A stretch of DNA of 64,000 nt from an uncultured bacterium (GTDB lineage: Bacteria > Omnitrophota > Omnitrophia > Omnitrophales > Aquincolibacteriaceae), in contig CAYSSX010000005.1 in assembly GCA_964434115.1 (NCBI GenBank), positions 95,063-159,062 of the forward strand. Direction: 5' to 3'. How positions within the stretch are numbered: the first letter of the stretch is position 1; each line of letters starts with the position of its first letter. Below, piece by piece: positions 1 through 64,000 of the stretch. Made by a program: the position numbers and the translations under genes. The notes beneath the pieces are model-generated. The model did no database searches. It saw only the letters and a list, made by a program, of their open reading frames with translations, and was not told the origin of the DNA.

Positions 1-165
1 TTACTTCTTTTCCTTGAATGCCACATGCTTGCGCAGGGTCGGATCGTACTTGCGAAGTTCAAGACGTTCCGCGTTGTTACGTTTATTTTTGGAGACGTAG
101 TAAGAAAAGCTGCTTTCTGTGCTGCGCAGCTGAACATTGACGCGTGCTCCTTCTTTTTTTGCCAT
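1..165 (-). CDS. rpmG: 50S ribosomal protein L33 (54 aa)
   Basis: Reverse-complement translation is MAKKEGARVNVQLRSTESSFSYYVSKNKRNNAERLELRKYDPTLRKHVAFKEKK. This matches the L33 core (TTKNKRN...LELRKFDP..HV..KE.K). ATG is at 165 with AAGGAGG 8 nt upstream, and the TAA stop is at 1-3. The gene is missing from the supplied ORF track because it is shorter than 60 aa. Confidence 0.85.
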   Translation of the reverse strand: MAKKEGARVNVQLRSTESSFSYYVSKNKRNNAERLELRKYDPTLRKHVAFKEKK

Positions 166-189
166 GATGAGTTCCTCCTTTCCTGTGGC

Positions 190-783
190 TTACGCCAGAA
201 GTTTTTTTAACAGTTCCGAATGCTTCCGGACTACTGGAAGTTTCGGGAATTCTTTTACAATCACGGGCGGCGGGTTAAAAAGGATCCCCTCATCCGCGGC
301 GTGAATCATTGTCAAATCATTGTAAGAATCACCGGCCGCCTTCACATGAAAGTTGAGTTTCTTAAGCGCGCGGACCGCGTGTTCTTTCCCGTTCTTCAAA
401 CGAAGGTGATAATCCGAGACAAACCCTTTTTTATCAACACTCAGGTAATTACAGAAAAGGGTCGGCCAGCCGAGCTGCCGCATCAAGGGCCGGGCGAATT
501 CATAAAACGTATCGGAAAGAATAATCACTTCCCGCTGACTTCTCAGTTCATCCAGGAATTTTTTGGCTCCCGGAAGGGGCTTGATCGTCGCAATCACGCC
601 CTGAATATCTTTCAGTGTGATTTTCCAGTCGCGCAGAATAGCGATTCGGTATTTCATCAATTTGTCGTAATCGCGGATCTCCCGGGTTGTAAGCCGGAGA
701 TCCTTGATGCGGGTCTTTTCCGCCACCTTGATCCAGATTTCCGGGACCAGGACGCCTTCGAGGTCGAGACAGCAGACTTTCAT
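190..783 (-). CDS. HAD-superfamily phosphoserine phosphatase / homoserine phosphotransferase (ThrH-like)
   Basis: HAD motifs are present: DLEGVL (motif I), ILSDTFYEF, and AAGDSYND (motif IV). Overall similarity is to ThrH/SerB-like small phosphatases. The likely true start is the internal [10 protein letters not shown] at 783. The 24-aa upstream extension in the ORF track overlaps the sdhB stop. Confidence 0.7.
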
Positions 784-1523
784 GCCTTCGTTGAACCTTT
801 CAAATATTCGCGGTTCATTTTGGCAATGAAGTCGACACTGATCTCTTTCGGACACGCGGCTTCACATTCGTAATGGTTGGTGCAATTGCCAAAATTTTCA
901 TTATCCATCGTACGGATCATGTTTTTCACGCGTTCGGCGGCTTCCACCTTCCCTTGAGGAAGAAGCGCCAGATGTGAAACCTTGGCCGCGACAAAAAGCA
1001 TGGCCGAGGCATTGGGACAAGCCGCCACACAGGCCCCGCAGCCGATGCAGGCCGCGGCGTCCATGGCTTTGTCCGAGTCCGGTTTAGAAATCAGGATCGC
1101 GTTCGCGTCCGGAACTCCGCCCGTAGACGCAGAGGTAAAGCCGCCCGATTGAACAATGCGGTCAAACGCGCCGCGGTTCACCATCAAATCCTTCAGCACG
1201 GGAAACGCCTTGGCGCGCCAAGGTTCAATGTAAATGTCGTCGCCATTCTTGAATCGCCGCATGTGAAGCTGGCACACGGTCGTGCCGCCGTCCGGACCAT
1301 GCGGCCGGCCGTTAATCACAAGCGAGCACGCGCCGCAAATGCCTTCGCGGCAGTCATGGTCAAAAACGACGGGGTCTTCCCCTTTGGCCGTCAATTCTTC
1401 GTTTAAAGTATCCAGCATTTCAAGAAACGACATATGGTCGTTGATCCCTTTGACGGAATACTTCACCATACGCCCTTGGTCTTCACCGTTTTTTTGGCGC
1501 CACACATGGAGAGTCAGGTCCAT
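780..1523 (-). CDS. sdhB: succinate dehydrogenase / fumarate reductase iron-sulfur subunit
   Basis: The 2Fe-2S motif (CREGICGAC) and two 4Fe-4S cysteine clusters ([12 protein letters not shown] and [13 protein letters not shown]) are present. The AAGGAG SD lies inside the sdhA 3' end. The start overlaps the sdhA stop (TAATG). Confidence 0.93.
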
Positions 1524-3442
1524 TACTTGTAACTCCTTTGCGCGAGCTTCACGCTTTCATAGGCCAGCGGCTCCTTATGAAGCACCGGTGCCTGACCGTA
1601 CTTGGTATATTCCCAGGCGGCGACATAACAATAGTCGTCGTCATTGCGAAGCGCTTCGCCGTCCTCGGTCTGATGCTCGGTACGGAAATGGCCGCCGCAG
1701 GATTCCTTGCGGTGAAGCGCGTCATAGCACATGAGTTCACCGAACTCGAGGAAATCCGCCACGCGGCCCGCGCGTTCCAGCGCCTGATTGACTTCTTCAC
1801 CTTCGCCCAGGACCTTGACGTTCTTCCAGAATTCTTCGCGGATTTCAGGGATCTTCTTAAGGGCCTGCTTGAGGCCGGCTTCATCACGGGCCATACCGCA
1901 TTTGTCCCACAGCAGCTTCCCAAGCTCGCGGTGAAAATCATCCACGCTGCGCGTGCCCTTGATGGAAAGAAGTTTTTTAATTTTGTCCGAAGCCTCGGTT
2001 TCGCTCTTCTTGAATTCCGCGTGGTCTGTTTTTACGGCGCCCGGCTTTGTCTTGGCAAGATAATCGGCAATGGTAAAAGGGAGAACGAAATAGCCGTCGG
2101 CAAGCCCCTGCATGAGCGCGCTCGCGCCAAGACGGTTCGCGCCGTGGTCGGAAAAGTTGGCCTCGCCGATCACAAAAAGGCCGGGCACATTGCTCATCAG
2201 ATTGTAATCCACCCAAAGGCCGCCCATGGTGTAGTGAATCGCGGGATAAATTCTCATCGGCGCTTTGTAGGGGTCTTCGCCCGTGATCTTGGCATACATG
2301 TGGAAAAGGTTGCCGTAACGCTCGCGGATCACATTCTCGCCAAGGCGCTTAATGGCGTCGGCAAAATCAAGGTAAACACCCTGCCCGCCGGGACCGACAC
2401 CGCGGCCATCATCACAGGCTTCCTTGGCCGCCCGCGAAGAAATGTCACGCGGGGCGAGGTTGCCGTAGCTCGGATATTTGCGTTCCAGATAATAATCGCG
2501 CTCGCTGTCCGGAATTTCGTGCGGCAAACGCTGGTCGCCTTTTTTCAAAGGCACCCAAATGCGGCCGTCATTGCGAAGGGACTCTGACATCAGCGTGAGC
2601 TTTGATTGATAGTCGCCGCTGACCGGAATGCAGGTCGGATGAATCTGCGTAAAACACGGATTAGCAAGCAGCGCACCTTTTTTGTGGGCGCGGTAAATCG
2701 CGGTCACGTTGCAGCCCTTGGCATTCGTCGAAAGGTAAAACACATTGCCGTAGCCTCCGGTCGCGAGTACGACCGCGTCGCCTGCATGCGCCGAAATTTT
2801 TCCAGTCACCAGATCGCGCACGATAATGCCCTTGGCCTGACCGTCCACAACGACAAGGTCGAGCATTTCTGTGCGCGGATGCATCTTCACAGCGCCGAGA
2901 CCAATCTGGCGTGAAAGGGCCTGATACGCGCCAAGAAGCAGCTGCTGCCCTGTCTGCCCGCGCGCATAAAAAGTACGCGACACCTGCGCACCGCCGAAAG
3001 AGCGGTTGGACAAATAACCGCTGTATTCGCGGGCAAACGGAACACCCTGCGCAACACATTGGTCAATAATGCTCGAGCTGACCTGCGCAAGGCGGTACAC
3101 ATTGGCTTCACGCGCGCGGAAATCGCCGCCCTTAATGGTGTCATAGAAAAGACGCTTCACGCTGTCGCCGTCGTTCTGGTAATTTTTGGCCGCGTTAATA
3201 CCGCCCTGAGCCGCAATACTATGGGCGCGGCGCGGGCTGTCCTGAAAACAAAAGGACTCCACCTGATACCCCTGCTCTGCCAGCGTTGCCGCCGCCGAAG
3301 CGCCTGCTAAACCTGTTCCGACAACAAGCACCTTGTATTTGCGCTTGTTGGACGGACTCACCAGCTTCATGTCAAAGCAGTGTTTCTCCCATTTTAATTC
3401 GAGCGGTCCGGAAGGAATTTTGGAATCGAGTTTAATCGTCAT
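1523..3442 (-). CDS. sdhA: succinate dehydrogenase / fumarate reductase flavoprotein subunit (Bacteroides/Chlorobi-type N-terminus)
   Basis: A FAD-binding GxGxxG ([12 protein letters not shown]) follows a ~45 aa leader, [12 protein letters not shown]. Covalent-FAD His context ([14 protein letters not shown]) and catalytic-region motifs are present. The start was chosen at MTIKLDSK (3442) rather than the 20-codon longer ORF start at 3502. Confidence 0.92.
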
Positions 3443-3449
3443 AGGAGTC

Positions 3450-4133
3450 TCAGTGAACAAGCCCGAAAAGAATCGACAGTGGAATGGAAATGAAACCGGC
3501 AAAAAGCAGGGCCGCGAACCCGCGCGCCGCGCATTGCAGCTTCGCGCGGCAGCACTCGCTCTTCAATACACCGAGCGTTTGAAGAAGACTGGAAAGCCCA
3601 TGCGCCAAATGCATGGCCAGCAGGATCTGGGCCACAACATACGCCAGAACAATAAAGGGGTTTTGGAAACTCTTCACCACCATCCCGTAAACATCGTGAC
3701 GCCCAAGAGAATCCATGCCATGAGAAATATCGGGATTCGTAACTTTAAGCGTAAAGTGGAGGATGTGATAAATGATAAAAGCGAGAATAATCAAGCCGGA
3801 CATGGCCATGGTGCGCGCCGCATAAGTTGTGCGGACGGGTTCATAAGATTTATAAGCCACGGGTCTTGCGGCACGGTTCTCAAGGGTCAGCTGAACTGCC
3901 GTCACAATATGCGTGATCACCGTAGTCAAAAGGACAATGCGCGCGACCCAGAGAAGAGGTCCCAGGTTCCTCAAATGCTCTGCGTAGCTATTCATGGCAT
4001 TGGGTCCCAGATAGATCAAAAGATTGCCCAGAAGATGGGCAATAAGAAATCCCACTAAGAGGAAACCTGAAAACGCCATCAGAAATTTTTTGCCGACCGA
4101 AGTACGGAAAAGGCAAGAACTGGCATCTGTCAT
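3450..4133 (-). CDS. sdhC: succinate dehydrogenase cytochrome b subunit (5-TM, type B SQR/QFR)
   Basis: It is polytopic with conserved His residues in TM helices. It lies immediately upstream of sdhA, 8 bp apart. Its size matches single-subunit dihaem anchors of Bacteroides-type SdhCAB. Confidence 0.8.
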
Positions 4134-4242
4134 AAAGATGCGGAAATCCTTCTTTGATTTTTGTGGTTAAGTACTCTTTGAGGAAAAACTTAGGTAGTGT
4201 ATCACGGAACTCAAAAACCGTCATCCAGAGATACAAAAAAAA

Positions 4243-4674
4243 CTAAGCGGAAGGGCCCGGGGCCAGAAATAAGAGGGTGGGGCGGATAAACCCGCCTGCA
4301 GGAGCCCTCAAACCAAGCTTGTCCCCAGCCTGAACAGACTCTAAGTTACCGGCTCTAACCTCAAGCACAGCATGAGTTTGGCGTGGAGCGCCTACAGCTT
4401 TCCAGGGAGCTTCCCCCGCCCTCACCGCGAGGACGACACCCGCCTTATCGAGGAAAACGAGATCCAGGGAAAATCGCATAAAACAGGTGTGAATGGCGCC
4501 GCAAGGCACAAGCAAAAGACCCTGGCCTTTGGGAAGATCCCGTCTCAGCTGAAGCCCGGCAAAACGCGCCCAGAAGGAATCTGCGGTCCGGAGTTCCTGG
4601 ACAACAACCTCGGCGGTTCGGGTATTGATTAATTCATACCGTAATTTTTGTTTTCCCATCGCAATGCGGATCAT
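4243..4674 (-). CDS. DUF192 (COG1430) domain protein
   Basis: The central block ...GLQLRRDLPKGQGLLLVPCGAIHTCFMRFSLDLVFLDKAGVVLAV... matches the DUF192 signature. It sits upstream of and co-oriented with sdhCAB. Confidence 0.65.
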   Translation of the reverse strand: MIRIAMGKQKLRYELINTRTAEVVVQELRTADSFWARFAGLQLRRDLPKGQGLLLVPCGAIHTCFMRFSLDLVFLDKAGVVLAVRAGEAPWKAVGAPRQTHAVLEVRAGNLESVQAGDKLGLRAPAGGFIRPTLLFLAPGPSA

Positions 4675-4688
4675 ACCTGATCCCGGGC

Positions 4689-4707
4689 TTTATGCCCAGA
4701 GCATAAA
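4689..4707. promoter_or_regulatory. perfect inverted repeat TTTATGC-N5-GCATAAA in the divergent DUF192/peroxiredoxin intergenic region (candidate operator)
   Basis: Read directly from the sequence. It is a 7-bp perfect palindrome with a 5-bp spacer, AT-rich, 30 bp upstream of the predicted -35. Confidence 0.4.
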
Positions 4708-4738
4708 CCTTATCAGACCTTTTTTGTCTGCTTATTTC

Positions 4739-4766
4739 TAGACATCAATTTTCAGTGTGTTAGAAT
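4739..4766 (+). promoter_or_regulatory. sigma70-type promoter for the peroxiredoxin/sodB genes: -35 TAGACA, 16-bp spacer, extended -10 TGtTAGAAT
   Basis: -35 TAGACA is at 4739-4744. TGT plus TAGAAT is at 4758-4766. The predicted TSS is ~75 nt upstream of the ATG at 4848. Confidence 0.5.
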
Positions 4767-4847
4767 GGTCGCCCCGCTGGAACTTGGATTTCAACGCCCC
4801 GGTTTTTCAGCTGTCTTTTTACAACTTAATCACAGGAGGATGTACCC

Positions 4848-5411
4848 ATGGTCAAGATCGGCGAAAAAGTAACGGATTTTCAGGCAAAGGCTTATCACGG
4901 CGACGACATCAAAACGGTAAAACTTTCCGACTACAAAGGCAAATGGGTCGTCATGGTTTTTTATCCGGCCGACTTCACGTTTATCTGCCCGACCGAACTC
5001 GAAGAACTCGCCCTCAATTATGAGGCTTTCCAGAAGCTTGGAGCAGAGATTCTTTCCGTCAGCACCGACACAGTTTTCACGCACAAAGCATGGCATGATG
5101 TGTCACCGGCCATCAAGAAGATCAAGTACCCGATGCTGGCCGATGCGAGTCAGGCTCTTTGCCGCGAATTCGGAACGCTCATTGAAGGCGAAGGCCTTTC
5201 GCTCAGGGGTTCTTTCATCATTGATCCGGACGGCGTTCTGAAATGCATTGAAATCCACGACAATTCGATTGGCCGCAGCGCGGAAGAACTTCTGCGCAAG
5301 GTCCAGGCTGCGAAATTCGTGCGCGAGAACAAAGGCGAAGTTTGTCCCGCCAACTGGAAGCCCGGCAAGAACACGCTGAAGCCTGGCCTGAATCTCGTCG
5401 GCAAAATCTAA
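4848..5411 (+). CDS. 2-Cys peroxiredoxin (AhpC/Tsa family)
   Basis: Peroxidatic Cys (FTFICPTEL) and resolving Cys (VCPANW) are present. AGGAGGA SD is at 4834-4840. Confidence 0.93.
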   Translation: MVKIGEKVTDFQAKAYHGDDIKTVKLSDYKGKWVVMVFYPADFTFICPTELEELALNYEAFQKLGAEILSVSTDTVFTHKAWHDVSPAIKKIKYPMLADASQALCREFGTLIEGEGLSLRGSFIIDPDGVLKCIEIHDNSIGRSAEELLRKVQAAKFVRENKGEVCPANWKPGKNTLKPGLNLVGKI

Positions 5412-5496
5412 ACTTTACCTCCCCCGAAAACGGGACAGCTAAGACTGCCGCCGCAAATAAAGCGGGCAGTCCCAGCCCAACAAGAGGAGAAACTTT

Positions 5497-6102
<606 letters not shown>

Positions 6103-6129
6103 ACAAAAAGTTTTAAGGAATACAGCGGG

Positions 6130-6157
6130 GCGGGAGAAATCCTGTCCCGCTTTTTTT
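6130..6157 (+). terminator. rho-independent terminator after sodB
   Basis: GCGGGA / TCCCGC 6-bp GC stem with a 9-nt loop, followed by T7 (6151-6157). Confidence 0.7.
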
Positions 6158-6587
6158 ATGCCCGGGAACGGAGTTTCTTGATAACAGGAAGGGCCGTCTT
6201 TACAAATTCGCGGTCTTTGGGGTGGGTCAAATGTTTCGCCACGTCCTCGGGCTCAAACCATTTCAGGCCTGCAATGCTTCGGTCTTTCGGTTTTGTTTTT
6301 TTCTCGGACGTAAAAAAAAGAAAGATGTGCATGGTTTTAAGTTCGGCTAAATCGTCCTTGCCGTCTTTGCCGATTTTGTAACGCTTGTAACTGCCGAGTT
6401 CTTTCTTGAGTTCAAGCTTTGTAATTCCCGCCTCTTCATAAATCTCGCGGAGAGCAGCTTCCAGAGGAGTTTCTTTTCCCTCAAGATGGCCTTTGGGAAG
6501 CGACCAGACATTGCGCCGCTGTTCGACAAGAAGAACCTTGCCTTCATCATTCAGAATAATGCCGCCCGCGCTCTGTGTTTTCTTCAT
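6156..6587 (-). CDS. NUDIX hydrolase
   Basis: Nudix box GHLEGKETPLEAALREIYEEAGI is present. The start was chosen at MKKTQ (6587), 1 nt after the ClC stop. The ORF-track start at 6656 would overlap ClC. Confidence 0.85.
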   Translation of the reverse strand: MKKTQSAGGIILNDEGKVLLVEQRRNVWSLPKGHLEGKETPLEAALREIYEEAGITKLELKKELGSYKRYKIGKDGKDDLAELKTMHIFLFFTSEKKTKPKDRSIAGLKWFEPEDVAKHLTHPKDREFVKTALPVIKKLRSRA

Positions 6588-6588
6588 T

Positions 6589-8634
6589 TCAGGACTGCTC
6601 CTTAAAGGAGAGATAGATTTTATGCTCTTCCAGCCACTTGCGAAAAACCGCCTCATGGTTCAGCAAAACGGTTGCTGTAATTTTATCTTGCGGCTGAAAA
6701 ACGGTATTGCCATGCGGGATGATTGTTTCGCCATTCCGCAAAATCATATTTAAAACTACCCCCTCGGGAATCACAAGCTGCCGAAGCTCCTTTCCAGCCA
6801 AAGAAGACCGCCCCGACACACGAAAGCGAACCGTAAGAACTTTTCCGTCGCGGTGGTGTTCCATGCGGCTAAACAGTTCTTCACGTTTGACGGCAAGATT
6901 TGCAACGGCTCGGAAAACATCTTCCGACTTAAGAACACCTAGGGGTATCCCGTGTTTTTCCGGACTCATCACTGGAAGAACATCGAGCTCCTGGATTTTC
7001 ATCAAATGAACCGCGTCCCCAAGGGAATCGTCAGGGTAACAGCTTTCATAAATTGGACTCGCGAGATCCTCCACGATCACATGACTCATATTTTCTCCGG
7101 AAACCAGCACCTTCTCAAATATCTCAGGTGTTAGAATTCCGGTCACAGCGCCCTGTGCATTGACAGAAAAAAATGTCTTTCCCTGCAGCTGTGAAATTTT
7201 TTCCAGCACTTCCTTTGCGGTCATCTGGTTTGAAAACTTTTCAAACCTGAGGCTCATGGCATCCGCAACCCTCAAGACACTCAGGAAAGATGTGCTGTCA
7301 ACCGAATCAACATCGATCCCCTGTCTTTTCAGCTTTACTGTGTCGATCGGTTCGGGCTGGAATTTTTGGGAAAGTGCCGCGGCAATCACTGTTGCGGCCA
7401 TGAGCGGAAGGATCATCCGGTAGTCCCCCGTCATCTCAAAAACAAGAAGAATTGCCGTCACGGGGGCATGAAAGGCCCCGGCAAAAACACTGGCCATTCC
7501 CACCAGAGCATAGGCCCCTGGAGTTCCGGTAGGAAACGGCATATGGCCTTGAATCAAAAAACCAAAAGCCCCCCCTAGTGCGCCGCCGATAAAAAGCGCA
7601 GGTGCAAAGGTCCCTCCGGTACAGCCGGAACCCATGGAAATTGATGTCGCCAAAGCCTTCACTATAAGAACTGCCAAAAGAGTTTCAAGCACAAGCCGGC
7701 CATGGAGCATGCTTTCCATAGTGCTGAATCCCATGCTGGAAATTCCCGGAAGGTAAAACGCCATTCCGCCGACCACGAGACCTCCGATGGCGGGCTTGGT
7801 CCAGAAAGGCACTTTTATTTTTTCAAAAAATCGGTCGATGCGGTCAAAAACAAAAATAAAAGCGCAGGCCGAAAAGGCTGAAAGAACACCCAGCAGACAA
7901 TACAGAGGTATTTCAAAAGGATCCGCAAGGCTGTGAATGGGAATTGTGAATGCCGGAGACTGTCCTAAGAAAATGCGGCTGACGATACTGGACGAAACGG
8001 AAGCAATGACAATGGTGCTTAGTGCTTTTGCACCAAAATCACGGAAAATAATTTCAAGACAAAACATCACGGCTGTGATTGGCGCATTAAAAACGGCCGC
8101 AATTCCCGCCGCCGCACCGCAAGCCACAAGATTTTTAACTCTTACGGAATTCAAACCCAAAGTCCGGCCGATCTTTGACCCGATTCCGGCCCCGATGTGT
8201 ACCGCAGGTCCTTCACGTCCCGTTGAAAAACCTGCTCCAAGAGAAAGAATCGAAGTAAGAGCGCGGACGACTGTCGCGCGAAATGAGAGGTAGCCTCCCT
8301 TGAGTGCGAGTGCCTGAAGAACATCAGGGACGCCTTGAGCCTTACTCTCTGGAATGAAAAGACAAGTCAAGAGGCCAACGATAATCCCGCCAAAAGCGGT
8401 TACCAGGGCAAAGGAAACAGGGCTAGAAAAAAAGTGCTGGAAGGGGCCCTGTAGATTCTTGAAAAAATCCAACGCACCATTAACGCCCCGGACATAACCC
8501 ACAACCGCGAGGCCTGTCAAACCTCCAACAATCATCGCAAGCGTCAAAGGCACCGCAAGCCGGGAACTATGCAGGGAGGCCCCAAGATTACGCTTCCAGA
8601 CTTCAAAGAAAGAAGTCTTTGTTTTCAATTCCAC
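6589..8634 (-). CDS. ClC-family chloride channel / H+-Cl- exchanger with C-terminal CBS pair and TrkA-C-like domain
   Basis: ClC selectivity motifs are present (GSGIP-like GREGPAVHIG and GxFAPALFIGG), with about 10 TM helices. The C-terminal soluble CBS region ends in a TrkA-C-like segment. Confidence 0.88.
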   Translation of the reverse strand: MELKTKTSFFEVWKRNLGASLHSSRLAVPLTLAMIVGGLTGLAVVGYVRGVNGALDFFKNLQGPFQHFFSSPVSFALVTAFGGIIVGLLTCLFIPESKAQGVPDVLQALALKGGYLSFRATVVRALTSILSLGAGFSTGREGPAVHIGAGIGSKIGRTLGLNSVRVKNLVACGAAAGIAAVFNAPITAVMFCLEIIFRDFGAKALSTIVIASVSSSIVSRIFLGQSPAFTIPIHSLADPFEIPLYCLLGVLSAFSACAFIFVFDRIDRFFEKIKVPFWTKPAIGGLVVGGMAFYLPGISSMGFSTMESMLHGRLVLETLLAVLIVKALATSISMGSGCTGGTFAPALFIGGALGGAFGFLIQGHMPFPTGTPGAYALVGMASVFAGAFHAPVTAILLVFEMTGDYRMILPLMAATVIAAALSQKFQPEPIDTVKLKRQGIDVDSVDSTSFLSVLRVADAMSLRFEKFSNQMTAKEVLEKISQLQGKTFFSVNAQGAVTGILTPEIFEKVLVSGENMSHVIVEDLASPIYESCYPDDSLGDAVHLMKIQELDVLPVMSPEKHGIPLGVLKSEDVFRAVANLAVKREELFSRMEHHRDGKVLTVRFRVSGRSSLAGKELRQLVIPEGVVLNMILRNGETIIPHGNTVFQPQDKITATVLLNHEAVFRKWLEEHKIYLSFKEQS

Positions 8635-8692
8635 CCCCTTTTGTAAATCGGGACAAAGCCATTGAAAAATGAACTCAAAGAAACAGGAAAAT

Positions 8693-9808
8693 CTAGGGAC
8701 GAAGGATGAGAAGCACCGCGGCCGTTAAAACGAGGTTCGCGAGTGCGATAGGAAAGATGCCTTTCCAGCCAAGCTCCATCAGCTGGTCATAGCGGAAACG
8801 CGGCAAGGTCCAGCGGACGGTCATGAACAGCCAGCAGAAAGAAACCACTTTGAAAGCAAAAGACCCGATTTGAAGAGCCACCACACCCAAATGTGGCACC
8901 TGGCAAACCGCGCCCCATGGGAAATGGAAACCATCCGCGAAAAGATACGGGACCTGCCAGCCGCCGAAGAAAAGCGCGGTGGTAAGGGCCGCGATCAAAA
9001 TGGTCTCAATAAAATCCGCGAAAAAAAACATGCCGAATTTCATGCCGCTGTATTCCGTAAAATACCCGACAATTTCCGATTCCGCTTCCGGCATGTCATA
9101 GGGAATGCGTTTGGTTTCAGCGATCCCCGCGGCCATAAAAAGAAAAAATCCGACCGGCTGGACAAACACGCCCCATTTGGGAAGCCATCCCCAGAGAAGC
9201 TGACCCTGCCCGCGCGCAATGGCTTGAAGATCCGTGGATCCGTAAATCATCACAACGCCGAGGATCGTAAGGCCGAGCGTGATTTCGTAGGCCAGCATCT
9301 GGCTTGACGCGCGCAGCCCGCCAAGGAACGCGTAATTGCTGTTGGAGGCATACCCCGCAAGGATCACGCCATACACCCCCATGGAGGTCATGGCAAACAC
9401 ATACAGAATGCCGACGTTCACGGGCGCTACCTGCAGATTAATTGTCTGCGACCCCAGAATCAAAACGTCGCCGAAAGGAATCACGGCAAACCCCATAAGG
9501 GAAAAAGACAGTGAAAGGATCGGGGCCAGGGTGTGCAGGAATTTATCGCCATACGGAGGGATGTAATCCTCTTTCATAAACATCTTGATGGCATCGGCGA
9601 TGGGATGAAAAAGGCCAAGCTTATTAACGGGGGCGAGAAGAAAATTAAGCGGGGCCGCCCATTTTCCGGGAATGGTCACGCGCGCGCGGTTGGCCCCCAC
9701 GCGGTCCTGCATCACGGCGCTCTGTTTGCGTTCAATCCAGGTGTGCAGGGCGGCGAAATTGATCACCATGAAGAGCACGAGCCCGGCAAGAATAATCGTG
9801 ACCAGCAT
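8693..9808 (-). CDS. nuoH: NADH-quinone oxidoreductase subunit H
   Basis: NuoH/ND1 signature blocks are present (GxxRxGPxGxxQ, loop AETNRxPFDxxEAESELV-like IAETKRIPYDMPEAESEIV). Confidence 0.95.
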   Translation of the reverse strand: MLVTIILAGLVLFMVINFAALHTWIERKQSAVMQDRVGANRARVTIPGKWAAPLNFLLAPVNKLGLFHPIADAIKMFMKEDYIPPYGDKFLHTLAPILSLSFSLMGFAVIPFGDVLILGSQTINLQVAPVNVGILYVFAMTSMGVYGVILAGYASNSNYAFLGGLRASSQMLAYEITLGLTILGVVMIYGSTDLQAIARGQGQLLWGWLPKWGVFVQPVGFFLFMAAGIAETKRIPYDMPEAESEIVGYFTEYSGMKFGMFFFADFIETILIAALTTALFFGGWQVPYLFADGFHFPWGAVCQVPHLGVVALQIGSFAFKVVSFCWLFMTVRWTLPRFRYDQLMELGWKGIFPIALANLVLTAAVLLILRP

Positions 9809-9827
9809 TCAGAAAGCTCCTAAAAAT

Positions 9828-11456
9828 TTAGAGAATGTTATCGTATTGCTCAAGCGCCGGAATCGTCGGCGCGGCCATGGAACGGATATCTTCACCGCCG
9901 GTATCCAGTTTTTCGTACGTGAGATCCTTGAAAAAAGGCACCTTGAGAGAAAGTTCTTCGAAAATATCCCCGGCACATTCATAGGTCATGTGCAGGCCCA
10001 AACCGCGTCCCAAGGCTTCAAGGATTTGCCATTCGGCACGGGCTTCACCCGCGGGTTCAAGCACCTTGTCGAACTTCTGAATCACACCCTCGAAGTTGGT
10101 AAAGGTTCCTTCTTTTTCAATATGCGTGGCCGCCGGAAGCACATACGCCGCGGTCTCGGAAGTCAGGTTATGATTGGACCCGATAAAAAGCGTCCATGCC
10201 GCTTTCCCCATCGCTTTTTTCAATTTGGCTTCATCCAAACGCGCATTCAAATCCTGGCCAAAGACAATCAGGCCTTCCACGTCTCCCTCTGCCGCTTTCT
10301 CAAGCACTGCGTCCGCGCCGCCGGGCCGGAAGCCAAGTTCCTCGGCGCCTCGGGTATTCGGATTTTTATCCGCACGGATCAGGATGTCGTCCTGAAAGCC
10401 GTCGGCATTCGGAGACAGCAAAGCAATGTTTTCAAGTTTCAGATGTTCCTTGAAAATTTTGCGGGACAAATAAAGCTCTTCATTGGAGAGCTGCGGAGAA
10501 AGAAGCACACTGATCTTTTTTCCTGCCGTGGTCATTTTCGCAATCAGCTCGGTCATCACCTCATCCCAGGAGGTTTCCTGAAGACGCTTGTCGATAAACC
10601 TCGCGGGTGACGGAATACGGTTCGCGTCATGGTATTTGTACCCGTACCGTCCGTCATCGCACATCCACCATTTGTTGACTCTCGCATTGAAACGGGGCTT
10701 TAAACGCTTGACCCTCTCCCCTTTCCCATGATGCGGGCGGTCCAGGTTGTAGTGAACCTGAATATTGCAGCCGCGGGAACAACCCTGACAAATCGAGTTG
10801 CCTTCCTTGAGGTACCAGACGCGGATTTTAAAACGAAAATCACGGTCCGTCAGCGCGCCCACAGGGCAAATATCCACCGTGTTACCGGAATACTTGTTGT
10901 CGAGCTGGCGGCCCGGAGCAACGGAAATTTCCGTATGATCGCCGCGGTTGATGAAACCCAGCTCGGAAGTTTTCGAAACTTCATCGCAGAAACGGATACA
11001 GCGTGAACAGAGGATACAGCGCTCGGCATCCAGCATGACCGTAGGCCCGAGCGGAACGGCCTTGGGTTTTTTCAGCTTGTCTTCATTGAGGCGGCTGTCA
11101 TAAAGGCCGTGCTTCATATAATAGTCCTGAAGCCAGCATTCCCCGGCCTGGTCACAGACCGGGCAATCCACAGGGTGATTCAAAAGAAGGAATTCCAGAA
11201 CATGCTGGCGGGTCTTCAGGACTTTTTCGGTTTTGGTGTGAACCACCATGCCGTCCTGCGCCTCAATGTGGCAGGAGATTTGAAGCTTTGGCGTTTTTTC
11301 AACATCTACAAGACACATGCGGCAGTTGCCCGCGATGGAAAGCCCCGGGTGATAGCAATAATAAGGGACGTCACTGCCCGCCTTTTTCGCGGCCTCAATG
11401 AGGCGCGTCCCTTTCGGGACTTCCACTTCCATTCCGTCAATCGTCAGCTTTGGCAT
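9828..11456 (-). CDS. nuoG: NADH-quinone oxidoreductase subunit G (short form, 542 aa)
   Basis: An N-terminal 2Fe-2S ferredoxin is present (CYHPGLSIAGNCRMCLV), followed by the 4Fe-4S His-ligated cluster CPVCDQAGEC and CxxCxxC. The truncated molybdopterin-like C-terminus resembles Nqo3 short forms. Confidence 0.93.
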   Translation of the reverse strand: MPKLTIDGMEVEVPKGTRLIEAAKKAGSDVPYYCYHPGLSIAGNCRMCLVDVEKTPKLQISCHIEAQDGMVVHTKTEKVLKTRQHVLEFLLLNHPVDCPVCDQAGECWLQDYYMKHGLYDSRLNEDKLKKPKAVPLGPTVMLDAERCILCSRCIRFCDEVSKTSELGFINRGDHTEISVAPGRQLDNKYSGNTVDICPVGALTDRDFRFKIRVWYLKEGNSICQGCSRGCNIQVHYNLDRPHHGKGERVKRLKPRFNARVNKWWMCDDGRYGYKYHDANRIPSPARFIDKRLQETSWDEVMTELIAKMTTAGKKISVLLSPQLSNEELYLSRKIFKEHLKLENIALLSPNADGFQDDILIRADKNPNTRGAEELGFRPGGADAVLEKAAEGDVEGLIVFGQDLNARLDEAKLKKAMGKAAWTLFIGSNHNLTSETAAYVLPAATHIEKEGTFTNFEGVIQKFDKVLEPAGEARAEWQILEALGRGLGLHMTYECAGDIFEELSLKVPFFKDLTYEKLDTGGEDIRSMAAPTIPALEQYDNIL

Positions 11457-11464
11457 AAAAGGTT

Positions 11465-12796
11465 TTAAACTTTTTGAAATTCGCGTTGTCCGCCGCGCGA
11501 CCGTTCGGCATCTCCGTGATGGAGTTCCGACAGCACAGCGGGGTTGGATTTTCTTTCGGCAATATAAGATTCAAATTCGGCGCGGAATTTCTGAGGATAA
11601 CTGCGGAGCGGCATGGCCGCGCCATCCGCAAGCGCGCAAATCGTCGTACCGCCCATGAACGAACAAATATCGAGCAGATTATCGATGTCCTGCTTGCGGC
11701 CTTCTCCCCCGACCACGCGGGTCAGGATTTTATTCACCCAGCCTGTTCCTTCGCGGCAGGGCGAGCACTGGCCGCAGGATTCATGCGCGTAAAACCGCAT
11801 GGTCACCATCAGGGCTTCCACCATGGAAGTGGTTTCATCCATCACAATCACGCCGCCGGATCCGGCCATCGTGCCTTTGGCGCGCAGCTGATCAAAATCA
11901 AGCCCCACATCAATTTCATCCGCGGTAAGAATCGCGGCCGACAATCCGCCCGGGACAACGGCTTTGAGTTTCCGGTTTTCGCGGATACCGCCCGCATGGG
12001 TGTAAATGACTTCACGAAGGGAAATACCCAATGGAAGCTCATAAACGCCCGGCTTCTTCACATGCCCGCTCACGCACAGAAGCCGCATACCACCGTTCTT
12101 TTCAGAACCCAGTTTCGCGAACCATTCCGCGCCGCCTTTGAGAATAAAGGGAAGATAAGAAAGCGTTTCCACGTTGTTAATCACGGTCGGGCATCCAAAA
12201 AGACCGACCACGGCCGGGAAAGGCGGCTTCAGACGGGGATAAGCGCGCTTGCCTTCGAGGGATTCCAGAAGCCCGGTTTCTTCACCGCAGATGTAGGCGC
12301 CTGAACCGCGGTGAACGACAACTTCCAGATCAAAGTCGCGGCCGAAAATTTTCTTTCCGAGATAGCCTTTTTTCTTCGCCTCTTCCACCGCGCGGTCAAG
12401 GATGTCGGCGGGACCGGAGTATTCTCCGCGGATATAAACGTAAGCTTTATGCACGTTGTTGGCATACGCGGCAATAATAATCCCTTCAAGAAGCGCGTGC
12501 GGCACATGGCGGATAATATACTTGTCCTTAAAGGTCCCCGGCTCCCCTTCGTCGGCATTCACCGCAAGGTAAACAGGCTTGCCCGTGTTCTGCGCGACAA
12601 AACTCCATTTCATGCCGCACGGAAAACCCGCGCCGCCCAAACCGCGAAGGTTCGACTTTTTCACCTCTTCGATCAGAGCTTCCCGCGTGAAACGGTCAAA
12701 CACCGTGCGCGCCTGTTCATAGCCGCCGGTCTTTTCATACTCGTCGATCCAGAATGTTTTTTCCGGAACAAAAAAGTTGGAGAGGATTTTTTCCAT
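11465..12796 (-). CDS. nuoF: NADH-quinone oxidoreductase subunit F
   Basis: The FMN/NADH site (GLRGRGGAGFP-like LRGLGGAGFPCG and GSGAYICGEETGL) and 4Fe-4S ESCGQCSPCREG are present. Confidence 0.95.
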   Translation of the reverse strand: MEKILSNFFVPEKTFWIDEYEKTGGYEQARTVFDRFTREALIEEVKKSNLRGLGGAGFPCGMKWSFVAQNTGKPVYLAVNADEGEPGTFKDKYIIRHVPHALLEGIIIAAYANNVHKAYVYIRGEYSGPADILDRAVEEAKKKGYLGKKIFGRDFDLEVVVHRGSGAYICGEETGLLESLEGKRAYPRLKPPFPAVVGLFGCPTVINNVETLSYLPFILKGGAEWFAKLGSEKNGGMRLLCVSGHVKKPGVYELPLGISLREVIYTHAGGIRENRKLKAVVPGGLSAAILTADEIDVGLDFDQLRAKGTMAGSGGVIVMDETTSMVEALMVTMRFYAHESCGQCSPCREGTGWVNKILTRVVGGEGRKQDIDNLLDICSFMGGTTICALADGAAMPLRSYPQKFRAEFESYIAERKSNPAVLSELHHGDAERSRGGQREFQKV

Positions 12797-12798
12797 AA

Positions 12799-13362
12799 TT
12801 ATTTCGCGTTCATCCGGTGGGTTTTTTTGAAAGCGTCCAGCTTGCCCATTTTCGCGTCTTCAATCAGCTGCGCCATTTTTTCAGGCGTAAGCGGCCCGTA
12901 AAACTCTCCGTCATTGACCTGCAGCATAGGCCCGATCTCACAGGCCCCAAGGCATTCCACTTGATCCACGGAAAAAGCACCGTCCTTGGTCGACTCACCG
13001 CATTTGATTCCCAAACGTTCTTCCGCGCATTTCACGACTTTATCCGCGCCGAGCAGCGCGCAGGTCAGAGTGCGGCAGATATGAAATTCGGTTTTGGCGC
13101 GGGGCTTGGTGTGGAACAGCGTATAAAAGGTCACCACTTCATGAACGTCGATTTCGGGAAGCCCCAGATACTGAGCAACAGCCTTTTCGGCTTCCGGGCT
13201 GATATACCCGTGATGATCCTGGACCATGCGCAGAACCATGAGGATCGGAGCCCGTTTGTTTTCATATTTCGCCACGACTTCATCCGCTTTTTTACGGAGG
13301 TCGGGAGGAAAAATTTTATCCACCGAGTTCTGATTCTGGGCGGGCGCGGTTACGGGTGTCAT
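12799..13362 (-). CDS. nuoE: NADH-quinone oxidoreductase subunit E
   Basis: Thioredoxin-like 2Fe-2S motifs are present (CRTLTCALLGA and CLGACEIGP). Confidence 0.93.
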   Translation of the reverse strand: MTPVTAPAQNQNSVDKIFPPDLRKKADEVVAKYENKRAPILMVLRMVQDHHGYISPEAEKAVAQYLGLPEIDVHEVVTFYTLFHTKPRAKTEFHICRTLTCALLGADKVVKCAEERLGIKCGESTKDGAFSVDQVECLGACEIGPMLQVNDGEFYGPLTPEKMAQLIEDAKMGKLDAFKKTHRMNAK

Positions 13363-14711
13363 CGGTCAAGTTCTCCGCCAATCATGTTCACGGAACCAAA
13401 CGTCGAAATAATATCAGCCACTGTATCCCCTTTAAGCAAAACGGGCAATGCCGCCATAATCACAAAGCACGGCGGACGCACGCGCACGCGGTACGGTTTG
13501 TCCGTGCCGTCGCTGACCACATAAAAACCAAGCTCACCGTTCGCGCCTTCCACGGGGAAATAGGCTTCCCCTTTCGGAGGACGGATGCCGTGGCCCATCA
13601 TAATGCCTTTAAAGTGGTTCATCAGCCCTTCAATGTTTCCATACGTGTCTTCCTTCGCCGGAAGCACAATGCGTTTTTTGTCCGCGGTCTGGAGTTCCTT
13701 GAAATGTTCCTTGTTGTTGCCGTCCAGCGTGGGGTCAAACTGCGCGACCACTCCGCAATGACCGCCCGTGCGTCCCATTTTCGATTCATCAATCAGGAAC
13801 TCCGCGGGCACTTCCTTGCCTTCGGTATCCAGAAGCACGGGACCTCCGGGAATCTGGTCCAGCGCCTGTTCCACAATACGCATGCTCTGCTCGCATTCTT
13901 CCATGCGGCAAAGGTAGCGGTCATAGTTGTCGCCCGTGGAGCCCACAGGAATTTCAAAATTGAACCGGTCATAAACAAGGTAAGGGGAAGCGCGCCGCAC
14001 ATCATAATCAATGCCCGTGGAACGGAGAAACGGTCCGGTGATTCCATAGCCCGCGGCCGTTTCTTTTGTCAGGATCCCGATGTCTTTCATGCGGTCGACA
14101 AAAATCCGGTTCTTGGTCAAAAGCGCGTGGCACTCCAGAAGTACCTTGCGGGTTTCCTTCATGATGTCGCGGCATCGCGCATTAAAATTCTCCGGAAGAT
14201 CGCCCTTCACCCCGCCGATGCGGCAGTAAGAAATAGTAAGACGCGCGCCGGTGATTTCTTCCACCAGCTGATACAGCCACTCGCGGGCCTTGATCATATA
14301 AAGAAAAGCCGTAAAAGCGCCAAGCTCCATGGCCGTGGCACCGACGCAGGTCAAATGATCCGTCACGCGCGAAAGTTCGCTGACAATCACACGGATGTAT
14401 TGGGCGCGCTCCGTGACTTTAAGATCAAAAAGTTTTTCCACCGCGAGGCAGTAGCCCACGTTGTTAATCAAAGGGGAAACGTAATTCAAACGGTCGGTGT
14501 AAGGAATGACTTGGAGGTAACCGCCCTGTTCCGCGGATTTTTCAAACGCGCGGTGAAGGTAACCGATTTCCACATCCGTGTTCACCACAGTTTCGCCGTC
14601 GAGCTCGGTGATGAGGCGCACGATCCCGTGCATGGCCGGATGCGCGGGACCGATGTTGAGAAGCATCGATTCCTTGCGGAGTTTGACGGGTCCTTCTGCG
14701 GTGAATTCCAT
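13359..14711 (-). CDS. nuoD: NADH-quinone oxidoreductase subunit D (49 kDa)
   Basis: The NuoD N-terminus NIGPAHPAMHG is present, with 49-kDa subunit core blocks. It overlaps the nuoE start by 4 nt. Confidence 0.95.
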   Translation of the reverse strand: MEFTAEGPVKLRKESMLLNIGPAHPAMHGIVRLITELDGETVVNTDVEIGYLHRAFEKSAEQGGYLQVIPYTDRLNYVSPLINNVGYCLAVEKLFDLKVTERAQYIRVIVSELSRVTDHLTCVGATAMELGAFTAFLYMIKAREWLYQLVEEITGARLTISYCRIGGVKGDLPENFNARCRDIMKETRKVLLECHALLTKNRIFVDRMKDIGILTKETAAGYGITGPFLRSTGIDYDVRRASPYLVYDRFNFEIPVGSTGDNYDRYLCRMEECEQSMRIVEQALDQIPGGPVLLDTEGKEVPAEFLIDESKMGRTGGHCGVVAQFDPTLDGNNKEHFKELQTADKKRIVLPAKEDTYGNIEGLMNHFKGIMMGHGIRPPKGEAYFPVEGANGELGFYVVSDGTDKPYRVRVRPPCFVIMAALPVLLKGDTVADIISTFGSVNMIGGELDR

Positions 14712-14713
14712 AG

Positions 14714-15196
14714 TTAGTTCTTTGGTCCGATCAACGGCTGACGTTTGCTGTAGGGATAATCCTTGCGAAGCGCGTGCCCGGTAAATTCCGGATACATCAA
14801 AATGCGCCTCAGATCCGGATGGTCTTCAAAGCTGATGCCGAACATGTCCCAGGCTTCGCGCTCAAACCAGTTGGCAATGGGCCAAAGGCCGGTCAAGGTG
14901 GGCATGACCGCGTCTTTTTCTTCCACGCGGACTTTGATACGAAGACGATGGTTTTTCGCAAGCGACATTAAGTGATAGACCGCTTCAAAGCGCGGTTTCC
15001 AGCCCATCCCAAGACCGTCCACGGCCGTAAGGTCCATCAGCACATTGAAGTCAAACGCGGGGTCGGTCTTAAGAAACAGCATGATCTCAAGAAAAGACTC
15101 GCGCTTGACCACCGCGGTGGCGTCTCCGTGCGAGGCATGGGTTTCAAGCACCGCTTCCGGAAACTTTTCTTTTAGAAGTTCCTGCAATTCAGGCAT
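14714..15196 (-). CDS. nuoC: NADH-quinone oxidoreductase subunit C (30 kDa)
   Basis: The NuoC core is present (ERE.WDMFGI.F..HPDLRRIL). The start was chosen at MPELQELL (15196), downstream of the nuoB stop. The ORF-track start at 15328 would overlap nuoB. Confidence 0.88.
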   Translation of the reverse strand: MPELQELLKEKFPEAVLETHASHGDATAVVKRESFLEIMLFLKTDPAFDFNVLMDLTAVDGLGMGWKPRFEAVYHLMSLAKNHRLRIKVRVEEKDAVMPTLTGLWPIANWFEREAWDMFGISFEDHPDLRRILMYPEFTGHALRKDYPYSKRQPLIGPKN

Positions 15197-15249
15197 CTTG
15201 AACTTTCGTTTACGGGTTTGAAATTCAGGCTTGTGAAGGCTGGAAGTGT

Positions 15250-15732
15250 TTATTCCTGCTTTTGGCGCTGAATTTTTTCCTGGAGTTTCATGAGTCCATC
15301 CAGGACGTTTTCGGGGCGCGGGGGACACCCTGGGATATAAACATCCACCGGTATAAGCGTATCAATGCCCTGAACCGTGGCGTAATTGTCGTAAAACCCG
15401 CCGGTGCAGGTGCAAACCCCGAAGGCCACGACCCATTTGGGGTCCGCCATCTGATCATAAATCATTTTCAGAACCGGCGCCATTTTGTGGGAAATCGTTC
15501 CCACGACAAAAAGCACATCCGACTGACGCGGGGAAAAACGCGGGAGCCCTGCTCCGAAGCGGTCGACATCGTAATGGGAACAGGCGGTCGACATATACTC
15601 CATGCCGCAGCAGGCCGTCACAAACGGGTACTGAAAGATAGAGAACTTGCGCGCCCAGCCAATCATTTCATTGAGGCGCGAGGTCATGTACCCACCCTGG
15701 GAACTCTGCACTGCGGGTTCTGTCATGTCCAT
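15250..15732 (-). CDS. nuoB: NADH-quinone oxidoreductase subunit B (20 kDa)
   Basis: N2 cluster motifs are present (ACCGMEYM, GxCTCTGG-like GVCTCTGG, GCPPRPE). The start was chosen at MDMTEPAV (15732), which has AAGGGAG 7 nt upstream. The alternative ATG at 15753 has no SD. Confidence 0.9.
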   Translation of the reverse strand: MDMTEPAVQSSQGGYMTSRLNEMIGWARKFSIFQYPFVTACCGMEYMSTACSHYDVDRFGAGLPRFSPRQSDVLFVVGTISHKMAPVLKMIYDQMADPKWVVAFGVCTCTGGFYDNYATVQGIDTLIPVDVYIPGCPPRPENVLDGLMKLQEKIQRQKQE

Positions 15733-16079
15733 TGAAGAGCTCCCTTTTTCCATGCGTACACAAACCCAAGCTCAAAGAGTGTGAGAAAAAATAAAACCGC
15801 GAAAAAAACGGAAACGCCAAGATCCTGAAAAGCCACGGCCCAGGGAAAAAGGAAAATAATTTCGATATCGAAAATGACAAACAGAATACCGACCAGATAA
15901 AACTTCACCGCGTGACGCCCGGTCGGCTGTTCAAAGGGAACGATTCCGCATTCGTAGGGGGTGTCCTTGGCCTTGTTGGGTTTTTTCGGACCGAGTTTTT
16001 CGGCAAGAAAAATAAAAAGCCCGGAAACACCCAGCGCCATGACAAGAAGTGCCAAAATACCGAAGTAATCGCGAAGCAT
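15723..16079 (-). CDS. nuoA: NADH-quinone oxidoreductase subunit A
   Basis: It has three TM helices, the conserved PYECG motif and FDIEIIFLFPWA. The start was chosen at MLRDYFG (16079), with AAGGGGA ~10 nt upstream. Confidence 0.88.
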   Translation of the reverse strand: MLRDYFGILALLVMALGVSGLFIFLAEKLGPKKPNKAKDTPYECGIVPFEQPTGRHAVKFYLVGILFVIFDIEIIFLFPWAVAFQDLGVSVFFAVLFFLTLFELGFVYAWKKGALQWT

Positions 16080-16240
16080 AACCTTTAAGTCCCCTTGAAA
16101 GAAGGGGTTATGATACAACAACAAATCCCTTTCGCCAAATCATTCTTGCCTTGTTTTCAGGCCTCTAATGAACCCCTGAAAAAAAATCACTTATCTTGAG
16201 AAACGGCCGCTAGTTAGCATCCACTTTGAAACTCCGGGCA

Positions 16241-16269
16241 AAAAAAAGAGGGGGCTTTTCAGCCCCCTC
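16241..16269 (-). terminator. rho-independent terminator downstream of the small secreted-protein gene
   Basis: GAGGGGGC / GCCCCCTC 8-bp stem with a 6-nt loop. On the minus strand it is followed by T7 (A-run 16241-16247 on the plus strand). Confidence 0.7.
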
Positions 16270-16299
16270 TTTCAACTCATCAAATCAGCGGATAAAAAA

Positions 16300-16614
16300 C
16301 TAACCCGCCAGATTTACGCCGCCGTCCGGAATTGACATTTCTCCGGGAATCGGGAACGTCACCAAATTAAAAGCTCCGCCAACCGTTGACATCAAGCCAT
16401 CCACCAGGCCTTTTCCAACACCGGCCCATGGATTTTTCTTCTGCTGCTGATAGTCAAGCGGAACAGAAACAAGCTTGGTCCAGCCCAACAGAGTGTTGGT
16501 AAGACCATTCTGAAGTTTATGGCTTACACTGTCCGCATAAGTATCCGCCGCAAAAGCCGTTGCCGGAATCAAAAGCAGTGATAATACAAACGCGAGACCT
16601 AGTGTTTTCTTCAT
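16300..16614 (-). CDS. small secreted protein (signal peptide, ~104 aa), hypothetical
   Basis: Start MKKTLGLAFVLSLLLIPATAFA, with the GAGGGAGG SD 5 nt upstream. The ORF-track start at 16713 adds an unsupported 33-aa leader. Confidence 0.6.
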   Translation of the reverse strand: MKKTLGLAFVLSLLLIPATAFAADTYADSVSHKLQNGLTNTLLGWTKLVSVPLDYQQQKKNPWAGVGKGLVDGLMSTVGGAFNLVTFPIPGEMSIPDGGVNLAG

Positions 16615-16885
16615 GTTGCCTCCCTCGGGGGTTAAAAAAACGGCTTGATGCCGTCTCCTTAATTTTACTACCCTAGTATTATCGGCAGGGTACCAGGCTT
16701 TCATTGAGTTCAACTTTCCTGTAGAAAATTACAGGGTTCCAAGGGCGGCTTAAATTACACATTTCATCGAAAAAGGATTTGCTTTGTTCGTCTTGTTTTA
16801 TTAGGATTTCCCGCAAGGCCATTCCCCCAAACTTGTAACGCGGACCGGAGACCTAACGGCTCTTCCGCACAGGTTAAAAAAGGCT

Positions 16886-17530
16886 GTGCAAATCATGTCC
16901 TCTTGGAAAGACCTCTCTTTTTTACAAAAGCCGCTAAAGCCGCTTCATTTTTCCCGTTTTTCCAAAATTTTCTTCGCGCCTTTTCTGATTCTGACCCTGA
17001 CTTTTTCCGGATGTCTGAAGTTGAATCCACCCGTTCTGCATTCCAACGCTGATTCTGCTTCGCTGAACAACACGGCACCCCTGCCCAGTTATTTTACACC
17101 TACTGACCAGTATGAAAGTTATGAACTGGAAACCGTGCTTCCCGGAAGCTCTTCAACTTTTGATCCCTTTACTTATGGAAGAACCGGCAGCCCTTTTGGC
17201 CCGGGCCGGCTTTTCGCCGCGGGCATTCAGGGTTCGCGGTGCGGGCCCATGGAACTGCCTATGTCTCCGCAGTTCGCGGATCCGGGTGACACGCAGGCTG
17301 TTATCCTGATCGCGGGTAATGGGCTTGAGTGCGTCGCGGATATTGATCATGACAAACCCGGCGCTGCCATCACTTTTGCGGTTGTCGCGGGGATCTTCAT
17401 CAATCCTCCGTGGAGGATCGTTACGCTCACTGCAACCGCCGTCACCATTTCCAACGGAGTGGTCACGCTTCGCTTTACCTACAGGATCACAACCGCAACA
17501 ACTTTCATCACGAAAGTGGAGTACCTGTAA
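16886..17530 (+). CDS. lipoprotein, hypothetical (lipobox LTFSGC)
   Basis: A signal peptide precedes the FSGC lipobox Cys. There is no recognisable catalytic motif. It is the first gene of a three-gene plus-strand operon. Confidence 0.55.
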   Translation: MQIMSSWKDLSFLQKPLKPLHFSRFSKIFFAPFLILTLTFSGCLKLNPPVLHSNADSASLNNTAPLPSYFTPTDQYESYELETVLPGSSSTFDPFTYGRTGSPFGPGRLFAAGIQGSRCGPMELPMSPQFADPGDTQAVILIAGNGLECVADIDHDKPGAAITFAVVAGIFINPPWRIVTLTATAVTISNGVVTLRFTYRITTATTFITKVEYL

Positions 17531-17532
17531 TC

Positions 17533-18078
17533 ATGAGAAAAAAGAGCGCCCCCCTCGCCGCGCTGGTCTTGAGTCTGCTGTTCCTGCAGTCTCCGGTAAA
17601 AACAGAGGCGGGACAGGAATTCCGGAGTTTTGAAACCATCCCTTCACCCGCGGCCGAAGAAAGAACCGCCGAAGACCTTGCCGCGGAAGGTTATCAGCGC
17701 GTTTCCACCGCGCAGAACATTTCCACTCCCATGGTCGAGAAAATGGTGTATGACCTTTTTGAATCGTGGAACTCTCACACGCTCGACCAGAAGCTGTCGC
17801 GGGACTTTCCGAATAAAAACCGTCTCAAGGAAGCGATTCAAACCGGCGTTCCCCGCCACGTAAAGCTTCAGGTGCTGTCTGTTCAAAATCCCCGCATCGT
17901 GGAACAGTATGTGCGTCCGCATCCGTCCGGTGACGGCACGTACCAGCTCCTCAGCAAAGTTTCCGTGCGTGTTCATTCGCAGATCGCGGCAAGCTCCAGC
18001 ATCCGGAGACAATTTCAGCGCGTCGACGGCGTCAGTGACTACCTTTTCCATGTGACCCAAAAGGTTAAAGCCGCATGA
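17533..18078 (+). CDS. secreted/periplasmic hypothetical protein
   Basis: The start was chosen at MRKKSAPLAALVLSLLFLQSPVKTEA (signal peptide). The ORF-track start at 17410 lies inside the preceding gene. The stop overlaps the next start (ATGA). Confidence 0.55.
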   Translation: MRKKSAPLAALVLSLLFLQSPVKTEAGQEFRSFETIPSPAAEERTAEDLAAEGYQRVSTAQNISTPMVEKMVYDLFESWNSHTLDQKLSRDFPNKNRLKEAIQTGVPRHVKLQVLSVQNPRIVEQYVRPHPSGDGTYQLLSKVSVRVHSQIAASSSIRRQFQRVDGVSDYLFHVTQKVKAA

Positions 18079-20321
18079 GGAAACGCTCTCTCGTTCTAGC
18101 TATGGCCTTGCTTCCGCTGGGAATTCCCTTTGCGCAAGCCTCACAGGCCGGGGACCTGGTAGACTCCTCGCTGGATTCCCTTACCGACTGGCACATCGCC
18201 GGGCAGAACACCACCCGTTATGATCTGTATGATGAGAACGGCTACAAGCCTTCTTCGGTTTACCCCTATGATGCCAGCCAGGTTTACAATGAAACCCGTT
18301 TGTCTTTTGACCGGCAGCTGTCTCAGTATGAGTCCCTGACTTTTTCCTCCGCCGGGCTTCTGAACGGCTCTCAATACCGCAGTTCGGAACAAGGCTGGCT
18401 TTTTGAAGATATTCGCGCAAGCTGGCAAAAGGGAGACGGCTTTGTTCCTTTTCGCGCGGACCTCGGCGATTTCACCGCCAACTTCAGCTACCGCACCATT
18501 CAGCAGAACATCAAAGGAACCCAGATTGAAATTCAGCCGGACCTTAAGATCGGCAATCTGGAACAGCGGCACTCCCTCATCGGGTTTGCCGGCAGTCAGC
18601 AGCAGGATTACCGGGACTATCAGCTGGACCGCAATACTTTCAGCGGCGGCTCATGGCTTGTGGACCTTGCCAAGTACGGCGTCTGGGCCTTTCACTTCGT
18701 GGATAACTTCCGGGAAAAGGACAACACCAACGGCTATTTAAAGGCCCGTCATCAGAACACCATGGGCCTGACCTTTGAGAAAATTTTCAATCTCGCTAAT
18801 CAGAGAATCGGCGTTGAAAGCGAAGTCGACCGCTTCGGCGGGGATTATGATTCCTTCACGGACCCTTCAGGCGTTGAGCAGGACAAATCAGGCATGGGGT
18901 ATTTCTTTAAATTAAACGGCGCGAGCGGAGACCTTTTTGATTACGGCTTCCGTTTTGAAGATTACGCCGATCACTTTCGTCCGAATGGCGGCGTGATCAG
19001 TTCCAACCGGCGCACCGTGGCTTTCAAACTCGGCGGCAATGTCTACAAACAGCTCCGGCTCGACACGCGCTACGAGGCCTTCCGCGACAATCTTTATTCC
19101 TTCAATCACGTGGACACAAGTTCAGGCGGCCTCTCGCTCGCCGGTCCGATTGAAAACAAATACCTCCGCGATCTGAACATTTATCTGGATGTTTTTCGCG
19201 AGAGCATCGACAGCGAAGACCGCTTTTATAATGTACGCACCTGGTCCTACGTGGGGCATATTAATTCCGCGATTTACAAACAGTGGAACGGCCACATTGG
19301 CGGCAATTTCCGGAACGCGGACGATGATGTTTATCAGTACACCTCCATCACGCGCGAATACACGGTGGATGCGGGACACCCCTTCTCTTACAAGGGCGTC
19401 ATGGGAGATGCCCGGGGCGGTATCGTCTACCGGGGCATGGGCGGCCCGAATGAAGGTTTTCAGGTCGGCCCCTTCTCTTCCGTTTCGGCCACAAAAAACC
19501 GCCACAGCGTCAACCTCAACACCAAGCTTCTTGTGGATGACAGCCGCTCCGAGTTCGGGCAGGACGTTTCTTCTTTCAGTTTCAGCGGCGGCTATTCTTA
19601 CACTTACGGTCCGCACCGCTTGGCTTTTGACTTCGATATGTTCAACCGGAATCCTTATGAGTACGCGGGCGCAACGGAGGATTACCGGCTTGGTTTTACC
19701 TATACCTTCAGCTTCGACAAACCCGTGGGTACCAACATCCGCGACTTCTCACTCCGGCGCGGCTACAGCGCCCCGGATTCCGTTGTGGAAAGAATCTGGG
19801 CGGAGACAGCCCCCCGGGAAATTCTTTTCCTCGAAGGCACGGCCCCGGGCAAGACCTTGCTGGAGGCAAAAGCTTTTCTGGAATCGCAGGGCCTCAAATC
19901 CTCGACGGCCCAAGGCCAGCTTCTTATCTATGAGGTCCGGATTTTTCACGATGTGGATTGGCGCCAGCGCCTTGTGATTGAGCATGATGGCGAGCACGTG
20001 CTGCACACGGCCGTGCTTTTGGATCTGGATCCGGGTCTGAATCCATCACGTTCTGAAGAAGCTTATGAGCGGGTGCGCGGGTTCCTGCTTAAGCGCTACG
20101 CGAACCCGTCGACGGAAATCCGCGAAGGCGAATTTGGCCCGGATTATTCGAGCCTGATTAATTCCGGGCGTCTTGTCCGTGTTACGGAATGGACCACTCC
20201 GGCTGGCAAACTCCGCTTCGGTCTTCCTCATCGTTTTGGCCAGGCTGCCCGCATGGAAATTCATTACGCTCCGGAATTGCCCGAACCCCGCGAATCGCGC
20301 TGGGGTCTTGAAGCTGTTTAA
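18075..20321 (+). CDS. outer-membrane beta-barrel protein (porin-like, 748 aa), hypothetical
   Basis: A signal peptide (ALLPLGIPFAQA) is present. The body is Gly/Tyr/Asn/Asp-rich with alternating amphipathic beta-strand character throughout. The C-terminal aromatic-rich segment is typical of OMPs. Confidence 0.6.
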   Translation: MRKRSLVLAMALLPLGIPFAQASQAGDLVDSSLDSLTDWHIAGQNTTRYDLYDENGYKPSSVYPYDASQVYNETRLSFDRQLSQYESLTFSSAGLLNGSQYRSSEQGWLFEDIRASWQKGDGFVPFRADLGDFTANFSYRTIQQNIKGTQIEIQPDLKIGNLEQRHSLIGFAGSQQQDYRDYQLDRNTFSGGSWLVDLAKYGVWAFHFVDNFREKDNTNGYLKARHQNTMGLTFEKIFNLANQRIGVESEVDRFGGDYDSFTDPSGVEQDKSGMGYFFKLNGASGDLFDYGFRFEDYADHFRPNGGVISSNRRTVAFKLGGNVYKQLRLDTRYEAFRDNLYSFNHVDTSSGGLSLAGPIENKYLRDLNIYLDVFRESIDSEDRFYNVRTWSYVGHINSAIYKQWNGHIGGNFRNADDDVYQYTSITREYTVDAGHPFSYKGVMGDARGGIVYRGMGGPNEGFQVGPFSSVSATKNRHSVNLNTKLLVDDSRSEFGQDVSSFSFSGGYSYTYGPHRLAFDFDMFNRNPYEYAGATEDYRLGFTYTFSFDKPVGTNIRDFSLRRGYSAPDSVVERIWAETAPREILFLEGTAPGKTLLEAKAFLESQGLKSSTAQGQLLIYEVRIFHDVDWRQRLVIEHDGEHVLHTAVLLDLDPGLNPSRSEEAYERVRGFLLKRYANPSTEIREGEFGPDYSSLINSGRLVRVTEWTTPAGKLRFGLPHRFGQAARMEIHYAPELPEPRESRWGLEAV

Positions 20322-20332
20322 GGGCTTGGTAA

Positions 20333-23300
20333 TTACGCGGAAGCGGCAAAGGCGAACTGGTTGAGGTAGCTCGCCGCAAGATCTGCAAGAAAAGGTTTCA
20401 CCTCGTAAAACACTCCCCGCTTTTCAATCCCGCTTTGAAAGAGAATCTGATCCGGATCATAAGACAGCGCCACGGCAAATGTTCCCGGACGGTCTTCTGA
20501 AACTGCAAAAAAACGGATCGTCTCCAGCGCGCTGGCGCTGAAGGAAGTCAAATCCCGGTCCCTTCTTGCAAAGGCCACAATCCCGTTTTCCCGGAATTGC
20601 GGGCCCAGTGACCGGAAAACGTCTTCTCCCCCGGCCTGCGTCCAGACAACATTCGGGAAGGATTTAAAAAGATCCTTAAGCGCGAGCACGCGTTCGTGTT
20701 CGGGCATAACATTGTGAATCACAAACCGGACATCACTGCGCTGGCTCACCGTAATCGCCGCTTCACGGACCTCTTCCGTTGTAAATGTCACGAGGTCACG
20801 GAAATCAATCATGGCCGCGCCCGGTTTTTTCACCGGTTTATAAAAACTTTCCAGGGAATTGTCCTGAAACCTCAGTTCGGACCGCGCCGGGAGAAAAGGC
20901 GCGATCCGGGGGTCATCAACAATAGAACTCAGCGTCGGTTTCGCCCTTCCCTTGGGCCACCCGAATTTCATGCCCAGCTGGTTAGGACTTGTGATCCCTC
21001 CGCCGGCCAGAGCGCGGTAGCGCGCCGCAAACTCCGGCGCTATTCCAAGACCCCAGAGAACTTCCGAAATCGAAAAAACTTTTTCCTGAAGGTACGCGTG
21101 ATTCTGAAAGGCTTTATTCTTCAGCCCGTTCAGATTCGTCCATCCGGCCGCATCCAGCCACGCGAGAATTTCCTGCTTTTTTCCTTCCGGATTTTTTGCA
21201 TCCAGAACTTTTAGAAGACCGCCTGCCGGAATTTCGATTTTTGAAAAATCAACCTTTGCGGACTGCGCCATTCTTTTATAAGCCGGCGTTGTCACGCCTA
21301 GGCCTTCGGCCGCGTAATCAAGATGCCCAAGATGCGCGGCATAAGACTCCTCAATTTTCTTCTTCGCCTCTTCCTGAATGCCCAGAAGTTTGACCAGTTC
21401 ATCGTAACCGCGCGTCACCACCCAGGAAACTTCCGGATGCGCATCTGTAAATTTCTTCAAATTCCAGGCATATGTTTCTTCAAGCTCCTGAAGGACTTCT
21501 TCCTTCGTCATCGCAAGCGCTTTCAAAAGGTCAAAGGCCGAAGCTGTCTCAGGCTGTTTCTTTTTAAATTGCGCCAGCTCCTTCAGGATCCGTTCAATGT
21601 TCGCTTTGGCGGAGGGCGTGTCGAAACCAAAGGATTCTCCGACGCGAATCATAAGACCGCCGTATTTCGCTTTTCGATCCGACGCCTCATAAAGAAAATC
21701 CTCCGCGAGGTTAAGCCCCCACAGCAGCCGCGCGTAAGAGAAGCCCGGGCTTTTGAGAAATTGAAACCCCGGCTTCGCGGCAAGAAATTTTCTGAACTCC
21801 ACAAGATTGAAGGTTGTCCCGTTCTTTTCTTCGGCAAAGACCGCATAGAGTTCCTTGCGGATCGTTTGCGCGGGTTTCTGCCCGGTTTTTTCAAGCCTTT
21901 GAAGCAGGGTGCCCGGAGGAATTTCTATTTTTTCGAAATCAATCCCAAGGCTGGCCGTTTGATGATCATAGGTCTTTGGCGGAAGCCCCATCAAGCGGGC
22001 AGCTTCCCTTTTTCTTCCCACGGACTGCTGATAAGCCTGAATATAGGGGGACCTGATTTTATTCGCCCCTTCCTCGAGGCGTTTACCGCGCGCCTGGGCC
22101 GCCATCCGCACCGAGACATCCAGGGACCTAAGCGCTTCGGCATTCCACGCATTCAACAGACGAAAGGTCTTCATGTCTTTCTTAAGGATCCATGCCGCGA
22201 TCAAATACTCTGACGCCTGATCAAAGAGAATTCCGAGATCGCGGTAAACCGACTGCGCGGTTGACTCGCCCATTTCCCTCCGGAGAATTTCCCGGATATT
22301 TTCAAAATCAAGAATCATGCTCTCAAGGAGTTCCATTTTCCTTATTTTCTTCTGCGCCTCGCTGCCGGACCCGGGCATCTTCTCAGTGCCGTGCAAACGG
22401 TCAAGGTCACGGTAGATGTCTGCGGGGGCCGCCCATTCCTTTGCCCTCAGTTCAGAACGGAACGAAGGGTGATACTTTTGAATCTTCAAATCCTGAAATC
22501 CTTCGCCCATGACATCCACGCCCACAAGGACAAGTCCCGGGTTTTCAATTGCTGACCTTTTAAGCTTCAAGATCACGGATTGTCTTTCAGGTTCTTGCAT
22601 CCACGCCCACACATTGTTAAAACTGATAATCCCCGCTCCGGAAAATAATTTCTGCAGTTCTGCGGACTCGGCATTTCCTGTCACGACACGGATGGCGGCC
22701 GAAAAATCCTGCGGGCGGGCTTGCGATGCTTGCATCAGTTCAAAAGCAGAACGCATCACCTCTGCCGGGGCACCCCGGCTTGCGGCAACAACATCAAGGA
22801 TATCCAGTCCTCCGCCCGAAACCTTGCTCCTGGACCTTTGGGCCATTTCCTCAAATTTTTCATAGCCCACAATTTCATAGGTCAGATCACTGTAGCCGGG
22901 TACCCTCTTTATTCTTTGGAGAATCCAGGCCCAGAAGAAAAGCTCCTGCCCAAAAGACGGCCCCATCACAACCACAGCAAGATGCTTTGTCTTGAGCGCA
23001 TCAATCTGCCGGAGGACGAGGTTGAGGTACCAGGACTCATGCGACATGAACCGGTTTGCCAGCTCAGAGTAGGCGTTGAATTTCTTATAAGCAGCCCCTA
23101 GATCCTGCCGGCGGGTATAGCGGAACATCGCGAGCAGAAGCTCGTCTCCGCGAAGCAGGTCCGAAACCACTCCTGTGAAGCTTCCCCGGTATTGATCCCG
23201 GAAAAGACGCGTCACCGAAAAATGCGTCATAAAATCGAAAAATTCTTCGCCGCTGACTTTTCCTCCCGCGGCTTTTTCAAGAACCTTATAAATCGCAGAA

Positions 23301-26300
23301 AAGTCCTTCATATATGAACCGATATGATCCTCAAAAAGAAGCACCTCGGGAATTCCCGGTTTTCGCCACTCCTCCGCGGCCCGCAAGTCCCACTCGCTCT
23401 CAGCCCTAAGCTCGGCCCGCTGCCCCGGCTCAGCGGCAGCCGCCGATTTTTTCAGAAGTACTTTCCAGCCGATCAAAAAAGGCGTCTGCTCCGGCTGAGG
23501 GACTTCAAAACGCTCTAATTCTAAAACCGTGAAGCCGTGGGTCTCGAAAAGGGTTTTTAATTTTTCTTTCTCCGGATCTCCGAAAGCAGCCGCGTGTTCG
23601 AGGTAATATTTAAAAAGGCTTATATGGCTGCTGATGTCGCCGCGCATCTCTTCAAGGGCGGGAATGGCTTTTTCTCCAGCAATCAAGATCAGTTCCATCT
23701 GATCGATGACCTCCTGAACGGTATCGGTCTCCTTTCCGCTTGCGCTGCGAACAGTTTCTTGAAGCGCGCTATGAGCCGCGAGAACCCTTTCAGAAGTCTC
23801 AGGACCCGGGTCCAGGGTATAGTCCAGAAGGGCTTGAACAACCCCCGATTTCTGAATTTCCTCCATCTCCCACAGCCTTTCGCGGACGGATTCCGCGATA
23901 ATGGAGCCGCTGTGGTGAATCACCAGGGCCGCGGGCGCGCCCGGCTTCAAAACCTTATTAAGGGCTTCAAGGGCACGGCCGGGATCCTGCACATACTCCA
24001 GTCCATAAGAGGCTGTTGCGGCATCAAAAAACTCCGGCGGGAAAGCTTCTGCAGTATTTTCAATTCGGGTCTGATGAAAATAAATTCCCTGTCCGGCGGG
24101 AATGAAGGAAGGATCCAGAGGAGCGCTGTCCACTCCATGAAATTCGGCTGAGCTCCCGGAAATTTTCAGGGCCTCGGCGGCTCCGATCCTGGGAACAAAC
24201 AGGCGGCCCGTGCCGAGATCCAGAAACTTTGAACCCGGTTTGTTCTGAAGCACACCGGAAAAAAATTCTCCGAAAAACTTTTCAACCGCGGCCCTTTCCT
24301 CTTCAAAGCCTTCCCCAAGAATTGAAATCTGCCCTTCTTCGCGCCACTGCTCAGGCCAGACATTTCCGGACTCACTCTCGGTGCTCCTCAATTCTGAGCG
24401 GTGATTTTTTTTGAAATAGTCTTTGGCCGGTGCTTTGGCAGTCTCGTCCGAGCCCGGTGCGGAAACCCGGTTTTGGATCGCCGTCAGGATGAAGGATTCT
24501 ACGTCCTGGATTTCAACCGGCGAAATCAAAGAGCGGACCCGGACCTCGTCGCTTGCCGCATCTTTCCACATCAAAGCTTGCCAGCCCTTATGAACAGCGG
24601 ACTCAATACCAAACCAGTCGTGGAGATTCGTATCCAGATTCTCAAGCGTTGTCCTTAAAATCACGGGTTGAGCCCCACCTAAAACATCAAGCTGCAGGGC
24701 AAACGCCCCTTCATGGGGCCGCAGGTGAACAGCGCGAATAGTTTTAAGATCCGGAATCTCAGGTTGTGAAATACCGCTGTCTTCAGGGATCTCAAGTTTA
24801 AAGATGAGTTTTTTCAAAGACGGCGAGAACGGCTGGCTGATGGCGACCAGGTTGTAGCCCTCGTCTTTCAAAAGCAGCTGCGTGTGCAAATCCTGTTCAT
24901 CCACAGGAATCACAATTGAAGTGAGGCTGTCCTCTTCCGCAATTTCTCGAAGCTGCTGGAGCAAACGTCTGTCAACACCCCGAAAGTTCAACGCTGGAAG
25001 AATTCCCATACGCTCCACCATAAGACGCTGTCCTATCTGGTGATAAGCCAAATAGCCAGCGGAATTATGTTCATGTTCCGCGGTCAAAACACGGCCCTGT
25101 TCATTTTGCACAAAATCAAGAAATGCACTGAACGTCCAGGGCTCTTTCCGATCCACGCGCGCTGTTTCAATTTTGGATTCGAACAGATGAAAATCTTCGA
25201 CCTTATGATCCCGGACAGTGACTTCAAGCTGGCTGTAATCCCCGCCTTTGAGGCGAAGCCCGAGAAGGCCAGCAACTGCTTCAACTTTTTCCGCAGGGAG
25301 TCCAGAAGTTTTTGAAAATGCAAAGGCCGTCAAAGGCAGCTCGCGCCCTGATCCTTCAGGGAGAAGTTCCAGCATTCTCTCCTTTAGTTTTTGCTCGCGG
25401 ATGGGCATGAGAATGTGATCGGCATCGTAGGCCGGAATTTCCGGATAACGTGCAACCGCTTCGGCTGTCACCAGCTTTTCAAGCGGCTGCCGGAGAGCCC
25501 AGGCATGCATCTGATTACGCGGGTCCCTGACCCTGTCATGGCGGGCGGTTTCTTCAAAATCGATTTCTTCCGGATCTTGCCGGTATTCGAAAAGATACGC
25601 ATCCTCCCCTGTGTCTTCGAAATAGTCCCGGCTGACTTGCACAGCCGAAAAACCCTGAGAGCGCCAGAAAATCTGGGCGCGCAAATCGCTTTCACGGACG
25701 ACCACGCGCAGCCAATTACGCTGCTGGGCGGAAAGCTTTCCTTTTAACTTCTCAACCATTTCATGCCCAATTTTCCGGCCGCGGGTTTCCGGCTCTACTG
25801 CAAAATTTAAAATCTCGAGGCCCTTGCGATGAAGTGAATAGACCATGAACCCCTTCACAAAGTCGCCAATCTCCGCGACCATTCCGATGACGTTGCGCTG
25901 CCGAAGGGCCCGAAGAAAATCTTCGTCCGTCCAGGGCATCGAGAAACTTTTCCCTTCAATGTCAAGGACCTCAGGCATGTCCCGCCGGATCATCCAGCGG
26001 ATATGAAGCCCCTTAACGGGATCACGGCTGACATAAGGTCCTTCTTCTGGGAGTGTCCGGCTGGGAGCCGCGGGTTTCTCTGTCACAAGTGAAACTCCGT
26101 AATAGGCGAGTATCTTTTCAGCCTCTTTCGGGTTTAAACCAAATTCCTCGGCCTGGCTGATAAATGCCGTCATAGTTACCGGGGTGCGCTCCAGGCTTTG
26201 AGCCCATCGGCGGAAGTGTTTTTCACCTTCGGGAATTTTACGGATTGTTTTCTCCAGCAAGTAAAGGCTTTTACCGTCCTTCAACTCATACTCATCCAAA

Positions 26301-29300
26301 AACTTAAATCCGGCACGGGTACGAAAATTTCTTCCGCCGTCCGCGAAGTCTTCAACGGGAAGTTCCCACAACATCCGGTTAGGAGAAGCTGTTTTCGCTG
26401 CGTCTTGATCTTGAAGGTGTTCAGTGAACCGCCGAAGCATGGCGCCGGGAACAGTTCGCGCCGAAAAGGCGGCATCCAGAATCTCATACGTTTCTCCGCT
26501 TTCAGAATAAGCCAAATATCCGGTCAGCCGGCCGTAAGAACGAGCTTCCAGAATTTTTCCTCCACGATTCAGAAAATCCCTGAAGGCCTCACGGGTCCAT
26601 TCAAACCGCGATTGCTCTTTCGCAAAACTTGCAAGATCTTCGACTGAAGAGAGATCCGCCGCGCGAATCCGGGTTTTATAAGCTGGCTGTTTCACTGTTT
26701 TCGAGTCTCTCGTCCACGGGCTGACTTCCTTGCGCTTAAGGCTTTCCAGAACGCCTTTCGGGCTCGCGGCCATCTTGAGCTCCCGCTGCTCTTCCATGTA
26801 CTTTTTCATTTCACGGAGTTTGCGAAGAAATCTTGCGGCCTGTTCCTTGGATTGAAGCAGGTTCGCATCGATTTCCGGATGCCAAAAAACAAATTCGGTC
26901 ACAGACTTTTTCTGCCAGCTTTCATCCTGCTCCGAAAGCGAAACAAACCCTGCTTTCTTGAAAAACTCGCTCACGGGTTCGTTTTGCACGGGCACGTCTG
27001 CGGAAACAAATGAAAGGTTTTCCTTGTTCATGATCCACTTAATATGTTCCAGCATCTGGCTGCCGATGTAAGAGAAGCGGTGCGCGGGATCGACGGCCAT
27101 TTTCTGAATGTCGATGCGCTCTTCAAAAATCTGATACACGATATAACCCACCACACGGCCTTCTTCATCCACAGCCACAGTTTTAAAACGGTTAAAGCCT
27201 TCTTCCACTTCATCCATGAGTCCCCCGCCGGAGTCCTCGCGAGTCTCATCTTCTTTGGGTTTTTCCTGAAATCCCCAAGGCGACCAGCGGTCAGGAACCC
27301 GAAAGGCTGCGCTTTCAATCCGCATCACATCATCAAGGTCTTCATCGTTCATATCCCGTATCAAAAGGGCCTCGGCCGGATAACCGCCGCGCGGCTTGAG
27401 ATTATGCTCTCCGAGAATGCGCCGGACCATCAGAGCACTGAGCCCGGGATATTTTCCCCGGATGTCTTCAAAATTAAGGGAAAGCTCTGCTCCGGGCGTC
27501 TGGCGCAAAGCCCAGGCCCGAAGAAAAGTCATGGGTGATGGAACATACTCTTCGGGAATTTCTCCGCCTTCTTCAGGACGCCCGCCCCAAAGCGGTGAGT
27601 AATAATCGAGTGTGTAAAAATCTTTCTTTCCAGAAGACCTCGATTTTTGGACATGCTGATGCTTGGACTTTCCGAAATACTTTAAATCGCGGAAAGCAGC
27701 TTCGAGAGTCAGCACTTCTTTGCCGTCGTCACGGAGTTTTTTCTGGGCCATGCGCCAAAGCACCCGCAAGAGCATTCGCGGGCCTTGGGCAGGATCAACA
27801 GCATATTTCAAGACTTGCATGCCGGACTCTGTAGGCTGATACACAAGATAGGCTGCGATGGAACCGTTTCTAAGCGCAACGATCGCCCGCGCCCCGTAGG
27901 CCGTCTCCAGATGTTCCCAAAACGTTTCGCCCCAGGGATTTTTCAGGCGTGCATCAAAATCAAAAAACGTTTTCAACTGTCCTTCAGGAAGTTCCCGGAT
28001 CTCATAATTCTGTCCCCGGGCTGTCACGGCATGCGTTCTCGTGACCTCATAATTTTCATGCGTGCCTTGATTGGCCCAGTAAGGCCATGTTTTGCCGCCG
28101 TCCAGGGAGTACTGAAAAGTCAGTGTTCCGGAAAAATCACTTGGCAGCGTTACGCCAACCCTATATGTGCCGTTTTCAAAATTGTCGTACAGCGTCATCT
28201 CAAGGTCATTTTTCCACTCCACGTCTTTTTCGGTTTTGTAATGAACACGGGCCTTAATCCATTTCTCAGGATTTTCGAGAATGCGGTCGGTGTGGATATT
28301 GAAATAAAACGCCACCGGGGTCTTGTCTGTGGCTTCGATTTTCCGGCCTTGAACTTCCTGCGCTCCGGCCATGACGGCAAATTCGCCATACCCCTTCCCT
28401 GCAGGATGAACAGGCCCTTCTTCGAGCGGGGCCCTCAATTCGCTGCGGCCCTTATCCTGATCTCTGGGATCAAGAGACCGGAATTTCGTCACAAGCAATT
28501 TGGGAGAATCAGCAGGAGACTGCCCGGTAATTTGGTTGTACGTCTGCGCGGTTGAAACCCCTGAAATGCTATGGACGGGCTGCTGCCGCGAATAAGGGGG
28601 AACTGTTTTCGTCAAAGCGCCTCGATCATGGACGGTGATCATCACGACGTCCTGATCCCCAGAGGGCAGGGAGCCGAGACCGATTTCAACATCAAATGTT
28701 TTTTCCGGATACGCAAAGGCCAGATAATCCGCCGCCGCCTCAAGAGCTTCGTCCGCACCCTCTTCTGTTTTTACATAATAGATTTCATCTGCCTTCACAT
28801 CCGGATGCGCACGGACAGCGATGGCTCCGGCAGGACCCGGCGTGTGCACGGTGGTTAAATTCATACCCTGTGTTCCCTGCTGAAGAAAACGCGTGACCAT
28901 GATCGGTTTCCGGGGATCAGGCTGAGAGCCCTCAATCAGCGACCGCGCTTTTGAGAGAGTCTCTTCCCGCCCAAGGTTCTCTACAGGGGAAACTTCCGGA
29001 TAAGGGACATACTGTTCCAGGGAATGCTCCATGCCCCGCAGTTCGCTGCGGACCCCGTGCTCGCCGTTCAAAGGAAGAACATGGGTTTCTTTGAATTCGC
29101 GGAAAACATCCGCCCCGCCGGACGTGATGAAGGAATTTTCCAGCACCTCCTGCACTAAACGGAATCCATCGCGGACCTGCGCGAGATAGCCTTCCGGTTC
29201 ACGTCTGTACATGGCATGTTCAAGGCCCATCAAGTAACGCTGCCACGCGTGGTCAATCACATTCAGCTGGCGCTCGCGGGTCCATAGTCTCTCCTGCTTT

Positions 29301-32300
29301 GTCAGCTCAAGGAAAAGATCGCGGGCTTCATAAAAAACACGCCGGTAGGGATCCAGCTCGTCGTCATAAAAAAGAATCTGCCTGCGGCTTTGCCGGAGGA
29401 TCTCTTCGCTGCGGGCCTGGTCCCCGAAAAGACGGAACGATTCGTCTTCCTCTGATAAAAACCAGTAAACCTCACCTGGATCGCCGCGCCGTGCCGCACG
29501 CAGCTTTGCCTGGTCATCAATCCTCCGCGAACGGCTTTTACGCGTCATGATCACGGCAAGGCCGCCGAGCGCGCGGACATCGTCTTCGATTTTAATATTC
29601 ACGCCACGGCCCGCGACGCTGGTCGCGATTGTAATCTGGCCTTTTTTACCGGCATTCGCGACCGCCAGAACTTCTTCTTCCAGATCCAGCCCGTCGATCA
29701 CGGCCGCATCCAGAGATTCCTCTTCAAGCGCCCGGGCAAGAGCGCGCGCGTCCGAAATGCGTTTGACAAAAACAAGCACGGGCCTGCCGGCCGCGTGAAG
29801 TTCCGCGATTTTTCCGGCGATCAAACGGTCTTTCTCGTTTTTCGTGCGCGTCACGACCGGCGGATGTTCTACCAGCAGAGTCGGCGACTGCTTGGGAATG
29901 CTGATATAAGTCAGTCCGTAGGTTTTTTCAATTTCCGCGGCGTCATTGCCCATGGTTCCCGTGATAATGGAAAATCGGCTCCGCCGCTGCATCATGCGGT
30001 AGTAATTCTGGTACGTAATCAATCCGTTGTGAAAGGTGGGCTCAAGCAGTTCAGCCTCGTTTCCATGATAGGTTTCTTTCGCCGCGATAAACTGATGCCG
30101 GTGATTGCCGAGCACATGATGGGATTTAACTCTTCCCGTGAATTCATCCACCAGTTCAATTTTTCCGTTTCTCAAAATATAATCGCCGTCCCGTTCATTA
30201 AAATGCTTGGTCAGAAGCGCCTGGCGGAGCAGGTTTCCCAGTTCATGCTCACGCATCAGTTCAGTGAGCTTGAGCGTGTCAAACTGCAGGTATTTTAAAT
30301 AGTGGATCGCGGCCAGAAGCCCGTGCCGGTGAAGCTCCACCGATTCTTTTACGGGATCAATCTCGTAATCCGTGTCTTTGGAAAGGGCAAGCGCTGTTTG
30401 ATAAAGCATGAGGTAATCAACCTTTCTCAAACGGGCGGCTGAAAGAGCGTCAGGAGAAGCCAGAATCAGTGGATAACCCGATTCATCCAGAAGGGTCGCG
30501 TCCCCCTCATCAAGAATCACAATGGAGGGACCTCCGGGAGGCTGCACCTTCTGATCCAGCCGCTGTTTTCTCTGATCATAAAGAAAATCAAAAACAAACA
30601 AGTCTTTGACTCCATAAACAATGTCGCTGCGGTAAACGTCTTTCTTTTGAACTGGCTGACGATGGCCTTGGTTATCTTTGTAAGAGGAGGATAAATGCTT
30701 CTTTCCGGGACGCCTGGAGCCGCTTGACGCGGGATCAAAAAGATAAGGCTGGTCGGCTTCCGTCATAACACCGACGCGCATGCCAAGAAGGTCGAAGACA
30801 GGCCCCATTTCCTGGGCATCACGCCCGGCAAGGTAACTGTTAAACGTGTGAATGTGCGCAGCCCGGCCGCTCAGCGCGTTAATATACGCCGCCATCGCGA
30901 TAGAAAGCGTCTTGCCTTCTCCGGGCTCTTTCTCAACAGCGCTGCCGCGGTGAATCGCGATAGCCGCGGCCACTTGTTCATCCGACGGATACTGTCCGAT
31001 CCTGAAACGCGCAGCCGACTTAAAGACAGCGGCGGCCTCTGAAAAAATCGAATCCACAGTTTCACCGGCCGAGAGTCTTTCTCTGAAAGCTTCTGTCGCG
31101 GCCCGGAAATCCGCTTCTTTTTGAAAGCGCCCTTCACGGCGGTCTTCGTTTTCACGCTGAGTAATTTTAGCGGCAAGGTGCCAGATTTCAGCACGGCCAT
31201 CCGGCGCGACACCCAAAACTCTTTTAAGGTTTTTAAGGATTTCCGTATCCCGGACAAGATCAAAACGTGCTCCCAGGATATTCCTGATTTCTTCCGGGCT
31301 GAAGGCGAGCTTCACCTCTTCAGCAAACTTTCTGAGAAGCACTTCGGGAGTTTCTCCGCGAAGCATTTCAAATTCAGATTCCTCAACAAGATCATGCATA
31401 GTCCTGTAAGCAATCCCCGTTTTCCGGGTCGTTTCGCGCTGGTTACCCGCATGCAAAATGAGTGCTGAGATCGCATAGGCACGTTTTAGCTTTGCGAGAG
31501 TCGTCAATTTGAAGTCCCGTGGGAGCTCATGGCTGAATGAATCCTGAGGCAAACGGGCTTTGAGATACCGGGACAGCTTGGAACGGCTGATCCCGAGAAT
31601 TTTCACCGCGTCCGTCTGAACTCCGCGCGCATAGGTCATTACATCCCGGATATAATCTTTCTCCCTTTCGGCCCAGCTCCGGATAACCTGTTCGTCCGAA
31701 ATACCGGAGCGAAGTTCGGAGCGTACAGCTTCGCTTTGAGGATCGTCGCCGGTAATAACGGTCCACATGCCGGATTCTTCCTGAACTTTGTCCGCGAACT
31801 CTTCGAACTCGCGCCGGACTTGCGATTTGATTTGAAAAATATCGATCCACAGAACTGCGGCCGTACCCCATGCCAAAAACTCAATGAGCAAGCCGATCCT
31901 TCCCGCAGCCGGACCGAAAAGAAGGCTGAGTGCGGCTGTAAGAAGCGCCAGCACTGCGGTCTTTTTGTACGAAATCGAAAACCTTGCATGCTTGGCAAGC
32001 CATGGCCAGCGCTTAAAAAGATCGTTAACCCCTTTGAGCTCCGAAAGAAAATCCGCGGCAAGGGTCTGATCAATCACTGCCGTCAAGTAAGGGAAAGTAC
32101 GTGCGTCGGAACGGGGGTTAGAAATCGTCACCCGGACCTGATGATTCCACGGCACAACAAAATCAAGGCCCGCGTACTGTCCGGAAATTTCAAAGGCATT
32201 CCGGCTGTCTTCCGGTGACCAGGAGCGCACAGTTTCGCTCTTCCGGTAGCCGCGCACAATGAGACGGGTGCGCGAAAGAATTCTCTCCAAAGCCTCTCTG

Positions 32301-35300
32301 GCGAACTCTTCGCGGAAAAGATTCTGGTAAACGGCAGTCATGGCAAGAAAATGATCCCGGACATGGACTTTTGAAACTTCGGGAAAGTCTTCTTCCCAAA
32401 CCTGCCAGGACCGCAAAACACCCCGCTCGAGATTTTCTTTGATTTTCGCCCAGCTCTGCGTAACGCCGCTGTCAGAGGCAATCCAGTCCCTGAGAATCAA
32501 GCCTCCATTTTCGACATGAAAAGATGTTTCAAAAACATCGAGAAAGGCTTCGACGTTTCGGAAGCCCTCTTCCCGGGACACGTTCATTGCACTTCTCAAA
32601 ATTTTCCAGACGGCTTCATTTTCTTTCGCAGCCGCTTCATAACGTGCTTCAGCCTGCCGGGCCGTTTCATGATAGAGACGCGGTTCCTGCTTCCTGAGCG
32701 ACTCCGTCAAATAGTCTTCCGCGTAACCGCTGAAATCACGGAGTTCTGAGCGATCAAACGTCTCACCGCCTGCGGCCGCTTCGGGGAATGATTCGATTTC
32801 TGCAAGCAGGAGTTCGGGAAAGTTCAGCGGGTGCCCCTGAACTTTCTCGCTGCGAAGGGGCTTCCAGTGAGTTTTCACGATAAGCTGAATGCGTGTTTTG
32901 GGTTCCGTTTCCTCGCGGTAGCGGGCCAGTATTTCCCGCGCACGTTCCGATATCGCTGCCGCCGCCAGGGTTTCTTCATAATCAAGAGCGCCCGGAACAT
33001 CCTCTTCCGAAAGGGCCTGAATAAAAGCCGCTGCGATCATGCTTTCATATTTTCCAAACTTGGGAAGCAGACCGTCTGAATCAGAAAAACCGACCACGAG
33101 ATCGATATCCGAATCACGCCCCAGTTCAGGAGACACAAGCTGCTTGAGGGAGGCGCCCTGAACTCGTCCTCCGACCCACACCGCCTGAACCGGGTAAACC
33201 GGAAGCCCGGCCCCGCGCGCGGAATCCGCGTAAAGCTGAAGAGCCTTTGCGGACACGCGCCGAATCCCCCGGAATGTTCTTTTGTAGTTTTCCGCTTTCT
33301 CAGGCGTGATGGCGCCCGCGCTAAGGGCTTCCTCCACCCGCCGTTCATTCACGCTCACCACATCTTCATATGTTCTGATTTCCCGGTAGCGCCCAAAAGG
33401 CTCGTTGGTGCGCAGTTCGGAGCGGCTTTCTGAAATCCGATTGTCTTCAACAAGGGCAACCTTCTGCCCCTCCGTTGAAAAAAGGCGGCGGACAAGTTCT
33501 GCTTTTTTCCATTCACGGGGAACCAGCCGAACTTCCTGAACAGCCCAATCCCTGGGAATGGCCATCCCGCGGTAAGTTTTGTGTTCAAGATCAATCACCC
33601 AGATCTTGCTCCTGTGAATATCCACAGCAGCATAAATTTGCCCATACAGCCACCGGACGTTCTGAAGCCACTCTCCCAACTGAGCCGGGCGGGAGACGCC
33701 GGGCATTCCGTTCAGAGTGATTTCGCGCACGGGCTCAAATTTGCTGTCAAAGACCTGGAACTTTCCATCGCGTGTACTGGTCACCAAATAGTGGTTGTTC
33801 CCGATTTTTCTAAATCCATGCGGGCTTGAAAAACCGCTTAGGACTTTCAAGGTTTTCCCTGAGGCTTTGTCAACCACAAGGGTTTCGCCCCGATGGAAAA
33901 GAGAAATCAAAATCGTGTTGGAATCAAGAGCCATCGCGCTGTTCAAATGCACCGCTCTTTGACGCGTAGGAATGCCGAATTCCCCCCAGGTGGAAGGGTC
34001 TTTAACCCAAATAACCTCTCTGTGTTCCGCTTCAAGCTTCCGGGCTTCTTCTTGTGAACGGGTTAAAAAATTTCCAAACATCGACTGGTTGTAACCATGT
34101 TCCCAGGCGTTCCATTCCCAAACCACACGGTCACGATAGGTGTCAATTTCATAAACCGCATCAAAGCCGGTTGAAGCAGCGAGAAGGTATCGTCCGTCCG
34201 GAGAAAATTGAACCGTATGAATGTGTGCAAACCAGGGGTAAGTGTAAATTTTTGTGCGGCCCGTTTTGCGATTCAAAAGAGTAATCGTGTTGTTGCCCCC
34301 GACCGCCATCCGTGAACCGGAAAAATCCACATCGTGCGGCTCAAGAGCACGCTCTGACCAGAACGAACTTGCTTCGTCCATGCTGTCATTTTTCAGAGAA
34401 ACGGCGAGGATCCGGCCCTCTTTGTAAGGCCTCGACGCTGCCCCTCCTATCACTTGAGGTCCGGGTTGAAGCATGGATTGCAAGGCCCGCTCATCCGTTG
34501 CGGACTGTTCCATGCCCTTAACCGTCACAATAACGTTTTCATCCCGCGCAAGGCCGTTGTCGTATTGAAAACCGGAAAGCTGTTCTGGAATACCCGCCCG
34601 GAGCTCTGAGCGGACAGAATCATCCTCTTCCCCGTCATAAATTTTAAGAGCTGAGACGGGGAGATCAGGTTGTTCGGACACTCTCTCCGGCTCCTCTCCG
34701 GGAATAAAAAGCTGGGGCTTTTTTGGGGAATGTTCTTTCCATTTTTGAACCACTCTTTCGGCTCCGCTCATCAGAAGCCCTGCCGTAACAGCGATTAATC
34801 CGGCGCCTATTTCCTGCGCCAGGCTTAAAGACTTTCCCGCTGCGACTTGCGCGGCGGAAGCAAAAGTTAAAAAGGCCGCGGCATTAAGAAGGAAAAAACC
34901 TGCGCGCTTGATTCTTCCTTCAGCAACGGCAATCACAAAAAAGGCGCTCATCAAAAGCTGCATGCCGGCAATAAACTCTTGATGCTTTGCGGGCAGAAAC
35001 TGCGCGAACACTTGCCCGGCTTTTAAAGCCGTGAACGCGGCTCCTCCCTGCACCAGGAACCGCACCGTTTCCTGAAAACCGCTTTCTTCCTCATCGCCGG
35101 GTTCTTCCGGAGCGGTTCTCAGTTCCGAACGGACGCGGGGAATCAACAGCTTCACTTTTAATCCCTGCTTGTGCTTGATTTTTGAAACGCCTGTTTCCAT
35201 CCACGGACGCCCAATAATTTCACCTTCAATTCCAAAAATAGGCAGTGCAAAATGTTCACGCGTCCAGCGGTTGAGACTGCGGACCCAAACCAGAGAAGCA

Positions 35301-38300
35301 AACCAGCCCGAAAAGTACCTTTCACTTTTCTTGTCATACTGCACAATAACTTCCCCGCCGAGAATCCGCCGGATCACCGCGTCAATCGCATTGTGATAAC
35401 CGTGTTTGCGGACCCTGCCAAATTCATCAGGATATTCTTCGCCCATGATCGACCGCCGCACACCTTCCGCCCGGGAGGTCAACGCGCCGCCGTCCCGGAT
35501 AATGAATTGAACATTCTTAGGATCATCATCCAGCCGGTAAAAAAACATGGCGCCCATGGGGTCCACGTGCCGGATATTGGCAATCAGCTCCGAGAAAACC
35601 GGCGTCAGCTGGCCCGCCTTAAAAGAATCGCCCGGCCGGACAGAAAAATCGGGGACGTCCGATCCATACCGCTCGCGGAAGATTTTTTTCCCTTCTTTTG
35701 TGACAAGCTCTCCTTCAATCCCGGCATGATAAATAAACAGGTCTGTTGTGAGAGTTTTCAACTGGCTGAGCCGTTCCGACTCGGCAGCCACCGCTTCGTC
35801 GAGAATGGCGAGCAGCCCTTGATCAAACTCCGCGGCGGCTTTCATGTAGTTCGGCGTTCCCATCGGATGAGCCCTCAGCGTGCGGTCTTTTAAAGCTTCG
35901 ATAGCGGGGCCCATGCTGTGCGTCTTGCTTCGGTACCAGTGTTTCAAGAGCTTGGACACGATTTTGTCCGCACGCCTTTCGGGACTGGGCTCTTCCGTTT
36001 CTTCAAAGGGTGATTCATCCATTTCCGCGTCCGGATCAACGCGGAGTGCGGAGTGGGCCTGCTTACCCAAAGCGGCGTCATGAAGTTCGCGGCTAAAAGC
36101 ACCCGAACGGATTTTTTCATCAATGTCTCTCAACACTTCAATATTTGTGCTAAACCATCCGTAAACATTGCCATTACGGTCAATAATCGCCAGGGACTGC
36201 TCCAGCGGATCCACGGCCGATAAATCATAAAGATGGCGTTCCGACAGTTTTTCCGGGCGCACCATCCAGGTCATCATGTCAAGGACATGGCGTCTTGCCA
36301 TTTCAGGAATGGCCTGGATCTCTTCTTCCGTGAGCGCCTGGTTTTTTTGATACCGCTCGACTTCCTGCCGGAGTCCCTGAAGATTGAATGTCCGGTCGTC
36401 CGTTGTGATTTTAAAAATGCCTTTGAAAAAATCATAAATGCGGACTTCTTTTCGAAGATGGTCCCAGTCAAACACGGCCTTAACCTGGTCCCCTTCATAC
36501 GTCATGTTCCCGGGATGGAAATCGCCATGAACCAGAGTCTGAGGAAGACGGGCATAAACAGGCGGCGGAAGATTGAGATTTAAAAGGGAGATCTGTTCAA
36601 GGAGAAAGCTGGCGTTCTGCAGAAAAAATCTTTCCCCGCGCGTCAACACAGCGCTGGGATCGGCCTGTTTTTGAACCAGCCTTGCCTGAAGCTGCTTGAT
36701 GCGTTCTTTCTGGTTTTCAAAATCCAGAATGGAAGGGCGGGTACGCTTTCCCGTTACTTGAAAATCCCGCAGGGTTTTATGCATCGCAGCTAAGACGTCG
36801 ATGGAATTTTCAAACTGCTTCGTGTTCAAGGTCTCAGGCGTAAGATTTTGGCCTTCAACAAAATGATAAAGCAGGTAGATTTTCCCGTTTGCGGCTTCTA
36901 CAAAATAGCGGTCTTCATCAAATTCCCCTGCGGGTTTTGTCGTCGGCACCAAGTCCGCGGCCGGAATCCCTTTGCGCACCAGTTCCCGCACCACGGACAC
37001 TTCAAAACGAGCGCCTTCTGTCAGCTCGGGATAAAGCACACGGGTCAGCGGTTTAAGAATGTACTTGCCCTTGCTTGTGGTGACCTGAAGAGATTTGCCG
37101 TGCTCCCCGATCCCCCCGGCTGTGGGGCTTATTTTCTGAACTTCTCCGAGGGCATACTGCTTCAGGACTTCTGGCGCAGCTTCCAGATCTGCGCGGGCCA
37201 TCTCGGCCTGCCAGCGCGCGCTTCGCACATCTTCCCTGTCCGGATCTTCTGCCGTTTCTTCCATTCGAAGCTCGGCCCTGGCCGCTGTTTGACCGGAGTC
37301 ATTTTTTCTCGTCTTACGGAACCGGAGATCCGCTTCACGAGCCATTTCGGGCAGATCGCCGGATAAATTCCGGACAATTCCGCTCAGGCTGTTCATTTCT
37401 TCCGCAATCCGTTGACGCACCTCGGGTCGGCCTGAATTTTCCATTTCAAACAACGTGATAAGGCGGGCCATGCCCGAAGCAATACCCGAAGCAAAAATGC
37501 CTGACCCTGCGGCCATGCCCTGCCGGTAATATTCCTGGTGTCTTTCATCAAGGTGCGTGACCCGGGGCACGGCCACGGCATAACCCATACCCAGGTTTTC
37601 CAGAATGCTCCGGATGCGGTCCGAATGAAATCCTCCATACACCAGCACCGCGGTTTTCTCATCCGGAATTTTTGAGAATTCTTCCACAGCTTCACGGATT
37701 TTTTCGTCGCGTCTCATCGCGGTCTCATAAAAACCGCGCGCGCACTGAAGGCTTTCTTCCCACCGGCGCGGCAGCACAATCGTTTTCTTTCCTTCGCGCG
37801 CCAAAAAGGCGGCAAGGTCCTGAGTCTTGAAAGCGTCGAGGGTTTCCTTCGAGGCCTGGTATTCGGCGGGAGTGACTTCGAGTTTGTTCAAACGGTGAAA
37901 AAGGCGGACGGCTTTGAAATACTCATACAGTTGTTTTTCCCGAGGACTCTCAAGCAGGGCTTCGGCAAGGCCGTCTTCGAGCCGTTTCATTTCCAGAAGA
38001 AGCTCTGAGGCCCCCCGCTGATTCACGCGGTCTAAAAGATCGGCTTGCTTGGTGTCCAGCGCCCGCAGCATTTCAGCAGAGGCGGGGTATAAAATTTCAA
38101 ATTGTCCCCCTGCCGGCGAAGCAAGGTAAAGGCGGCAGACCTCCCTCAGATAAACCGCGAAGTCTGTTTTGGTTTCTTCAAAACGTTTCTTCGCACGCAG
38201 AAAATCCTGAAGCTTTTTCAAACCGAGAGAGCGTGTAAGATTCTCCAGCTCTCTTTCCACAGCCAGGAAATCCTCTTCCACATCTCCTTGAACACGCACC

Positions 38301-38845
38301 GCTTTGGAATACCAATCCACGTTTTCGAAATGGTCCTGAAGGCTGTCGGCACCGATCAGGCGGAAATCCCGGCTTCTATTAATATGCGCGTATTCCGCAC
38401 CGCCGATTTTTAATTGATCCAGAAAATAATAGGCCGTCTTGCGTTTCACTTCGGGGTCAGAAATGTTTTTGAACAAGGCGTCCGTGGGAACCGGCCCTTC
38501 ATAGCCTTCTTCGTAAACGGTTTTGACGCTCTGGTTTTCGACCAGGTGGGTGATCATGGCCGCGATATTTTCCTGCGCCTGCAGGACATCATGCGCGTCC
38601 TGGATAAAAATAACCGTTTTGCCGGTGCTGCCAGGGTGAAATTCTTCAATGTTTCCGAATTCAGATGGAAGGCTGATCGAGGCGGGAATGGGAATCCCGG
38701 ACGCTTCGGGCACCGCCGCGTCCGCGGCAGAGCCTGTGAGCAGGCAGACCGAGAGCATAAGCGAAATGACCTTATGCGCCCAGTTGGGGGGCTCTACAAA
38801 ATTTCTCTTATCAAACATAAACGGGGGCAGCGTCTCACTTTCCAA
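20333..38845 (-). CDS. giant multidomain protein (6170 aa) with the following recognisable parts: signal peptide, APH-type kinase-like domain, TM clusters, beta-propeller-like region, minimal nucleotidyltransferase, Fis-like HTHs, SecA-family DEAD ATPase motor, 5x GNAT, 2x SAM-methyltransferase, C-terminal repeats
   Basis: It is a single uninterrupted 18,513-nt frame.
- Signal peptide: N-region plus KVISLMLSVCLLTGSAADAA.
- Kinase-like: HGDFHPGNM...DWDH (Brenner motif, aa 773-798).
- NTase: GRDSDIDLVVGFSDSD (aa 1909-1924).
- SecA-family motor: Walker A AVEKEPGEGKTL (30905-30922), ILDEGD, TGTMG, ATSVAGRGVNI, and SRRIDDQAKLRAARRGDPG, which corresponds to the SecA motif VI RRIDNQLRGRSGRQGDPG.
- GNAT A-motifs: IQKMAVDPAHRFSYIGSQM and LNFAVEPETRGRKIGHEM.
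- Methyltransferase: motif I FLDLGTGR (24206-24223), plus a CheR-like VVVMGPSFGQE segment.
The start is uncertain. The ORF track begins at a TTG (38845). The first ATG (MFDKRN) is at 38818. Neither has a clear SD. Confidence 0.85.
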   Translation of the reverse strand: MESETLPPFMFDKRNFVEPPNWAHKVISLMLSVCLLTGSAADAAVPEASGIPIPASISLPSEFGNIEEFHPGSTGKTVIFIQDAHDVLQAQENIAAMITHLVENQSVKTVYEEGYEGPVPTDALFKNISDPEVKRKTAYYFLDQLKIGGAEYAHINRSRDFRLIGADSLQDHFENVDWYSKAVRVQGDVEEDFLAVERELENLTRSLGLKKLQDFLRAKKRFEETKTDFAVYLREVCRLYLASPAGGQFEILYPASAEMLRALDTKQADLLDRVNQRGASELLLEMKRLEDGLAEALLESPREKQLYEYFKAVRLFHRLNKLEVTPAEYQASKETLDAFKTQDLAAFLAREGKKTIVLPRRWEESLQCARGFYETAMRRDEKIREAVEEFSKIPDEKTAVLVYGGFHSDRIRSILENLGMGYAVAVPRVTHLDERHQEYYRQGMAAGSGIFASGIASGMARLITLFEMENSGRPEVRQRIAEEMNSLSGIVRNLSGDLPEMAREADLRFRKTRKNDSGQTAARAELRMEETAEDPDREDVRSARWQAEMARADLEAAPEVLKQYALGEVQKISPTAGGIGEHGKSLQVTTSKGKYILKPLTRVLYPELTEGARFEVSVVRELVRKGIPAADLVPTTKPAGEFDEDRYFVEAANGKIYLLYHFVEGQNLTPETLNTKQFENSIDVLAAMHKTLRDFQVTGKRTRPSILDFENQKERIKQLQARLVQKQADPSAVLTRGERFFLQNASFLLEQISLLNLNLPPPVYARLPQTLVHGDFHPGNMTYEGDQVKAVFDWDHLRKEVRIYDFFKGIFKITTDDRTFNLQGLRQEVERYQKNQALTEEEIQAIPEMARRHVLDMMTWMVRPEKLSERHLYDLSAVDPLEQSLAIIDRNGNVYGWFSTNIEVLRDIDEKIRSGAFSRELHDAALGKQAHSALRVDPDAEMDESPFEETEEPSPERRADKIVSKLLKHWYRSKTHSMGPAIEALKDRTLRAHPMGTPNYMKAAAEFDQGLLAILDEAVAAESERLSQLKTLTTDLFIYHAGIEGELVTKEGKKIFRERYGSDVPDFSVRPGDSFKAGQLTPVFSELIANIRHVDPMGAMFFYRLDDDPKNVQFIIRDGGALTSRAEGVRRSIMGEEYPDEFGRVRKHGYHNAIDAVIRRILGGEVIVQYDKKSERYFSGWFASLVWVRSLNRWTREHFALPIFGIEGEIIGRPWMETGVSKIKHKQGLKVKLLIPRVRSELRTAPEEPGDEEESGFQETVRFLVQGGAAFTALKAGQVFAQFLPAKHQEFIAGMQLLMSAFFVIAVAEGRIKRAGFFLLNAAAFLTFASAAQVAAGKSLSLAQEIGAGLIAVTAGLLMSGAERVVQKWKEHSPKKPQLFIPGEEPERVSEQPDLPVSALKIYDGEEDDSVRSELRAGIPEQLSGFQYDNGLARDENVIVTVKGMEQSATDERALQSMLQPGPQVIGGAASRPYKEGRILAVSLKNDSMDEASSFWSERALEPHDVDFSGSRMAVGGNNTITLLNRKTGRTKIYTYPWFAHIHTVQFSPDGRYLLAASTGFDAVYEIDTYRDRVVWEWNAWEHGYNQSMFGNFLTRSQEEARKLEAEHREVIWVKDPSTWGEFGIPTRQRAVHLNSAMALDSNTILISLFHRGETLVVDKASGKTLKVLSGFSSPHGFRKIGNNHYLVTSTRDGKFQVFDSKFEPVREITLNGMPGVSRPAQLGEWLQNVRWLYGQIYAAVDIHRSKIWVIDLEHKTYRGMAIPRDWAVQEVRLVPREWKKAELVRRLFSTEGQKVALVEDNRISESRSELRTNEPFGRYREIRTYEDVVSVNERRVEEALSAGAITPEKAENYKRTFRGIRRVSAKALQLYADSARGAGLPVYPVQAVWVGGRVQGASLKQLVSPELGRDSDIDLVVGFSDSDGLLPKFGKYESMIAAAFIQALSEEDVPGALDYEETLAAAAISERAREILARYREETEPKTRIQLIVKTHWKPLRSEKVQGHPLNFPELLLAEIESFPEAAAGGETFDRSELRDFSGYAEDYLTESLRKQEPRLYHETARQAEARYEAAAKENEAVWKILRSAMNVSREEGFRNVEAFLDVFETSFHVENGGLILRDWIASDSGVTQSWAKIKENLERGVLRSWQVWEEDFPEVSKVHVRDHFLAMTAVYQNLFREEFAREALERILSRTRLIVRGYRKSETVRSWSPEDSRNAFEISGQYAGLDFVVPWNHQVRVTISNPRSDARTFPYLTAVIDQTLAADFLSELKGVNDLFKRWPWLAKHARFSISYKKTAVLALLTAALSLLFGPAAGRIGLLIEFLAWGTAAVLWIDIFQIKSQVRREFEEFADKVQEESGMWTVITGDDPQSEAVRSELRSGISDEQVIRSWAEREKDYIRDVMTYARGVQTDAVKILGISRSKLSRYLKARLPQDSFSHELPRDFKLTTLAKLKRAYAISALILHAGNQRETTRKTGIAYRTMHDLVEESEFEMLRGETPEVLLRKFAEEVKLAFSPEEIRNILGARFDLVRDTEILKNLKRVLGVAPDGRAEIWHLAAKITQRENEDRREGRFQKEADFRAATEAFRERLSAGETVDSIFSEAAAVFKSAARFRIGQYPSDEQVAAAIAIHRGSAVEKEPGEGKTLSIAMAAYINALSGRAAHIHTFNSYLAGRDAQEMGPVFDLLGMRVGVMTEADQPYLFDPASSGSRRPGKKHLSSSYKDNQGHRQPVQKKDVYRSDIVYGVKDLFVFDFLYDQRKQRLDQKVQPPGGPSIVILDEGDATLLDESGYPLILASPDALSAARLRKVDYLMLYQTALALSKDTDYEIDPVKESVELHRHGLLAAIHYLKYLQFDTLKLTELMREHELGNLLRQALLTKHFNERDGDYILRNGKIELVDEFTGRVKSHHVLGNHRHQFIAAKETYHGNEAELLEPTFHNGLITYQNYYRMMQRRSRFSIITGTMGNDAAEIEKTYGLTYISIPKQSPTLLVEHPPVVTRTKNEKDRLIAGKIAELHAAGRPVLVFVKRISDARALARALEEESLDAAVIDGLDLEEEVLAVANAGKKGQITIATSVAGRGVNIKIEDDVRALGGLAVIMTRKSRSRRIDDQAKLRAARRGDPGEVYWFLSEEDESFRLFGDQARSEEILRQSRRQILFYDDELDPYRRVFYEARDLFLELTKQERLWTRERQLNVIDHAWQRYLMGLEHAMYRREPEGYLAQVRDGFRLVQEVLENSFITSGGADVFREFKETHVLPLNGEHGVRSELRGMEHSLEQYVPYPEVSPVENLGREETLSKARSLIEGSQPDPRKPIMVTRFLQQGTQGMNLTTVHTPGPAGAIAVRAHPDVKADEIYYVKTEEGADEALEAAADYLAFAYPEKTFDVEIGLGSLPSGDQDVVMITVHDRGALTKTVPPYSRQQPVHSISGVSTAQTYNQITGQSPADSPKLLVTKFRSLDPRDQDKGRSELRAPLEEGPVHPAGKGYGEFAVMAGAQEVQGRKIEATDKTPVAFYFNIHTDRILENPEKWIKARVHYKTEKDVEWKNDLEMTLYDNFENGTYRVGVTLPSDFSGTLTFQYSLDGGKTWPYWANQGTHENYEVTRTHAVTARGQNYEIRELPEGQLKTFFDFDARLKNPWGETFWEHLETAYGARAIVALRNGSIAAYLVYQPTESGMQVLKYAVDPAQGPRMLLRVLWRMAQKKLRDDGKEVLTLEAAFRDLKYFGKSKHQHVQKSRSSGKKDFYTLDYYSPLWGGRPEEGGEIPEEYVPSPMTFLRAWALRQTPGAELSLNFEDIRGKYPGLSALMVRRILGEHNLKPRGGYPAEALLIRDMNDEDLDDVMRIESAAFRVPDRWSPWGFQEKPKEDETREDSGGGLMDEVEEGFNRFKTVAVDEEGRVVGYIVYQIFEERIDIQKMAVDPAHRFSYIGSQMLEHIKWIMNKENLSFVSADVPVQNEPVSEFFKKAGFVSLSEQDESWQKKSVTEFVFWHPEIDANLLQSKEQAARFLRKLREMKKYMEEQRELKMAASPKGVLESLKRKEVSPWTRDSKTVKQPAYKTRIRAADLSSVEDLASFAKEQSRFEWTREAFRDFLNRGGKILEARSYGRLTGYLAYSESGETYEILDAAFSARTVPGAMLRRFTEHLQDQDAAKTASPNRMLWELPVEDFADGGRNFRTRAGFKFLDEYELKDGKSLYLLEKTIRKIPEGEKHFRRWAQSLERTPVTMTAFISQAEEFGLNPKEAEKILAYYGVSLVTEKPAAPSRTLPEEGPYVSRDPVKGLHIRWMIRRDMPEVLDIEGKSFSMPWTDEDFLRALRQRNVIGMVAEIGDFVKGFMVYSLHRKGLEILNFAVEPETRGRKIGHEMVEKLKGKLSAQQRNWLRVVVRESDLRAQIFWRSQGFSAVQVSRDYFEDTGEDAYLFEYRQDPEEIDFEETARHDRVRDPRNQMHAWALRQPLEKLVTAEAVARYPEIPAYDADHILMPIREQKLKERMLELLPEGSGRELPLTAFAFSKTSGLPAEKVEAVAGLLGLRLKGGDYSQLEVTVRDHKVEDFHLFESKIETARVDRKEPWTFSAFLDFVQNEQGRVLTAEHEHNSAGYLAYHQIGQRLMVERMGILPALNFRGVDRRLLQQLREIAEEDSLTSIVIPVDEQDLHTQLLLKDEGYNLVAISQPFSPSLKKLIFKLEIPEDSGISQPEIPDLKTIRAVHLRPHEGAFALQLDVLGGAQPVILRTTLENLDTNLHDWFGIESAVHKGWQALMWKDAASDEVRVRSLISPVEIQDVESFILTAIQNRVSAPGSDETAKAPAKDYFKKNHRSELRSTESESGNVWPEQWREEGQISILGEGFEEERAAVEKFFGEFFSGVLQNKPGSKFLDLGTGRLFVPRIGAAEALKISGSSAEFHGVDSAPLDPSFIPAGQGIYFHQTRIENTAEAFPPEFFDAATASYGLEYVQDPGRALEALNKVLKPGAPAALVIHHSGSIIAESVRERLWEMEEIQKSGVVQALLDYTLDPGPETSERVLAAHSALQETVRSASGKETDTVQEVIDQMELILIAGEKAIPALEEMRGDISSHISLFKYYLEHAAAFGDPEKEKLKTLFETHGFTVLELERFEVPQPEQTPFLIGWKVLLKKSAAAAEPGQRAELRAESEWDLRAAEEWRKPGIPEVLLFEDHIGSYMKDFSAIYKVLEKAAGGKVSGEEFFDFMTHFSVTRLFRDQYRGSFTGVVSDLLRGDELLLAMFRYTRRQDLGAAYKKFNAYSELANRFMSHESWYLNLVLRQIDALKTKHLAVVVMGPSFGQELFFWAWILQRIKRVPGYSDLTYEIVGYEKFEEMAQRSRSKVSGGGLDILDVVAASRGAPAEVMRSAFELMQASQARPQDFSAAIRVVTGNAESAELQKLFSGAGIISFNNVWAWMQEPERQSVILKLKRSAIENPGLVLVGVDVMGEGFQDLKIQKYHPSFRSELRAKEWAAPADIYRDLDRLHGTEKMPGSGSEAQKKIRKMELLESMILDFENIREILRREMGESTAQSVYRDLGILFDQASEYLIAAWILKKDMKTFRLLNAWNAEALRSLDVSVRMAAQARGKRLEEGANKIRSPYIQAYQQSVGRKREAARLMGLPPKTYDHQTASLGIDFEKIEIPPGTLLQRLEKTGQKPAQTIRKELYAVFAEEKNGTTFNLVEFRKFLAAKPGFQFLKSPGFSYARLLWGLNLAEDFLYEASDRKAKYGGLMIRVGESFGFDTPSAKANIERILKELAQFKKKQPETASAFDLLKALAMTKEEVLQELEETYAWNLKKFTDAHPEVSWVVTRGYDELVKLLGIQEEAKKKIEESYAAHLGHLDYAAEGLGVTTPAYKRMAQSAKVDFSKIEIPAGGLLKVLDAKNPEGKKQEILAWLDAAGWTNLNGLKNKAFQNHAYLQEKVFSISEVLWGLGIAPEFAARYRALAGGGITSPNQLGMKFGWPKGRAKPTLSSIVDDPRIAPFLPARSELRFQDNSLESFYKPVKKPGAAMIDFRDLVTFTTEEVREAAITVSQRSDVRFVIHNVMPEHERVLALKDLFKSFPNVVWTQAGGEDVFRSLGPQFRENGIVAFARRDRDLTSFSASALETIRFFAVSEDRPGTFAVALSYDPDQILFQSGIEKRGVFYEVKPFLADLAASYLNQFAFAASA

Positions 38846-39020
38846 AAAGCTGACTGGAGGTAAAAATTACATGGCAAAAGGCATGTTTTCAAACCGGCGG
38901 GAAAAATTTAAGAGAAGGTTAACGGGGGTGTTAGCGGATGATCGCTTTTGCAAATAGCGGCACTGGGAAAAAACGTCCCGCTTTTGACGCCCGCTTCAAT
39001 CTTTCGATTGAAGCGTTTTC

Positions 39021-39401
39021 TTATTCGGATGCTGCTATCTTGCCAAAAAAACTGGGAAACTTTTTCAAACACTCGATGGCGTAGTCCACAAACTGAACCG
39101 CGACGCCCGTGCCGTCACAGCGGACAACCCAGCCGCTGACCTCAAGGACGGGCGCATCTTTAAAAACATCGCCCAAAGCGAGACGGCATACACACCGCGC
39201 ACCCGTGGGGAATTGCTCGGCGCAAAGAATATAAGCACCCTTGACGCTGATATCACGGGTCCAGCCGCTGATCTGGCGCTCACCCGCTGCCACAACCTTT
39301 GTCTCAAGGCGGATCACCGCGCGGGAAAACTCGCGCCGTTCCCGTTTGTGATCACGGGGAAATTCCCTGCGGTCTTTATCATTATCAGAGGGTGTTGTCA
39401 T
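39021..39401 (-). CDS. PilZ-domain c-di-GMP-binding protein
   Basis: PilZ motifs are present (RREFPR / RREFSR, RxxxR type, and DISVKGAY, D/NxSxxG type). It lies 175 bp upstream of the giant gene in the same orientation. Confidence 0.7.
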   Translation of the reverse strand: MTTPSDNDKDRREFPRDHKRERREFSRAVIRLETKVVAAGERQISGWTRDISVKGAYILCAEQFPTGARCVCRLALGDVFKDAPVLEVSGWVVRCDGTGVAVQFVDYAIECLKKFPSFFGKIAASE

Positions 39402-39435
39402 TGTTCACACTCCTGTGCTGGCTGAAAATTTCCGG

Positions 39436-40035
39436 TTAAACAGCCCGGGTGTAATTAATTTCCATCACCTTATACTCCTGACCTTCGGGAGTATAGGAGT
39501 AGCTGGCGTAAGTGTTGTGGTCCGCATCCGTGACCGTCCAGTCGGAACGGCCTTTGCGGTCTTTTTCCCCGGTTAATGGGCAGGAGTTTTCGCCCGACAA
39601 GGAAAGTTTTTTGCGGTCGGGATTGTAATCACCCGCGGCCGTCATAATGCCCGTGGCCATGCTGTCGATCCAGATTGAAATGTACTCGCCCTTGATGTTG
39701 TCATACCCGGTGAACCCAAGGCCGTTGAATGTCTGCCCCATCCATGGGCCTTCAAATTCCTGTTTCAGAAACCGGCCGCCGTAAATCATCTCGTTAACGG
39801 CGGTGCCCGTCATTTCCTGAGCTTCGCTGTCCGGGGTCATCCAGAATTTTCCGGTGTACGTCCACTTGCCGGTAAAGGCCTCAAGCGCCTTATGGGCTTC
39901 TCCGGGAGACATCAGGGCCTGCATTTTCTGCATCGCGGCAGGATCCGCGGCCGGAACTTCGGCTTCAGCGGCTTGAACCGTGGAACCTAAAAGCAGCACC
40001 ATCGAAAACACCATCATCATTTGAAGCGGTTTCAT
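39436..40035 (-). CDS. secreted DUF1579-like protein
   Basis: A signal peptide (MVFSMVLLLGSTVQA) is present. The body GTWTYTGK...GYDN.KGEY.S.WIDSM resembles the DUF1579 family. Confidence 0.5.
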   Translation of the reverse strand: MKPLQMMMVFSMVLLLGSTVQAAEAEVPAADPAAMQKMQALMSPGEAHKALEAFTGKWTYTGKFWMTPDSEAQEMTGTAVNEMIYGGRFLKQEFEGPWMGQTFNGLGFTGYDNIKGEYISIWIDSMATGIMTAAGDYNPDRKKLSLSGENSCPLTGEKDRKGRSDWTVTDADHNTYASYSYTPEGQEYKVMEINYTRAV

Positions 40036-40148
40036 ACTCTCGTTCCCCTTGTTCTAAGTGCCCGCGGATGAGGCCTGGTTTTAAAGACGGTGTTTATTCT
40101 AATCATTTTCCGGTTTTTTCAAAACCAAACTACACGGAAAATCAAAAT

Positions 40149-40367
40149 TTATTCCCTCAAAATGCTGGGTTCCTGTGAGCGGGGGCCTGAAAAACCATTT
40201 CCCCGTCCCGCCTTGGTGATAACCTCCGAGAGCGCCTGCGCTGTTTTTTCCACCTGCTTAAGGTAATACCCGGTGAATTTATTCACCGGACCCGCGCGTC
40301 CTGCCGCAAGCGCAACCCCATACATAATCACAAGAAGCATCCCGGTCCACCGCAGAAACCTAAACAT
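40149..40367 (-). CDS. small membrane protein, hypothetical (72 aa)
   Basis: An ORF with one N-terminal TM helix. No homology is recognised. Confidence 0.3.
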   Translation of the reverse strand: MFRFLRWTGMLLVIMYGVALAAGRAGPVNKFTGYYLKQVEKTAQALSEVITKAGRGNGFSGPRSQEPSILRE

Positions 40368-40459
40368 TCCAGGCCCCCGGCCTTCCGGTTTTCCCAGCCC
40401 TTGCTTTCATTCCCCCGCCCGCTGGGGCATCCTTTAAATAAGGGAAAGTGAAGGCTGTT

Positions 40460-40825
40460 ATGAGCAAAAAAATCCTTATCGCGGACGATGAAGACGATCT
40501 CCGGCTTCTGCTCAAGGATATGTTCAAGGGACTCCCCTATGAAATCACGTTCGTGAGAAATGGCGAAGAAGCCATCAAGATGCTCAATAAACTAAAACTG
40601 GATTTGGCGATTCTGGACATTTCTATGCCCAAACTCGGCGGTTATGAAGTCTGCCGCCACATGAAAAGCGACTCCATCTTAAAACATATTCCGATCATTA
40701 TTCTCAGCGCCTTCACCCGTGACAAGCAAGGCAGTAAAGCGGACATTGCGGAGTGCTACATGCACAAACCCTTTGAGCAGGACACCCTGCTGGCCGAAGT
40801 CCATAAACTGCTGGGAGACCCGTAA
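40460..40825 (+). CDS. stand-alone response-regulator receiver (CheY-like)
   Basis: Receiver motifs are present: ADDEDD acidic pocket, phospho-acceptor D in LAILDISMP, T/S in IILSAF, and K in YMHKPF. The ATG at 40460 has GAAAGTGAAGG upstream. The GTG at 40448 is an alternative start. Confidence 0.85.
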   Translation: MSKKILIADDEDDLRLLLKDMFKGLPYEITFVRNGEEAIKMLNKLKLDLAILDISMPKLGGYEVCRHMKSDSILKHIPIIILSAFTRDKQGSKADIAECYMHKPFEQDTLLAEVHKLLGDP

Positions 40826-40957
40826 CCCGACCGGGCCGTACAAAGTTTTTTCACTTGCCTGCTGGAATAGGATTTTCGGCAAAAACCTGGGAAATCATCA
40901 GAAATTATCGGTTTTGCGGGGAGAGGCTTTCCGGAACGGAAATGCAGCGAAGGAAAT

Positions 40958-42310
40958 CTAGCCGCCGTCTCTTCCGGAATAAACGGCGCCCTTGGTCATA
41001 TCGGAGGGTTGTCCTGTGGCCTCAAGGACTGAGGTCCACAATTCACTTGCGGTATCCACATAACGCCTGCCGGAGCAAATGAGTTTCATCGGAAGATAAA
41101 CATACTGATTGTTTCTGCGCGCCACGACAAATTCGGTAAGCCCGGCCATGGCTCCATGCACCGCGTTATGCGCAAGCCGGAGACAAAAATAACTATCCTG
41201 TGAGGAAGCGGGAACTCCCCTCACCATGTAGCTGGGATCAATGTATTTCAGGTTGATTTCCATGCCGGCCCGCTGAAAGTGTTCCTTGATCTTGCGCTGA
41301 AGAAGAAGCCCGATATCCTTGAAGATAAGATTGCCCGACGCATCGGCCGACGCAGCTTCCTGATCAAAGAGATGCTGTCCCGCGCCTTCCGCGACAAGGA
41401 TCACGGCATGCTGGCGTTTTTCAAGGCGGCGGCGGAGATTTTCAAGAAATCCATTCTCGCCCTCCAGATCAAAGGGGACTTCGGGAATGAGAACAAAGTT
41501 CACATCGCTCTGCGCAAGGGCCGCATAACAGGCAATAAAACCCGAATGACGCCCCATGATTTTAACCAGCCCGATTCCATTCGGTGTTGAACGGCTTTCA
41601 TTGTGAGCAATGGCAATCGCCTTCACCGCTTCCGAAAAAGCGGTCTGGAATCCAAACGATTTATCAATATGCAGAATATCATTATCAATCGTCTTGGGAA
41701 TTCCCACGAAACTGATCTTGAGGTTGCGCTTTCGCGCGCATTCGGAAAGCTGAAGAGCGCCTTTCATGGTGCCGTCACCGCCGATGATAAAAAGCACCTG
41801 GATGTTATGGGTCTCAAGAAAATCCACCATACGCTCCGTGTCCTGCCCGCCCCGTGACATCGAAAGGATGGAACCGCCGCGCTGATAAATCTGAGAGACC
41901 CGTTCGGGCGTCAGGTCCATGACCTTAAGTCCATACTCCGGAATAAATCCCCGGAACCCTTGGGGAATTCCAAGAATGGTTTTCACTCCGTAGCGGGGTT
42001 GAAGCGTCAGGACAATCGAACGGATCACATCGTTGATGCCGGGGCACAAACCGCCGCAGGTCACAATCGCGCAGCGCGTCTCCGCGGGATTAAAATAAAT
42101 TTTCTGCCGCGGGCCGGCCAGGTCCGCCATCGGCGGTTCTTCCCCGCGCTGCTGGTAATGACGGATTTCCGAAAGCCGCGTATAAAAATAAGCGCGGTCA
42201 CCGGACACAAAACGGGCCGCTGTTCCCTGCTTTTGCATAAGCTCATCCAGCGGGGAATCGAACTGAGGCACGCCCAAGTTTGGAATTATCAAGTCCTGCT
42301 GTTGAATCAT
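40958..42310 (-). CDS. 6-phosphofructokinase (long PfkA/PFP-like group, probably ATP-dependent)
   Basis: PFK motifs are present (GGLCPGINDVIRS, GGDGTMKGA, MGRHSGFIA). Gly at the GGDG position favours ATP over PPi. Confidence 0.85.
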   Translation of the reverse strand: MIQQQDLIIPNLGVPQFDSPLDELMQKQGTAARFVSGDRAYFYTRLSEIRHYQQRGEEPPMADLAGPRQKIYFNPAETRCAIVTCGGLCPGINDVIRSIVLTLQPRYGVKTILGIPQGFRGFIPEYGLKVMDLTPERVSQIYQRGGSILSMSRGGQDTERMVDFLETHNIQVLFIIGGDGTMKGALQLSECARKRNLKISFVGIPKTIDNDILHIDKSFGFQTAFSEAVKAIAIAHNESRSTPNGIGLVKIMGRHSGFIACYAALAQSDVNFVLIPEVPFDLEGENGFLENLRRRLEKRQHAVILVAEGAGQHLFDQEAASADASGNLIFKDIGLLLQRKIKEHFQRAGMEINLKYIDPSYMVRGVPASSQDSYFCLRLAHNAVHGAMAGLTEFVVARRNNQYVYLPMKLICSGRRYVDTASELWTSVLEATGQPSDMTKGAVYSGRDGG

Positions 42311-42481
42311 AACCTCTCCCCGCGTTGTAAAAACTGGTGCTATGGTATCTCAATTAGGGGATAAAGACATCATGCCCATGTAAAAAGAAGGTAAAAAAAT
42401 GCCGGGGAAGGCAGCTTGGCTAAGGGGGACAGAAAGAAAGGCCGGTTTTCTGCAAGTTAAAGCAGAGGGATGGCGGGAAGC

Positions 42482-43549
42482 TCACTTTGTTTTCACGGCC
42501 CAGCGCAAAATGGCGCTTTTGGCCCGGGGATTATCGTAGCACTCTTCATAATCCGGCCTTATCGGATCGGTATTAAACCCGGAATAAATCCCAGACGCCA
42601 ATCCTTCCGTCAGGAATTTCATGACGCGGTTATCTTCTCCCGAATGAAACGTCAAAACCGCGGCCCGTCCGCCGGGCTTAAGACACACGGGCAAATTCCT
42701 CATGAACTGCTCAAGCGCTGAGAACTCATCGTTGACCGCAATCCTCAAAGCCTGAAAAGTCCTGCGGATGGATTTTGTCATTTCATTTTCCGGGTTGGGG
42801 TTTTTGCGAAGAACGGGGGTCAGGGTTTTCCGGATCGTATCTGCGAGCGCCGTGGTTGTGGTGATTTCATTGCGCTTCTCATGAATTGCCTTGGCAAGGA
42901 TTTTTGCGCGGGGTTCATCCGAATTCGTCCAAAGTATTTTCTCAAGCGCGCTTTCAGTCACGCCCTTGATCAGCGCGGCCGCGCTTTGCCCTCTTTGAGG
43001 ATTCAGCCTGAGGTCCAGCGGCCCTTCCCATTTAAAAGTAAAGCCGCGCGCGGGATTATCGAGCTGCATGGAAGAAACGCCGAGGTCCGCGAGAATAAAA
43101 TCAAATCCGCCTTCCGCTTCCCCAAGAAGTTTGGGAATGCCGGCAAAGTTCATACGCCGGATCACGAGTTCCTTTTCAGAAAAACCAAGGGCCCGGAGCC
43201 GCGTTTCGGTTTTGACGATTTCAACAGGGTCCACATCCAAGGCAAAAAGGCGCCCGCCCGGAGTAAGACACCGGAGTAATGCCTGCGTGTGCCCGCCGTA
43301 CCCTAATGTCGCGTCCACTCCGGTCTGTCCGGGCTTTGGGGCAAGCACTTCAAGTACGGCTTTGACCAGAATCGGACGGTGCATGCCCGCGGGTGTCTGA
43401 CCGCTCTTCAAAATTTTTTCAACATCAGCCGCGTACTTCTCAGGATTGTGTTCCTTGTACTTTTCCTCAAACCTTCGCGGGTGGGTTCCGGAGTACCGGA
43501 CACGGCGTTTTCTTTTCGGCGCTTCGGGATTGAAAGGGGTTTCTTCCAT
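42482..43549 (-). CDS. rsmH: 16S rRNA (cytosine1402-N4)-methyltransferase RsmH/MraW with ~55-aa basic N-terminal extension
   Basis: RsmH blocks are present: HRPILVKAVLEVL, GYGGHTQALL, LFALDVDP, FILADLGVSSMQLD..RGF(T)F, TFQALRIAVNDEF, and GGRAAVLTFHSGEDNRV. Confidence 0.85.
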   Translation of the reverse strand: MEETPFNPEAPKRKRRVRYSGTHPRRFEEKYKEHNPEKYAADVEKILKSGQTPAGMHRPILVKAVLEVLAPKPGQTGVDATLGYGGHTQALLRCLTPGGRLFALDVDPVEIVKTETRLRALGFSEKELVIRRMNFAGIPKLLGEAEGGFDFILADLGVSSMQLDNPARGFTFKWEGPLDLRLNPQRGQSAAALIKGVTESALEKILWTNSDEPRAKILAKAIHEKRNEITTTTALADTIRKTLTPVLRKNPNPENEMTKSIRRTFQALRIAVNDEFSALEQFMRNLPVCLKPGGRAAVLTFHSGEDNRVMKFLTEGLASGIYSGFNTDPIRPDYEECYDNPRAKSAILRWAVKTK

Positions 43550-43588
43550 GGATTGATGATGCTCTAGGCCCTAGCCGCTGCCGGCAGG

Positions 43589-44116
43589 TCAGGCATTCCA
43601 GCTCTGGGGAACTTTCTGGATTTTGGAAATGTCATAACCTTCGCGGGCAAGAAACACCAGGATGCGCTTGAAATCCGCTTCCGGAATCGAGGGGTTTTTC
43701 GACATGATCCAGACATAGTCGCGTTTCTGGCGTCCGATCACGGTCTGGGTGTAATCTTCATTTAAATACACAATTCGGAAATCGCCTTTAAACGGCCAGA
43801 CAAAACGCATGCCCCAAATGGCATTGGATTCTTTGTCACGCACAAAACCCTTGGGCGTATGCCGCTTGAGCTTGCCGTTAAAACCGCCTTTGCGGAACGT
43901 AAAGGTCGTGGCGATCGTGCCGTCCGGGTTCAGCCTGTAAGACTCCACCGCGTTATACGCCTTCTTTTCGACAAAGGTCGGAATATTCGCGATCACGTAC
44001 CAGTCACCCATAAAACGCGGAAGGTCCACATGCGGCACGGTGGTAATGGCGGGGTATGAAGCGCATCCGGCAGACACGGCCAGTAAAAATAAGAAGATAG
44101 GAATTTTCTTGTTCAT
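43589..44116 (-). CDS. blc: outer-membrane lipocalin (Blc-like lipoprotein)
   Basis: A lipobox (LAVSAGC) and lipocalin SCR1 (FMGDWYVIA) are present. The overall Blc architecture is recognisable. Confidence 0.8.
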   Translation of the reverse strand: MNKKIPIFLFLLAVSAGCASYPAITTVPHVDLPRFMGDWYVIANIPTFVEKKAYNAVESYRLNPDGTIATTFTFRKGGFNGKLKRHTPKGFVRDKESNAIWGMRFVWPFKGDFRIVYLNEDYTQTVIGRQKRDYVWIMSKNPSIPEADFKRILVFLAREGYDISKIQKVPQSWNA

Positions 44117-44826
44117 GCCTTTTTCTCCGCTTCTTTTTCCCGGGCCTGACGGATCAGTTGAAGCATTTGACCCGCGGGGGCATAGCCGGGATTCTCTTTC
44201 ATCAGCTGGGTAAGGATAGCTTCCGCTTCATCATAACGCTGTGCCGCGGAATAAGCCTCCGCCAGCCGGGCCTTGCGTTCAGGGTTTTGAGGGTCTGTGT
44301 CAGCCGCCATTTTGAAATACTCAATCGCCCGGGACGCGTCGCCCATTTCCATATATTCCGCGGCCAAATTTCCCATCACCTTGGCAGAAGCGGCGCTCAT
44401 TTTTCCGGCCATCGCAAAATTCTGCTCCGAGGATTTGAAGTCACCCTGTTTAGCGTAAAGAAGGCCCAGCGCCTGGTAGCCAAAAGCTATGTCCGGTGCA
44501 ACCGCAACGGCTTTATGAAAAGCATCTTCGGCCTTTGCGGGCTGGCTATTCTCTTCATAAACAAGTCCAAGACCAATAAACCCCCGGGGATCTGGTTTCG
44601 CGGCAAGACGTTCTTCCATTTTTGAAACCAGTTCTTCGTAGCCCGAAGTCTGTGTGGCCTGCATCATCGTGGCGGTCATTTCCTGTTTGTTTCCCAGAAT
44701 CGCGGACAAGGACCGCATAGCGCGCGCTTCGGAAAGGTCTTGAAAGCCGAGCAAAATCATGGCGCAAGCAATCATGAACACTGCGGGTTTTCCAGTCACA
44801 CAATCTCCCATTTGCTTAAACTTCAC
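44113..44826 (-). CDS. TPR-repeat protein with N-terminal signal/anchor
   Basis: Several 34-aa TPR units are present (AYSAAQRYDEAEAILTQL, GLLYAKQGDFKSSEQNF, etc.). The stop overlaps the blc start (ATGA). Confidence 0.7.
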   Translation of the reverse strand: MKFKQMGDCVTGKPAVFMIACAMILLGFQDLSEARAMRSLSAILGNKQEMTATMMQATQTSGYEELVSKMEERLAAKPDPRGFIGLGLVYEENSQPAKAEDAFHKAVAVAPDIAFGYQALGLLYAKQGDFKSSEQNFAMAGKMSAASAKVMGNLAAEYMEMGDASRAIEYFKMAADTDPQNPERKARLAEAYSAAQRYDEAEAILTQLMKENPGYAPAGQMLQLIRQAREKEAEKKA

Positions 44827-44909
44827 GTTTCCTTTTCAATGCGGATCATAGGTCAATCAGGCGCCTAAATAAATACATAATTTCGGCCGCCCCCGCGCGG
44901 ATCGGTCAG

Positions 44910-45230
44910 CTACAAAAGCCCCTCAAAGCCAGCCTGGTAATACTGCTGGATAGAGCCTAAAGCCTTGGCAAATAAGGCGCTTAAAAAATAACTCAAAACA
45001 GCAATGACCACCGTCCAGATGATTTTCGATTTCCGGCTGTAACGGGGATTCAGCCAGAGCAGCGGGAAGGCAAGCGGGCCCACCGCCAGAATGGCGGCAA
45101 TTAAAATCGAAGTCTTAAAATACCACGGTCCTTTTGGGGGGCGTGAGGATTCGAGAAGAAACTCCCCGCAGTGCTTACACTTCACGGCTTCAACCTGGAT
45201 TTCTTCTGCGCAGAACGGGCATTTTTTCAT
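44910..45230 (-). CDS. zinc-ribbon membrane protein, hypothetical
   Basis: CPFC...CKHC zinc ribbon followed by two TM helices. The start was chosen at MKKCPFC. Confidence 0.5.
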   Translation of the reverse strand: MKKCPFCAEEIQVEAVKCKHCGEFLLESSRPPKGPWYFKTSILIAAILAVGPLAFPLLWLNPRYSRKSKIIWTVVIAVLSYFLSALFAKALGSIQQYYQAGFEGLL

Positions 45231-45247
45231 AGGCTCCAGGGGGCGCG

Positions 45248-45610
45248 CTACTTGGCGGCGTGTTTTTTGAGTGCGGATAAACTGCAATGTTCAAGCGCGG
45301 ACACATGCGTGGCTTCAAGGTCCACGGGCGGCGCAACGCCGGCCTCATAAGCTTCCTGCCAGCGCGCCGCGCAAAGGCACCAGCGGTCTCCGGGTTTAAG
45401 GCCTGGGAAATCAAAATCCGGCTGAGGCGTTGAAAGGTCATTGCCGCGCGACATTGAAAACTCGAGAAATTCCGCGGTCATTTCCGCGCAGACCACGTGC
45501 ACGCCTAAATCTTCGGATCCTGTGGTGCATTTTCCATCCCTGTAAAAACCCGTTACCGGGGAAGAGCAGCAGCTTTTCAATTCTCCGCCTAAAATATTTT
45601 TTCCGCTCAT
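45248..45610 (-). CDS. DUF2237-like Cys-containing protein
   Basis: The conserved block GFYRDG.C..G..D.G.H.VCA.MT..FL.FS...GNDL is present. The start was chosen at MSGKN. Confidence 0.5.
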   Translation of the reverse strand: MSGKNILGGELKSCCSSPVTGFYRDGKCTTGSEDLGVHVVCAEMTAEFLEFSMSRGNDLSTPQPDFDFPGLKPGDRWCLCAARWQEAYEAGVAPPVDLEATHVSALEHCSLSALKKHAAK

Positions 45611-45732
45611 GGAAAATCCTCCGCATTTCATCAACAGACCTAAGGCTTATTCCTGGGCATTTTACGCCCCAAAAAACAAAAAAGCCACCGGGGGTTTACC
45701 CGATGGCTTTAGTAAGCTCTTTGCCGTTTTTC

Positions 45733-47082
45733 TTAAGTCTTGGCGGCGCCTTCTCCCGCCTGCAGGAGGTACTCGGCCACGAGCTTGAGTTTTTCTTCCC
45801 CGAGATACGACTGCGAGGGCATTTGAACCATGTTCTCACGCTTTTTTCCAGGAGCCTTGGCCCAAGCAACAATACCTGCCGGATTTCCTTTGTAAAGAGC
45901 TGCTATTTCGGATACTGAGGGCCCGACAAGAACCTTGTCCAAGGCGTGACACATGGAACAGCTTTCTGCGTAAACAGTTTTTCCCGCAGGCTCTGAGTCC
46001 TTTACAACCGCATCGAGCCCCGCCTGCTTGCGGATTTCAATGGCATATTCCATAGCCCTAAACTCATCCGTGTGACGCCGGATATACTGTTTTTGCTCTG
46101 CCAGACAAGCTTCCCGGTACATGTGCCGGCCCGTGCCCATCATCAGCACAATAGCCGAAAATAGAATAACTACCGGCCAATAAAAACGTCCTATTTTGCT
46201 GTCATGGGCTGTGATCTCCATAAATAACACAACGAGCACCAAAAGAGCGGCCATGACCCCGCCGCCGATCGTCCAGAGTAATTCAGAGGATAGACCATGT
46301 GTTGGGAGGGTTATGAGCACCACCGGCCCAAGAAAAAACTGCGCCAGTGTTACATAAAAAGCTACCCCGTAAAAAAGACGCCTGATCTCGGGCCTGCTAA
46401 ACTCGGGGAGTTCGTCCTGCACGGGATAGCCCGGCCGGCCAAGCCATCCTGTAAGAAACAACCCTGTAATGGCATTGCAGGCCGCAAGAAAATGCAAATA
46501 CCTGGGCAGTACATTCCCGATTTTCAGTGAAGAAAGAAAGCCCTTCACTTCGGACCATTTGTCGGGAAAAAGCATCAGATTGATGTTGGATAAAAATATC
46601 ACTGGAATGAGCAGAAAGAAGAGACAGGCCAAAGCACCCACCGCGAGATGCTGCGGCTTTTTTGAGCCGGCCCATTTTTCCCAGGTGTATTTATGCAGGT
46701 AAGTCAGCAAAAAAGCCGTGATCACCAAGGGAACAAGAGCTGCCCAGGCATGGCCTGTCATCACATTCGCCGCATAAAACTGGGCCGTATACAAAAGATT
46801 GATACAGAGCAGCGGGCCAATCCCCATCACAACCGCGAGGCTTTTATTCACCGTAACGGTTTCGGCAATTTTTCTCGCCAAACGGTCATACTTGGGATTC
46901 CTTAACCCTAGTATTTCAAAAATGATTGTCTGAAGCGACCCGCCAACCATCAGATTGACGAAAAAAATATGCAGCAGAAAAAATACAACGAGCAAAAATT
47001 TAAGATGCGCCTCCGGCAGCGGCAAAGGCAGCATGAGATCCCTTGGAACCGGGATCGAAGCAAACACTAACAAACTTTCCAT
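45733..47082 (-). CDS. polytopic membrane protein with C-terminal class-I cytochrome c domain (CSMCH)
   Basis: About 9-10 TM helices over 330 aa are followed by a soluble ~110-aa domain with a CxxCH haem motif and a downstream Met (VQMP). GGGAGAG SD is present. Confidence 0.7.
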   Translation of the reverse strand: MESLLVFASIPVPRDLMLPLPLPEAHLKFLLVVFFLLHIFFVNLMVGGSLQTIIFEILGLRNPKYDRLARKIAETVTVNKSLAVVMGIGPLLCINLLYTAQFYAANVMTGHAWAALVPLVITAFLLTYLHKYTWEKWAGSKKPQHLAVGALACLFFLLIPVIFLSNINLMLFPDKWSEVKGFLSSLKIGNVLPRYLHFLAACNAITGLFLTGWLGRPGYPVQDELPEFSRPEIRRLFYGVAFYVTLAQFFLGPVVLITLPTHGLSSELLWTIGGGVMAALLVLVVLFMEITAHDSKIGRFYWPVVILFSAIVLMMGTGRHMYREACLAEQKQYIRRHTDEFRAMEYAIEIRKQAGLDAVVKDSEPAGKTVYAESCSMCHALDKVLVGPSVSEIAALYKGNPAGIVAWAKAPGKKRENMVQMPSQSYLGEEKLKLVAEYLLQAGEGAAKT

Positions 47083-47115
47083 ATGGGTACTCTCCCGAAT
47101 TTAAAATGTTAACGT

Positions 47116-48585
47116 TCAAACCATTCCTTTGGTGATGTCCTTTTGATCCTCGCTGAGCGGTGCCGCGGACAGTCCAGTATCCTGGACGCCGGGAACCTTA
47201 CGCGGGTTTTCTTTCAGGTCTTCCAGGAAAGCAATGAGGGCTTCGGCCTCTTCCCGGGTACCCGGAAAGGGCGGCATGTACGGATGTGATTTGCCCATGT
47301 TCTGGATAAAAATCCCCATGCCGTCACGGTTCCATTCCTTCCCATACATACGGTTAAATTTATTCACAAGCCCGTTCATTCCGGATGAGGTGTGACAACG
47401 GGAACAGGCAATCATGAAAACATCGCCGCCGGCCTCAATTTTGTTCTGTTCGGTAACCTTATGATGTTTGACATAGGTGGCATGTGTCAGCATGCCGTCG
47501 CGCTGTAAAACAGGAAGTTCCGTTATGCGGATGCCATTGGCATACATGTAGCCGGAAATGATGTAGGGTTTGCGCAAAAATTCGCGAACCCTCTCAAAAT
47601 GACCAAGGACCCACAAACCGAAGAAAAAAGGGACAATCAGAGCCGCAGCCGGAAACTTTCTGGGTTTGAAGGAAGCCCACAAGGCTGTCACAAAAACGCT
47701 CACGATTAGACCAGCATCCACAAAAAAAAGTTTCTGGTGCCATCTTGAGAATGCTGCTCCAAACATCGCAATATCAACGTTGGCCTTCATATATCCGGGA
47801 ACGACATTCCAGTACCAAAGGGCTGCTGAAACAAAAAAGGGCAGCCAGAAAAGAATCCACCAGGAAATCCTGCGAATCGTTTCGGTTCTTAAGTCCGAGT
47901 CCTTTTTTGTAAAAAAAGACAAGAGGAACCATACGAGAAGGCCTCCGGTAACCATGGAATAAGTTGTCCTGAATGCCAGCTGCGGCAAGTAGATCGGGTT
48001 AAACACAGCAGCTGCAAGGTCAACGCCACCTACGATGCCGCTGTCTTTCCACCGTCCCGGATTCATCATGAAGCCCAGAATGGCGGTAATAATCGCCATG
48101 GTAATCCATGAGAACATGCTCAGCAGAAACCCGAGGAAAATGTGCATCCCTTTTTTGAGTCCAGATGTCCATTTTTTCCAGGTAAGGTAATATGCGAGGA
48201 TCAATACAAGCTCGATGATAAAAACAATCCACTCAATCGCCCAGGCCACAAAAAAAACTCTCAGCAGACTTCCAATCGCAAAAGGCGCGATAAGGGCGGA
48301 GGTCAGCCAAATTCCGACACCAGTCAAGGCGCCGATGGTCGTGGTGACAATAAAGAAAACAAAGGTGATGTTGTGCGTGAGGTCATCCACGTCCTTGTTT
48401 TTTGTCAGATGTCCCCACCGCTCAAGCAGCACCAAAAGCGGGTACCCTCCGACCGCAAAGGGATGATTCACAAGAACGTGCAAGATCGCAACAACAGCCA
48501 TCATCAGGCGGTTGCCGACATGATCGATAAAAAATAATGGGAAATCCAAGGTTCCCTCCCGTTTTATTTGAAGTTTCCCAAACAA
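47116..48585 (-). CDS. polytopic membrane protein with C-terminal cytochrome c domain (CSRCH), paralog of 45733..47082
   Basis: It has the same architecture, with CxxCH and downstream Met (PYMPPFPG). GGGAGGGAA SD is present. Confidence 0.7.
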   Translation of the reverse strand: MFGKLQIKREGTLDFPLFFIDHVGNRLMMAVVAILHVLVNHPFAVGGYPLLVLLERWGHLTKNKDVDDLTHNITFVFFIVTTTIGALTGVGIWLTSALIAPFAIGSLLRVFFVAWAIEWIVFIIELVLILAYYLTWKKWTSGLKKGMHIFLGFLLSMFSWITMAIITAILGFMMNPGRWKDSGIVGGVDLAAAVFNPIYLPQLAFRTTYSMVTGGLLVWFLLSFFTKKDSDLRTETIRRISWWILFWLPFFVSAALWYWNVVPGYMKANVDIAMFGAAFSRWHQKLFFVDAGLIVSVFVTALWASFKPRKFPAAALIVPFFFGLWVLGHFERVREFLRKPYIISGYMYANGIRITELPVLQRDGMLTHATYVKHHKVTEQNKIEAGGDVFMIACSRCHTSSGMNGLVNKFNRMYGKEWNRDGMGIFIQNMGKSHPYMPPFPGTREEAEALIAFLEDLKENPRKVPGVQDTGLSAAPLSEDQKDITKGMV

Positions 48586-48714
48586 GAGCCGGGGAGCCGC
48601 CGAAAGCCGTGACGGAGGACGGCAGCCGGGTTCTACTGCTCTGCGGAAATAAGTGAAACTGCCCCGGAAATGAGACGCGTCCAGGCCAGTCAGCGGATGG
48701 TTTGAAAACGGCAG

Positions 48715-49059
48715 CTAGAAGGTTCTTGGAGGAGGATCGGGAGGAACAAAAGCCAGTCCTTTAAAGACGGGGGGGAATGGCTTTAAAGAAAAAGAGGTTT
48801 CAGGTGAGAACAAGGAAGAACCTGTCCTTTCGGGGAGATCAAAGGGGTGAACGGACAGTGAAAACCCGCCGTAGACAAGCTGCGGGTGACTCGAATATTT
48901 CTCAAGCGATGTTTTTTTTCCAGTGCTGGATGCAGCGCTTTCCAGCACCTCACCTTTCCAGCAGGTTGTGCGGCTTTTGACAGCCCCTTCTGGGGCGTGA
49001 ATGTTGGAGCACATCAAAGTTAGGATCACTCCCATGGCTCCGACCCGGAAAATGTTCAT
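48715..49059 (-). CDS. hypothetical small protein (doubtful)
   Basis: The start overlaps the sco stop (ATGA). The N-terminus is hydrophobic. The tail is Pro-rich and low in complexity. It could instead be an untranslated leader. Confidence 0.2.
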   Translation of the reverse strand: MNIFRVGAMGVILTLMCSNIHAPEGAVKSRTTCWKGEVLESAASSTGKKTSLEKYSSHPQLVYGGFSLSVHPFDLPERTGSSLFSPETSFSLKPFPPVFKGLAFVPPDPPPRTF

Positions 49060-49670
49060 ACCTCACGCCTCAACTCGGCTCTACGCATTAAAACCTTCGC
49101 ATCTTGAATGATAAGCTCCATCTGCTGCGGATCCTCTGAATCATAATAGCCTCGAATGTGGCCCTGATCATCGACCAAAGCAAACCGGGTGCTATGAATC
49201 TGCGGGTTATCGGGTGTGGCCACCTTAAATGCAATTGCAACCTTTGTCACTTGCGCTTTATCACCTGTTAAAAATTGCCAATTTTCTGGTCCGGGATGCG
49301 ACTTCATGTACTCTGTAAGTTTTTCGGGCTTATCGTAGTCTGGGTCAGCCGTAAAGGAAACAAAGGTCATTTCGGGCAGCTTTTTGGACAATCCCGCCAG
49401 CTTTCCCACCATCAATGGGCATTGGCTTTGGCAACGCGTAAAAATAAATGATGCAATCCAGGGGCTTCCGTTAAGGGCTTTGGAATCAAACTCGGCGGCT
49501 GAGGCGTCCACAAGGCGGAAATCCGGAAGAGGTCCATAGTCGAGTAAAACTTCCGAATGACGGGATTTCTGAAGAAACGGGCCCAGGGTAAAAAGACCTG
49601 TCAGGATAAGCGCTATTGATCCGAGGACGGCAATAATAAGACCGCTATTGGTTTTCTGGAAATTACGCAT
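49056..49670 (-). CDS. SCO1/SenC family copper chaperone (thioredoxin-like)
   Basis: An N-terminal TM anchor, CxxxC (FTRCQSQCP) and a conserved downstream His region are present. Confidence 0.85.
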   Translation of the reverse strand: MRNFQKTNSGLIIAVLGSIALILTGLFTLGPFLQKSRHSEVLLDYGPLPDFRLVDASAAEFDSKALNGSPWIASFIFTRCQSQCPLMVGKLAGLSKKLPEMTFVSFTADPDYDKPEKLTEYMKSHPGPENWQFLTGDKAQVTKVAIAFKVATPDNPQIHSTRFALVDDQGHIRGYYDSEDPQQMELIIQDAKVLMRRAELRREV

Positions 49671-49779
49671 TGGCTATTTTGGGGTTACGAATTAATTGAA
49701 TTTTTGGGATTATATCATTTTCTTTTAAATCCTGCTTTTTCTTGCGCCCGGCAGGGAAATGCCGGGAAAAATAGCGCTT

Positions 49780-50352
49780 TTACGGCAGTTCGTTTTGAGG
49801 AATCGCTTGAAACGATGCTTTCCGGGGCCTTGTGCGCATGGCCCACAAAAAAAGCGACGGTACTGCAATTAAAATCAGGGAACTCTTCACCAATGCGGTC
49901 ATGGCCCATGACCCAAGCGGCATCGGCAGCATCAAGACCGCGTACGCGAGAACCAGAACCGCGGAAATCATCATGATTAATCCCGCGGCATACACCCAGG
50001 GTTTCAGACCCAGCGTCAATCCCGCCTGAGGGGAATGCTTCGCGATCAAATGAAGCGCAGCCAGAACAAAGGGCGAGTAATCTTTGGAACGGTCTTCACA
50101 CATCCCGAAGTTTTTGAAGTGAACATTGTCGATTTCAAGAGAAGAGCCGTTCCGGTAATGCACCTGAAAATAATGCCGCCAGGTCTGCGACCGCGTGGGC
50201 GAAAAAACCAGCCGCGCGTGAAGGACTTCGGCCCACGGCAAACGCCGTTCACTGCCCGCCGGCGATTTTTCCACCAGCACATCGGGCTGAAGGATCCACT
50301 CCCACTCCGCTTTTTCAAAAAAGTTCTTTTTTTTCCGGTAAATGTCCGGCAT
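49780..50352 (-). CDS. membrane protein, hypothetical
   Basis: An ORF with a C-terminal pair of TM helices. No motif is recognised. Confidence 0.4.
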   Translation of the reverse strand: MPDIYRKKKNFFEKAEWEWILQPDVLVEKSPAGSERRLPWAEVLHARLVFSPTRSQTWRHYFQVHYRNGSSLEIDNVHFKNFGMCEDRSKDYSPFVLAALHLIAKHSPQAGLTLGLKPWVYAAGLIMMISAVLVLAYAVLMLPMPLGSWAMTALVKSSLILIAVPSLFLWAMRTRPRKASFQAIPQNELP

Positions 50353-50374
50353 CGGATCCCAAATTATTTTTAAA

Positions 50375-50932
50375 TTAAAGCGTTCTGATGACGCGCGCGG
50401 GATTTCCTCCGGCGATCACACCGGGCGGAATGTCCTTAGTCACCACGGAACCTGCCCCAATCACACTCCCGGCACCGATAGTAACGCCCGGGCAAAGGAC
50501 CGAAGCCCCGCCCAGCCAGACATGATCTTCGACCGTCACCGGCTGCCCCAGTTCCAGCCCCCGGCTGCGCTCCATCGCGTCCAGGGGATGCGACGCGCTG
50601 TAAATCTGCACATTCGGACCGGCCATAACATTGTTTCCGATCTTGACCGGCGCGACATCCAGAATCACGCAGTTAAAATTAAAGTAAACATTGTTTCCCA
50701 GCGTGATATTTCGCCCGTAATCGCAGAAAAACGGCGGCTGAAGCCAAAGGTTTTTTCCCATGGATCCAAAGAGCATCTTGCATAGCGCGTAGGACTCGTG
50801 ATTTTCGCGAAGGTCTTCCAGATTCAAATTGATCCTCGCAAGCAGCTCGCGCGCCTCTTTCCGCATCCGGACAAGTTCGGGATCAAGCGCGTTATAGAGC
50901 TGTCCTGAAATCATTTTTTGATATTCACTCAT
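50375..50932 (-). CDS. maltose/galactoside O-acetyltransferase (hexapeptide-repeat, Maa/LacA family)
   Basis: Left-handed beta-helix hexapeptide repeats are present (IGNNVYFNFNCVILD, IGNNVMAGPNVQI, VWLGGASVLCPGVTIG). The Maa-type N-terminal helix is present. Confidence 0.85.
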   Translation of the reverse strand: MSEYQKMISGQLYNALDPELVRMRKEARELLARINLNLEDLRENHESYALCKMLFGSMGKNLWLQPPFFCDYGRNITLGNNVYFNFNCVILDVAPVKIGNNVMAGPNVQIYSASHPLDAMERSRGLELGQPVTVEDHVWLGGASVLCPGVTIGAGSVIGAGSVVTKDIPPGVIAGGNPARVIRTL

Positions 50933-50940
50933 GGGGGCCT

Positions 50941-51489
50941 CTAATGGTATTCCACGGTTTCGGGCGGAAGTTCTTCAACAGCAGGGGCGGCGGCAAGGAC
51001 AGGACGGTATTGAATGGAATTTTTAATGCTTTCCCATTTTTCAACTCCGGAATGAACCCCGTCCACACCCGCCACTCCGGCGTAGGTGTAAAAAGGCACT
51101 TGATGAACATCCAGGAATTCTTTTTTCTCAGCAGGGCTCACGGTTATGGCCCAGTTCAGGGTTTCGCCGGCCTTCACCACGGGGATCGTAATCCCGCTGC
51201 GGTGGAGAGAATTATTTCCCTCGGTCACAAAGCTGGCCTCCACAATCACGTTCTTCAAATCCGCGGGGAGAGGATTGAAAATTTTCCCTTTGATGAAAAG
51301 GGTGGCCGCGGTTCTTTCCTCCGACAGGTCCTGAAGCTCAAGGCTGAATTTCGCGCTCTTTCCGTCGAGGCCCGGTTCCGCCCGCTCAATCGAATAGGGG
51401 GCTTTGTCTTTGAGCGGGTCGGCGAAAGCGGCCGCGGCCGCGCAAACCGCCAAAATCAAAAACAAACAAAACAGCTTAGGTGTCCTCAT
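50941..51489 (-). CDS. secreted hypothetical protein
   Basis: A signal peptide (MRTPKLFCLFLILAVCAAAAAFA) is present. No other motif is recognised. Confidence 0.5.
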   Translation of the reverse strand: MRTPKLFCLFLILAVCAAAAAFADPLKDKAPYSIERAEPGLDGKSAKFSLELQDLSEERTAATLFIKGKIFNPLPADLKNVIVEASFVTEGNNSLHRSGITIPVVKAGETLNWAITVSPAEKKEFLDVHQVPFYTYAGVAGVDGVHSGVEKWESIKNSIQYRPVLAAAPAVEELPPETVEYH

Positions 51490-51518
51490 AAATCCTCCGT
51501 CTGCATTATTCTACTGTT

Positions 51519-51845
51519 TTACACGAGCAAAAGCCTGGGGAAAATAGCGCCTTCGGCAAAGCTCTCCCGGGTTTGCCTGAGCAAGTGATCAATATCCAGG
51601 CCCTGGTAAACCGGCCTGTACTTCTCAAGGTAACCGCGGGCGGTTTCCAAAATTTTTTCGCCTCCCCCAGGAGTTCCTTTTTGCAGATGTACAAACACGG
51701 CGGCAATTTGAATCAGCCCCTGGTAAAAATCCCTTGGCTCCCCTTTTTCCCGGCGCCACAAAAGTTCAAGCGTCTCATGCGCTTCGAAAAATTTCTGCTG
51801 GTTAAATAAATCCACAAATTCTCGAATTTCCTCCGGCGAGGTCAT
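51519..51845 (-). CDS. DUF309-domain protein
   Basis: FNQQKFFEAHETLELLW....YQGLIQIAAVFVH matches the DUF309 signature. Confidence 0.6.
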   Translation of the reverse strand: MTSPEEIREFVDLFNQQKFFEAHETLELLWRREKGEPRDFYQGLIQIAAVFVHLQKGTPGGGEKILETARGYLEKYRPVYQGLDIDHLLRQTRESFAEGAIFPRLLLV

Positions 51846-54241
51846 GATTTTCTTTCATGCGGAGCGCCGCCATGAGCCGGAAATGAAAAGTCAGCGGCCA
51901 CAGGCAGATGATCCGAGGCGGTACGCTCCAATGACGTTCGCGCGAGAAGGACCGGTTCCGCGGAAAAATTTCCCTTCTTTAAAATGTAATCAAGGCGGCG
52001 GACCGGCCATTGGCTGATCCAGGTTCGCCCGGGAATCCCCAAATCCCGGTGAACGTCTTCCCATCCGGCCAGTTTTTTGTAAAACTCAGACCCCGGACTG
52101 AAATTAAAATCCCCGCAAAAAATAACCGGCCCTTCTTCGCCTGCCTGAGACAGTCCTTTGGGTCCTAAAAGCGACGCCATCTGACGCTTGAGTTCAGGCA
52201 CCCAAATGCTTAAATGCGTGGTCAGCACCTGAACCGGCCGGCCGTTAAAATCGACTTCCACCCAGAGAACGCCCCGGGGCTCAAAAAGCACCGTCTTGGC
52301 CAACGCCGGAAGGTGCCAGGCCTGAATTTTTTTCACGGGATAACGGCTCAGGATCGCGTTGCCGAAGGCCTCGGTTTCTTCCCCGCAGACCGGGTGAAAG
52401 TGAAATTGCATTTCAAGTTCCCGGGCAATCGCGGCGGCCTGGTCGCACCCCAGGATCCTGCGTCCCGCGTCCAGCTCTTGAAGCGCAACCACATCCGGGT
52501 TTGCTTTCGCGATCACGCGGGCAATCCTCGGCACAGAGAGCAATCCATCGGTTCCCACGCAGCTGTGCACATTGTAAGAAAGCACGCGCAGTTTTGACAG
52601 ATCGCGGGACACGGTTTGAAAAGTGCCTGAGGCCTTGTCTCTCTTTTTGACCTTCCCCAAAACAATCTGCGCGCTCAAACGCAGATCGCTGGCGCGAATC
52701 ACGTCGTCTTCCTCAGGATCAAGCGGGGTGTCACTGGGCAGTAAGGCAAAGGCCTGCGTCTCGCGGGACGTGAGACCCGCGTGAGATCCGTTCTCGTTTG
52801 AAAAAGACACGGGGGCCGCTCCGGCGCACCATCCAAAAAGCATCAGATCTCCCCGGCTTTCATGACTCAGCAGGGAAACTAAATCCCGTGCCACCTTTTT
52901 CAAATACGGGTGTTCCGCCCCCAGCAGGGCTTCCGCGTCTTCGGGTAAGCGGCGCGTGCCGCCGTGCGTTTCAAAAAGGATTTCCCCGTTTTTCAGCGGA
53001 ACCGCGATGAGCGGAAGGGCGGGGTATTTTTGAAGAAGCGCCGCGGCAAAACTTTTTTTATCCTCATCCGCAAGCGGCTCGGGAAAATAGATCTGGCTGA
53101 TCGGTCCCAAAGTTGTGACCACGGGCCTGGCGGCATCCTCATTTTTTTCAGTGTTCGCGGAGTAGGCCGTACCCATCACGGTATCGCCCCAGGCTCTCCG
53201 GCCCCGCGAAGGGCGGTAAGGTTCATGCCCTTTCATGCTGGCCTGGGTCTCCTCAAAAAGTTTCTGAACCGCGTCCTGGATACGCAGGCCCGCGGCCTTT
53301 TCAAACGGTGTGACCTTGACCTGCCCATGGTCCGAATAAATCCAGACATCATAGGAACCCCTTTGGGAACTCATCGCGGCTTTCCAGATTTTCCGGATCG
53401 CCCGGTCAATACCGCTCAAGCTCCAGTAAGCAAAACGCGTGGAAGGCCCGCGGCGGTGCGCCTGCTCGTCATAACCTAAAAAATTAACCTGCACCACCGG
53501 CAAGCCCCGGTAAATATCCATGCGGGCATGGGCTGTGGCGAGTTCCCGCATGAGAATCGAGCCAAGGACGCGCATAAAAATAAACGACCACTCCATAAGA
53601 ACGTCCTGCCCCTTCACGGCGCCGCGGACAAAATCAAAAAAGGCCAGCACTGCTTCAATTCCGCACAGCAGCACGGCGCGCACCAGGGCAAAAGGACTCA
53701 TAATCCAGGTCACCAGAAGCGCGTACGGGTTCCAGGCTTTCAGCAGACTGACCCAATCCGCGGTCGATGCGCAGATGTGGGATTCGGCCGCGCCTCCTGA
53801 AAAAATATTGCCGTAGGCGCTGCCGCCCGCCATCAGGCCTTCCCCCTCAAGAAGCAGGCGTTTTTCCATTTCCCCCGCGCTGGCGTGTTCGAACATCGTG
53901 AAAACTTTTTGAGTTTTACGGTCACGGAATTGAAACGCGGGAACGCATTGGGCTTTTCCGAAAAAAAACTCTCCCTGAAAAGCGGGCGTATTGGAAGGAA
54001 TGCCAGAATACACGGGGTGCAGCCGGTAATGCTCGCGCCTTAGCAGCCAGGAAAGAAACGGCATGTGTCCTTTTTTCAAGGCTGCCTGAAGGTCCGGATT
54101 GGAGAGTCCGTCAATCTGAAGAAGCACGAGGCCGCGCCCGGCGCGCGGGGTTTCTGAAACCTTAAGCCCCAGCAGGCGCATCTGCCATTCGCGTAAAGAA
54201 AAACGAGCGCCTTGTTTTTTAAAATAGCCGCGAAGGTTCAT
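51842..54241 (-). CDS. fusion protein: alkaline-phosphatase-superfamily (type I phosphodiesterase/nucleotide pyrophosphatase-like) domain plus endonuclease/exonuclease/phosphatase (EEP) domain
   Basis: The N-terminal half has AlkP-core features (metal-ligand-like IYSDHGQ). The C-terminal ~280 aa carries the EEP signature (LRVLSYNVH, VVALQELD, THLS, SDHLPV). Confidence 0.65.
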   Translation of the reverse strand: MNLRGYFKKQGARFSLREWQMRLLGLKVSETPRAGRGLVLLQIDGLSNPDLQAALKKGHMPFLSWLLRREHYRLHPVYSGIPSNTPAFQGEFFFGKAQCVPAFQFRDRKTQKVFTMFEHASAGEMEKRLLLEGEGLMAGGSAYGNIFSGGAAESHICASTADWVSLLKAWNPYALLVTWIMSPFALVRAVLLCGIEAVLAFFDFVRGAVKGQDVLMEWSFIFMRVLGSILMRELATAHARMDIYRGLPVVQVNFLGYDEQAHRRGPSTRFAYWSLSGIDRAIRKIWKAAMSSQRGSYDVWIYSDHGQVKVTPFEKAAGLRIQDAVQKLFEETQASMKGHEPYRPSRGRRAWGDTVMGTAYSANTEKNEDAARPVVTTLGPISQIYFPEPLADEDKKSFAAALLQKYPALPLIAVPLKNGEILFETHGGTRRLPEDAEALLGAEHPYLKKVARDLVSLLSHESRGDLMLFGWCAGAAPVSFSNENGSHAGLTSRETQAFALLPSDTPLDPEEDDVIRASDLRLSAQIVLGKVKKRDKASGTFQTVSRDLSKLRVLSYNVHSCVGTDGLLSVPRIARVIAKANPDVVALQELDAGRRILGCDQAAAIARELEMQFHFHPVCGEETEAFGNAILSRYPVKKIQAWHLPALAKTVLFEPRGVLWVEVDFNGRPVQVLTTHLSIWVPELKRQMASLLGPKGLSQAGEEGPVIFCGDFNFSPGSEFYKKLAGWEDVHRDLGIPGRTWISQWPVRRLDYILKKGNFSAEPVLLARTSLERTASDHLPVAADFSFPAHGGAPHERKS

Positions 54242-54242
54242 A

Positions 54243-55862
54243 TCAGCGGGCAGGTTCTTTTTTATCCGCCGGGATCAGAGCTTCCTCCGGCGCGGGCGGA
54301 GTGCCGTTAATTTTCTCAAATTCTTTCTGAAGCTCGCTGTGCGCGCCGGCCATAAATTTCTCAAACTCATCACAACCGCTGAGCACTTTACGGTTGAGTT
54401 CCGCAAGATCACTCTCATAGTTCCGTATCTTTTGCGTCACGACCTCGGACACCGCGTCCAGCTTGACGCGCTCTTCCTCCGAAATGTCCTTGGATTCCCT
54501 GCGGATTTTCAGGAGCTTCTCCATCCACTCGGAGCGGAGTTTATCGATCTGCTTTTGGTAAGCCTGTGTAAGCACCTCTTTGGGATTCTTTTCAGAAACC
54601 GCGGTTTTGACAAGCGCGGAACCCGCGGCCCGGCCCAGATTGAGGAGCATGCCCAGCTCCGTCTTAAAGCGCCCGACCAGCCCGCCAAAGTGGTTTCCCT
54701 TGTCTTTTGTCTCCGCCTTGTATTCCCGGATCACCTGCGCGTAAATCTTCAGGGCTTTTTCCGCGCAGACATCTACGGAAAATTCTTTTGCGGTTTCAAG
54801 CGCCTCTTTCTGGATAAGCGTCCATTGCGGGCCCGTGCGGCTCGCGCACCAATCAAGCGCCGCGGAAAACCGCTTCCGCGATTCCGTCATCAGCAGCCTT
54901 CCGTTTTTCTTGTCACGCACCACTTCGCGGACTCCGGGAGCGTCAAGGCCCACCACCGGCAGCCCCGCGGCCATGGCTTCCGCGAGCACAATCCCCTGCG
55001 TCTCGCTTTTGGAGGCAAAGGCAAAAACATTCATGGAGTGATAGGCCGCCACCAGCGCCCGGCCTTTTTGCACGCCTGCAAAGTGAACGCGGCTCAGCAC
55101 ACCCCAGGAACGGAAGATTTTTTTCATATCGCGCTCGCTCGGACCCCGGCCCACCACAAGAAAATGCGCCTTTTTGTTGCGCTTCAGGAATTCCGCAGCC
55201 GCCTCGGTAAGAAAGGGCAGGTTTTTTTCCGGAGCCAGCCGGCCGACGTGCCCCGCCACAAAAGCATTCTTGGGAATTCCATGGAGCCGGCGGAACGTGT
55301 CCGGAGCTTCGGCAAAATGTTTCACATCAATACCGGTCGGCACAACCGCGATCGGACCTTTCACTTTGCGTTCTTCAAGAATACGGCCCACGCTTTCGCT
55401 CGGCACAATCACCTGGTCTGCCATTTTCGCGTACCCCGTGGCCAGCTCCACGACAAATTGCTGCATGGCCTGCTTGTCCATTGCGAAGTGATCGGTGTAA
55501 TGCTCAAACATCGTGTGATAAGTAAACACGAGCGGGATTTTCTTTTGCCCGCACAAACGCAAAGCAAGATCCCCCATCAAAAAAGGATGGTGGGAGTGCA
55601 CAATGTCCGGCTTAAAATCCTCTACCGTACTCTGGAGAAGTTCCGGCAGCGGCAGGGTGATAGAAAAATCCGTGCTGACGAATTTCTCGATGGAAGGAAC
55701 GCGGATGACGTCTCTTTCATTCTCAGGCATCTTGGGAAAAACAGGGGCCACAATTTTAACCTGATGGCCGCGCGCACGGAATGCGTCGCTGAAAGTCTGG
55801 ATGGATTTTTCAAGCCCTCCGACAATCGGCGTGTAGGTGTTCGTCATCATTAAAATCTTCAT
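54243..55862 (-). CDS. GT4-family glycosyltransferase with C-terminal coiled-coil extension
   Basis: MKILMMTNTYTPIVGGLE matches the GT4 N-terminus, and the E-x7-E region is present. The start was chosen at the internal ATG (55862), 3 nt after the upstream stop. The 146-codon extension in the ORF track is GC-rich and unsupported. Confidence 0.8.
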   Translation of the reverse strand: MKILMMTNTYTPIVGGLEKSIQTFSDAFRARGHQVKIVAPVFPKMPENERDVIRVPSIEKFVSTDFSITLPLPELLQSTVEDFKPDIVHSHHPFLMGDLALRLCGQKKIPLVFTYHTMFEHYTDHFAMDKQAMQQFVVELATGYAKMADQVIVPSESVGRILEERKVKGPIAVVPTGIDVKHFAEAPDTFRRLHGIPKNAFVAGHVGRLAPEKNLPFLTEAAAEFLKRNKKAHFLVVGRGPSERDMKKIFRSWGVLSRVHFAGVQKGRALVAAYHSMNVFAFASKSETQGIVLAEAMAAGLPVVGLDAPGVREVVRDKKNGRLLMTESRKRFSAALDWCASRTGPQWTLIQKEALETAKEFSVDVCAEKALKIYAQVIREYKAETKDKGNHFGGLVGRFKTELGMLLNLGRAAGSALVKTAVSEKNPKEVLTQAYQKQIDKLRSEWMEKLLKIRRESKDISEEERVKLDAVSEVVTQKIRNYESDLAELNRKVLSGCDEFEKFMAGAHSELQKEFEKINGTPPAPEEALIPADKKEPAR

Positions 55863-58159
55863 GCCTTCGTCCCCTTGGTTAGCAAAACTTCTTTTTGATG
55901 AGCGGCCGCCGTCACGGGGAGGTGTCCCGGCAGCCGGATTTCGATATTTACGGGAACCCCTGGACCTTCCAGTTCCCACGCAACATGAACCTGTTCGTTC
56001 TCCTGACTCACGCTCACTTCGATAAGCCCCCAGGGGGTCATGGTTTTTCCAAAAAACGCAGCCTTCCCCGGCGCGTACCATTCCGGAAGCACTCCGGAGC
56101 AAAGAATCAAACATCCGTTTTCTTCCCGCACAAAACAGGCGCGGATCATAAGGATCCATTCCGCGGCCGCCCAAACATGCTGGCCGTCCCCCATGCACCC
56201 GCCCAAGGTCTGGGGATGGATCGCCTCCGGCCACTGGCCCGTGGGTGAAGCGAGCTTTTGAATAGCCCGCACGATATCCGCGTACCGCGGATCGCCGCAC
56301 CTGAGAAGTATTTGCGCAATGCCGAGCGTCAGATAAGGATTAATTCCGGAGTGGCTCATCTCATGGAAAAATCCTCCCTTGATAAAATGCCGGCTCAGAA
56401 GGTATTCCGTGGTTTTCAAAACGCGCGCGTCATCCGCGGCCCACAGCGTCAGCGGATAACCCACGGCCAGCGACCCCACAGAACCCGTGTCCAAACGCCG
56501 GTAGGGGGAAGCAGGCATCGCGGAAGTTTTCAAACGCGCCGCGGCCCGCACAAGGCTTTCCTCAATGCAGCCCATAAAACGGGCAGCCGTTTCGTCATGC
56601 CGCGCGGCCTCTTCCGTTTCTCCGTACAAACGCATCAGAGCAGCCGCGGACCGGAGTCCCTCAACACCCCAGAAATCATCCCAGTAATAAAAATCATTAG
56701 GGCCAAGATGTTCGGCGCTGAATCCCGCGGGAAAAAGACCGGCGTGTTCCTCGTTTACTTTTTCCGAGATTCTTTTTTGTTCGATCCAGCGGGCGCCTTT
56801 ACGGATCGCATCCTTCCAGACATCCTTGGGCTTTGACCCGGTGAGTTCGCAATAACGCCTGAAAATCCACAGCGCCTGCCCGTTGGAATCCCATTCCCCG
56901 TCCTGTGACCGGAAGTGTCCGCCAAAAACCTGCCTCGCGGGGAAATGATCGAGGATTTTTTCCGCGCGCTGAGGAAGATTCGCGGCGAGCAGCGCGTGAA
57001 GAATAAACACCGAGTCACGGAACCAAAAATGCTTGTAGGTATAAGGGCCGGGAAAGGCCTCCGTCCCCGGCGTATGCAGAATCAGGGTTTTAACGGCCGC
57101 ATTATAAAGGTAGGCCGTTGCTGGATCGGCCGTACTTAGACGGCAATGCGCCGCGAGGGCTTTTTTCCAGCTCTGTTCCGCGCTTTCCGTATCAGGAGTT
57201 TCGGACGCTGAAGCCTCGGGCAGAACTTTGGGCTGCAAGGGAATGTGCGCCTTCACCTGGCGCGGGACACCCGGCATTAAACGAAACACCGCGGCGGCCG
57301 TGGCCATTCCGGCCTGGCACTCCATTTCCGGATGAAGGGAAAGCGCGTCTGAGAGCGGCGGATGATGCTGGATTTTTTGATAAACGTCGCCTTCGCGGTA
57401 ATTGGAAAAAAATTGCCCTTCCGGCGCCGGATCAAAACGGACATGATGCTTTTTATTGATTTCCCATCCGGTTCCATTTCCGGTCAGGGCGATGCGCTCC
57501 ACTTCACTCACACCTTCAGAATTAAACGGGCGCAGGGCCACGGCAAGCCAGGCTTCCTGATCCGACAACGCTTCGATCTCCTGAACACAACTGAGGTCCG
57601 CGCCGTTCCGGTGCACGGAAACCCGCGAAACCACACTCATGCCGCCGCGCTCAAACCGCGTGCGAAGCACAAGGTTGCTCGTGTCTTCCCACCTCTGAAG
57701 AATCTCTGGCGCCTGAGAAGGGAGAAGTGCGGCACCCTCCTTGGGAATCACCCAGACATCAAGCGACCAGCCGTCATAAAACGGCGTCAAAAGACCGCGC
57801 GGATCGATCAAGGGATAATGCTGGCTTCCGGGAACGCCGACAGCCGTCCAATTCCGGTTTGTTAAATTTATATGGGTCAGGGAAAACGCGCGCGGGATAA
57901 ACGAAACGTCCACAGGGTTGAACTGCCTCACCACCCAGTAGGGCCAGACCCAGTCAAGGTTGTGCTGAATGGCCTGGACATTCACGAGGCCCCGGGCCTG
58001 CAGAACCGTCGCAAGCCGGAGAAGTTCAATCGGCGCAGCCACCTCAGAGGGCTGGGCAAAACGCTGAATCTTGGACAGGAGAGCAATCGGGTCAAGAAAA
58101 CCCTGCCGGAGGGCAATCTTCTTGATGATCTTTCTCCAGGGAAACCACTTCCTCCACAT
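55859..58159 (-). CDS. six-hairpin (alpha/alpha)6 glycoside hydrolase, GH15/GDE_C-like
   Basis: The C-terminal half has a glucoamylase/debranching-enzyme-like toroid (ALWIFRRY, FWGVEG, acidic catalytic candidates). Confidence 0.55.
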   Translation of the reverse strand: MWRKWFPWRKIIKKIALRQGFLDPIALLSKIQRFAQPSEVAAPIELLRLATVLQARGLVNVQAIQHNLDWVWPYWVVRQFNPVDVSFIPRAFSLTHINLTNRNWTAVGVPGSQHYPLIDPRGLLTPFYDGWSLDVWVIPKEGAALLPSQAPEILQRWEDTSNLVLRTRFERGGMSVVSRVSVHRNGADLSCVQEIEALSDQEAWLAVALRPFNSEGVSEVERIALTGNGTGWEINKKHHVRFDPAPEGQFFSNYREGDVYQKIQHHPPLSDALSLHPEMECQAGMATAAAVFRLMPGVPRQVKAHIPLQPKVLPEASASETPDTESAEQSWKKALAAHCRLSTADPATAYLYNAAVKTLILHTPGTEAFPGPYTYKHFWFRDSVFILHALLAANLPQRAEKILDHFPARQVFGGHFRSQDGEWDSNGQALWIFRRYCELTGSKPKDVWKDAIRKGARWIEQKRISEKVNEEHAGLFPAGFSAEHLGPNDFYYWDDFWGVEGLRSAAALMRLYGETEEAARHDETAARFMGCIEESLVRAAARLKTSAMPASPYRRLDTGSVGSLAVGYPLTLWAADDARVLKTTEYLLSRHFIKGGFFHEMSHSGINPYLTLGIAQILLRCGDPRYADIVRAIQKLASPTGQWPEAIHPQTLGGCMGDGQHVWAAAEWILMIRACFVREENGCLILCSGVLPEWYAPGKAAFFGKTMTPWGLIEVSVSQENEQVHVAWELEGPGVPVNIEIRLPGHLPVTAAAHQKEVLLTKGTKA

Positions 58160-58317
58160 ATTTCCTCCTACGCGGGAGCAGCATTTGGATGGCTTTCAGA
58201 GGGAGTTGTCAGTCATTTTAAGAGAACCCCTATGAAATCCCTAGGGAAATGTTGCGGTCTTGAGTGCTGGGGTAGAGAAGATGCCGCGGGCCATGCCGGC
58301 ATCCGCGGCCTTAATCC

Positions 58318-58362
58318 AAAAAAAATGCCGGGCCTGGTAAGAAGGACCCGGCATTTTCATTT
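58318..58362 (-). terminator. rho-independent terminator downstream of the Cys-rich secreted-protein gene
   Basis: ATGCCGGGCC / GGACCCGGCAT imperfect stem, flanked by A8 on the plus strand (T8 on the minus strand). Confidence 0.6.
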
Positions 58363-58378
58363 TCACTTTTACTTTTGA

Positions 58379-58813
58379 TCAGCGGGTAGGAAGCTGTTCA
58401 CTGCACAGCGAGTAACGGCAGTTGGGGTCAGATGCCGTCATGGTCGCAGAAGTGTTGCCTCCAAAATCCCATTTGCACACATAACCCGGGTAACCCTGAC
58501 AGTGATATCCCGGAGGGCACTGATAACCGGCGCCGCGGAAAACAGGCCTCTGCTGATCACCGCTAAATTCGAAATCAGGACATGACGGCTGAGGCGGCGG
58601 CTGGACCGTCACGGACCCCTGCAATTTATTTCCCTCAGCCACAGCCGGCGGAGCGCTTCCAGTAACCGGCGGATTAAAAGCCGGGTCCGTTCCGGGCAAA
58701 GGCTTCCCGTATTTGTCATAACCCTTTTTGGGTGCCTCTGCGGCGTAAGAAAAAGATGCGGAAGTAAAAACGAGTGTGAGGAGAAGCGGCAAGACTTTCG
58801 TGAGGGGGCGCAT
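58379..58813 (-). CDS. secreted Cys-rich protein, hypothetical
   Basis: A signal peptide (MRPLTKVLPLLLTLVFTSASFSYA) and 8 Cys are present, with a Pro/Gly/Tyr-rich mature part. GGATGGAG SD is present. The ORF-track start at 58915 is unsupported. Confidence 0.5.
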   Translation of the reverse strand: MRPLTKVLPLLLTLVFTSASFSYAAEAPKKGYDKYGKPLPGTDPAFNPPVTGSAPPAVAEGNKLQGSVTVQPPPQPSCPDFEFSGDQQRPVFRGAGYQCPPGYHCQGYPGYVCKWDFGGNTSATMTASDPNCRYSLCSEQLPTR

Positions 58814-58985
58814 AAAACTCCATCCGTGTGAAAAAGCCAATGCGTTTGGGGGATTCTTGAACTGGGAAAAGCCTAACAAAAAAGGCCAGCCCGCGCAATC
58901 CGATTCTGGCGTCAAATAGAGCCTTACAGAGCTCTCCCTTCCATGGGTCGCGAAGACTTCCGGCAGACCTTAAACCCCGGCATAT

Positions 58986-59307
58986 TTAGGCTTTAAGAAA
59001 GGCCAGAAGATCCGCATTAAGCTTATCCTTGTGCGTGTCCGTCAAACCGTGCGGCGCGCCGGAATAGACAATCCATTTTGAATTTTTTACCAGTTTTGAT
59101 GACGCGAGACCGGCTGGCACCGATCGGAACAATCTGATCGTCATCGCCGTGAACAATCAGGGTAGGAACATCAAACTTTTTCAGGTCTTCCGTAAAATCC
59201 GTTTCGGAAAAGGCCTTGATGCAACAGAAGGCGCCAAGTACAGGCCGTGCTTGGCGCCTTGTCTTCTTCTGTTTCTTAACTGACCTTAACGGTGTGAATG
59301 TTTCCAA
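58986..59307 (-). pseudogene. remnant of an alpha/beta-hydrolase (non-haem haloperoxidase/esterase-like) gene: only the C-terminal ~100 aa remain, with a frameshift near 59105-59120
   Basis: Frame 1 reads [41 protein letters not shown] second frame reads [38 protein letters not shown]. Together they reconstruct a canonical hydrolase C-terminus. The ~200-aa N-terminal nucleophile-elbow half is absent. Confidence 0.6.
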
Positions 59308-59464
59308 TCAATCCAAACCCCTGCAGCAGCCATAGGGCCACCACAATCACAACCACAATGTTGAGCATGCTTTTGATCTTGGCATCCATGGGAATGTAAT
59401 TGTTAATTCCCCAAAGCAGAACACCCACCACGATAAGTGTGACAACCACTGTAATCAAATCCAT
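59276..59464 (-). CDS. small two-TM membrane protein (62 aa)
   Basis: AAAGGAG SD 7 nt upstream. It has two hydrophobic helices. Confidence 0.5.
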
Positions 59465-59561
59465 AGAAACTCCTTTAGTTGGGATTCCCGGATTTTTCTC
59501 GGGAATCGAAGGACAGAGGGAGTATAGGTTTTGCGGAAGGGGGCGGCTATGGGGTGTTACC

Positions 59562-60017
59562 CTAAGGCAGGGTTCTGCGGATGTTCTGAATGACCTGATC
59601 CAGACTGTGGAGAAAGCGCGAGCGGTCCTGTTTTTGAAACGCCGGCGGGCCGCCTGTCAAACTTCCGGCATCCCGGAGTTCCCGCATCAAGTCGCGCGTG
59701 GCCAGGATTTCTCCGATGTTCGCTTCTGAAAAAATTCGCCCCGTAAAATCCAAAGCTCGCGCGCCTGCCTTGACAGCCCTGTAGGCCAAAGGAATATCCG
59801 CGGTCAGTACAATGTCGTTTGGAGAAAGATGCTCCACGATCCAGTTGTCCGCGGCATCCGCTTGTCCTTCCACAACCACAAGTTTGGCCCCTTCCTGCTC
59901 CGGAATGCGCATACCGGAATTTGAAACATACGTCACGTTCAGCTCGCAGCGTTTCGCGACACGCGCGGCTTCCTCTTTAACAGGGCAGGCATCGGCATCG
60001 ACATAAATTTCAAGCAA
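59562..60017 (-). CDS. YaiI/YqgV (UPF0178, DUF188) family protein
   Basis: The N-terminus LEIYVDADACPVKEE matches the UPF0178 signature, and the size fits. Confidence 0.75.
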   Translation of the reverse strand: MLEIYVDADACPVKEEAARVAKRCELNVTYVSNSGMRIPEQEGAKLVVVEGQADAADNWIVEHLSPNDIVLTADIPLAYRAVKAGARALDFTGRIFSEANIGEILATRDLMRELRDAGSLTGGPPAFQKQDRSRFLHSLDQVIQNIRRTLP

Positions 60018-60079
60018 AGGAAAGTTTCCTTAATAAGGCCGGGAGGTCTTGTTTTTTCAGCCGCTTAATGCTGGCGGAA

Positions 60080-61003
60080 TTACTGTTTACTTTTTAGAAG
60101 CTCCTCAATATCTTTCCTGAAATTCTGCCGGGCAAGACTCAGGGCCGTCTCACCATCCGGCGACTGATACGCGGGATCAGCGCCTTGACTGATCAATAAC
60201 TCGACAAGGGCCGTATACCCGTACTGCGAGGCTTCCATCAGGGCCGTGTAATTTTCACTCGAAACGGCATCGATTCTCGCCCCGTCTTTAAGCGCGGTTT
60301 TCAAGGCCTCAAGGTCCCCGTTTTGAGAAGCCGCGATCAAGGCATCATCCGCTGAAGATTCTCCAGTTTCAAGCGGTAGTTCGGCCCCGCCATCGGAAAC
60401 AACTTTGAGATCCGCCGGCAGTTCTTGCTGATCTTCTTTCGAGACCGCACCCAAATGGAACGTGACGGCCGGCTTTCCCGTGTTCAAAAGGAGGTTCTGC
60501 TCACGGGTCTCTGTGACCGTTGTTTGATTTCCCGACGAGGAAATGCTAAAAGTCCTTTTCACTTTCGCGCCTTGGGTGAAGCCCTTCCCCGAGCCTTCAT
60601 CTTTGCCCAATTTTCCGGTCGCGGCTAAAAACCAAACATAAGGCCGGATCAGACAAGCCACTGCAGCCGCACTCACCACAACCGCCAAGGCGCGGGGGTC
60701 ATTACTGGAACTTTGTCCGGCTTTTCTGCTTTGGCGCCACTCTCCCGCGTAAAGAAAACTGCTGACAAGCACGACCACCAAAACACCGGCAACCGCCTGA
60801 ACAATAATTTCACGGCTTTTTGTGAAGGCATAAGGAATGATTCCGAGCGGCCAGAAAACCAGCATTAATAAGACATGCAGGACCTTCCACCCAAAACTCA
60901 TTGGATTTTTAACACAGCAGTAAAGGGCATACAGAGGGAAGAAGGCGATGAGCATGGACAAAATTGAAAGCAGCGGCGCCAGCATAAAATATAATTCCTT
61001 CAT
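60080..61003 (-). CDS. membrane protein with C-terminal ankyrin repeats
   Basis: About 5 TM helices are followed by two or three ANK units (GDLEALKTALKDGARIDAV, YTALMEASQYGYTALVELLISQGADP, GETALSLA). Strong AAGGAGGAGGGGAG SD. Confidence 0.65.
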   Translation of the reverse strand: MKELYFMLAPLLSILSMLIAFFPLYALYCCVKNPMSFGWKVLHVLLMLVFWPLGIIPYAFTKSREIIVQAVAGVLVVVLVSSFLYAGEWRQSRKAGQSSSNDPRALAVVVSAAAVACLIRPYVWFLAATGKLGKDEGSGKGFTQGAKVKRTFSISSSGNQTTVTETREQNLLLNTGKPAVTFHLGAVSKEDQQELPADLKVVSDGGAELPLETGESSADDALIAASQNGDLEALKTALKDGARIDAVSSENYTALMEASQYGYTALVELLISQGADPAYQSPDGETALSLARQNFRKDIEELLKSKQ

Positions 61004-61145
61004 AAACTCCCCTCCTCCTTTTCAAAAGTTCCTCTTAAAGCAGCGTTTTCAGAATTTATTTATCGGCGATTTTCGGAATTGCCCCAATAAAAAAAGCCGC
61101 CGCTTTTAAACGGTGGCCGTGTGTCACTTGTTCCGCAAACGCGGT

Positions 61146-61868
61146 TTAATAACGCCGTGCGGTTTTTGATTTTTTTTCAGCCGCGGGGGTGGGGATATGT
61201 TTTTTAGCCAGCCAAATCCAGTGATGTCCCCCGGCCTTTTGTCCCGAGCGCGCGCTGACCGGAATTTCCTTCACCGTAAACCCTGCCGCATGCAGACGCC
61301 GCGTAAAATCACGCGCCGGCACCGCGGACCAAACCGCTAAAACACCCCGGTTCTGCAAAGCCATGTACGCGGTGCGAAGGCCGTCCTTGTTGTAAAGCCG
61401 GTCATTGCCTCTCTGAAACAAACTCTCGGGGCCATTGTCCACATCCAGGAGAATCGCGCTGTACGACTCTTTGGCTTCCTGAATCTTCCTCGCAACATCA
61501 GTCTCATAAATCTTCACGCGCCGGTCCGTGAGCGGCTTGCGGGCCAAATGCGCGAGAACTCCCTGGTTCCATTTCACGACTTCAGGAACAAGCTCCGCCA
61601 CCACGACCTGGGATTTCACGGGAAGCACATCCAGCGCGGCGCGGAGCGTGAACCCCATACCCAGCCCGCCGATCAGAACTTTCGGGTCCGGAAATTTTTT
61701 AATTTCTTCGCAGGCAAGGCGGGCCAGCGCTTCTTCCGAGCCATGCATGCGGCTGTTCATCAATTCCGCGCTGTTAACCTTGATTGAAAAATCAGCGTCG
61801 TGTTTGTACAGCCGCAATTCTTTGCCGTCGGAAATTTTCGCGCTGTCCAGAAGGACCAGGGGTTTCAT
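61146..61868 (-). CDS. spermidine-synthase-like class I SAM methyltransferase-fold protein
   Basis: A PABS-like core is present (VLIGGLGMGFTLRAAL, ILLDVDNGP). Confidence 0.6.
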   Translation of the reverse strand: MKPLVLLDSAKISDGKELRLYKHDADFSIKVNSAELMNSRMHGSEEALARLACEEIKKFPDPKVLIGGLGMGFTLRAALDVLPVKSQVVVAELVPEVVKWNQGVLAHLARKPLTDRRVKIYETDVARKIQEAKESYSAILLDVDNGPESLFQRGNDRLYNKDGLRTAYMALQNRGVLAVWSAVPARDFTRRLHAAGFTVKEIPVSARSGQKAGGHHWIWLAKKHIPTPAAEKKSKTARRY

Positions 61869-62236
61869 AACATCAGCTTCTTGATTTCATCCGCGAGCGC
61901 GGCCGGGTCGAGCTCGGTGCCGATGAGGTGGGAATTCCAGTCCGTGCCTACAAGATAACCCGCGTCTTCAAGGTGCGGCAAAAGGCCGTTCAGGAATTCG
62001 TTCAGAGAAAAAACCTTGGGCGTGTAATCAATCCAGTCATCTTTCGCGCATTGCGCGGCATACTCTTCTTCCGACCAAAAGGGCACGACCATGGCCCCTT
62101 CGTGTTCCGCTTTCGAGCATTGGCTCGCGGCAAGGGTTTCGCCTTCCTTGTCCAAGGCCCAAACCCGCTGGGTCTCGATCACCCTTCTCACAAATCTCTC
62201 GTGTCGTTCCTTTACTGCAATGGGACTATCGGGCAT
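61865..62236 (-). CDS. hypothetical cytoplasmic protein
   Basis: An ORF translationally coupled to the downstream gene (ATGA overlap). No motif is confidently recognised. Confidence 0.4.
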   Translation of the reverse strand: MPDSPIAVKERHERFVRRVIETQRVWALDKEGETLAASQCSKAEHEGAMVVPFWSEEEYAAQCAKDDWIDYTPKVFSLNEFLNGLLPHLEDAGYLVGTDWNSHLIGTELDPAALADEIKKLML

Positions 62237-62354
62237 AAGATTCCTTTAAGGGGTCGCGGGGACCCTTGCGAATTCCGCAGAGAATAACACTTTCTGGGTA
62301 TTTCAGACAGGCCGAATTTCCAGCAGGGCATTCAGGAAGGTGGTTCGGAAAACT

Positions 62355-62588
62355 TTAAAGCGCCCGGTGGCTTCCGTCGCAGAAAGGTTTGTTCTTGGAT
62401 TCACGGCAGCCGCACCAGGCGACTTTTTTGGCTTCTGTAATTTCCACAATCACAGGAGACTTCCCGGCAGCCCTGGTTTTATGGCTGCCGTCACAATAAG
62501 GCTGATTGGCGGATTCCCCGCAGGAACACCAGGCTTTGCGCCCGGGGGTTTCTTCTCTTACATACGGTGATTTCTGAATTCCACTCAT
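62355..62588 (-). CDS. CDGSH iron-sulfur domain protein (two CDGSH motifs)
   Basis: CSCGESANQPYCDGSH and CGCRESKNKPFCDGSH are present. Confidence 0.9.
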   Translation of the reverse strand: MSGIQKSPYVREETPGRKAWCSCGESANQPYCDGSHKTRAAGKSPVIVEITEAKKVAWCGCRESKNKPFCDGSHRAL

Positions 62589-62641
62589 GGAAGCTCCTTC
62601 TGTTCAACTGCGGGGGAAGGGTGCATTTCCGACTCTTTGAT

Positions 62642-63577
62642 TTATCCGATAATAATCTGGTTTTTTCCGGATCGCTTGGCGGTCAAAAGGACGGCATCGA
62701 TTTTTTCAAGAAAGAGCTTCTTGTTAGCGCGGCACGTCTCGTCAAAAGCAACCAGCCCTATGCTGGCCGTGAGGGATCCCAATTCAGCCATCACCTGGTG
62801 TTGATAATGAATCACACTGCTGCGGATACGCTCAGCCACGGATTGCGCCTCATCCAGTGATGTTTCGGGAAGGATCAAAAGAAACTCATCACCGCCGTAG
62901 CGGCCGAGAATATCAATACCGCGGATGCTGTCTTCAAGAATACGCGCAAAAGTCTGCACCACCTGGTCGCCCACAATGTGCCCGTAGGTGTCATTGATTT
63001 TCTTGAAGTCGTCAATGTCAATCATCATGCCGGACAAAGGCCTGCCGTAACGGACCGCACGCTCCACTTCACGTTCCAGCTCGATAAAAATATGCCGTCT
63101 GTTGTAGAGCCCGGTCAGATCATCGGTGCGTGACTGGCGCTCAAGAGCGGCTTTTTCATTCAGAATATTTTCATCATTCCTTCTGCGGACGGTGATGTCC
63201 TGCCAGACGCCCACATAATGCGTGATCTCACCCGCGTCATTTTTAATCGGATTAATCACAATGGATTCCCAGTACTCTCCGCCGCTTTTCCGGCGGTTGC
63301 ACAGCTCACCGCGCCAGGGCTTTCCCGCAGAGATGGTGTTCCACAAATCCTGATGAATCAAAAGCGGGGTGTTGGGTGACTTGAAAACGCGGGGGGTCTG
63401 GCCTTTCAACTCGTCGAGTGAATAACCTGTAAGCGTGGAAAACACAGGGTTCACATACAGAATTTCCCCCTGTCGGTTTGTAATCAGGAAAGGACAGGAA
63501 CTGGCCCGGACTCCGTGGGCAATAAGAGGAAGCAGGGCATCGTCGATTTTGTGCGCATGATGAGAGGAACCGCTCAT
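62642..63577 (-). CDS. PAS-domain diguanylate cyclase (GGDEF)
   Basis: A PAS fold (ITNRQGEILYVNPVFSTLTGYSLDEL) is present, plus an intact active site RYGGDEF and an upstream RxxD I-site-like motif. Confidence 0.9.
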   Translation of the reverse strand: MSGSSHHAHKIDDALLPLIAHGVRASSCPFLITNRQGEILYVNPVFSTLTGYSLDELKGQTPRVFKSPNTPLLIHQDLWNTISAGKPWRGELCNRRKSGGEYWESIVINPIKNDAGEITHYVGVWQDITVRRRNDENILNEKAALERQSRTDDLTGLYNRRHIFIELEREVERAVRYGRPLSGMMIDIDDFKKINDTYGHIVGDQVVQTFARILEDSIRGIDILGRYGGDEFLLILPETSLDEAQSVAERIRSSVIHYQHQVMAELGSLTASIGLVAFDETCRANKKLFLEKIDAVLLTAKRSGKNQIIIG

Positions 63578-63744
63578 AAGATCTATTCTCCACCTTTCAA
63601 AACATTTCGGTAACTGATTACTTGAAATGATCCTTTAACTGCTCAAACTCACTCTGCATTTGCGCCATGGACGCAAACGCACTGCCGGGGAGAACCGGCA
63701 AAAGCACGCTTATCCCGCTCGAAAATTAACCCCGCACTTTTATT

Positions 63745-63984
63745 TTATTTATCACCGGTCTTAACAGCTTCAGCCGCAGCTTTTGCGTCAGAAGGTGCTT
63801 CAATACCTCTCTCCGGGGCATTTGAATTCTTGAACGTCCGGTAATCCTTGCGGTCCAAAATCTCCTGATACGCCTGACTCCTGCCAACAGAAAGCCCTGG
63901 ACCTTCCGGCTGCTGGGAAACCTTCTTCGGTATCTGGGTCATAACTGTCAGCGGCACAAAAACAGCCGCGGCCGCCAAAACCAC
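63745..63984 (-). CDS. small secreted protein, hypothetical (N-terminus may lie at the window edge)
   Basis: A signal-peptide-like N-terminus. No SD is visible before the window end. Confidence 0.3.
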   Translation of the reverse strand: MVLAAAAVFVPLTVMTQIPKKVSQQPEGPGLSVGRSQAYQEILDRKDYRTFKNSNAPERGIEAPSDAKAAAEAVKTGDK

Positions 63985-64000
63985 GAGCCATTTTCTGTTC

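Follow-up and report, generated by a model that had tools for sequence, protein, structure and literature searches.

The giant gene in the 64,000-nucleotide stretch of DNA analysed here (the window) encodes a protein organised by a conserved head, a punctuation of RSExR motifs and a conserved tail, a principle that the original prediction missed. Its particular set of enzymes is one sample of a cargo that varies widely in the family, and not a singular system. The RSExR sites would seem to be the cleavage points that have long been sought in these giant proteins. The reading favoured here, with confidence and doubt about evenly balanced, is that the giant is a polyprotein which is cleaved at RSExR, possibly by the head that it carries itself.

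The giant gene and its family

The gene spans positions 20333..38845 of the minus strand (stop codon at 20333-20335), and all features given below lie on the same strand. As first described, it is a single unbroken frame, 18.5 kb long; it has 6170 codons counted from a TTG. The likely start is an ATG at 38818 (codon 10), giving a protein of 6161 aa; an identical NCBI protein, P0001, which sits on a 248-kb NCBI contig, starts at this ATG and has 6161 aa. The 18.5-kb gene is real. The sequence is derived from a MAG, and an assembly chimera, a gene fusion produced by sequencing errors or a decaying pseudogene might be suspected, but such an artefact is very improbable. The 18.5 kb have no stop codon at 52% GC, the Pfam domains stay in one frame along the whole giant, and a family head at the start is matched by a family tail at the end, as in 151 other complete members. 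In addition, the relative P0002, which comes from independent assemblies (ENA, Logan, JGI), has counterparts of five cassettes in the same order and frame, with identities of 50-80%.

The family is defined here by a head matching profile A1, R-[S/A]-E-x-R junctions and a HAD-like tail ending in -[A/S]-A. It comprises at least 4,865 sequence clusters, nearly all from Candidatus Omnitrophota, and P0001 matches profile A1 with 523 bits (E=5e-152). The common layout consists of a signal-peptide-like N-terminus, a head of ~400 aa, variable enzyme cassettes and a HAD-like tail of ~165 aa. Among 120 relatives only the head is common to all; the tail is found in many, and the cargo enzymes are quite different. 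An Omnitrophota-type origin, at first a guess, is confirmed by the almost exclusive occurrence of the head family in this phylum and by the NuoD encoded in the window, which is 75-77% identical to named Omnitrophota proteins. Neither Pfam nor NCBIfam has a model for the head-cargo-tail family, and no description of the RSExR motif, the head or the tail was found in the searchable literature.

The domain combination had been thought to match no characterised system. However, a class of Omnitrophota multi-enzyme giants with a divergent SecA has already been described, in which a 'multi-enzyme metabolic cluster' class and giants bearing SecA_DEAD are recognised (West-Roberts et al. 2023, bioRxiv 10.1101/2023.11.21.568195; bioRxiv 10.64898/2026.06.07.730766). 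The protein analysed here resembles these in its phylum and in a polypeptide chain made up of a large number of unrelated enzyme Pfams, with recurring GNAT, methyltransferase and kinase content; it also shares the divergent SecA motor without scaffold/wing, the signal peptide and the TM helices. The published proteins have at least 10 kaa (at least 30 kaa in one study) and were sorted by Pfam content, whereas the present protein has 6.2 kaa. A conserved head, a conserved tail and a motif at the junctions are not reported in the two studies, and one of them states that the cleavage points of giants are unknown.

Head, tail and junction motif

The N-terminus (aa 10-46; 38708..38818) is signal-peptide-like, as had been proposed. 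It shows a basic n-region and a hydrophobic core, VISLMLSVCLLTG, followed by A-D-A, and the same arrangement is present in 159 of 178 complete family N-termini. The head module (aa 65-470; 37436..38653) has a TIKI/TraB/Ere/ChaN-like alpha/beta core with a helical insertion of ~220 aa. Its model is confident and displays a central parallel beta-sheet flanked by helices. Five residues are invariant in 34 diverse heads: D83-x-H85, E113 (at +28), R379 and H407. The last belongs to the GGFH motif at 404-407, R379 stands 28 residues before it, and the predicted model places the invariant residues at the C-terminal ends of strands.

The catalytic set of the TIKI/TraB/Ere/ChaN fold is 2His/2Glu, that is E-x-H, a Glu ~28 residues on and a second His; in RRSP a conserved basic residue, R4001, stands 29 residues before the second His (PMC6254334). 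In residues and in spacing, the head mirrors the 2His/2Glu + Arg set found in BcR135 and in the site-specific endopeptidase RRSP (PMC6254334). [quoted passage not shown] Unlike other members, it has the ~220-aa helical insertion, its first acidic residue is Asp and not Glu, and it is always joined to giant cargo. Foldseek detects remote similarity (best E-value 0.03), and there is no sequence-level match of the head in PDB, Pfam or NCBIfam. Predicted fold, catalytic set and basic residue agree in placing the head with this superfamily, which supports at the fold level the tentative earlier assignment of the N-terminal region as TIKI/ChaN/TraB-like. The superfamily also holds esterases and a haem-binding protein, and membership therefore does not imply that the head is a peptidase. 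Stand-alone head genes, which would have supported action in trans, were sought among short head matches; no convincing case was found, the matches being contig-truncated or on a contig of 2x coverage.

The tail module (aa 5993-6170; 20336..20869) has a HAD-like Rossmannoid fold without invariant catalytic residues and ends in FAFAASA-COOH. It matches the tail HMM with E=3e-42, and family tails, ~165 aa long, likewise are HAD-like and end in -AA or -SA. No sequence-level match of the tail was found in PDB, Pfam or NCBIfam. The tail was rejected as a candidate protease, as its HAD-like fold lacks conserved polar residues.

The pentapeptide R-[S/A]-E-x-R occurs 12 times in the giant, with 0.05 copies expected, and 983 times in the 120 relatives, with 32 expected; substituted and permuted controls give 8-60. 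The first copy, RAELR at aa 523-527 (37265..37279), is also the first after the head. RSELR follows at aa 1239 (35117..35131), 1412 (34598..34612), 1808 (33410..33424), 2032 (32738..32752), 2375 (31709..31723), 3266 (29036..29050), 3467 (28433..28447) and 4816 (24386..24400). Site 10 is again RAELR (aa 5143; 23405..23419), and the last two, RSELR at aa 5463 (22445..22459) and aa 5988 (20870..20884), bring the series to a point directly before the tail. The original prediction had overlooked these 12 R[S/A]ELR motifs between the parts, as well as the conserved tail domain.

Motif density is 1.94 per kaa in the giant and 0.08 per kaa in the other genes of the window, a background that rules out a general proteome bias. 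Across the family, longer proteins have more copies of the motif (1.88 per kaa, r=0.65, n=151). Codons vary between copies, so that selection acts on the peptide; a cause at the DNA or RNA level was rejected on this ground, and there are no Rfam or tRNA matches in the window. The flanks are not conserved and are poor in order-promoting residues, which is linker-like. No site falls within a Pfam envelope in the three proteins checked, and only two lie within heads across 201 heads. The first site is 50-150 aa past GGFH in 168 of 190 relatives (116 aa in the giant, at aa 523), and a site precedes the tail in most relatives.

Position x can be fixed genome-wide in paralogues whose heads are 39-52% identical and whose cargo is unrelated. 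In two members an unrelated motif, xGFGA, replaces RSExR at the same positions; one of these, P0015, has a near-canonical head with GFGA in place of RSExR. The fixation of x and the replacement by xGFGA indicate that a sequence-specific reader of the motif exists.

Cassettes between the sites

Cassette gains and losses between the giant and P0002 coincide exactly with motif sites. Where a cassette is fused in the giant but separate in P0004, a decayed site, HSALR (aa 931-935; 36041..36055), joins the kinase cassette to the next; in the alignment with P0004 it occupies exactly the columns of an RSELR.

The kinase is of the aminoglycoside-phosphotransferase (APH) type, as predicted (aa 586-818; 36392..37090; Pfam PF01636, E=3e-20, 73.4 bits with a cutoff of 23.2), and carries the motifs HGDFHPGN and DWD, in accord with HxDxxxxN and DxD. 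A small membrane cassette (aa 1244-1411; 34613..35116) has TM helices at ~1291-1335, and another cassette (31724..32737) ends in a TM hairpin at aa 2297-2337; the four-helix TM cluster and the second TM pair first proposed correspond to hairpins at about these positions. Between them, the cassette at aa 1417-1807 (33425..34597) is propeller-like, on weaker signals than had been stated, the WD40/lactonase-type matches being E=4e-5 to 0.05. It is followed by a cassette without domain matches (aa 1813-2031; 32753..33409), which has a site-to-site counterpart, 80% identical, in P0002.

The cassette at aa 2380-3265 (29051..31708) combines HTH_8 (PF02954) with a SecA-like motor composed of NBD1 with GEGKT, PPXD and NBD2 (PF07517, PF01043, PF21090). 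SecA_DEAD, SecA_PP_bind and P-loop_SecA lie at aa 2559-3088 (1e-54, 2e-14 and 2e-32, respectively), and the motifs GEGKT and DEGD are visible. The motor had been called complete. NBD1, the preprotein cross-linking domain and NBD2 are present, but the helical scaffold/wing (PF07516) is largely absent, with a faint match (E=0.013, 16 bits with a cutoff of 26.7), in line with the 'divergent SecA' described for giant genes (bioRxiv 10.1101/2023.11.21.568195). One of two Fis-like HTHs is recovered, as HTH_8 at aa 2392-2429; the second is seen by eye only.

The next cassette (aa 3271-3466; 28448..29035) has no domain matches and a 50% identical counterpart in P0002. The GNAT-rich cassette (aa 3472-4815; 24401..28432) is missing from P0002 as a whole. 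Five GNATs had been claimed for the giant; three pass the Pfam threshold, at aa 3872-3967, 4292-4399 and 4566-4656 (PF00583; 42.6, 35.4 and 24.5 bits), one is marginal, its score of 12.7 bits lying below the cutoff, and one has no match. A class-I SAM methyltransferase cassette (23420..24385), also missing from P0002, contains the expected domain at aa 4867-4981 (PF13489, E=1e-9), and the cassette at aa 5148-5462 (22460..23404) is 73% identical to one in P0002. The last cassette (20885..22444), missing from P0002, is internally duplicated, as the original prediction had noticed: aa 5591-5741 align with 5825-5963 at z=14.9 in a calibrated Smith-Waterman comparison, a repeat missed by BLAST self-comparison. 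Three further assignments are not sustained. Sequence searches of Pfam and PDB do not support a minimal nucleotidyltransferase (segment 5) or a CheR-like methyltransferase (segment 11), and a beta-sandwich has sub-threshold matches only.

Proposed processing and its alternatives

In the favoured reading, the signal-peptide-like N-terminus would direct the nascent chain to the membrane. The conserved TIKI/TraB/Ere-superfamily hydrolase head would come next, and then independently folding cassettes: the kinase, membrane anchors, a propeller-like unit, the SecA-like motor with HTH, the GNAT block, the methyltransferase and several unknowns. The HAD-like tail, with its obligatory -[A/S]-A C-terminus, would close the chain. 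The R-[S/A]-E-x-R motif, placed in a short flexible linker at every junction, may be the recognition site of a sequence-specific endopeptidase, whose cutting would free the cassettes as separate proteins. The candidate that calls for the fewest assumptions is the head, which could act in cis or in trans. Both the step from recognition to cleavage and the role of the head as the enzyme are what we infer.

The same motifs could serve a chain that is never cut, namely a single membrane-tethered multi-enzyme scaffold in which RSExR binds a common partner (a chaperone, export factor or regulator) or sets linker conformation. Placement in linkers and unconserved flanks are equally typical of docking motifs, and genome-wide fixation of x suits any single reader, proteolytic or not. 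The literature treats these giants as membrane-anchored, and peptides of an Omnitrophota protein of 39,678 aa are on record, with no processing reported (PMC10066038). This reading is nevertheless rather unlikely. One motif per junction, including one right after the head and one right before the tail, is the pattern of a polyprotein and not of multivalent docking, and the motif decays where two cassettes remain fused. The cargo of P0002 includes a sigma-70, which plausibly needs release and so counts for cleavage; it is difficult to see how a sigma-70 or HTH proteins could function while tethered within 4-6 kaa of chain. Furthermore, the sole universal enzyme-like domain comes from a superfamily with site-specific endopeptidases.

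If the chain is cut, the protease could instead be a separate trans-acting enzyme encoded elsewhere, with the head otherwise employed, as an esterase or peptidase on a prey or envelope substrate, in anchoring or in maturation. With heads only ~45% identical, a genome-wide uniform x is explained by one reader acting in trans no less well than by the heads themselves, and the near-canonical head of P0015 beside GFGA makes the connection of head and motif weaker. Export is predicted for the head, and the cargo is of cytoplasmic type, which puts in doubt that enzyme and sites share a compartment. For other Omnitrophota giants, processing by their own peptidase domains, C39 or S8, has been proposed (bioRxiv 10.1101/2023.11.21.568195). 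Against a separate enzyme, no partner protease gene was found near the giant's gene, no conserved neighbourhood was found in comparison with P0002, and no catalytic-looking module other than the head accompanies the motif in every member. On balance, a separate protease is judged unlikely, and cleavage at RSExR, perhaps by the head, is the reading retained here.

Cassettes of the Vibrio MARTX toxins are freed by proteolysis in inter-cassette linkers (the CPD mechanism). These toxins, like the giant, are several thousand aa long and carry exchangeable effector cassettes between conserved ends (in part PMC6254334), and one of their effectors, RRSP, belongs to the fold superfamily in which the head is placed (PMC6254334). 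The MARTX hallmarks, RTX repeats and an inositol-phosphate-activated C80 cysteine protease, are absent in Pfam scans of all segments of the giant at E<=0.1. The giant also differs in its junction signal, which is a strict pentapeptide where MARTX toxins have a Leu-based site, in an N-terminus that looks Sec-type in place of a C-terminal T1SS signal, and in cargo that looks metabolic or regulatory and not cytotoxic. In viral polyproteins, such as those processed by picornavirus 3C and potyvirus NIa, a cognate in-chain protease cuts at a repeated junction motif. There, one open reading frame yields several mature proteins, as is proposed for the giant, and the junctions have a short strict motif with unconserved flanks that co-varies with lineage, as observed here. 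The viral protease is part of the same chain, a position held here by the head as a candidate only. Unlike the viral proteins, the giants are cellular, chromosomal and multi-paralogue, and the candidate protease has a TIKI-like fold in place of a chymotrypsin-like one.

According to two recent surveys of giant bacterial proteins, whether and where their products are cut is not known, and the unknown protease motifs of giant proteins have been named as an obstacle (PMC11573180). With a junction motif that is strict and can be counted, and with a protease-like head and a tail that are both universal, the question of cleavage is opened to concrete experiments. RSExR also provides a rule by which giants can be divided in silico, so that single cassettes can be annotated and their structures predicted, and a family of at least 4,865 clusters, so far without a Pfam or NCBIfam model, is now defined. 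If processing is confirmed, no larger set of cellular polyproteins would be known, and cassettes would be exchanged as modules at the cleavage sites. A further possibility, doubtful at present, is that the TIKI-fold head is exported first via Sec and cuts the chain at RSExR (with a genome-specific x, and occasionally at GFGA), freeing enzymes and regulators of otherwise cytoplasmic type (kinases, acetyl- and methyltransferases, sigma factors and SecA-like motors) outside the producer's cytoplasm, either in the periplasm or in a prey or host that supplies ATP, SAM and acetyl-CoA, as with MARTX effectors; Omnitrophota would then contain thousands of such polyproteins. If true, ultra-small bacteria that live as predators or parasites would have a novel means of delivering or deploying entire sets of enzymes.

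The giant open reading frame and its domains

The giant open reading frame (20333-38845, minus strand) runs without interruption for 6170 codons from a TTG, as predicted, and displays no shift in base composition along its length. The same protein, P0001, is encoded on a 248,032-bp NCBI contig as 6161 aa from an ATG at codon 10; that the giant is an artefact is very improbable. The TTG is the mechanical start of the frame (window 38818-38845), the ATG used by P0001 lies 9 codons downstream, and neither has an obvious Shine-Dalgarno sequence ahead of it.

The observation is genuine, and the bulk of the earlier domain reading stands. Pfam recovers the APH-type kinase (aa 586-818, E=3e-20) and the class-I SAM methyltransferase (aa 4867-4981). 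The SecA motor is present as SecA_DEAD (1e-54), SecA_PP_bind and P-loop_SecA, but its scaffold/wing is essentially absent (E=0.013); it is preceded by HTH_8, the two spanning aa 2392-3088 (Pfam). Five GNATs had been proposed, and with finer tiles three exceed the Pfam threshold, one is marginal and one was undetected. Matches of the presumed beta-propeller to WD40/lactonase are weak, and searches of Pfam, NCBIfam and PDB sequences support neither the minimal nucleotidyltransferase nor the CheR-like methyltransferase. The C-terminal duplication holds (aa 5591-5741 vs 5825-5963, Smith-Waterman score 121, z=14.9). By eye, both its units (aa 5591-5963, window 20957-22075) show a Fis-type helix-turn-helix-like stretch (GRKREAARLMGLPPKTY and its repeat), which has no Pfam match.

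A family with a shared head and tail

The giant is a family member and not a one-off protein; relatives share its N-terminal ∼400 aa (the head) and differ in cargo. A search with aa 1-4815 returned P0001 plus over 115 further proteins 2.6-7.8 kaa long, nearly all from Candidatus Omnitrophota among those that a source names, and each covering just 8-11% of the query. Their Pfam cargo is diverse and includes epimerases, radical SAM enzymes, NUDIX, HD, kinases, methyltransferases and glycosyltransferases. Segment 1 of the giant, segments being the stretches between successive junction sites, matches 118 of 119 relatives by BLAST. Against 1.84 billion cluster representatives, the head profile that defines the family, A1, gave 8,958 matches at E<=1e-3 and 4,865 at E<=1e-30, all of them N-terminal. 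In species-representative genomes it found 159 loci, nearly all in Omnitrophota MAGs and frequently several in one genome. Two heads (L065 and L069) begin about 6.9 kb apart on contig JAQTOZ010000005.1, thus a tandem arrangement of family genes is possible. The predicted Omnitrophota-type origin is borne out by the window's NuoD: its 75-77% identity to named Omnitrophota proteins is a placement of the organism that does not depend on the giant.

The head, whose motif [IVLFY]Q[DE]AH has a median position of aa 82, has no sequence match in Pfam, NCBIfam or PDB. The TIKI/TraB superfamily is defined by a parallel beta-sheet core, a 2His/2Glu set and a conserved Arg, in RRSP E3900, H3902, E3930, H4030 and R4001; the corresponding BcR135 residues are H85/E113 (PMC6254334). 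The invariant D83-x-H85, E113 (+28), R379 and H407 (+28) of the head resemble this set, with an inserted helical region of about 220 aa in their midst. Not only site-specific endopeptidases (TIKI, RRSP) belong to the superfamily; it also contains esterases and a haem-binding protein.

At the other end, an iterated HMM search of 203 relatives, seeded with the last 178 aa of the giant, revealed a ∼165-aa tail domain in 134, at the extreme C-terminus in 124, usually starting 15-45 aa behind a site. The protein ends in -AA or -SA in 161 of the 203, resembling ssrA-type or tail-specific-protease recognition C-termini. A hydrophobic stretch precedes these ends, as in ...FAFAASA of the giant (tail at window 20336-20869).

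Junction sites, cassettes and possible processing

The original prediction had missed a repeated pentapeptide. R-[S/A]-E-L-R is seen twelve times in the translated giant (aa 523, 1239, 1412, 1808, 2032, 2375, 3266, 3467, 4816, 5143, 5463 and 5988) vs 0.05 expected by shuffling, and only once in the rest of the window in all six frames. Codons differ among the 12 copies, thus it is the peptide that is conserved, not the DNA. R[SA]ExR has a density of 1.94 per kaa in the giant vs one in the 12,468 aa of the window's other 36 ORFs. All sites of the giant lie between detected domains and none within one.

A set of 120 relatives, 498,586 aa in total, contains 983 copies of R[SA]ExR where composition predicts 32; control motifs, permuted or with conservative substitutions, occur 8-60 times. 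At least three sites are found in 112 of the 120. At position x, Leu (27%) leads Val (20%) and Met (20%), followed by Ala (13%) and Ile (8%). Flanks are not conserved; residues on the upstream side are small or polar, those on the downstream side acidic. In the roughly 10 residues next to a site, the order-promoting fraction drops to 0.15-0.23 from 0.33. Sites are a median of 318 aa apart, and their number follows protein length (1.88 per kaa, r=0.65, 151 complete proteins). Heads are nearly devoid of sites (two in 201), and in 168 of 190 proteins the first lies 50-150 aa C-terminal of GGFH. Four loci of MAG C24_metabat.bin.98 (L006, L037, L046, L056) have paired R[S/A]ELR sites 30-55 aa apart right behind the head, bounding a mini-segment. 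Two relatives, P0015 and P0056, have no RSExR; x-[S/T/A]-GFG[A/S], in 9 and 14 copies respectively, occupies the same linker context from about aa 501-504, directly behind the head, and looks like an alternative junction motif.

Sites also delimit evolutionary units. P0002, the closest relative (4033 aa, L001:10001-22102; independent ENA, Logan and JGI assemblies), is collinear with giant segments 5-6-7-8, matching site to site, and its segment 8 equivalent is followed directly by those of segments 11 and 13. Accordingly, whole cassettes were inserted or deleted exactly at sites, namely the GNAT block, the methyltransferase and the duplicated block. One P0002 cassette, between sites 749 and 1865, encodes a complete sigma-70 factor with regions 2, 3 and 4 (aa 828-1050). 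In another relative, P0004, the second half of giant segment 2 stands as a cassette of its own with RSELR at both ends; the upstream RSELR aligns to HSALR of the giant, a decayed site at which two cassettes are fused.

The simplest reading of these sequences is a polyprotein with putative endopeptidase junctions, the head being the obvious candidate protease. Unrelated motifs interchange at the same positions and x is fixed per genome, which argue for a sequence-specific reader and not a mere structural linker. The five paralogues of C24_metabat.bin.98, whose heads are only 42-46% identical and whose downstream parts show no recognisable similarity, have R[SA]ELR at 18/18 sites; ZLKRG04 has Leu at 6/6 with heads 39% identical; ERP113451_co3_34 has RSEAR throughout; and the giant and its closest genomic relative have Leu exclusively. 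Further genomes show mixed residues. Processing by the head or a head-like activity would have about an even chance. Attribution to the head is weakened by P0015, whose near-canonical head accompanies a different motif, and by the uniformity of x although heads diverge; cleavage by a separate enzyme is rather unlikely, as is a docking or linker motif without proteolysis.

Topology, neighbourhood and significance

Sec signal-peptide-like N-termini are found in 159 of 178 complete family members, with net charge +3.3 ahead of the hydrophobic core and -0.6 behind, and later TM segments of the giant are paired. On a naive reading the head and entire cargo would therefore be extracytoplasmic, yet cargo types need ATP, SAM and acetyl-CoA, or bind either DNA or RNA polymerase. 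The identical paradox is described for proteins of at least 10 kaa (bioRxiv 10.64898/2026.06.07.730766). Transfer of enzyme cassettes to another cell, by analogy with MARTX toxins, would resolve it. Mechanistically, the nearest parallels are MARTX toxins and viral polyproteins. The MARTX hallmarks, RTX repeats and C80 protease, were not found in the giant by Pfam.

The neighbourhood, not conserved around P0002, is ordinary chromosomal metabolism: Complex I (nuo) subunits (8693-15328), an SdhA/FrdA-type flavoprotein (1523-3502), two cytochrome-c-domain proteins (45733-48585), a ClC channel, PFK and RsmH. The electron transport chain is incomplete in Omnitrophota genomes of the 2026 preprint (bioRxiv 10.64898/2026.06.07.730766), thus this MAG may be metabolically richer. 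Two large ORFs lack matches: 748 aa (18075-20321, plus strand; Pfam at E 0.001, NCBIfam), convergent with the giant and ending 12 bp from its stop codon, and 766 aa (55859-58159, minus strand; Pfam at 1e-5).

Omnitrophota are already known to have giant multi-enzyme and SecA-bearing proteins (bioRxiv 10.1101/2023.11.21.568195; PMC10066038; bioRxiv 10.64898/2026.06.07.730766), and their cleavage points and protease motifs are given as unknown (bioRxiv 10.1101/2023.11.21.568195; PMC11573180). Papers on these giants do not mention the conserved head, tail or junction motif, and targeted literature text searches found nothing on the site motif. The head, R-S-E-x-R and tail architecture, common to thousands of Omnitrophota proteins, is thus far undescribed. 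The interest lies in this architecture rather than in the giant's own enzyme mix, as it makes directly testable whether giant proteins of bacteria are cut, and at which positions.

Follow-up and report, generated by a model that had tools for sequence, protein, structure and literature searches.

A strict five-residue linker signature in a family of giant modular proteins of Candidatus Omnitrophota, and its possible role in polyprotein processing

In one family of giant proteins of Candidatus Omnitrophota, the linkers between modules carry a recurrent signature of five residues, R-[S/A]-E-[L/V/M/A/I]-R. We propose, as a reading with an even chance of being right, that these giants are self-processing modular polyproteins whose signature is cut by the family's own N-terminal domain. 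The signature recurs in a giant ORF of the analysed window (64,000 nucleotides of contig CAYSSX010000005.1; Table 1), which is a member of this very large family of putative modular polyproteins. The family is apparently undescribed, and we found no prior description of it or of the motif in the literature.

The family follows one plan: a hydrophobic N-terminal segment, an N-terminal domain of ~430 aa (N-domain), variable enzymatic, membrane or unknown modules separated by short hydrophilic linkers that bear the signature, and a C-terminal domain of ~164 aa (C-domain). Only the N-domain and the C-domain are universally shared; the hydrophobic segment lies at the same position throughout the family (helix 21-42 in the model). 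The N-domain, taken as the first ~470 residues of the giant protein, is present in 9,067 protein clusters, and our family sample consists of the best 150 of these 9,067 matches, which may be unrepresentative of the whole family. With one exception, all taxonomically labelled relatives belong to Candidatus Omnitrophota, with several paralogues per genome. The neighbours of the giant gene are chromosomal housekeeping genes.

The giant ORF contains ten copies of RSELR and two of RAELR. RSELR is its most frequent pentamer, the runner-up having four copies, and 0.02 occurrences are expected from the protein's own composition. The earlier note had listed 11 copies against an expectation of about 0.01; every listed position and coordinate was correct on recheck, and the recomputed expectation is likewise far below the observed number, but a twelfth copy, RAELR at residue 523, had been overlooked. 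We count this copy as a true site because RSELR stands at the aligned position in three relatives. No one-residue variants of the types xSELR, RSxLR, RSExR or RSELx were found in the giant protein besides RSELR itself, and RSELR was absent from all other frames and ORFs of the window. The sole further RAELR of the window (49068-49082) is compatible with chance.

Table 1. Features of the giant ORF and its product, in order along the protein
Feature	Residues (aa)	Position in window	Strand	Remarks
Giant ORF		20333-38845	minus	6170 codons counted from TTG
P0046 (database protein)	from Met10 onward	20333-38818 (CDS)	minus	identical; 6161 aa
Hydrophobic N-terminal segment	26-45	38711-38770	minus	signal peptide or signal anchor
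Conserved N-terminal domain	~58-470	37436-38674	minus	TIKI/TraB/ChaN/Ere-like fold
Site 1, RAELR	523	37265-37279	minus	aligned: RSELR in P0104, P0113 and L003; RSEVR in P0039
APH-type kinase domain	586-817	36395-37090	minus	in module 528-1238
Probable decayed site, SRELH	918-922	36080-36094	minus	RSEIR in P0039
Site 2, RSELR	1239	35117-35131	minus
Two hydrophobic helices	1289-1335	34841-34981	minus	in 173-aa module 1239-1412
Site 3, RSELR	1412	34598-34612	minus
Beta-propeller-like module	1421-1781	33503-34585	minus	weak WD40 matches
Site 4, RSELR	1808	33410-33424	minus	module-insertion point relative to L003
Site 5, RSELR	2032	32738-32752	minus	relative to L003: 5/5 codons synonymously changed, flanking indels
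Two hydrophobic helices	2295-2337	31835-31963	minus
Site 6, RSELR	2375	31709-31723	minus	ahead of HTH_8 + SecA-like module
SecA-like motor	~2559-3157	29375-31171	minus	SecA_DEAD, SecA_PP_bind, P-loop_SecA
Site 7, RSELR	3266	29036-29050	minus
Site 8, RSELR	3467	28433-28447	minus	junction; modules after it missing in P0104 and P0113
GNAT acetyltransferase block	~3827-4669	24839-27367	minus	includes a RimI-like one; in module 3472-4815
Site 9, RSELR	4816	24386-24400	minus
SAM methyltransferase domain	4867-4981	23903-24247	minus
Site 10, RAELR	5143	23405-23419	minus	RSELR in P0104; HSP begins exactly at site
Site 11, RSELR	5463	22445-22459	minus
Site 12, RSELR	5988	20870-20884	minus	low-confidence linker, 20 aa ahead of C-terminal domain
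Conserved C-terminal domain	~6007-6170	20336-20824	minus	Rossmann-like/HAD-like fold

RSELR is also the commonest pentapeptide in 170 family members (429,500 aa), with 211 copies, followed by RSEVR (148), RSEMR (119) and RSEAR (80). The consensus R-[SA]-E-[LVMAI]-R is strict, and Lys, Asp or His hardly ever substitutes (first position, R 594 vs K 13; third, E 594 vs D 7; last, R 594 vs H 11), whereas the second position is Ser (594) or Ala (165), with Ala at about one-fifth of sites, including orthologous ones. This exchange points to a subsite that wants a small residue and does not need the hydroxyl. The information content is restricted to the five residues; the flanks are uninformative, except that positions −1 and +1 are small and acidic residues follow, and hydrophobic residues drop from −5 to +20. 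Up to 21 sites occur per protein. With the Ser-only pattern, motif-free members longer than 1,000 aa numbered 9/170, and at least one of these, P0167, has RAELR.

Because the copies use different codons, the earlier note had taken the motif for a conserved peptide and not a DNA repeat. Both the codon variety (Ser as TCA, TCC, TCG, TCT and AGC; Arg as CGC, CGT, CGG, AGG and AGA; Leu as CTG, CTC, CTT and TTG) and the conclusion were borne out: none of the sites falls within a DNA repeat family, the degenerate DNA pattern of the motif is confined to the coding frame, and orthologues switch synonymously between TCN and AGC, CGN and AGR, and CTN and TTG. Relatives of 56-77% identity retain every shared site at the equivalent linker, which was the comparison on which the earlier note had staked its reading, and the sites are identical even where up to 5/5 codons are synonymously changed and indels flank them. 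These codon comparisons indicate that conservation acts on the peptide and not on the DNA. A recombination hotspot, an RNase site or a translational pause with the peptide as by-product is effectively refuted by the synonymous-codon data, although a recombination signal could account for module gains and losses exactly at sites. Chance or low complexity is excluded by the observed and expected counts and by the top rank of RSELR among pentamers, and we give this whole group of explanations almost no credence.

The sites lie at module junctions. In P0104, P0113 and L003, whole modules are gained or lost exactly at sites; 42-44% of BLAST HSP ends fall within 15 aa of a site vs 5.5-8% at random; and no Pfam envelope contains a site. 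Homology to L003 and P0113 picks up again near the decayed site SRELH. P0001 has the same propeller module with an RSELR site on either side, and in the fragment P0176 an RSEAR precedes a module whose HTH and SecA domain composition is the same as that of the one behind site 6. In the giant protein, sites bracket the two-TM unit (1289-1335), the weak WD40/beta-propeller, the HTH_8 plus SecA-like unit, the GNAT block and one methyltransferase. The earlier note had described both methyltransferases as bracketed, which is confirmed for one of them, because module 5148-5462 has no methyltransferase match. The SecA-like motor has no domain match to the SecA scaffold/wing. Likewise, the claim that copies are always at module boundaries is slightly overstated, because some paralogues have a copy inside the conserved C-domain. 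At site 12, the model gives a pLDDT below 50 at model residues 24-28, within a stretch averaging 50-58.

The N-domain adopts a TIKI/TraB/ChaN/erythromycin-esterase-like fold in the AF2 model (pLDDT 84), with D83-x-H85, E113 and H407 (within GGFH) as its residue set. Its Pfam match to ChaN/Tiki is weak and below threshold, and its Foldseek matches are without significance (best E 0.1). D-x-H is conserved in 144/146 members, Glu exactly 28 residues past the His in 141/146 and GGFH in 146/146, and we count both the fold and the conserved residues as established. The same 28-residue His-Glu spacing occurs in Bcr135 (H85/E113) and RRSP (H3902/E3930) (PMC6254334), and the set matches the 2His/2Glu site of TIKI-family endopeptidases. 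Because these residues are nearly invariant, the N-domain is predicted to be an active enzyme of some kind. TIKI and RRSP, both site-specific endopeptidases, belong to this superfamily, but so do esterases (Ere), haem-binding ChaN and inactive PMT (PMC6254334), so the fold is no proof of peptidase activity; we regard the N-domain as a candidate processing peptidase and as the hallmark of the family.

Motif clusters are tied to this domain. Across 80 loci and a further 44 kb from the window, they were restricted to ORFs with the N-domain or with their N-terminus cut off: ORFs with the domain had 1.8 motifs per 1000 aa vs 0.13 in others, 69/85 N-domain ORFs had at least two sites, and 534/544 ORFs without it had none. 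The seven other ORFs with at least two sites were all truncated, either at a locus edge or by an N-run.

This association bears on the question of whether the cutter is instead an unlinked protease of the cell, prey or host acting in trans, with the N-domain serving anchoring, export or as an esterase. A highly specific, peptide-level motif in linkers fits such a protease equally well, not every protein with the TIKI fold is a peptidase (PMC6254334), and an N-domain placed outside by the signal-like N-terminus may be parted from cytoplasmic linkers; in the accessible portions of the work of West-Roberts et al., moreover, C39 and S8 peptidase domains are proposed as processors of other Omnitrophota giants. 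However, proteins without the N-domain carry the motif at chance level, which is unexpected for a general protease with a general site, no conserved neighbouring gene able to supply a dedicated protease was found, and the N-domain shows hardly any variation in its catalytic-type residues. A search for peptidase domains in the giant protein itself detected none. We therefore consider a trans-acting protease quite unlikely.

An uncut motif could also be a docking signal at the start of each module, to which the N-domain or C-domain, a chaperone or an export machine would bind, possibly for threading or handing over modules singly or for assembling the protein. A sharp motif in accessible linkers suits binding as well as cleavage, paralogues have paired sites in tandem, 20-40 aa apart, that could boost avidity, and several paralogues have a motif-like sequence at a fixed strand within the C-domain (RSDVR in the giant protein). 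Docking is nonetheless unlikely in our judgement: the modules behave as independent cassettes, with shuffling, gain and loss at the sites, and one N-domain and one C-domain per protein face many sites. Most docking motifs are less strict than one that shuts out Lys, Asp and His, although this is not decisive. BLAST located SecA-like modules in no members other than the closely related P0046, P0104 and P0113; because motif-bearing members such as P0001 lack them, a general reading role for the embedded motor is excluded.

Covalent modification of the motif (Ser phosphorylation or acylation, Arg methylation or ADP-ribosylation) by embedded kinase, GNAT or methyltransferase modules, which the earlier note had offered as an alternative, is very improbable. 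All three enzyme types are indeed present in the giant protein (an APH-type kinase, several GNATs, one methyltransferase), and Arg is irreplaceable at either end. However, the Ala sites make the Ser hydroxyl dispensable, the N-domain and the C-domain are the only universal parts, and P0001 (NUDIX only), P0091 (21 sites) and P0050 (15 sites), the latter two without Pfam domains, lack all three enzyme types at equal or higher motif density.

A processing site is favoured because the motif is a sharp five-residue island in unconserved hydrophilic linkers of low model confidence, because breaks in homology and the gain or loss of modules coincide with it, because Ser and Ala interchange at its second position, and because it co-occurs strictly with the TIKI-fold hydrolase domain. 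The regularly spaced polyprotein processing sites that the earlier note had suggested are thus the best supported part of its interpretation. What we infer beyond these observations concerns cleavage itself, its enzyme, the bond and the compartment. The linker signature would serve as a proteolytic site recognised by the N-domain, with its intact Asp/His/Glu/His set, acting in cis or on paralogues; this would free the kinase, two-TM units, propeller, SecA-like motor, GNATs and methyltransferase as separate proteins. The cut may tentatively be placed after the second Arg, ahead of the following Ser, Ala or Thr, by analogy with proteases that have a conserved block on the P side and a small P1' residue.

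Several observations count against processing, the motif-free members longer than 1,000 aa among them. The N-terminus looks like a signal that would put the N-domain outside the cytoplasm, in conflict with kinase, SecA-like ATPase, GNAT, SAM methyltransferase and NUDIX modules that need cytoplasmic cofactors. No site interrupts the 1,344-aa GNAT block. Finally, a few motif copies lie in the folded C-domain, a domain in which we found no invariant polar residue and which ends in [AS]-A-COOH across the family.

The proposed scheme resembles viral polyproteins (picornavirus 3C, potyvirus NIa/TEV, flavivirus NS2B/3), in which a single translation product encodes its own protease and has short, strict junction sequences followed by a small residue; unlike these, the giants are cellular, chromosomal and multi-paralogue, the putative protease has a different fold, and the modules are enzymes and membrane units instead of replication and capsid proteins. 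For the polyvalent proteins of phages and conjugative elements, we know of no shared cleavage motif. One such polypeptide can combine as many as 15 unrelated enzymatic domains, methyltransferases, ATPases and NUDIX-like enzymes among them, with embedded peptidases predicted to autoprocess it (PMC5512222), but these proteins are encoded on mobile elements, and their peptidases are mainly zincin-like HEXXH metallopeptidases (PMC5512222), whereas the giant gene is chromosomal and its product has no HEXXH peptidase match. MARTX toxins are likewise very large, with conserved terminal parts and variable central effector or enzyme modules exchanged as cassettes (PMC2900308, PMC2780291, PMC5218395), an embedded protease frees these modules at a simple inter-module linker site, comparable to the processing proposed here, and their effector RRSP shares the TIKI fold (PMC6254334). 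In contrast, RTX repeats, a C80 cysteine protease domain and InsP6 logic were not detected in the giant protein, its putative protease is the N-terminal domain itself, the presumed cleavage site is a strict five-residue motif instead of 'after Leu', and the hosts are Omnitrophota with multiple paralogues. Members of the TIKI/TraB/PrgY/ChaN/erythromycin-esterase superfamily, site-specific endopeptidases among them, share acid-x-His, Glu 28 residues later and a C-terminal His at strand ends (PMC6254334); the N-domain differs in its sub-threshold similarity, a large helical insertion (~169-391), Asp instead of Glu as first acidic residue, its constant fusion to the polyprotein N-terminus and its proposed substrate, its own linkers.

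Closest in host are the Omnitrophota giants with divergent SecA domains (bioRxiv 10.1101/2023.11.21.568195; 10.64898/2026.06.07.730766). As far as the accessible portions of these two studies go, the proteins share SecA_DEAD and a preprotein-binding module without the scaffold/wing domain, TM segments, GNAT, methyltransferase and NUDIX content and a 'multi-enzyme' architecture class, at sizes of at least 10,000 or 30,000 aa vs 6,161 aa here. Cleavage by C39 or S8 peptidase domains is proposed there, with cleavage points stated to be unknown; a search of that text returned no mention of either the motif or polyprotein processing, and no description of the N- or C-domain was found in it. If our reading is true, R-[S/A]-E-hydrophobic-R would be the cut point at which these giants release separate enzymes.

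The subject protein is encoded by a single 6170-codon ORF on the minus strand of the window, and a search of its translation for R[SA]ELR recovered, at the same coordinates, the copies that the earlier note had reported at the boundaries of modules, together with an RAELR at aa 523 that it had overlooked. RSELR was by far the commonest pentamer in the giant protein, although only 0.02 copies are expected from the protein's own composition, and no further single-residue variants were found in it. When all six frames of the 64 kb were translated, RSELR was absent outside the giant ORF, and the one further RAELR was at chance level. The codons at the sites are varied, as had been claimed. At L003, a genomic locus of a relative with 56–77% identity, all six shared sites read RSELR with synonymously changed codons, and at site 2032 all five codons differed between flanks that carried substitutions and indels. 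Because of these synonymous changes, and because no DNA repeat family covering the sites was found and the degenerate DNA pattern of the motif was confined to the reading frame of the giant ORF, a DNA repeat or recombination signal was rejected, and we consider a signal of any kind at the nucleic-acid level extremely improbable. The sites at module junctions are under selection at the peptide level.

Features of the giant ORF and its surroundings (aa positions in the giant protein; positions and strands in the window)
Feature	aa	Window	Source
Giant ORF		20333-38845 (-)	
Hydrophobic segments	26-45, 1289-1335, 2295-2337		
All-helical insertion in the N-domain	~169-391	~37673-38341	
RAELR	523, 5143		Search of translated ORF
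RSELR	1239, 1412, 1808, 2032, 2375, 3266, 3467, 4816, 5463, 5988		Search of translated ORF
APH-type kinase	586-817		Pfam/NCBIfam
SRELH, apparently decayed site	918-922	36080-36094	
WD40, weak matches	within 1417-1807		Pfam/NCBIfam
HTH_8	2392-2429		Pfam/NCBIfam
SecA-like motor without scaffold/wing domain	~2559-3157		Pfam/NCBIfam
Several GNATs, one RimI-like	~3827-4669		Pfam/NCBIfam
SAM methyltransferase, one	4867-4981		Pfam/NCBIfam
C-domain	~6007-6170	20336-20824	
RSDVR, near-motif in the C-domain	6036-6040	20726-20740	
748-aa ORF		18075-20321 (+)	
PilZ-domain protein and DUF1579 protein		39021-40035 (-)	
Further RAELR		49068-49082	Six-frame translation
766-aa ORF		55859-58159 (-)	

Several unrelated functional modules are thus joined in one product (kinase, TM hairpins, WD40-like propeller, HTH_8 with the SecA-like motor, GNATs and methyltransferase), and their domain envelopes contained no motif copy. 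The gene lies among ordinary chromosomal genes (nuo subunits, phosphofructokinase, MraW, a ClC channel, cytochromes c and glycosyltransferases) and is not on a mobile element; scanning the window for tRNAs and against Rfam gave no matches. Directly upstream of it on the same strand are the genes for the PilZ-domain and DUF1579 proteins, which are not kept beside family genes elsewhere. DUF1579 was first defined in a planctomycete. The 748-aa ORF is convergent with the giant ORF and ends 12 nt from it; neither this ORF nor the 766-aa ORF had a Pfam match at E up to 1e-3.

The database protein P0046 matches the translated ORF exactly from Met10 onwards. In the related proteins P0104 (4033 aa, 60–71% identity) and P0113 (2465 aa) all shared sites were kept, and both RAELR copies of the giant aligned to RSELR. 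The alignments of the giant with these relatives started and stopped at sites, its extra modules being inserted exactly between two sites (e.g. 3472–5142 and 1239–2032), and L003 had extra modules inserted at the equivalent of site 1808. Across the family, 42–44% of BLAST alignment ends lay within 15 aa of a site, compared with 5.5–8% for random positions, and hydrophobic residues dipped near the motif, roughly between −5 and +20. AlphaFold modelling of the C-terminal 204 aa gave the residues around RSELR 5988 a block-mean confidence of 50–58, falling below 50 at model residues 24–28, and the domain behind them a confidence above 90. Pfam searches of five motif-rich paralogues gave no match in P0091 and P0050, and in the other three all five distinct Pfam regions lay between sites, which are too few domains for power. 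The motif is a recurring recognition sequence at module junctions, located in accessible linkers, and it marks the borders of cassettes that are shuffled between paralogues. The GNAT block of 1,344 aa has no internal site. At the SRELH of the giant the family protein P0039 has RSEIR, and past the kinase region homology to L003 and P0113 resumes at about this point; evidently a site can be lost and the adjoining modules fused.

A search with aa 1171–2500 yielded one relative, P0001 (1533 aa, with NUDIX), that carries four RSELR and matches the giant in two parts, its N-terminal ~450 aa and the propeller module, the latter flanked in P0001 by an RSELR site on either side. With the N-terminal 530 aa as query we obtained 32 proteins, those named being Candidatus Omnitrophota, and RSE[LVMF]R followed just after the conserved N-terminal domain (N-domain) in almost all matches that extended past it. 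A profile of the N-domain matched 9,067 clusters among 1.84 billion representatives with an E cut-off of 1e-3 (5,111 with a cut-off of 1e-30), always at the N-terminus and in proteins of up to 6.7 kaa; family members range from 0.3 to 6.7 kaa, many of the short ones being truncated. In 170 family proteins (429,500 aa), drawn largely from the best 150 of these matches, RSELR was the top pentamer with 211 copies, exceeding the invariant motifs of the N-domain, which are present once per protein; RSEVR (148), RSEMR (119), RSEAR (80) and RSEIR (36) were its variants. A position-by-position scan of these proteins gave R in 594 and K in 13 cases at position 1, S in 594 and A in 165 at position 2, E in 594 and D in 7 at position 3, an aliphatic residue (L/V/M/A/I) at position 4, and R in 594 and H in 11 at position 5. 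Some members use RAELR throughout (8 copies in P0167). Sequence information was restricted to these five residues; in the flanks, small residues were weakly favoured at −1 and +1, and acidic ones at +2 to +7. The median site spacing was 349 aa, with the first site at median aa 536, just after the N-domain. Copies are often paired or tripled 16–40 aa apart (P0091 at 502/518/553/594, P0056, P0079, P0108 and others) and, if cut, would release short spacer peptides. A literature search for RSELR matched only the software name varSelRF; no description of the motif was found in the searchable literature.

A strict pentapeptide in accessible linkers that allows Ser and Ala to interchange, but neither Arg with Lys nor Glu with Asp, is best explained as a processing site. 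The earlier note had also proposed that the embedded kinase, the GNATs or the methyltransferases might modify the motif, a proposal that fails because paralogues lacking these domains bear the motif and its Ser is dispensable; a modification site is accordingly very unlikely. The motif observation itself was confirmed and extends to the whole family.

We then compared the motif with the N-domain across genomes. The best 79 genome loci came from Omnitrophota MAGs, save for unlabelled records and one labelled Planctomycetales, a single genome contributing as many as five paralogues among the matches listed. In ORFs from the N-domain loci plus 44 kb of the window, motif density per 1000 aa was 1.8 for ORFs with the N-domain and 0.13 for all others. 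Of 85 N-domain ORFs, 69 carried at least two sites, 10 one and 6 none, compared with 7, 3 and 534, respectively, of the 544 ORFs without it. Because all seven ORFs with at least two sites and no visible N-domain were cut by a locus edge or N-run, their N-termini are not visible, and several share the ...[AS]A ending of the family. At L006, L012, L017, L023 and L081, motif ORFs running in from the locus edge and ending in ...[AS]A lie directly upstream of, and on the same strand as, the matched family gene, which suggests tandem arrays of family genes at these loci. These upstream ORFs had no match to the HMM of the conserved C-terminal domain (C-domain), so that there may be a second type of C-terminal end in the family.

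No conserved neighbouring gene family was found around family genes, and a dedicated neighbouring protease gene was rejected for this reason. Cutting of the motif by some protease acting in trans would equally account for a strict linker pentapeptide, but we consider it unlikely.

The AlphaFold model of the N-domain was confident (pLDDT 84) and showed an alpha/beta core with a parallel beta-sheet that can be superimposed on Ere, ChaN or RRSP C2. Foldseek ranked Ere/ChaN/RRSP-type proteins first, not significantly, and a profile search of PDB sequences gave no match. Among the member-family profiles considered (PF04187, PF01963 and PF05139), PF04187 (ChaN, Tiki superfamily) matched 2 of 14 members (best E 8.5e-5) and the giant protein at E 0.16, under the gathering score. 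The giant carries D83-x-H85, E113 and H407; in the family, DAH was present in 144 of 146 members, a Glu exactly 28 aa past that His in 141 of 146, and GGFH, whose His is H407 in the giant, in all 146. This His-to-Glu spacing equals that of Bcr135 H85/E113 and RRSP H3902/E3930 (PMC6254334). The set lies at strand ends and mirrors the 2His/2Glu site of the TIKI family, but its first acidic residue is Asp, not Glu, and the correspondence was drawn from motif order, spacing and secondary structure rather than from residue-level superposition. The TIKI superfamily takes in the site-specific endopeptidases TIKI and RRSP (PMC6254334). The fold alone is no proof of peptidase activity: not all TIKI-fold proteins are peptidases (PMC6254334), those of the Ere type being esterases, ChaN a haem-binding protein and PMT inactive. 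The large helical insertion lies between the TIKI-like core strands and holds many conserved acidic residues (E285, E290, E328 and E363); it could act as a lid or offer a surface on which an Arg-rich motif would be bound as substrate.

The C-domain (~164 aa) was found at the C-terminus of 89 of the 170 family proteins, reached the last residue in 79 of these and usually lies 15–60 aa past the last motif; most of the proteins without it look like truncated fragments. The chain ends in hydrophobic-x-hydrophobic-x-x-[A/S]-A-COOH, the final Ala being the only invariant column, and a nonpolar Ala-Ala or Ser-Ala terminus of this kind is reminiscent of tags recognised at C-termini or of signals for secretion. 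A cut before the first Arg of the motif, leaving product ends that resemble ...[AS]A, was rejected since the preference at −1/−2 is too weak (Ala 17%). The C-domain was also rejected as the protease, having no invariant polar residue, no conserved catalytic residue and only a generic Rossmann/HAD-like fold. In several paralogues one of its beta-strands starts with a true motif (e.g. NRSELRLV, QRSEVRFV and SRSEVRLV; alignment A3), and the RSDVR of the giant falls in the same column. Because these copies lie inside the folded C-domain, not every copy is in a linker; the sequence at this position may act as a pseudo-substrate, or may result by chance from the basic start of the strand. The motif, the N-domain and the C-domain are the only three constant parts of the family, and no description of either domain was found in the accessible text of the literature on Omnitrophota giants.

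Because a strict linker pentapeptide marks cassette boundaries and occurs only with a conserved hydrolase domain, we read the giant and its relatives as putative self-processing modular polyproteins in which the motif would be the processing site. The earlier note's reading of the copies as processing sites is thereby the best supported (junction position, linker setting, strict motif and co-occurrence with the N-domain), the evidence for cleavage by an embedded protease being indirect and consisting of the co-occurrence with the N-domain. We judge that the motif is probably a cleavage site, and find it possible, short of probable, that the N-domain is also its enzyme and would cut the linkers to release separate products. 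The motif could instead be an uncleaved docking signal, which shares the junction position and is unlikely, if slightly less so than a protease in trans. Recognition by the embedded SecA-like motor was rejected, the motor being absent from motif-bearing members such as P0001 and found by BLAST only in close relatives; in a homology search with the SecA-like module aimed at giants above 10 kaa, canonical SecA dominated the matches and only the fragment P0176 was informative. The segment at the N-terminus resembles a signal peptide, whereas many modules need cytoplasmic cofactors, so that the cues to topology conflict.

The nearest functional parallels are MARTX toxins, polyvalent proteins and viral polyproteins. 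In MARTX toxins the ends are conserved, the central modules can be exchanged, and a built-in protease cuts the linkers after Leu (PMC5218395, PMC2780291, PMC2900308). Unlike these, the whole giant protein had no RTX/MARTX repeats and no C80 cysteine protease in Pfam/NCBIfam. For the polyvalent proteins that phages and plasmids encode, autoprocessing by zincin-like peptidases is predicted (PMC5512222), whereas Pfam gave no metallopeptidase (HEXXH) match in the giant protein, and the giant gene is chromosomal and not part of a phage, plasmid or conjugative element. Because of these absences and its location, the protein is not a member of either group, but it may work like a MARTX toxin. With the SecA giants of West-Roberts et al. 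(bioRxiv 10.1101/2023.11.21.568195) it has in common its Omnitrophota origin (as judged from the labels of its homologues and of the 79 loci), TM segments and a divergent SecA_DEAD plus preprotein-binding domain without scaffold/wing (PF07517, PF01043 and PF21090 present, PF07516 absent). At 6,161 aa it is far shorter than their giants, defined as >30,000 aa, and does belong to their divergent-SecA Omnitrophota proteins. In its accessible text, that study proposes C39/S8 peptidase domains as cleavers and states that the cleavage points are unknown, and the accessible text of a 2026 complete-genome survey (10.64898/2026.06.07.730766) makes no mention of cleavage, processing or polyproteins.

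As far as their accessible texts go, both studies leave open whether the giants act as a single chain or as cut products (10.1101/2023.11.21.568195; 10.64898/2026.06.07.730766). Because a strict, family-wide junction motif occurs only in proteins with a conserved hydrolase, this question becomes directly testable: the motif predicts product boundaries for proteomics, provides a rule for splitting Omnitrophota giants before structure prediction and, through its link to the N-domain, points to a candidate enzyme and to residues for mutagenesis. Self-processing modular polyproteins are already known; new here are a candidate protease fold, a site of unusual strictness and a cellular family of very large size. 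If true, the reading would give Omnitrophota giant proteins the cleavage map that they lack, would add polyprotein self-processing to the activities of the TIKI/TraB fold, not previously known for it, and would yield a new specific protease/site pair that may serve as a tool. Tentatively, and short of calling it probable, the family may represent a phylum-wide polyprotein strategy of Omnitrophota, in which thousands of chromosomal genes, several per genome, encode interchangeable enzyme and membrane cassettes cut at one universal site by a TIKI-fold endopeptidase; a string of cassettes would be bracketed by that endopeptidase domain and the C-domain and would be cut at R-[SA]-E-hydrophobic-R. 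Omnitrophota would then have, in a cellular setting, the equivalent of viral polyproteins and MARTX toxins, and polyprotein expression would be a major strategy in an ultra-small, probably predatory or episymbiotic, cellular lineage.

Follow-up and report, generated by a model that had tools for sequence, protein, structure and literature searches.

A RimI-like array of five GNAT modules in a separator-divided giant protein from an uncultured Omnitrophota bacterium

Introduction

Tandem-GNAT enzymes, including mycothiol synthase MshD, Eis and N-myristoyltransferase, use acyl-CoA in one copy, and the other copy shapes the substrate site. MARTX toxins and viral polyproteins carry unrelated enzyme cassettes on one chain, joined by short exposed linkers. 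According to West-Roberts et al. 2023 (10.1101/2023.11.21.568195) and 10.64898/2026.06.07.730766, Omnitrophota giant proteins with SecA-like, GNAT and methyltransferase domains are already known; a term search of the two papers yielded no description of a five-fold RimI array or of the separator motifs reported below. Here, we analyzed a window of 64,000 nucleotides (the whole stretch of DNA under study) from an uncultured Omnitrophota bacterium, in which one gene encodes a protein of this kind with an array of GNAT modules.

Results

The array lies in a single giant ORF, and all amino acid positions are counted from its TTG start.

20333-38845, minus strand: giant ORF, TTG start, 18.5-kb gene, 6,170 aa

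The public record uses an ATG start at 38818, giving 6,161 aa, and the NCBI protein P0001 is 100% identical to the ORF product. The protein contains a divergent SecA_DEAD and a preprotein-binding domain without the wing/scaffold domain, together with several TM segments, and its N-terminal head domain was found at 70 loci, almost all in Omnitrophota genomes. It is a member of the Omnitrophota multi-enzyme giant proteins. The original prediction, made from the sequence alone, had placed an APH-like kinase in the same protein, and an APH-type kinase (73 bits) was indeed detected upstream of the GNATs. All seven peptides that it quoted are present in the minus-strand ORF (aa 3676, 3913, 4346, 4874, 4945, 4966 and 5291). 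No hydrophobic segments were predicted in the giant protein beyond aa 2337; therefore, the acetyl-CoA- and SAM-dependent modules share a compartment with the SecA-like ATPase. The GNAT cassette sits in the TM-free C-terminal two thirds of this membrane-anchored protein, presumably on the cytoplasmic side.

Twelve R[SA]ELR pentapeptides divide the giant protein into 13 protein-sized cassettes. The separators and cassettes around the GNATs are as follows, with P0002 denoting a distant 5,056-aa homologue from an independent assembly.

28433-28447, minus strand: RSELR separator upstream of the GNAT cassette (aa 3467-3471)
24401-28432, minus strand: cassette 9, in which a beta-domain precedes five units of GNAT plus linker, then a conserved tail, with RSELR at both ends (aa 3472-4815, 1,344 aa)
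28013-28432, minus strand: N-terminal beta-rich domain of cassette 9, weak Pfam matches only (aa 3472-3611)
24401-24745, minus strand: C-terminal tail domain of cassette 9, conserved with P0002 (aa 4701-4815)
24386-24400, minus strand: RSELR separator between the GNAT cassette and MT1, corresponding in position to GARMA 4693 of P0002 (aa 4816-4820)
23420-24385, minus strand: cassette 10, class-I SAM methyltransferase MT1 (aa 4821-5142, core aa 4867-4981)
23405-23419, minus strand: RAELR separator (aa 5143-5147)
22460-23404, minus strand: cassette 11, a module described as CheR-like, no family match (aa 5148-5462)
22445-22459, minus strand: RSELR separator (aa 5463-5467)

All five GNATs fall within a single cassette, and each methyltransferase candidate occupies its own. 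The region had been read as domains of one continuous protein, but the separators split its modules into three cassettes, so that the GNAT array, MT1 and the module after it may each become a protein in its own right. The separators are candidate processing sites at which giant proteins may be cut into pieces. Related giant genes carry either R[SA]ExR or [GA]AR[LM][AS], the two types never together, and we found no published mention of these peptides.

Within cassette 9, the beta-rich domain matched Reelin_subrepeat-B (E=6.5e-5, 23.1 bits, below the Pfam GA of 27) and CBM_21 (E=0.7), and is possibly a CBM or an Ig-like sandwich. A helical linker, 46-119 aa long, trails each GNAT copy, and the motif W-A-x-[RS]-[QL] occurs in three of the four linkers of the array. 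The tail domain had no family match in Pfam; its aligned blocks in the giant protein and P0002 read LRTTLENLD/LRSTIEDLD and RSLISPVEIQ/RSLRSPLEVQ.

We then assessed the number and homology of the GNAT copies. The array comprises exactly five homologous modules (aa 3612-4700, 24746-28012), and a five-copy profile found no sixth copy in the whole giant protein.

27521-28012, minus strand: GNAT copy 1, degenerate, loop G-P-R-M-L-L (aa 3612-3775)
26861-27382, minus strand: GNAT copy 2, intermediate, loop R-F-S-Y-I-G (aa 3822-3995)
26231-26662, minus strand: GNAT copy 3, most degenerate, no acetyl-CoA loop, insertion at the place of beta5 (aa 4062-4205)
25571-26014, minus strand: GNAT copy 4, near-canonical RimI, loop R-G-R-K-I-G (aa 4278-4425)
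24746-25213, minus strand: GNAT copy 5, degenerate, loop N-F-R-G-V-D (aa 4545-4700)

The previously proposed range, 24806-27928, lies within the array but clips it, and both methyltransferase candidates fall outside. The five tandem folds themselves were borne out. Pfam Acetyltransf_1 (gathering score 20.7) detected copies 2, 4 and 5 with 41.9, 34.5 and 24.3 bits, respectively. Pfam did not match copies 1 and 3, as might be expected of a chance resemblance or annotation artefact. However, when each copy was scored with an HMM made from the remaining four and compared with 1,000 shuffles, copy 1 reached 29.9 bits (best shuffle 6.0) and copy 3 reached 24.3 bits (best shuffle 7.2); across copies the scores were 24-52 bits, and shuffles never exceeded 10.6 bits. 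The frame is moreover open over 18.5 kb without interruption, with domain matches along its whole length. Together with the colinear alignment to P0002, the leave-one-out scores refute chance or artefact, to which we give practically no credence.

To rank the copies, we used a RimI-family HMM built from 142 domains and scored 52 conserved columns. Copy 4 scored 226.5 bits and kept 48/52 columns. It matched TIGR01575 rimI over the full model length with 86.0 bits, missing the equivalog cutoff of 86.4 by 0.4 bits, matched PDB 9mto_A with E=1.5e-9, and was 50-58% identical to hundreds of short standalone Planctomycetota/Omnitrophota proteins, of which the named ones are RimI. Copy 2 followed with 62.2 bits (rimI 46.9 bits) and 21/52 columns, compared with 22/52 in the solved RimI 9mto. 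Copies 1, 3 and 5 retained just 10-13 columns: copy 5 scored 43.7 bits (rimI 35.8 bits; 13/52), copy 1 scored 23.2 bits (13/52), and copy 3 scored 9.0 bits, with no NCBIfam match and a loop region reading (S-A-R)-T-V-P. An AF2 model of copy 3 (pLDDT 73) showed GNAT topology without beta5, and its best Foldseek match was 9mto_A (E=2e-7, TM 0.63-0.70); this model is not an independent test, because the supplied RimI alignment drove it.

The same five-copy order and decay ranking were found in P0002, whose copies 4, 2, 5, 1 and 3 scored 188.5, 64.2, 27.3, 4.7 and 3.4 bits. Cassette 9 is colinear with P0002 aa 3487-4692 (29.6% identity over 1,269 columns), where GARMA peptides at 3127 and 4693 flank the cassette. 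Positional orthology is clear for copies 2, 3 and 4 (diagonal Smith-Waterman scores 310, 123 and 370), and the unusual loops RxSY[IV]G of copy 2 (R-H-S-Y-V-G in P0002) and FRGV[DE] of copy 5 (R-F-R-G-V-E in P0002) are common to both proteins. The recurrence of order and ranking indicates that the array is old and maintained, a conservation resting on two sequences, since P0002 is the only other carrier of the whole array among 1.84 billion cluster representatives.

Regarding the substrate, every matching copy had RimI/Ard1-type protein N-alpha-acetyltransferases as its best matches, and the five-copy profile matched the RimI structure 9mto_A (E=4e-15). By sequence, the copies belong to the RimI type of protein N-terminal acetyltransferase rather than to the aminoglycoside or polyamine types, and the suggestion of polyamine or aminoglycoside substrates was not upheld. 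We infer from this affinity that the substrate would be a protein N-terminus. The GNATs might instead acetylate small molecules or cell-surface sugars, such as polyamines, aminoglycosides or prey cell-wall compounds. Modification of cell-wall compounds has been proposed for GNATs on Omnitrophota giant proteins by West-Roberts et al. (10.1101/2023.11.21.568195), and cassette 9 opens with a beta-rich domain with weak carbohydrate-binding-module-like matches. However, RimI, Ard1/Naa and YpeA ranked first in sequence, profile and fold searches, with AAC-type enzymes far lower. The lack of predicted TM segments past aa 2337 also places cassette 9 in one compartment with ATP-, SAM- and CoA-dependent modules rather than on the cell surface. 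We consider such substrates improbable.

We further examined loop integrity in each copy. The textbook Q/R-x-x-G-x-G/A loop was complete in 0/5 copies, and copies 1, 3 and 5 lacked the acetyl-CoA loop; only copy 4 was near-canonical. Five active copies that modify a single substrate, either in repeated rounds or at multiple sites, as the original prediction had considered, would suit five copies on one polypeptide and the score of copy 5 above the Pfam GNAT threshold. But no loop can be recognised in copies 1 and 3, copy 5 has Asp at the invariant Gly/Ala position (Glu in P0002), and these three copies hold so few family-conserved columns that this reading is very hard to credit. The other option in the original prediction, degenerate copies that only bind, agrees with what was found for copies 1, 3 and 5 and perhaps for copy 2.

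A catalytically dead array, in which even copy 4 is a pseudo-enzyme and all five copies only bind something (a peptide, another cassette, or acetyl-CoA acting as a metabolic signal), appears unlikely, albeit less so than small-molecule substrates or five active copies. In copy 4, the first loop Gly is replaced by Lys (Gly in 101/142 family members; Lys, His or Asn occur in others), and column 110, where Asn is near-invariant, holds Asp. We take Glu103 and Tyr115 to be the proposed general base and general acid of Salmonella RimI; copy 4 has Val and Trp at these columns, and P0002 copy 4 likewise has Val at the first. This is weak counter-evidence, because the standalone family also lacks a conserved Glu and Tyr there (Glu in 76/142, Phe in 111/142). 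On the other side, copy 4 retains both the Arg and the invariant second Gly of the loop, as well as the Glu of RE[ST][ND] (Glu in 135/142), and the P0002 copy 4 loop, R-G-R-G-L-G, is fully canonical. Copy 4 is thus likely the catalytic module, and copy 2 may still bind cofactor or have shifted function.

The class-I SAM methyltransferase predicted after the GNATs was recovered as MT1, with motif I FLDLGTGR (aa 4874-4881) and, further along, GVD, FDAA and LKPGAPAALV. It exceeded the Pfam cutoffs of Methyltransf_23 (38.6 bits; cutoff 27) and Methyltransf_11 (28.9 bits; cutoff 21.2) and could be aligned to methyltransferase 3bus_A across motifs I-III. MT1 probably binds SAM and forms a cassette of its own. 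A second, CheR-like methyltransferase found no support in profile, pairwise or fold tests. Cassette 11 had no Pfam, NCBIfam, PDB-sequence or homologue match; its phmmer score against E. coli CheR was -2.1 bits, equalled or beaten by 755/2,000 shuffles; and its single-sequence AF2 model (mean pLDDT 46) had no Foldseek match at E <= 0.001.

Discussion

We propose, with a probability of roughly 55%, that cassette 9 represents a protein N-terminal acetyltransferase unit derived from RimI, within a separator-divided giant protein, in which copy 4 is catalytic and copies 1, 3 and 5 are pseudo-GNATs. The copy number and homology, the RimI affinity, the decay gradient with its conservation and the cassette boundaries are direct results of the tools used. 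An old five-fold internal duplication would have produced cassette 9 from a RimI ancestor. Copy 4, with its nearly full RimI signature, would perform acetyl-CoA-dependent catalysis, while copy 2, whose R-x-S-Y-[IV]-G loop is conserved and non-canonical, may have retained cofactor binding or shifted function. Copies 1, 3 and 5, having lost the pyrophosphate-binding loop, may serve to hold the substrate or present it, or as a scaffold for the active copy, a role modelled on the dead domain of other tandem-GNAT enzymes.

Compared with known systems, copy 4 spans the full model of RimI (bS18-alanine N-alpha-acetyltransferase; TIGR01575; 2CNM, 5ISV, 9MTO). RimI, however, is a free protein of ~150 aa, whereas here five tandem copies stand in a 1,344-aa cassette, four of them are degenerate, and copy 4 carries Lys/Val/Trp at the first loop Gly and the two proposed Salmonella RimI catalytic residues. 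MshD, Eis and N-myristoyltransferase likewise have duplicated GNAT folds within one chain, but theirs are two packed GNAT-like domains and here there are five, each with a helical linker. For CheR protein-glutamate methyltransferase (PF01739), GPSFGQELFFWAWIL and SFNNVWAWM of cassette 11 resemble CheR motifs by eye only, and the low-confidence model shows beta-alpha-beta after a helical N-terminal region; cassette 11 differs in lacking a PF01739 profile match, a significant pairwise score or a fold match. With MARTX toxins and viral polyproteins, the giant protein shares, as a functional analogy only, a single long chain of multiple unrelated enzyme cassettes with short exposed linkers between them, the cassettes being gained and lost among relatives. 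It differs from them in having no cysteine protease domain or toxin repeats, in separators that are only candidate cleavage sites, and in cassettes that resemble housekeeping or regulatory enzymes. The Omnitrophota giants differ in size, 6,170 aa being far under the >30,000 aa termed giant by those authors, and neither a C39 nor an S8 peptidase domain was detected in the present protein; the shared features are the SecA_DEAD and preprotein-binding domains without wing/scaffold, the TM segments, the GNAT and methyltransferase domains, and the head domain.

Five tandem GNAT modules in the giant protein

The giant ORF is a single frame on the minus strand (20333-38845) and encodes 6,170 aa counted from a TTG start, from which residues are numbered here (nt = 38845 - 3(aa - 1)). 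The public NCBI protein, which lies on a 248-kb contig and takes the next ATG as its start (6,161 aa), is 100% identical to it. The flanking genes are ordinary chromosomal ones, among them nuoC/D/F/G and genes for phosphofructokinase, MraW, one PilZ and one DUF1579 protein, and no tRNA genes were found in the window.

The original prediction placed an array of five GNAT modules at 24806-27928, and each peptide quoted for it was located in the giant protein near the residue assigned to it. The array does lie there, but the range is slightly too narrow, as the modules (G1-G5) extend over aa 3612-4700 (nt 24746-28012). Acetyltransf_1 (PF00583, gathering score 20.7) matched copy 2 at 41.9 bits, copy 4 at 34.5 and copy 5 at 24.3, and no Pfam GNAT match was obtained for the proposed copies 1 and 3. 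Pairwise BLAST interlinked all five stretches (e.g. G1-G2, 4.7e-8; G3-G5, 3.6e-7), and the copies align in register on GNAT landmarks with one Trp and one Tyr invariant; this homology required module-by-module comparison, self-BLAST of the whole cassette giving the identity match alone.

An HMM built from four copies and run against the fifth scored 29.9 bits for G1, 51.5 for G2, 24.3 for G3, 47.6 for G4 and 39.0 for G5. The top score among 1,000 shuffles of each copy was 6-10.6 bits, and at most 7.2 for copies 1 and 3. The five-copy HMM found exactly five domains in the giant protein and no match elsewhere in the 64-kb window, which held no other RimI-like ORF. Because the leave-one-out scores exceed those of the shuffles and exactly five domains are recognized, the GNAT array is real, with three modules supported by Pfam above threshold and copies 1 and 3 by the comparison with shuffles.

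An AlphaFold model of G3, the weakest copy, was built from an alignment that combined RimI homologues with the other copies; it had a mean pLDDT of 73 and the GNAT order beta1-alpha1-alpha2-beta2-4-alpha3-beta5-alpha4-beta6-7 minus beta5. Its top Foldseek matches were RimI and Ard1 structures at TM 0.63-0.70, for an input alignment consisting mostly of RimI sequences. The modelled fold is consistent with GNAT; it is not independent proof of it, because the RimI-rich alignment largely dictates the outcome.

One copy close to RimI and four decayed copies

Taken together, the sequence evidence points to protein N-alpha-acetyltransferases of RimI/Ard1 type. The top PDB matches of cassette 9, the piece of the giant protein that carries the array, were the RimI entries 9mto, 2cnm and 5isv, plus Ard1, and the five-copy profile matched 9mto_A at E=4e-15. 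This profile retrieved 3,527 proteins; the best were Planctomycetota proteins of ~173 aa, the named ones being RimI. The NCBIfam rimI equivalog (TIGR01575) was the top match for copies 1, 2, 4 and 5, with copy 4 covering model positions 1-131 of 132 at 86.0 bits, 0.4 under the equivalog cutoff of 86.4. Copies 2, 5 and 1 scored 46.9, 35.8 and 18.4 bits, and copy 3 gave no TIGR01575 match. Copy 4 is 50-58% identical to hundreds of short proteins, and those carrying a name, in Planctomycetota and Omnitrophota, are ribosomal-protein-alanine N-acetyltransferases. The small-molecule substrates proposed initially (a polyamine or an aminoglycoside-like compound) were thus not borne out, the evidence favouring protein N-termini of the RimI/Ard1 kind. 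Two-copy RimI proteins also occur as free genes (P0003, P0004 and P0011).

We then aligned every copy to an HMM built from 142 standalone RimI-like domains of Planctomycetota and Omnitrophota, in which 52 columns are family-conserved.

Intactness of the five GNAT copies (family HMM score; family-conserved columns kept; loop)
G4: 226.5 bits; 48/52; R-G-R-K-I-G
G2: 62.2 bits; 21/52; R-F-S-Y-I-G
G5: 43.7 bits; 13/52; N-F-R-G-V-D
G1: 23.2 bits; 13/52; G-P-R-M-L-L
G3: 9.0 bits; 10/52; none

The solved but distant RimI 9mto keeps 22/52 columns, about as many as G2. Against the pattern Q/R-x-x-G-x-G/A of the beta4-alpha3 pyrophosphate-binding loop, G4 and G2 keep the Arg and the last Gly but have both lost the first Gly; the remaining copies depart from it, with N-F-R-G-V-D in G5, G-P-R-M-L-L in G1 and no loop in G3. 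The second loop Gly is Gly in 136 and Ala in 6 of the 142 standalone domains, and it is retained in G4 and G2 alone. The first is less strict (101/142), and Lys, His or Asn also occur there. With the loop degraded or absent in G1, G3 and G5, five-fold iterative acetylation finds no support.

In Salmonella RimI, Glu103 is the proposed general base and Tyr115 the proposed general acid; the residues of copy 4 in the two columns are Val and Trp. Because the standalone family itself has Glu in just 76/142 members and Phe in 111/142 at the two positions, this criterion may be inapplicable to the Planctomycetota/Omnitrophota RimI clade, and the Val and Trp do not settle whether copy 4 would be active.

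Conservation of the array in a distant giant protein

When 1.84 billion cluster representatives were searched exhaustively with HMMER, the whole array turned up in one other protein, P0002, a giant protein of 5,056 aa from a separate assembly that is 33% identical over query residues 101-1157. The first search, with the whole cassette at E <= 1e-5, had returned nothing; because the exhaustive search found relatives, this first one was limited by its word index. A metagenome scan seeded with copy 2 gave no additional arrays. In the related giant ORFs, the RimI-array HMM covered the first ~3,800 aa and detected no GNAT there.

The cassettes of the two proteins are colinear from the first GNAT through the tail. 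The copies of P0002 scored 188.5, 64.2, 27.3, 4.7 and 3.4 bits on the family HMM, with the same ranking as in the window protein, and copies 2, 3 and 4 are clear positional orthologues. Both proteins have the odd loops R-x-S-Y-[IV]-G in G2 and F-R-G-V-[DE] in G5, and they share linker motifs (e.g. AWALRQ vs VWAARQ and AWGMRQ) as well as the tail. The loop of P0002 copy 4 is fully canonical, R-G-R-G-L-G. Because colinearity, ranking, loops, linkers and tail are common to the two proteins, the five-fold array and its decay pattern are older than their split and have been retained since, which argues that the decayed copies keep some role.

W-A-x-[RS]-[QL] recurs in three of the four inter-GNAT linkers (FLRAWALRQ, FRRWAQSLE, MHAWALRQ), where a short stretch resembling a helix-turn-helix comes after it:
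aa 3776-3821, 4206-4277 and 4426-4544, within window 25214-27520, minus strand: W-A-x-[RS]-[QL] linkers
The motif is conserved in P0002 and may be related to the N-R-I-x-x-Y/L tail motif of the standalone RimI proteins of this clade. Inspection of P0002 by eye, at aa ~1335-1575 and at its C-terminus, suggests a membrane cassette whose motifs (EEIVFR ... HMAINL) are CPBP/CAAX-protease-like, besides a PRTase-like motif and, C-terminally, a cassette resembling HPr.

Pentapeptide separators frame the GNAT cassette

Along the giant protein, the pentapeptide R[SA]ELR is found at 12 sites, against 0.02 expected:
window 37265-37279, 35117-35131, 34598-34612 and 33410-33424, minus strand: separators 1-4, R[SA]ELR
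window 32738-32752, 31709-31723, 29036-29050 and 28433-28447, minus strand: separators 5-8, R[SA]ELR
window 24386-24400, 23405-23419, 22445-22459 and 20870-20884, minus strand: separators 9-12, R[SA]ELR

It is absent from the other ORFs of the window, save one chance RAELR. The sites delimit 13 pieces, 168-1,344 aa long, and no Pfam domain spans a site; the five GNATs fall in piece 9, the methyltransferase MT1 in piece 10 and the module at aa 5148-5462 in piece 11. Because the twelve copies differ in codons, conservation is at the peptide level, and separators as DNA-level elements, for example recombination sites, were ruled out.

We surveyed 54 related ORFs that carry the head domain and reach at least 1,500 aa. 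R[SA]ExR was present in 3-13 copies in about 31 of them (expected 0.057 per 1,000 aa), and [GA]AR[LM][AS] in 3-11 copies in about 13 (expected 0.017 per 1,000 aa). The two types are not mixed within one ORF, save an odd single copy of the other, and giant genes within one genome share one type. The motif has sharp edges, its flanks carrying little information, and the median spacing is 320-372 aa. In P0002 the separator is GARMA, and its site 4693 corresponds to RSELR 4816 of the window protein.

Whole-cassette insertions and deletions also start at separators. In L001, a locus encoding a 70% identical relative, all six separators in the stretch where both proteins still align are conserved, and large insertions or deletions between the two begin right past a separator; a ~1,350-aa block of L001 starts directly past site 1808-1812. 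Two cassettes are of note here:
window 36129-37258, minus strand: APH-type kinase block, aa 530-905, absent from L001
window 28448-29035, minus strand: cassette 8, aa 3271-3466, with a homologue in L032
The kinase block looks like a cassette insertion because its start is three residues past separator 523-527. Cassette 8 matches no known family; its homologue (E about 1e-33) lies at a different position, aa 2273-2462 of the ORF at 9842-21025 of L032, flanked by RPEMR and RTEMR.

At 52% of sites the separator is directly followed by Ser, Ala, Thr or Gly, compared with 26% in the background and 32% at neighbouring linker positions (p = 4e-8). We regard the separators as candidate processing sites. 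A term search of the available text of both giant-gene preprints and the Omnitrophota survey found no mention of the motifs, and a literature search for the separator strings returned unrelated words alone, e.g. varSelRF and GARMA models. The available text of West-Roberts et al. (10.1101/2023.11.21.568195) states that cleavage of giant proteins, and likewise its points, is unknown.

In two short RimI-like proteins, P0034 and P0052 (the latter named as Omnitrophota), the GNAT domain is followed by four or five copies of G-L-E-[ESV], a motif that may be a third separator type.

Methyltransferase candidates and other domains

Two methyltransferases had been predicted downstream of the array, and the first, MT1, was confirmed by Methyltransf_23 (PF13489, 38.6 vs 27 bits) and Methyltransf_11 (PF08241, 28.9 vs 21.2). 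Its glycine-rich motif I loop is in place, L-D-L-G-T-G-R aligning with L-D-V-G-C-G-I-G of the methyltransferase 3bus_A with G-x-G kept; G-V-D, with the acidic residue at the end of beta2, lies ~25 residues past motif I, and motifs II and III of 3bus_A are matched by F-D-A and L-K-P-G. MT1 forms an independent cassette and is a probable SAM binder.

The second, a 'CheR-like' methyltransferase at aa 5148-5462, failed every test run. The region had no match in Pfam (E <= 10, including CheR PF01739), NCBIfam, PDB sequences or the homologue search, and no relative among the 70 related loci. Against E. coli CheR, phmmer gave -2.1 bits, a score equalled or exceeded by 755 of 2,000 shuffles. A single-sequence AF2 model (mean pLDDT 46) has a secondary-structure order compatible with a helical domain plus a Rossmann-type fold, and Foldseek returned no match for it at E <= 0.001. 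The likeness of two short motifs to CheR is a lead only.

In addition to the GNAT array and MT1, the chain holds an APH-type kinase, a weak beta-propeller, a Fis-type HTH and a SecA-like motor:
window 31559-31672, minus strand: HTH_8 (Fis-type HTH), preceding the SecA-like motor in the same cassette
window 29246-31171, minus strand: SecA-like motor (SecA_DEAD, preprotein-binding and P-loop domains), aa 2559-3200, without a significant wing/scaffold domain
SecA_DEAD scored 186 bits and SecA_PP_bind 54.8, and SecA_SW reached just 15.9, below its cutoff of 26.7. The hydrophobic segments are confined to aa 26-44, about 1290-1358 and 2297-2337, and the chain beyond has none. The expectation of three chemistries in one protein held in that a kinase, an acetyltransferase and a methyltransferase are all present, but they sit in different cassettes.

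Cassette 12 (aa 5468-5987; window 20885-22444, minus strand) has two similar stretches, GLPPKTYDHQTASLGIDFEKIEIPPGTLLQRLEK and GVTTPAYKRMAQSAKVDFSKIEIPAGGLLKVLDAK, which resemble the Fis-type HTH of aa 2392-2429 and have no Pfam match. In cassette 5 (window 32753-33409, minus strand), GRDSDIDLVVGF, around aa 1905-1920, looks like the G-S/D-x-D motif of a Pol-beta-type nucleotidyltransferase; this stretch has no Pfam match.

A shared head domain

The N-terminus of the giant protein is occupied by a domain found in related loci:
window 37370-38668, minus strand: head domain, aa ~60-492, shared with 70 loci
The 70 loci come from a search of species-representative genomes and are nearly all from Candidatus Omnitrophota, with more than one in several genomes. 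The head domain is N-terminal in every ORF among them and sometimes stands alone as a protein of about 530 aa; IQDAH, EG, FYxxAxxRD and GGFH are invariant in it. It weakly matches PF04187 (ChaN, Tiki superfamily) in 13 of 49 members (best E 2e-5) and TraB/PrgY/GumN in 4 of 49, and its profile had no match among PDB sequences. The head domain may be a hydrolase. Head domains group by separator type, the nearest neighbour being of the same type in 31/31, a result that shared ancestry would give as well.

Proposed function and comparison with known systems

The GNAT cassette is best read, from sequence comparison, as a RimI-derived protein N-terminal acetyltransferase unit. G4 would be the catalytic copy, G2 is of uncertain status, and the three pseudo-GNATs would bind or scaffold; the cassette would work on the cytoplasmic side, and cleavage at the separators might free it from the adjoining cassettes. 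We infer the activity of the cassette, its substrate and the cleavage of the separators.

A broader reading, which we consider improbable (roughly one chance in eight), takes the giant protein as a polyprotein cut into 13 proteins at R[SA]ExR, or at [GA]AR[LM][AS] in a sister clade, with the conserved Tiki/ChaN/TraB-like head domain perhaps as the cutter. The freed five-GNAT cassette (1,344 aa) would then acetylate the new N-termini, with their excess of Ser, Ala, Thr or Gly (52% vs 26% background), through its active RimI-type copy, with the four pseudo-GNATs docking the sibling cassettes. Autoprocessing polyproteins of the MARTX-like or viral kind have recurrent inter-cassette sites and a cognate protease; in the window protein the 12 R[SA]ELR sites, which recur across relatives, are candidates for the former, and the sole protease-related lead is the weak Tiki/ChaN/TraB match of the head domain.

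The RimI-derived unit itself goes beyond the record as a conserved array of one working-looking RimI and four decayed copies. This makes the unit a clean natural case of pseudo-enzyme evolution via tandem duplication, and it suggests protein N-termini, not sugars or antibiotics, as the target. Also beyond the record are the pentapeptide separators that frame the cassette and recur in dozens of related giant genes; they provide exact residues to seek in proteomic data and to mutate, and a rational way of splitting giant proteins for structure prediction.

The available text of two preprints (10.1101/2023.11.21.568195; 10.64898/2026.06.07.730766) describes Omnitrophota giant proteins with a divergent SecA lacking wing/scaffold, numerous TM helices, and domains of both GNAT and methyltransferase type. 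These two domains are thus on record for such proteins, and the present finding is not new in kind. Given this agreement and the Omnitrophota origin of nearly all head-domain loci, the organism of the window most probably belongs to Omnitrophota as well. At 6,170 aa, the window protein differs from the giant proteins of West-Roberts et al., whose threshold is >30,000 aa; it resembles them in its divergent SecA_DEAD and preprotein-binding domains without wing/scaffold and in its TM segments.
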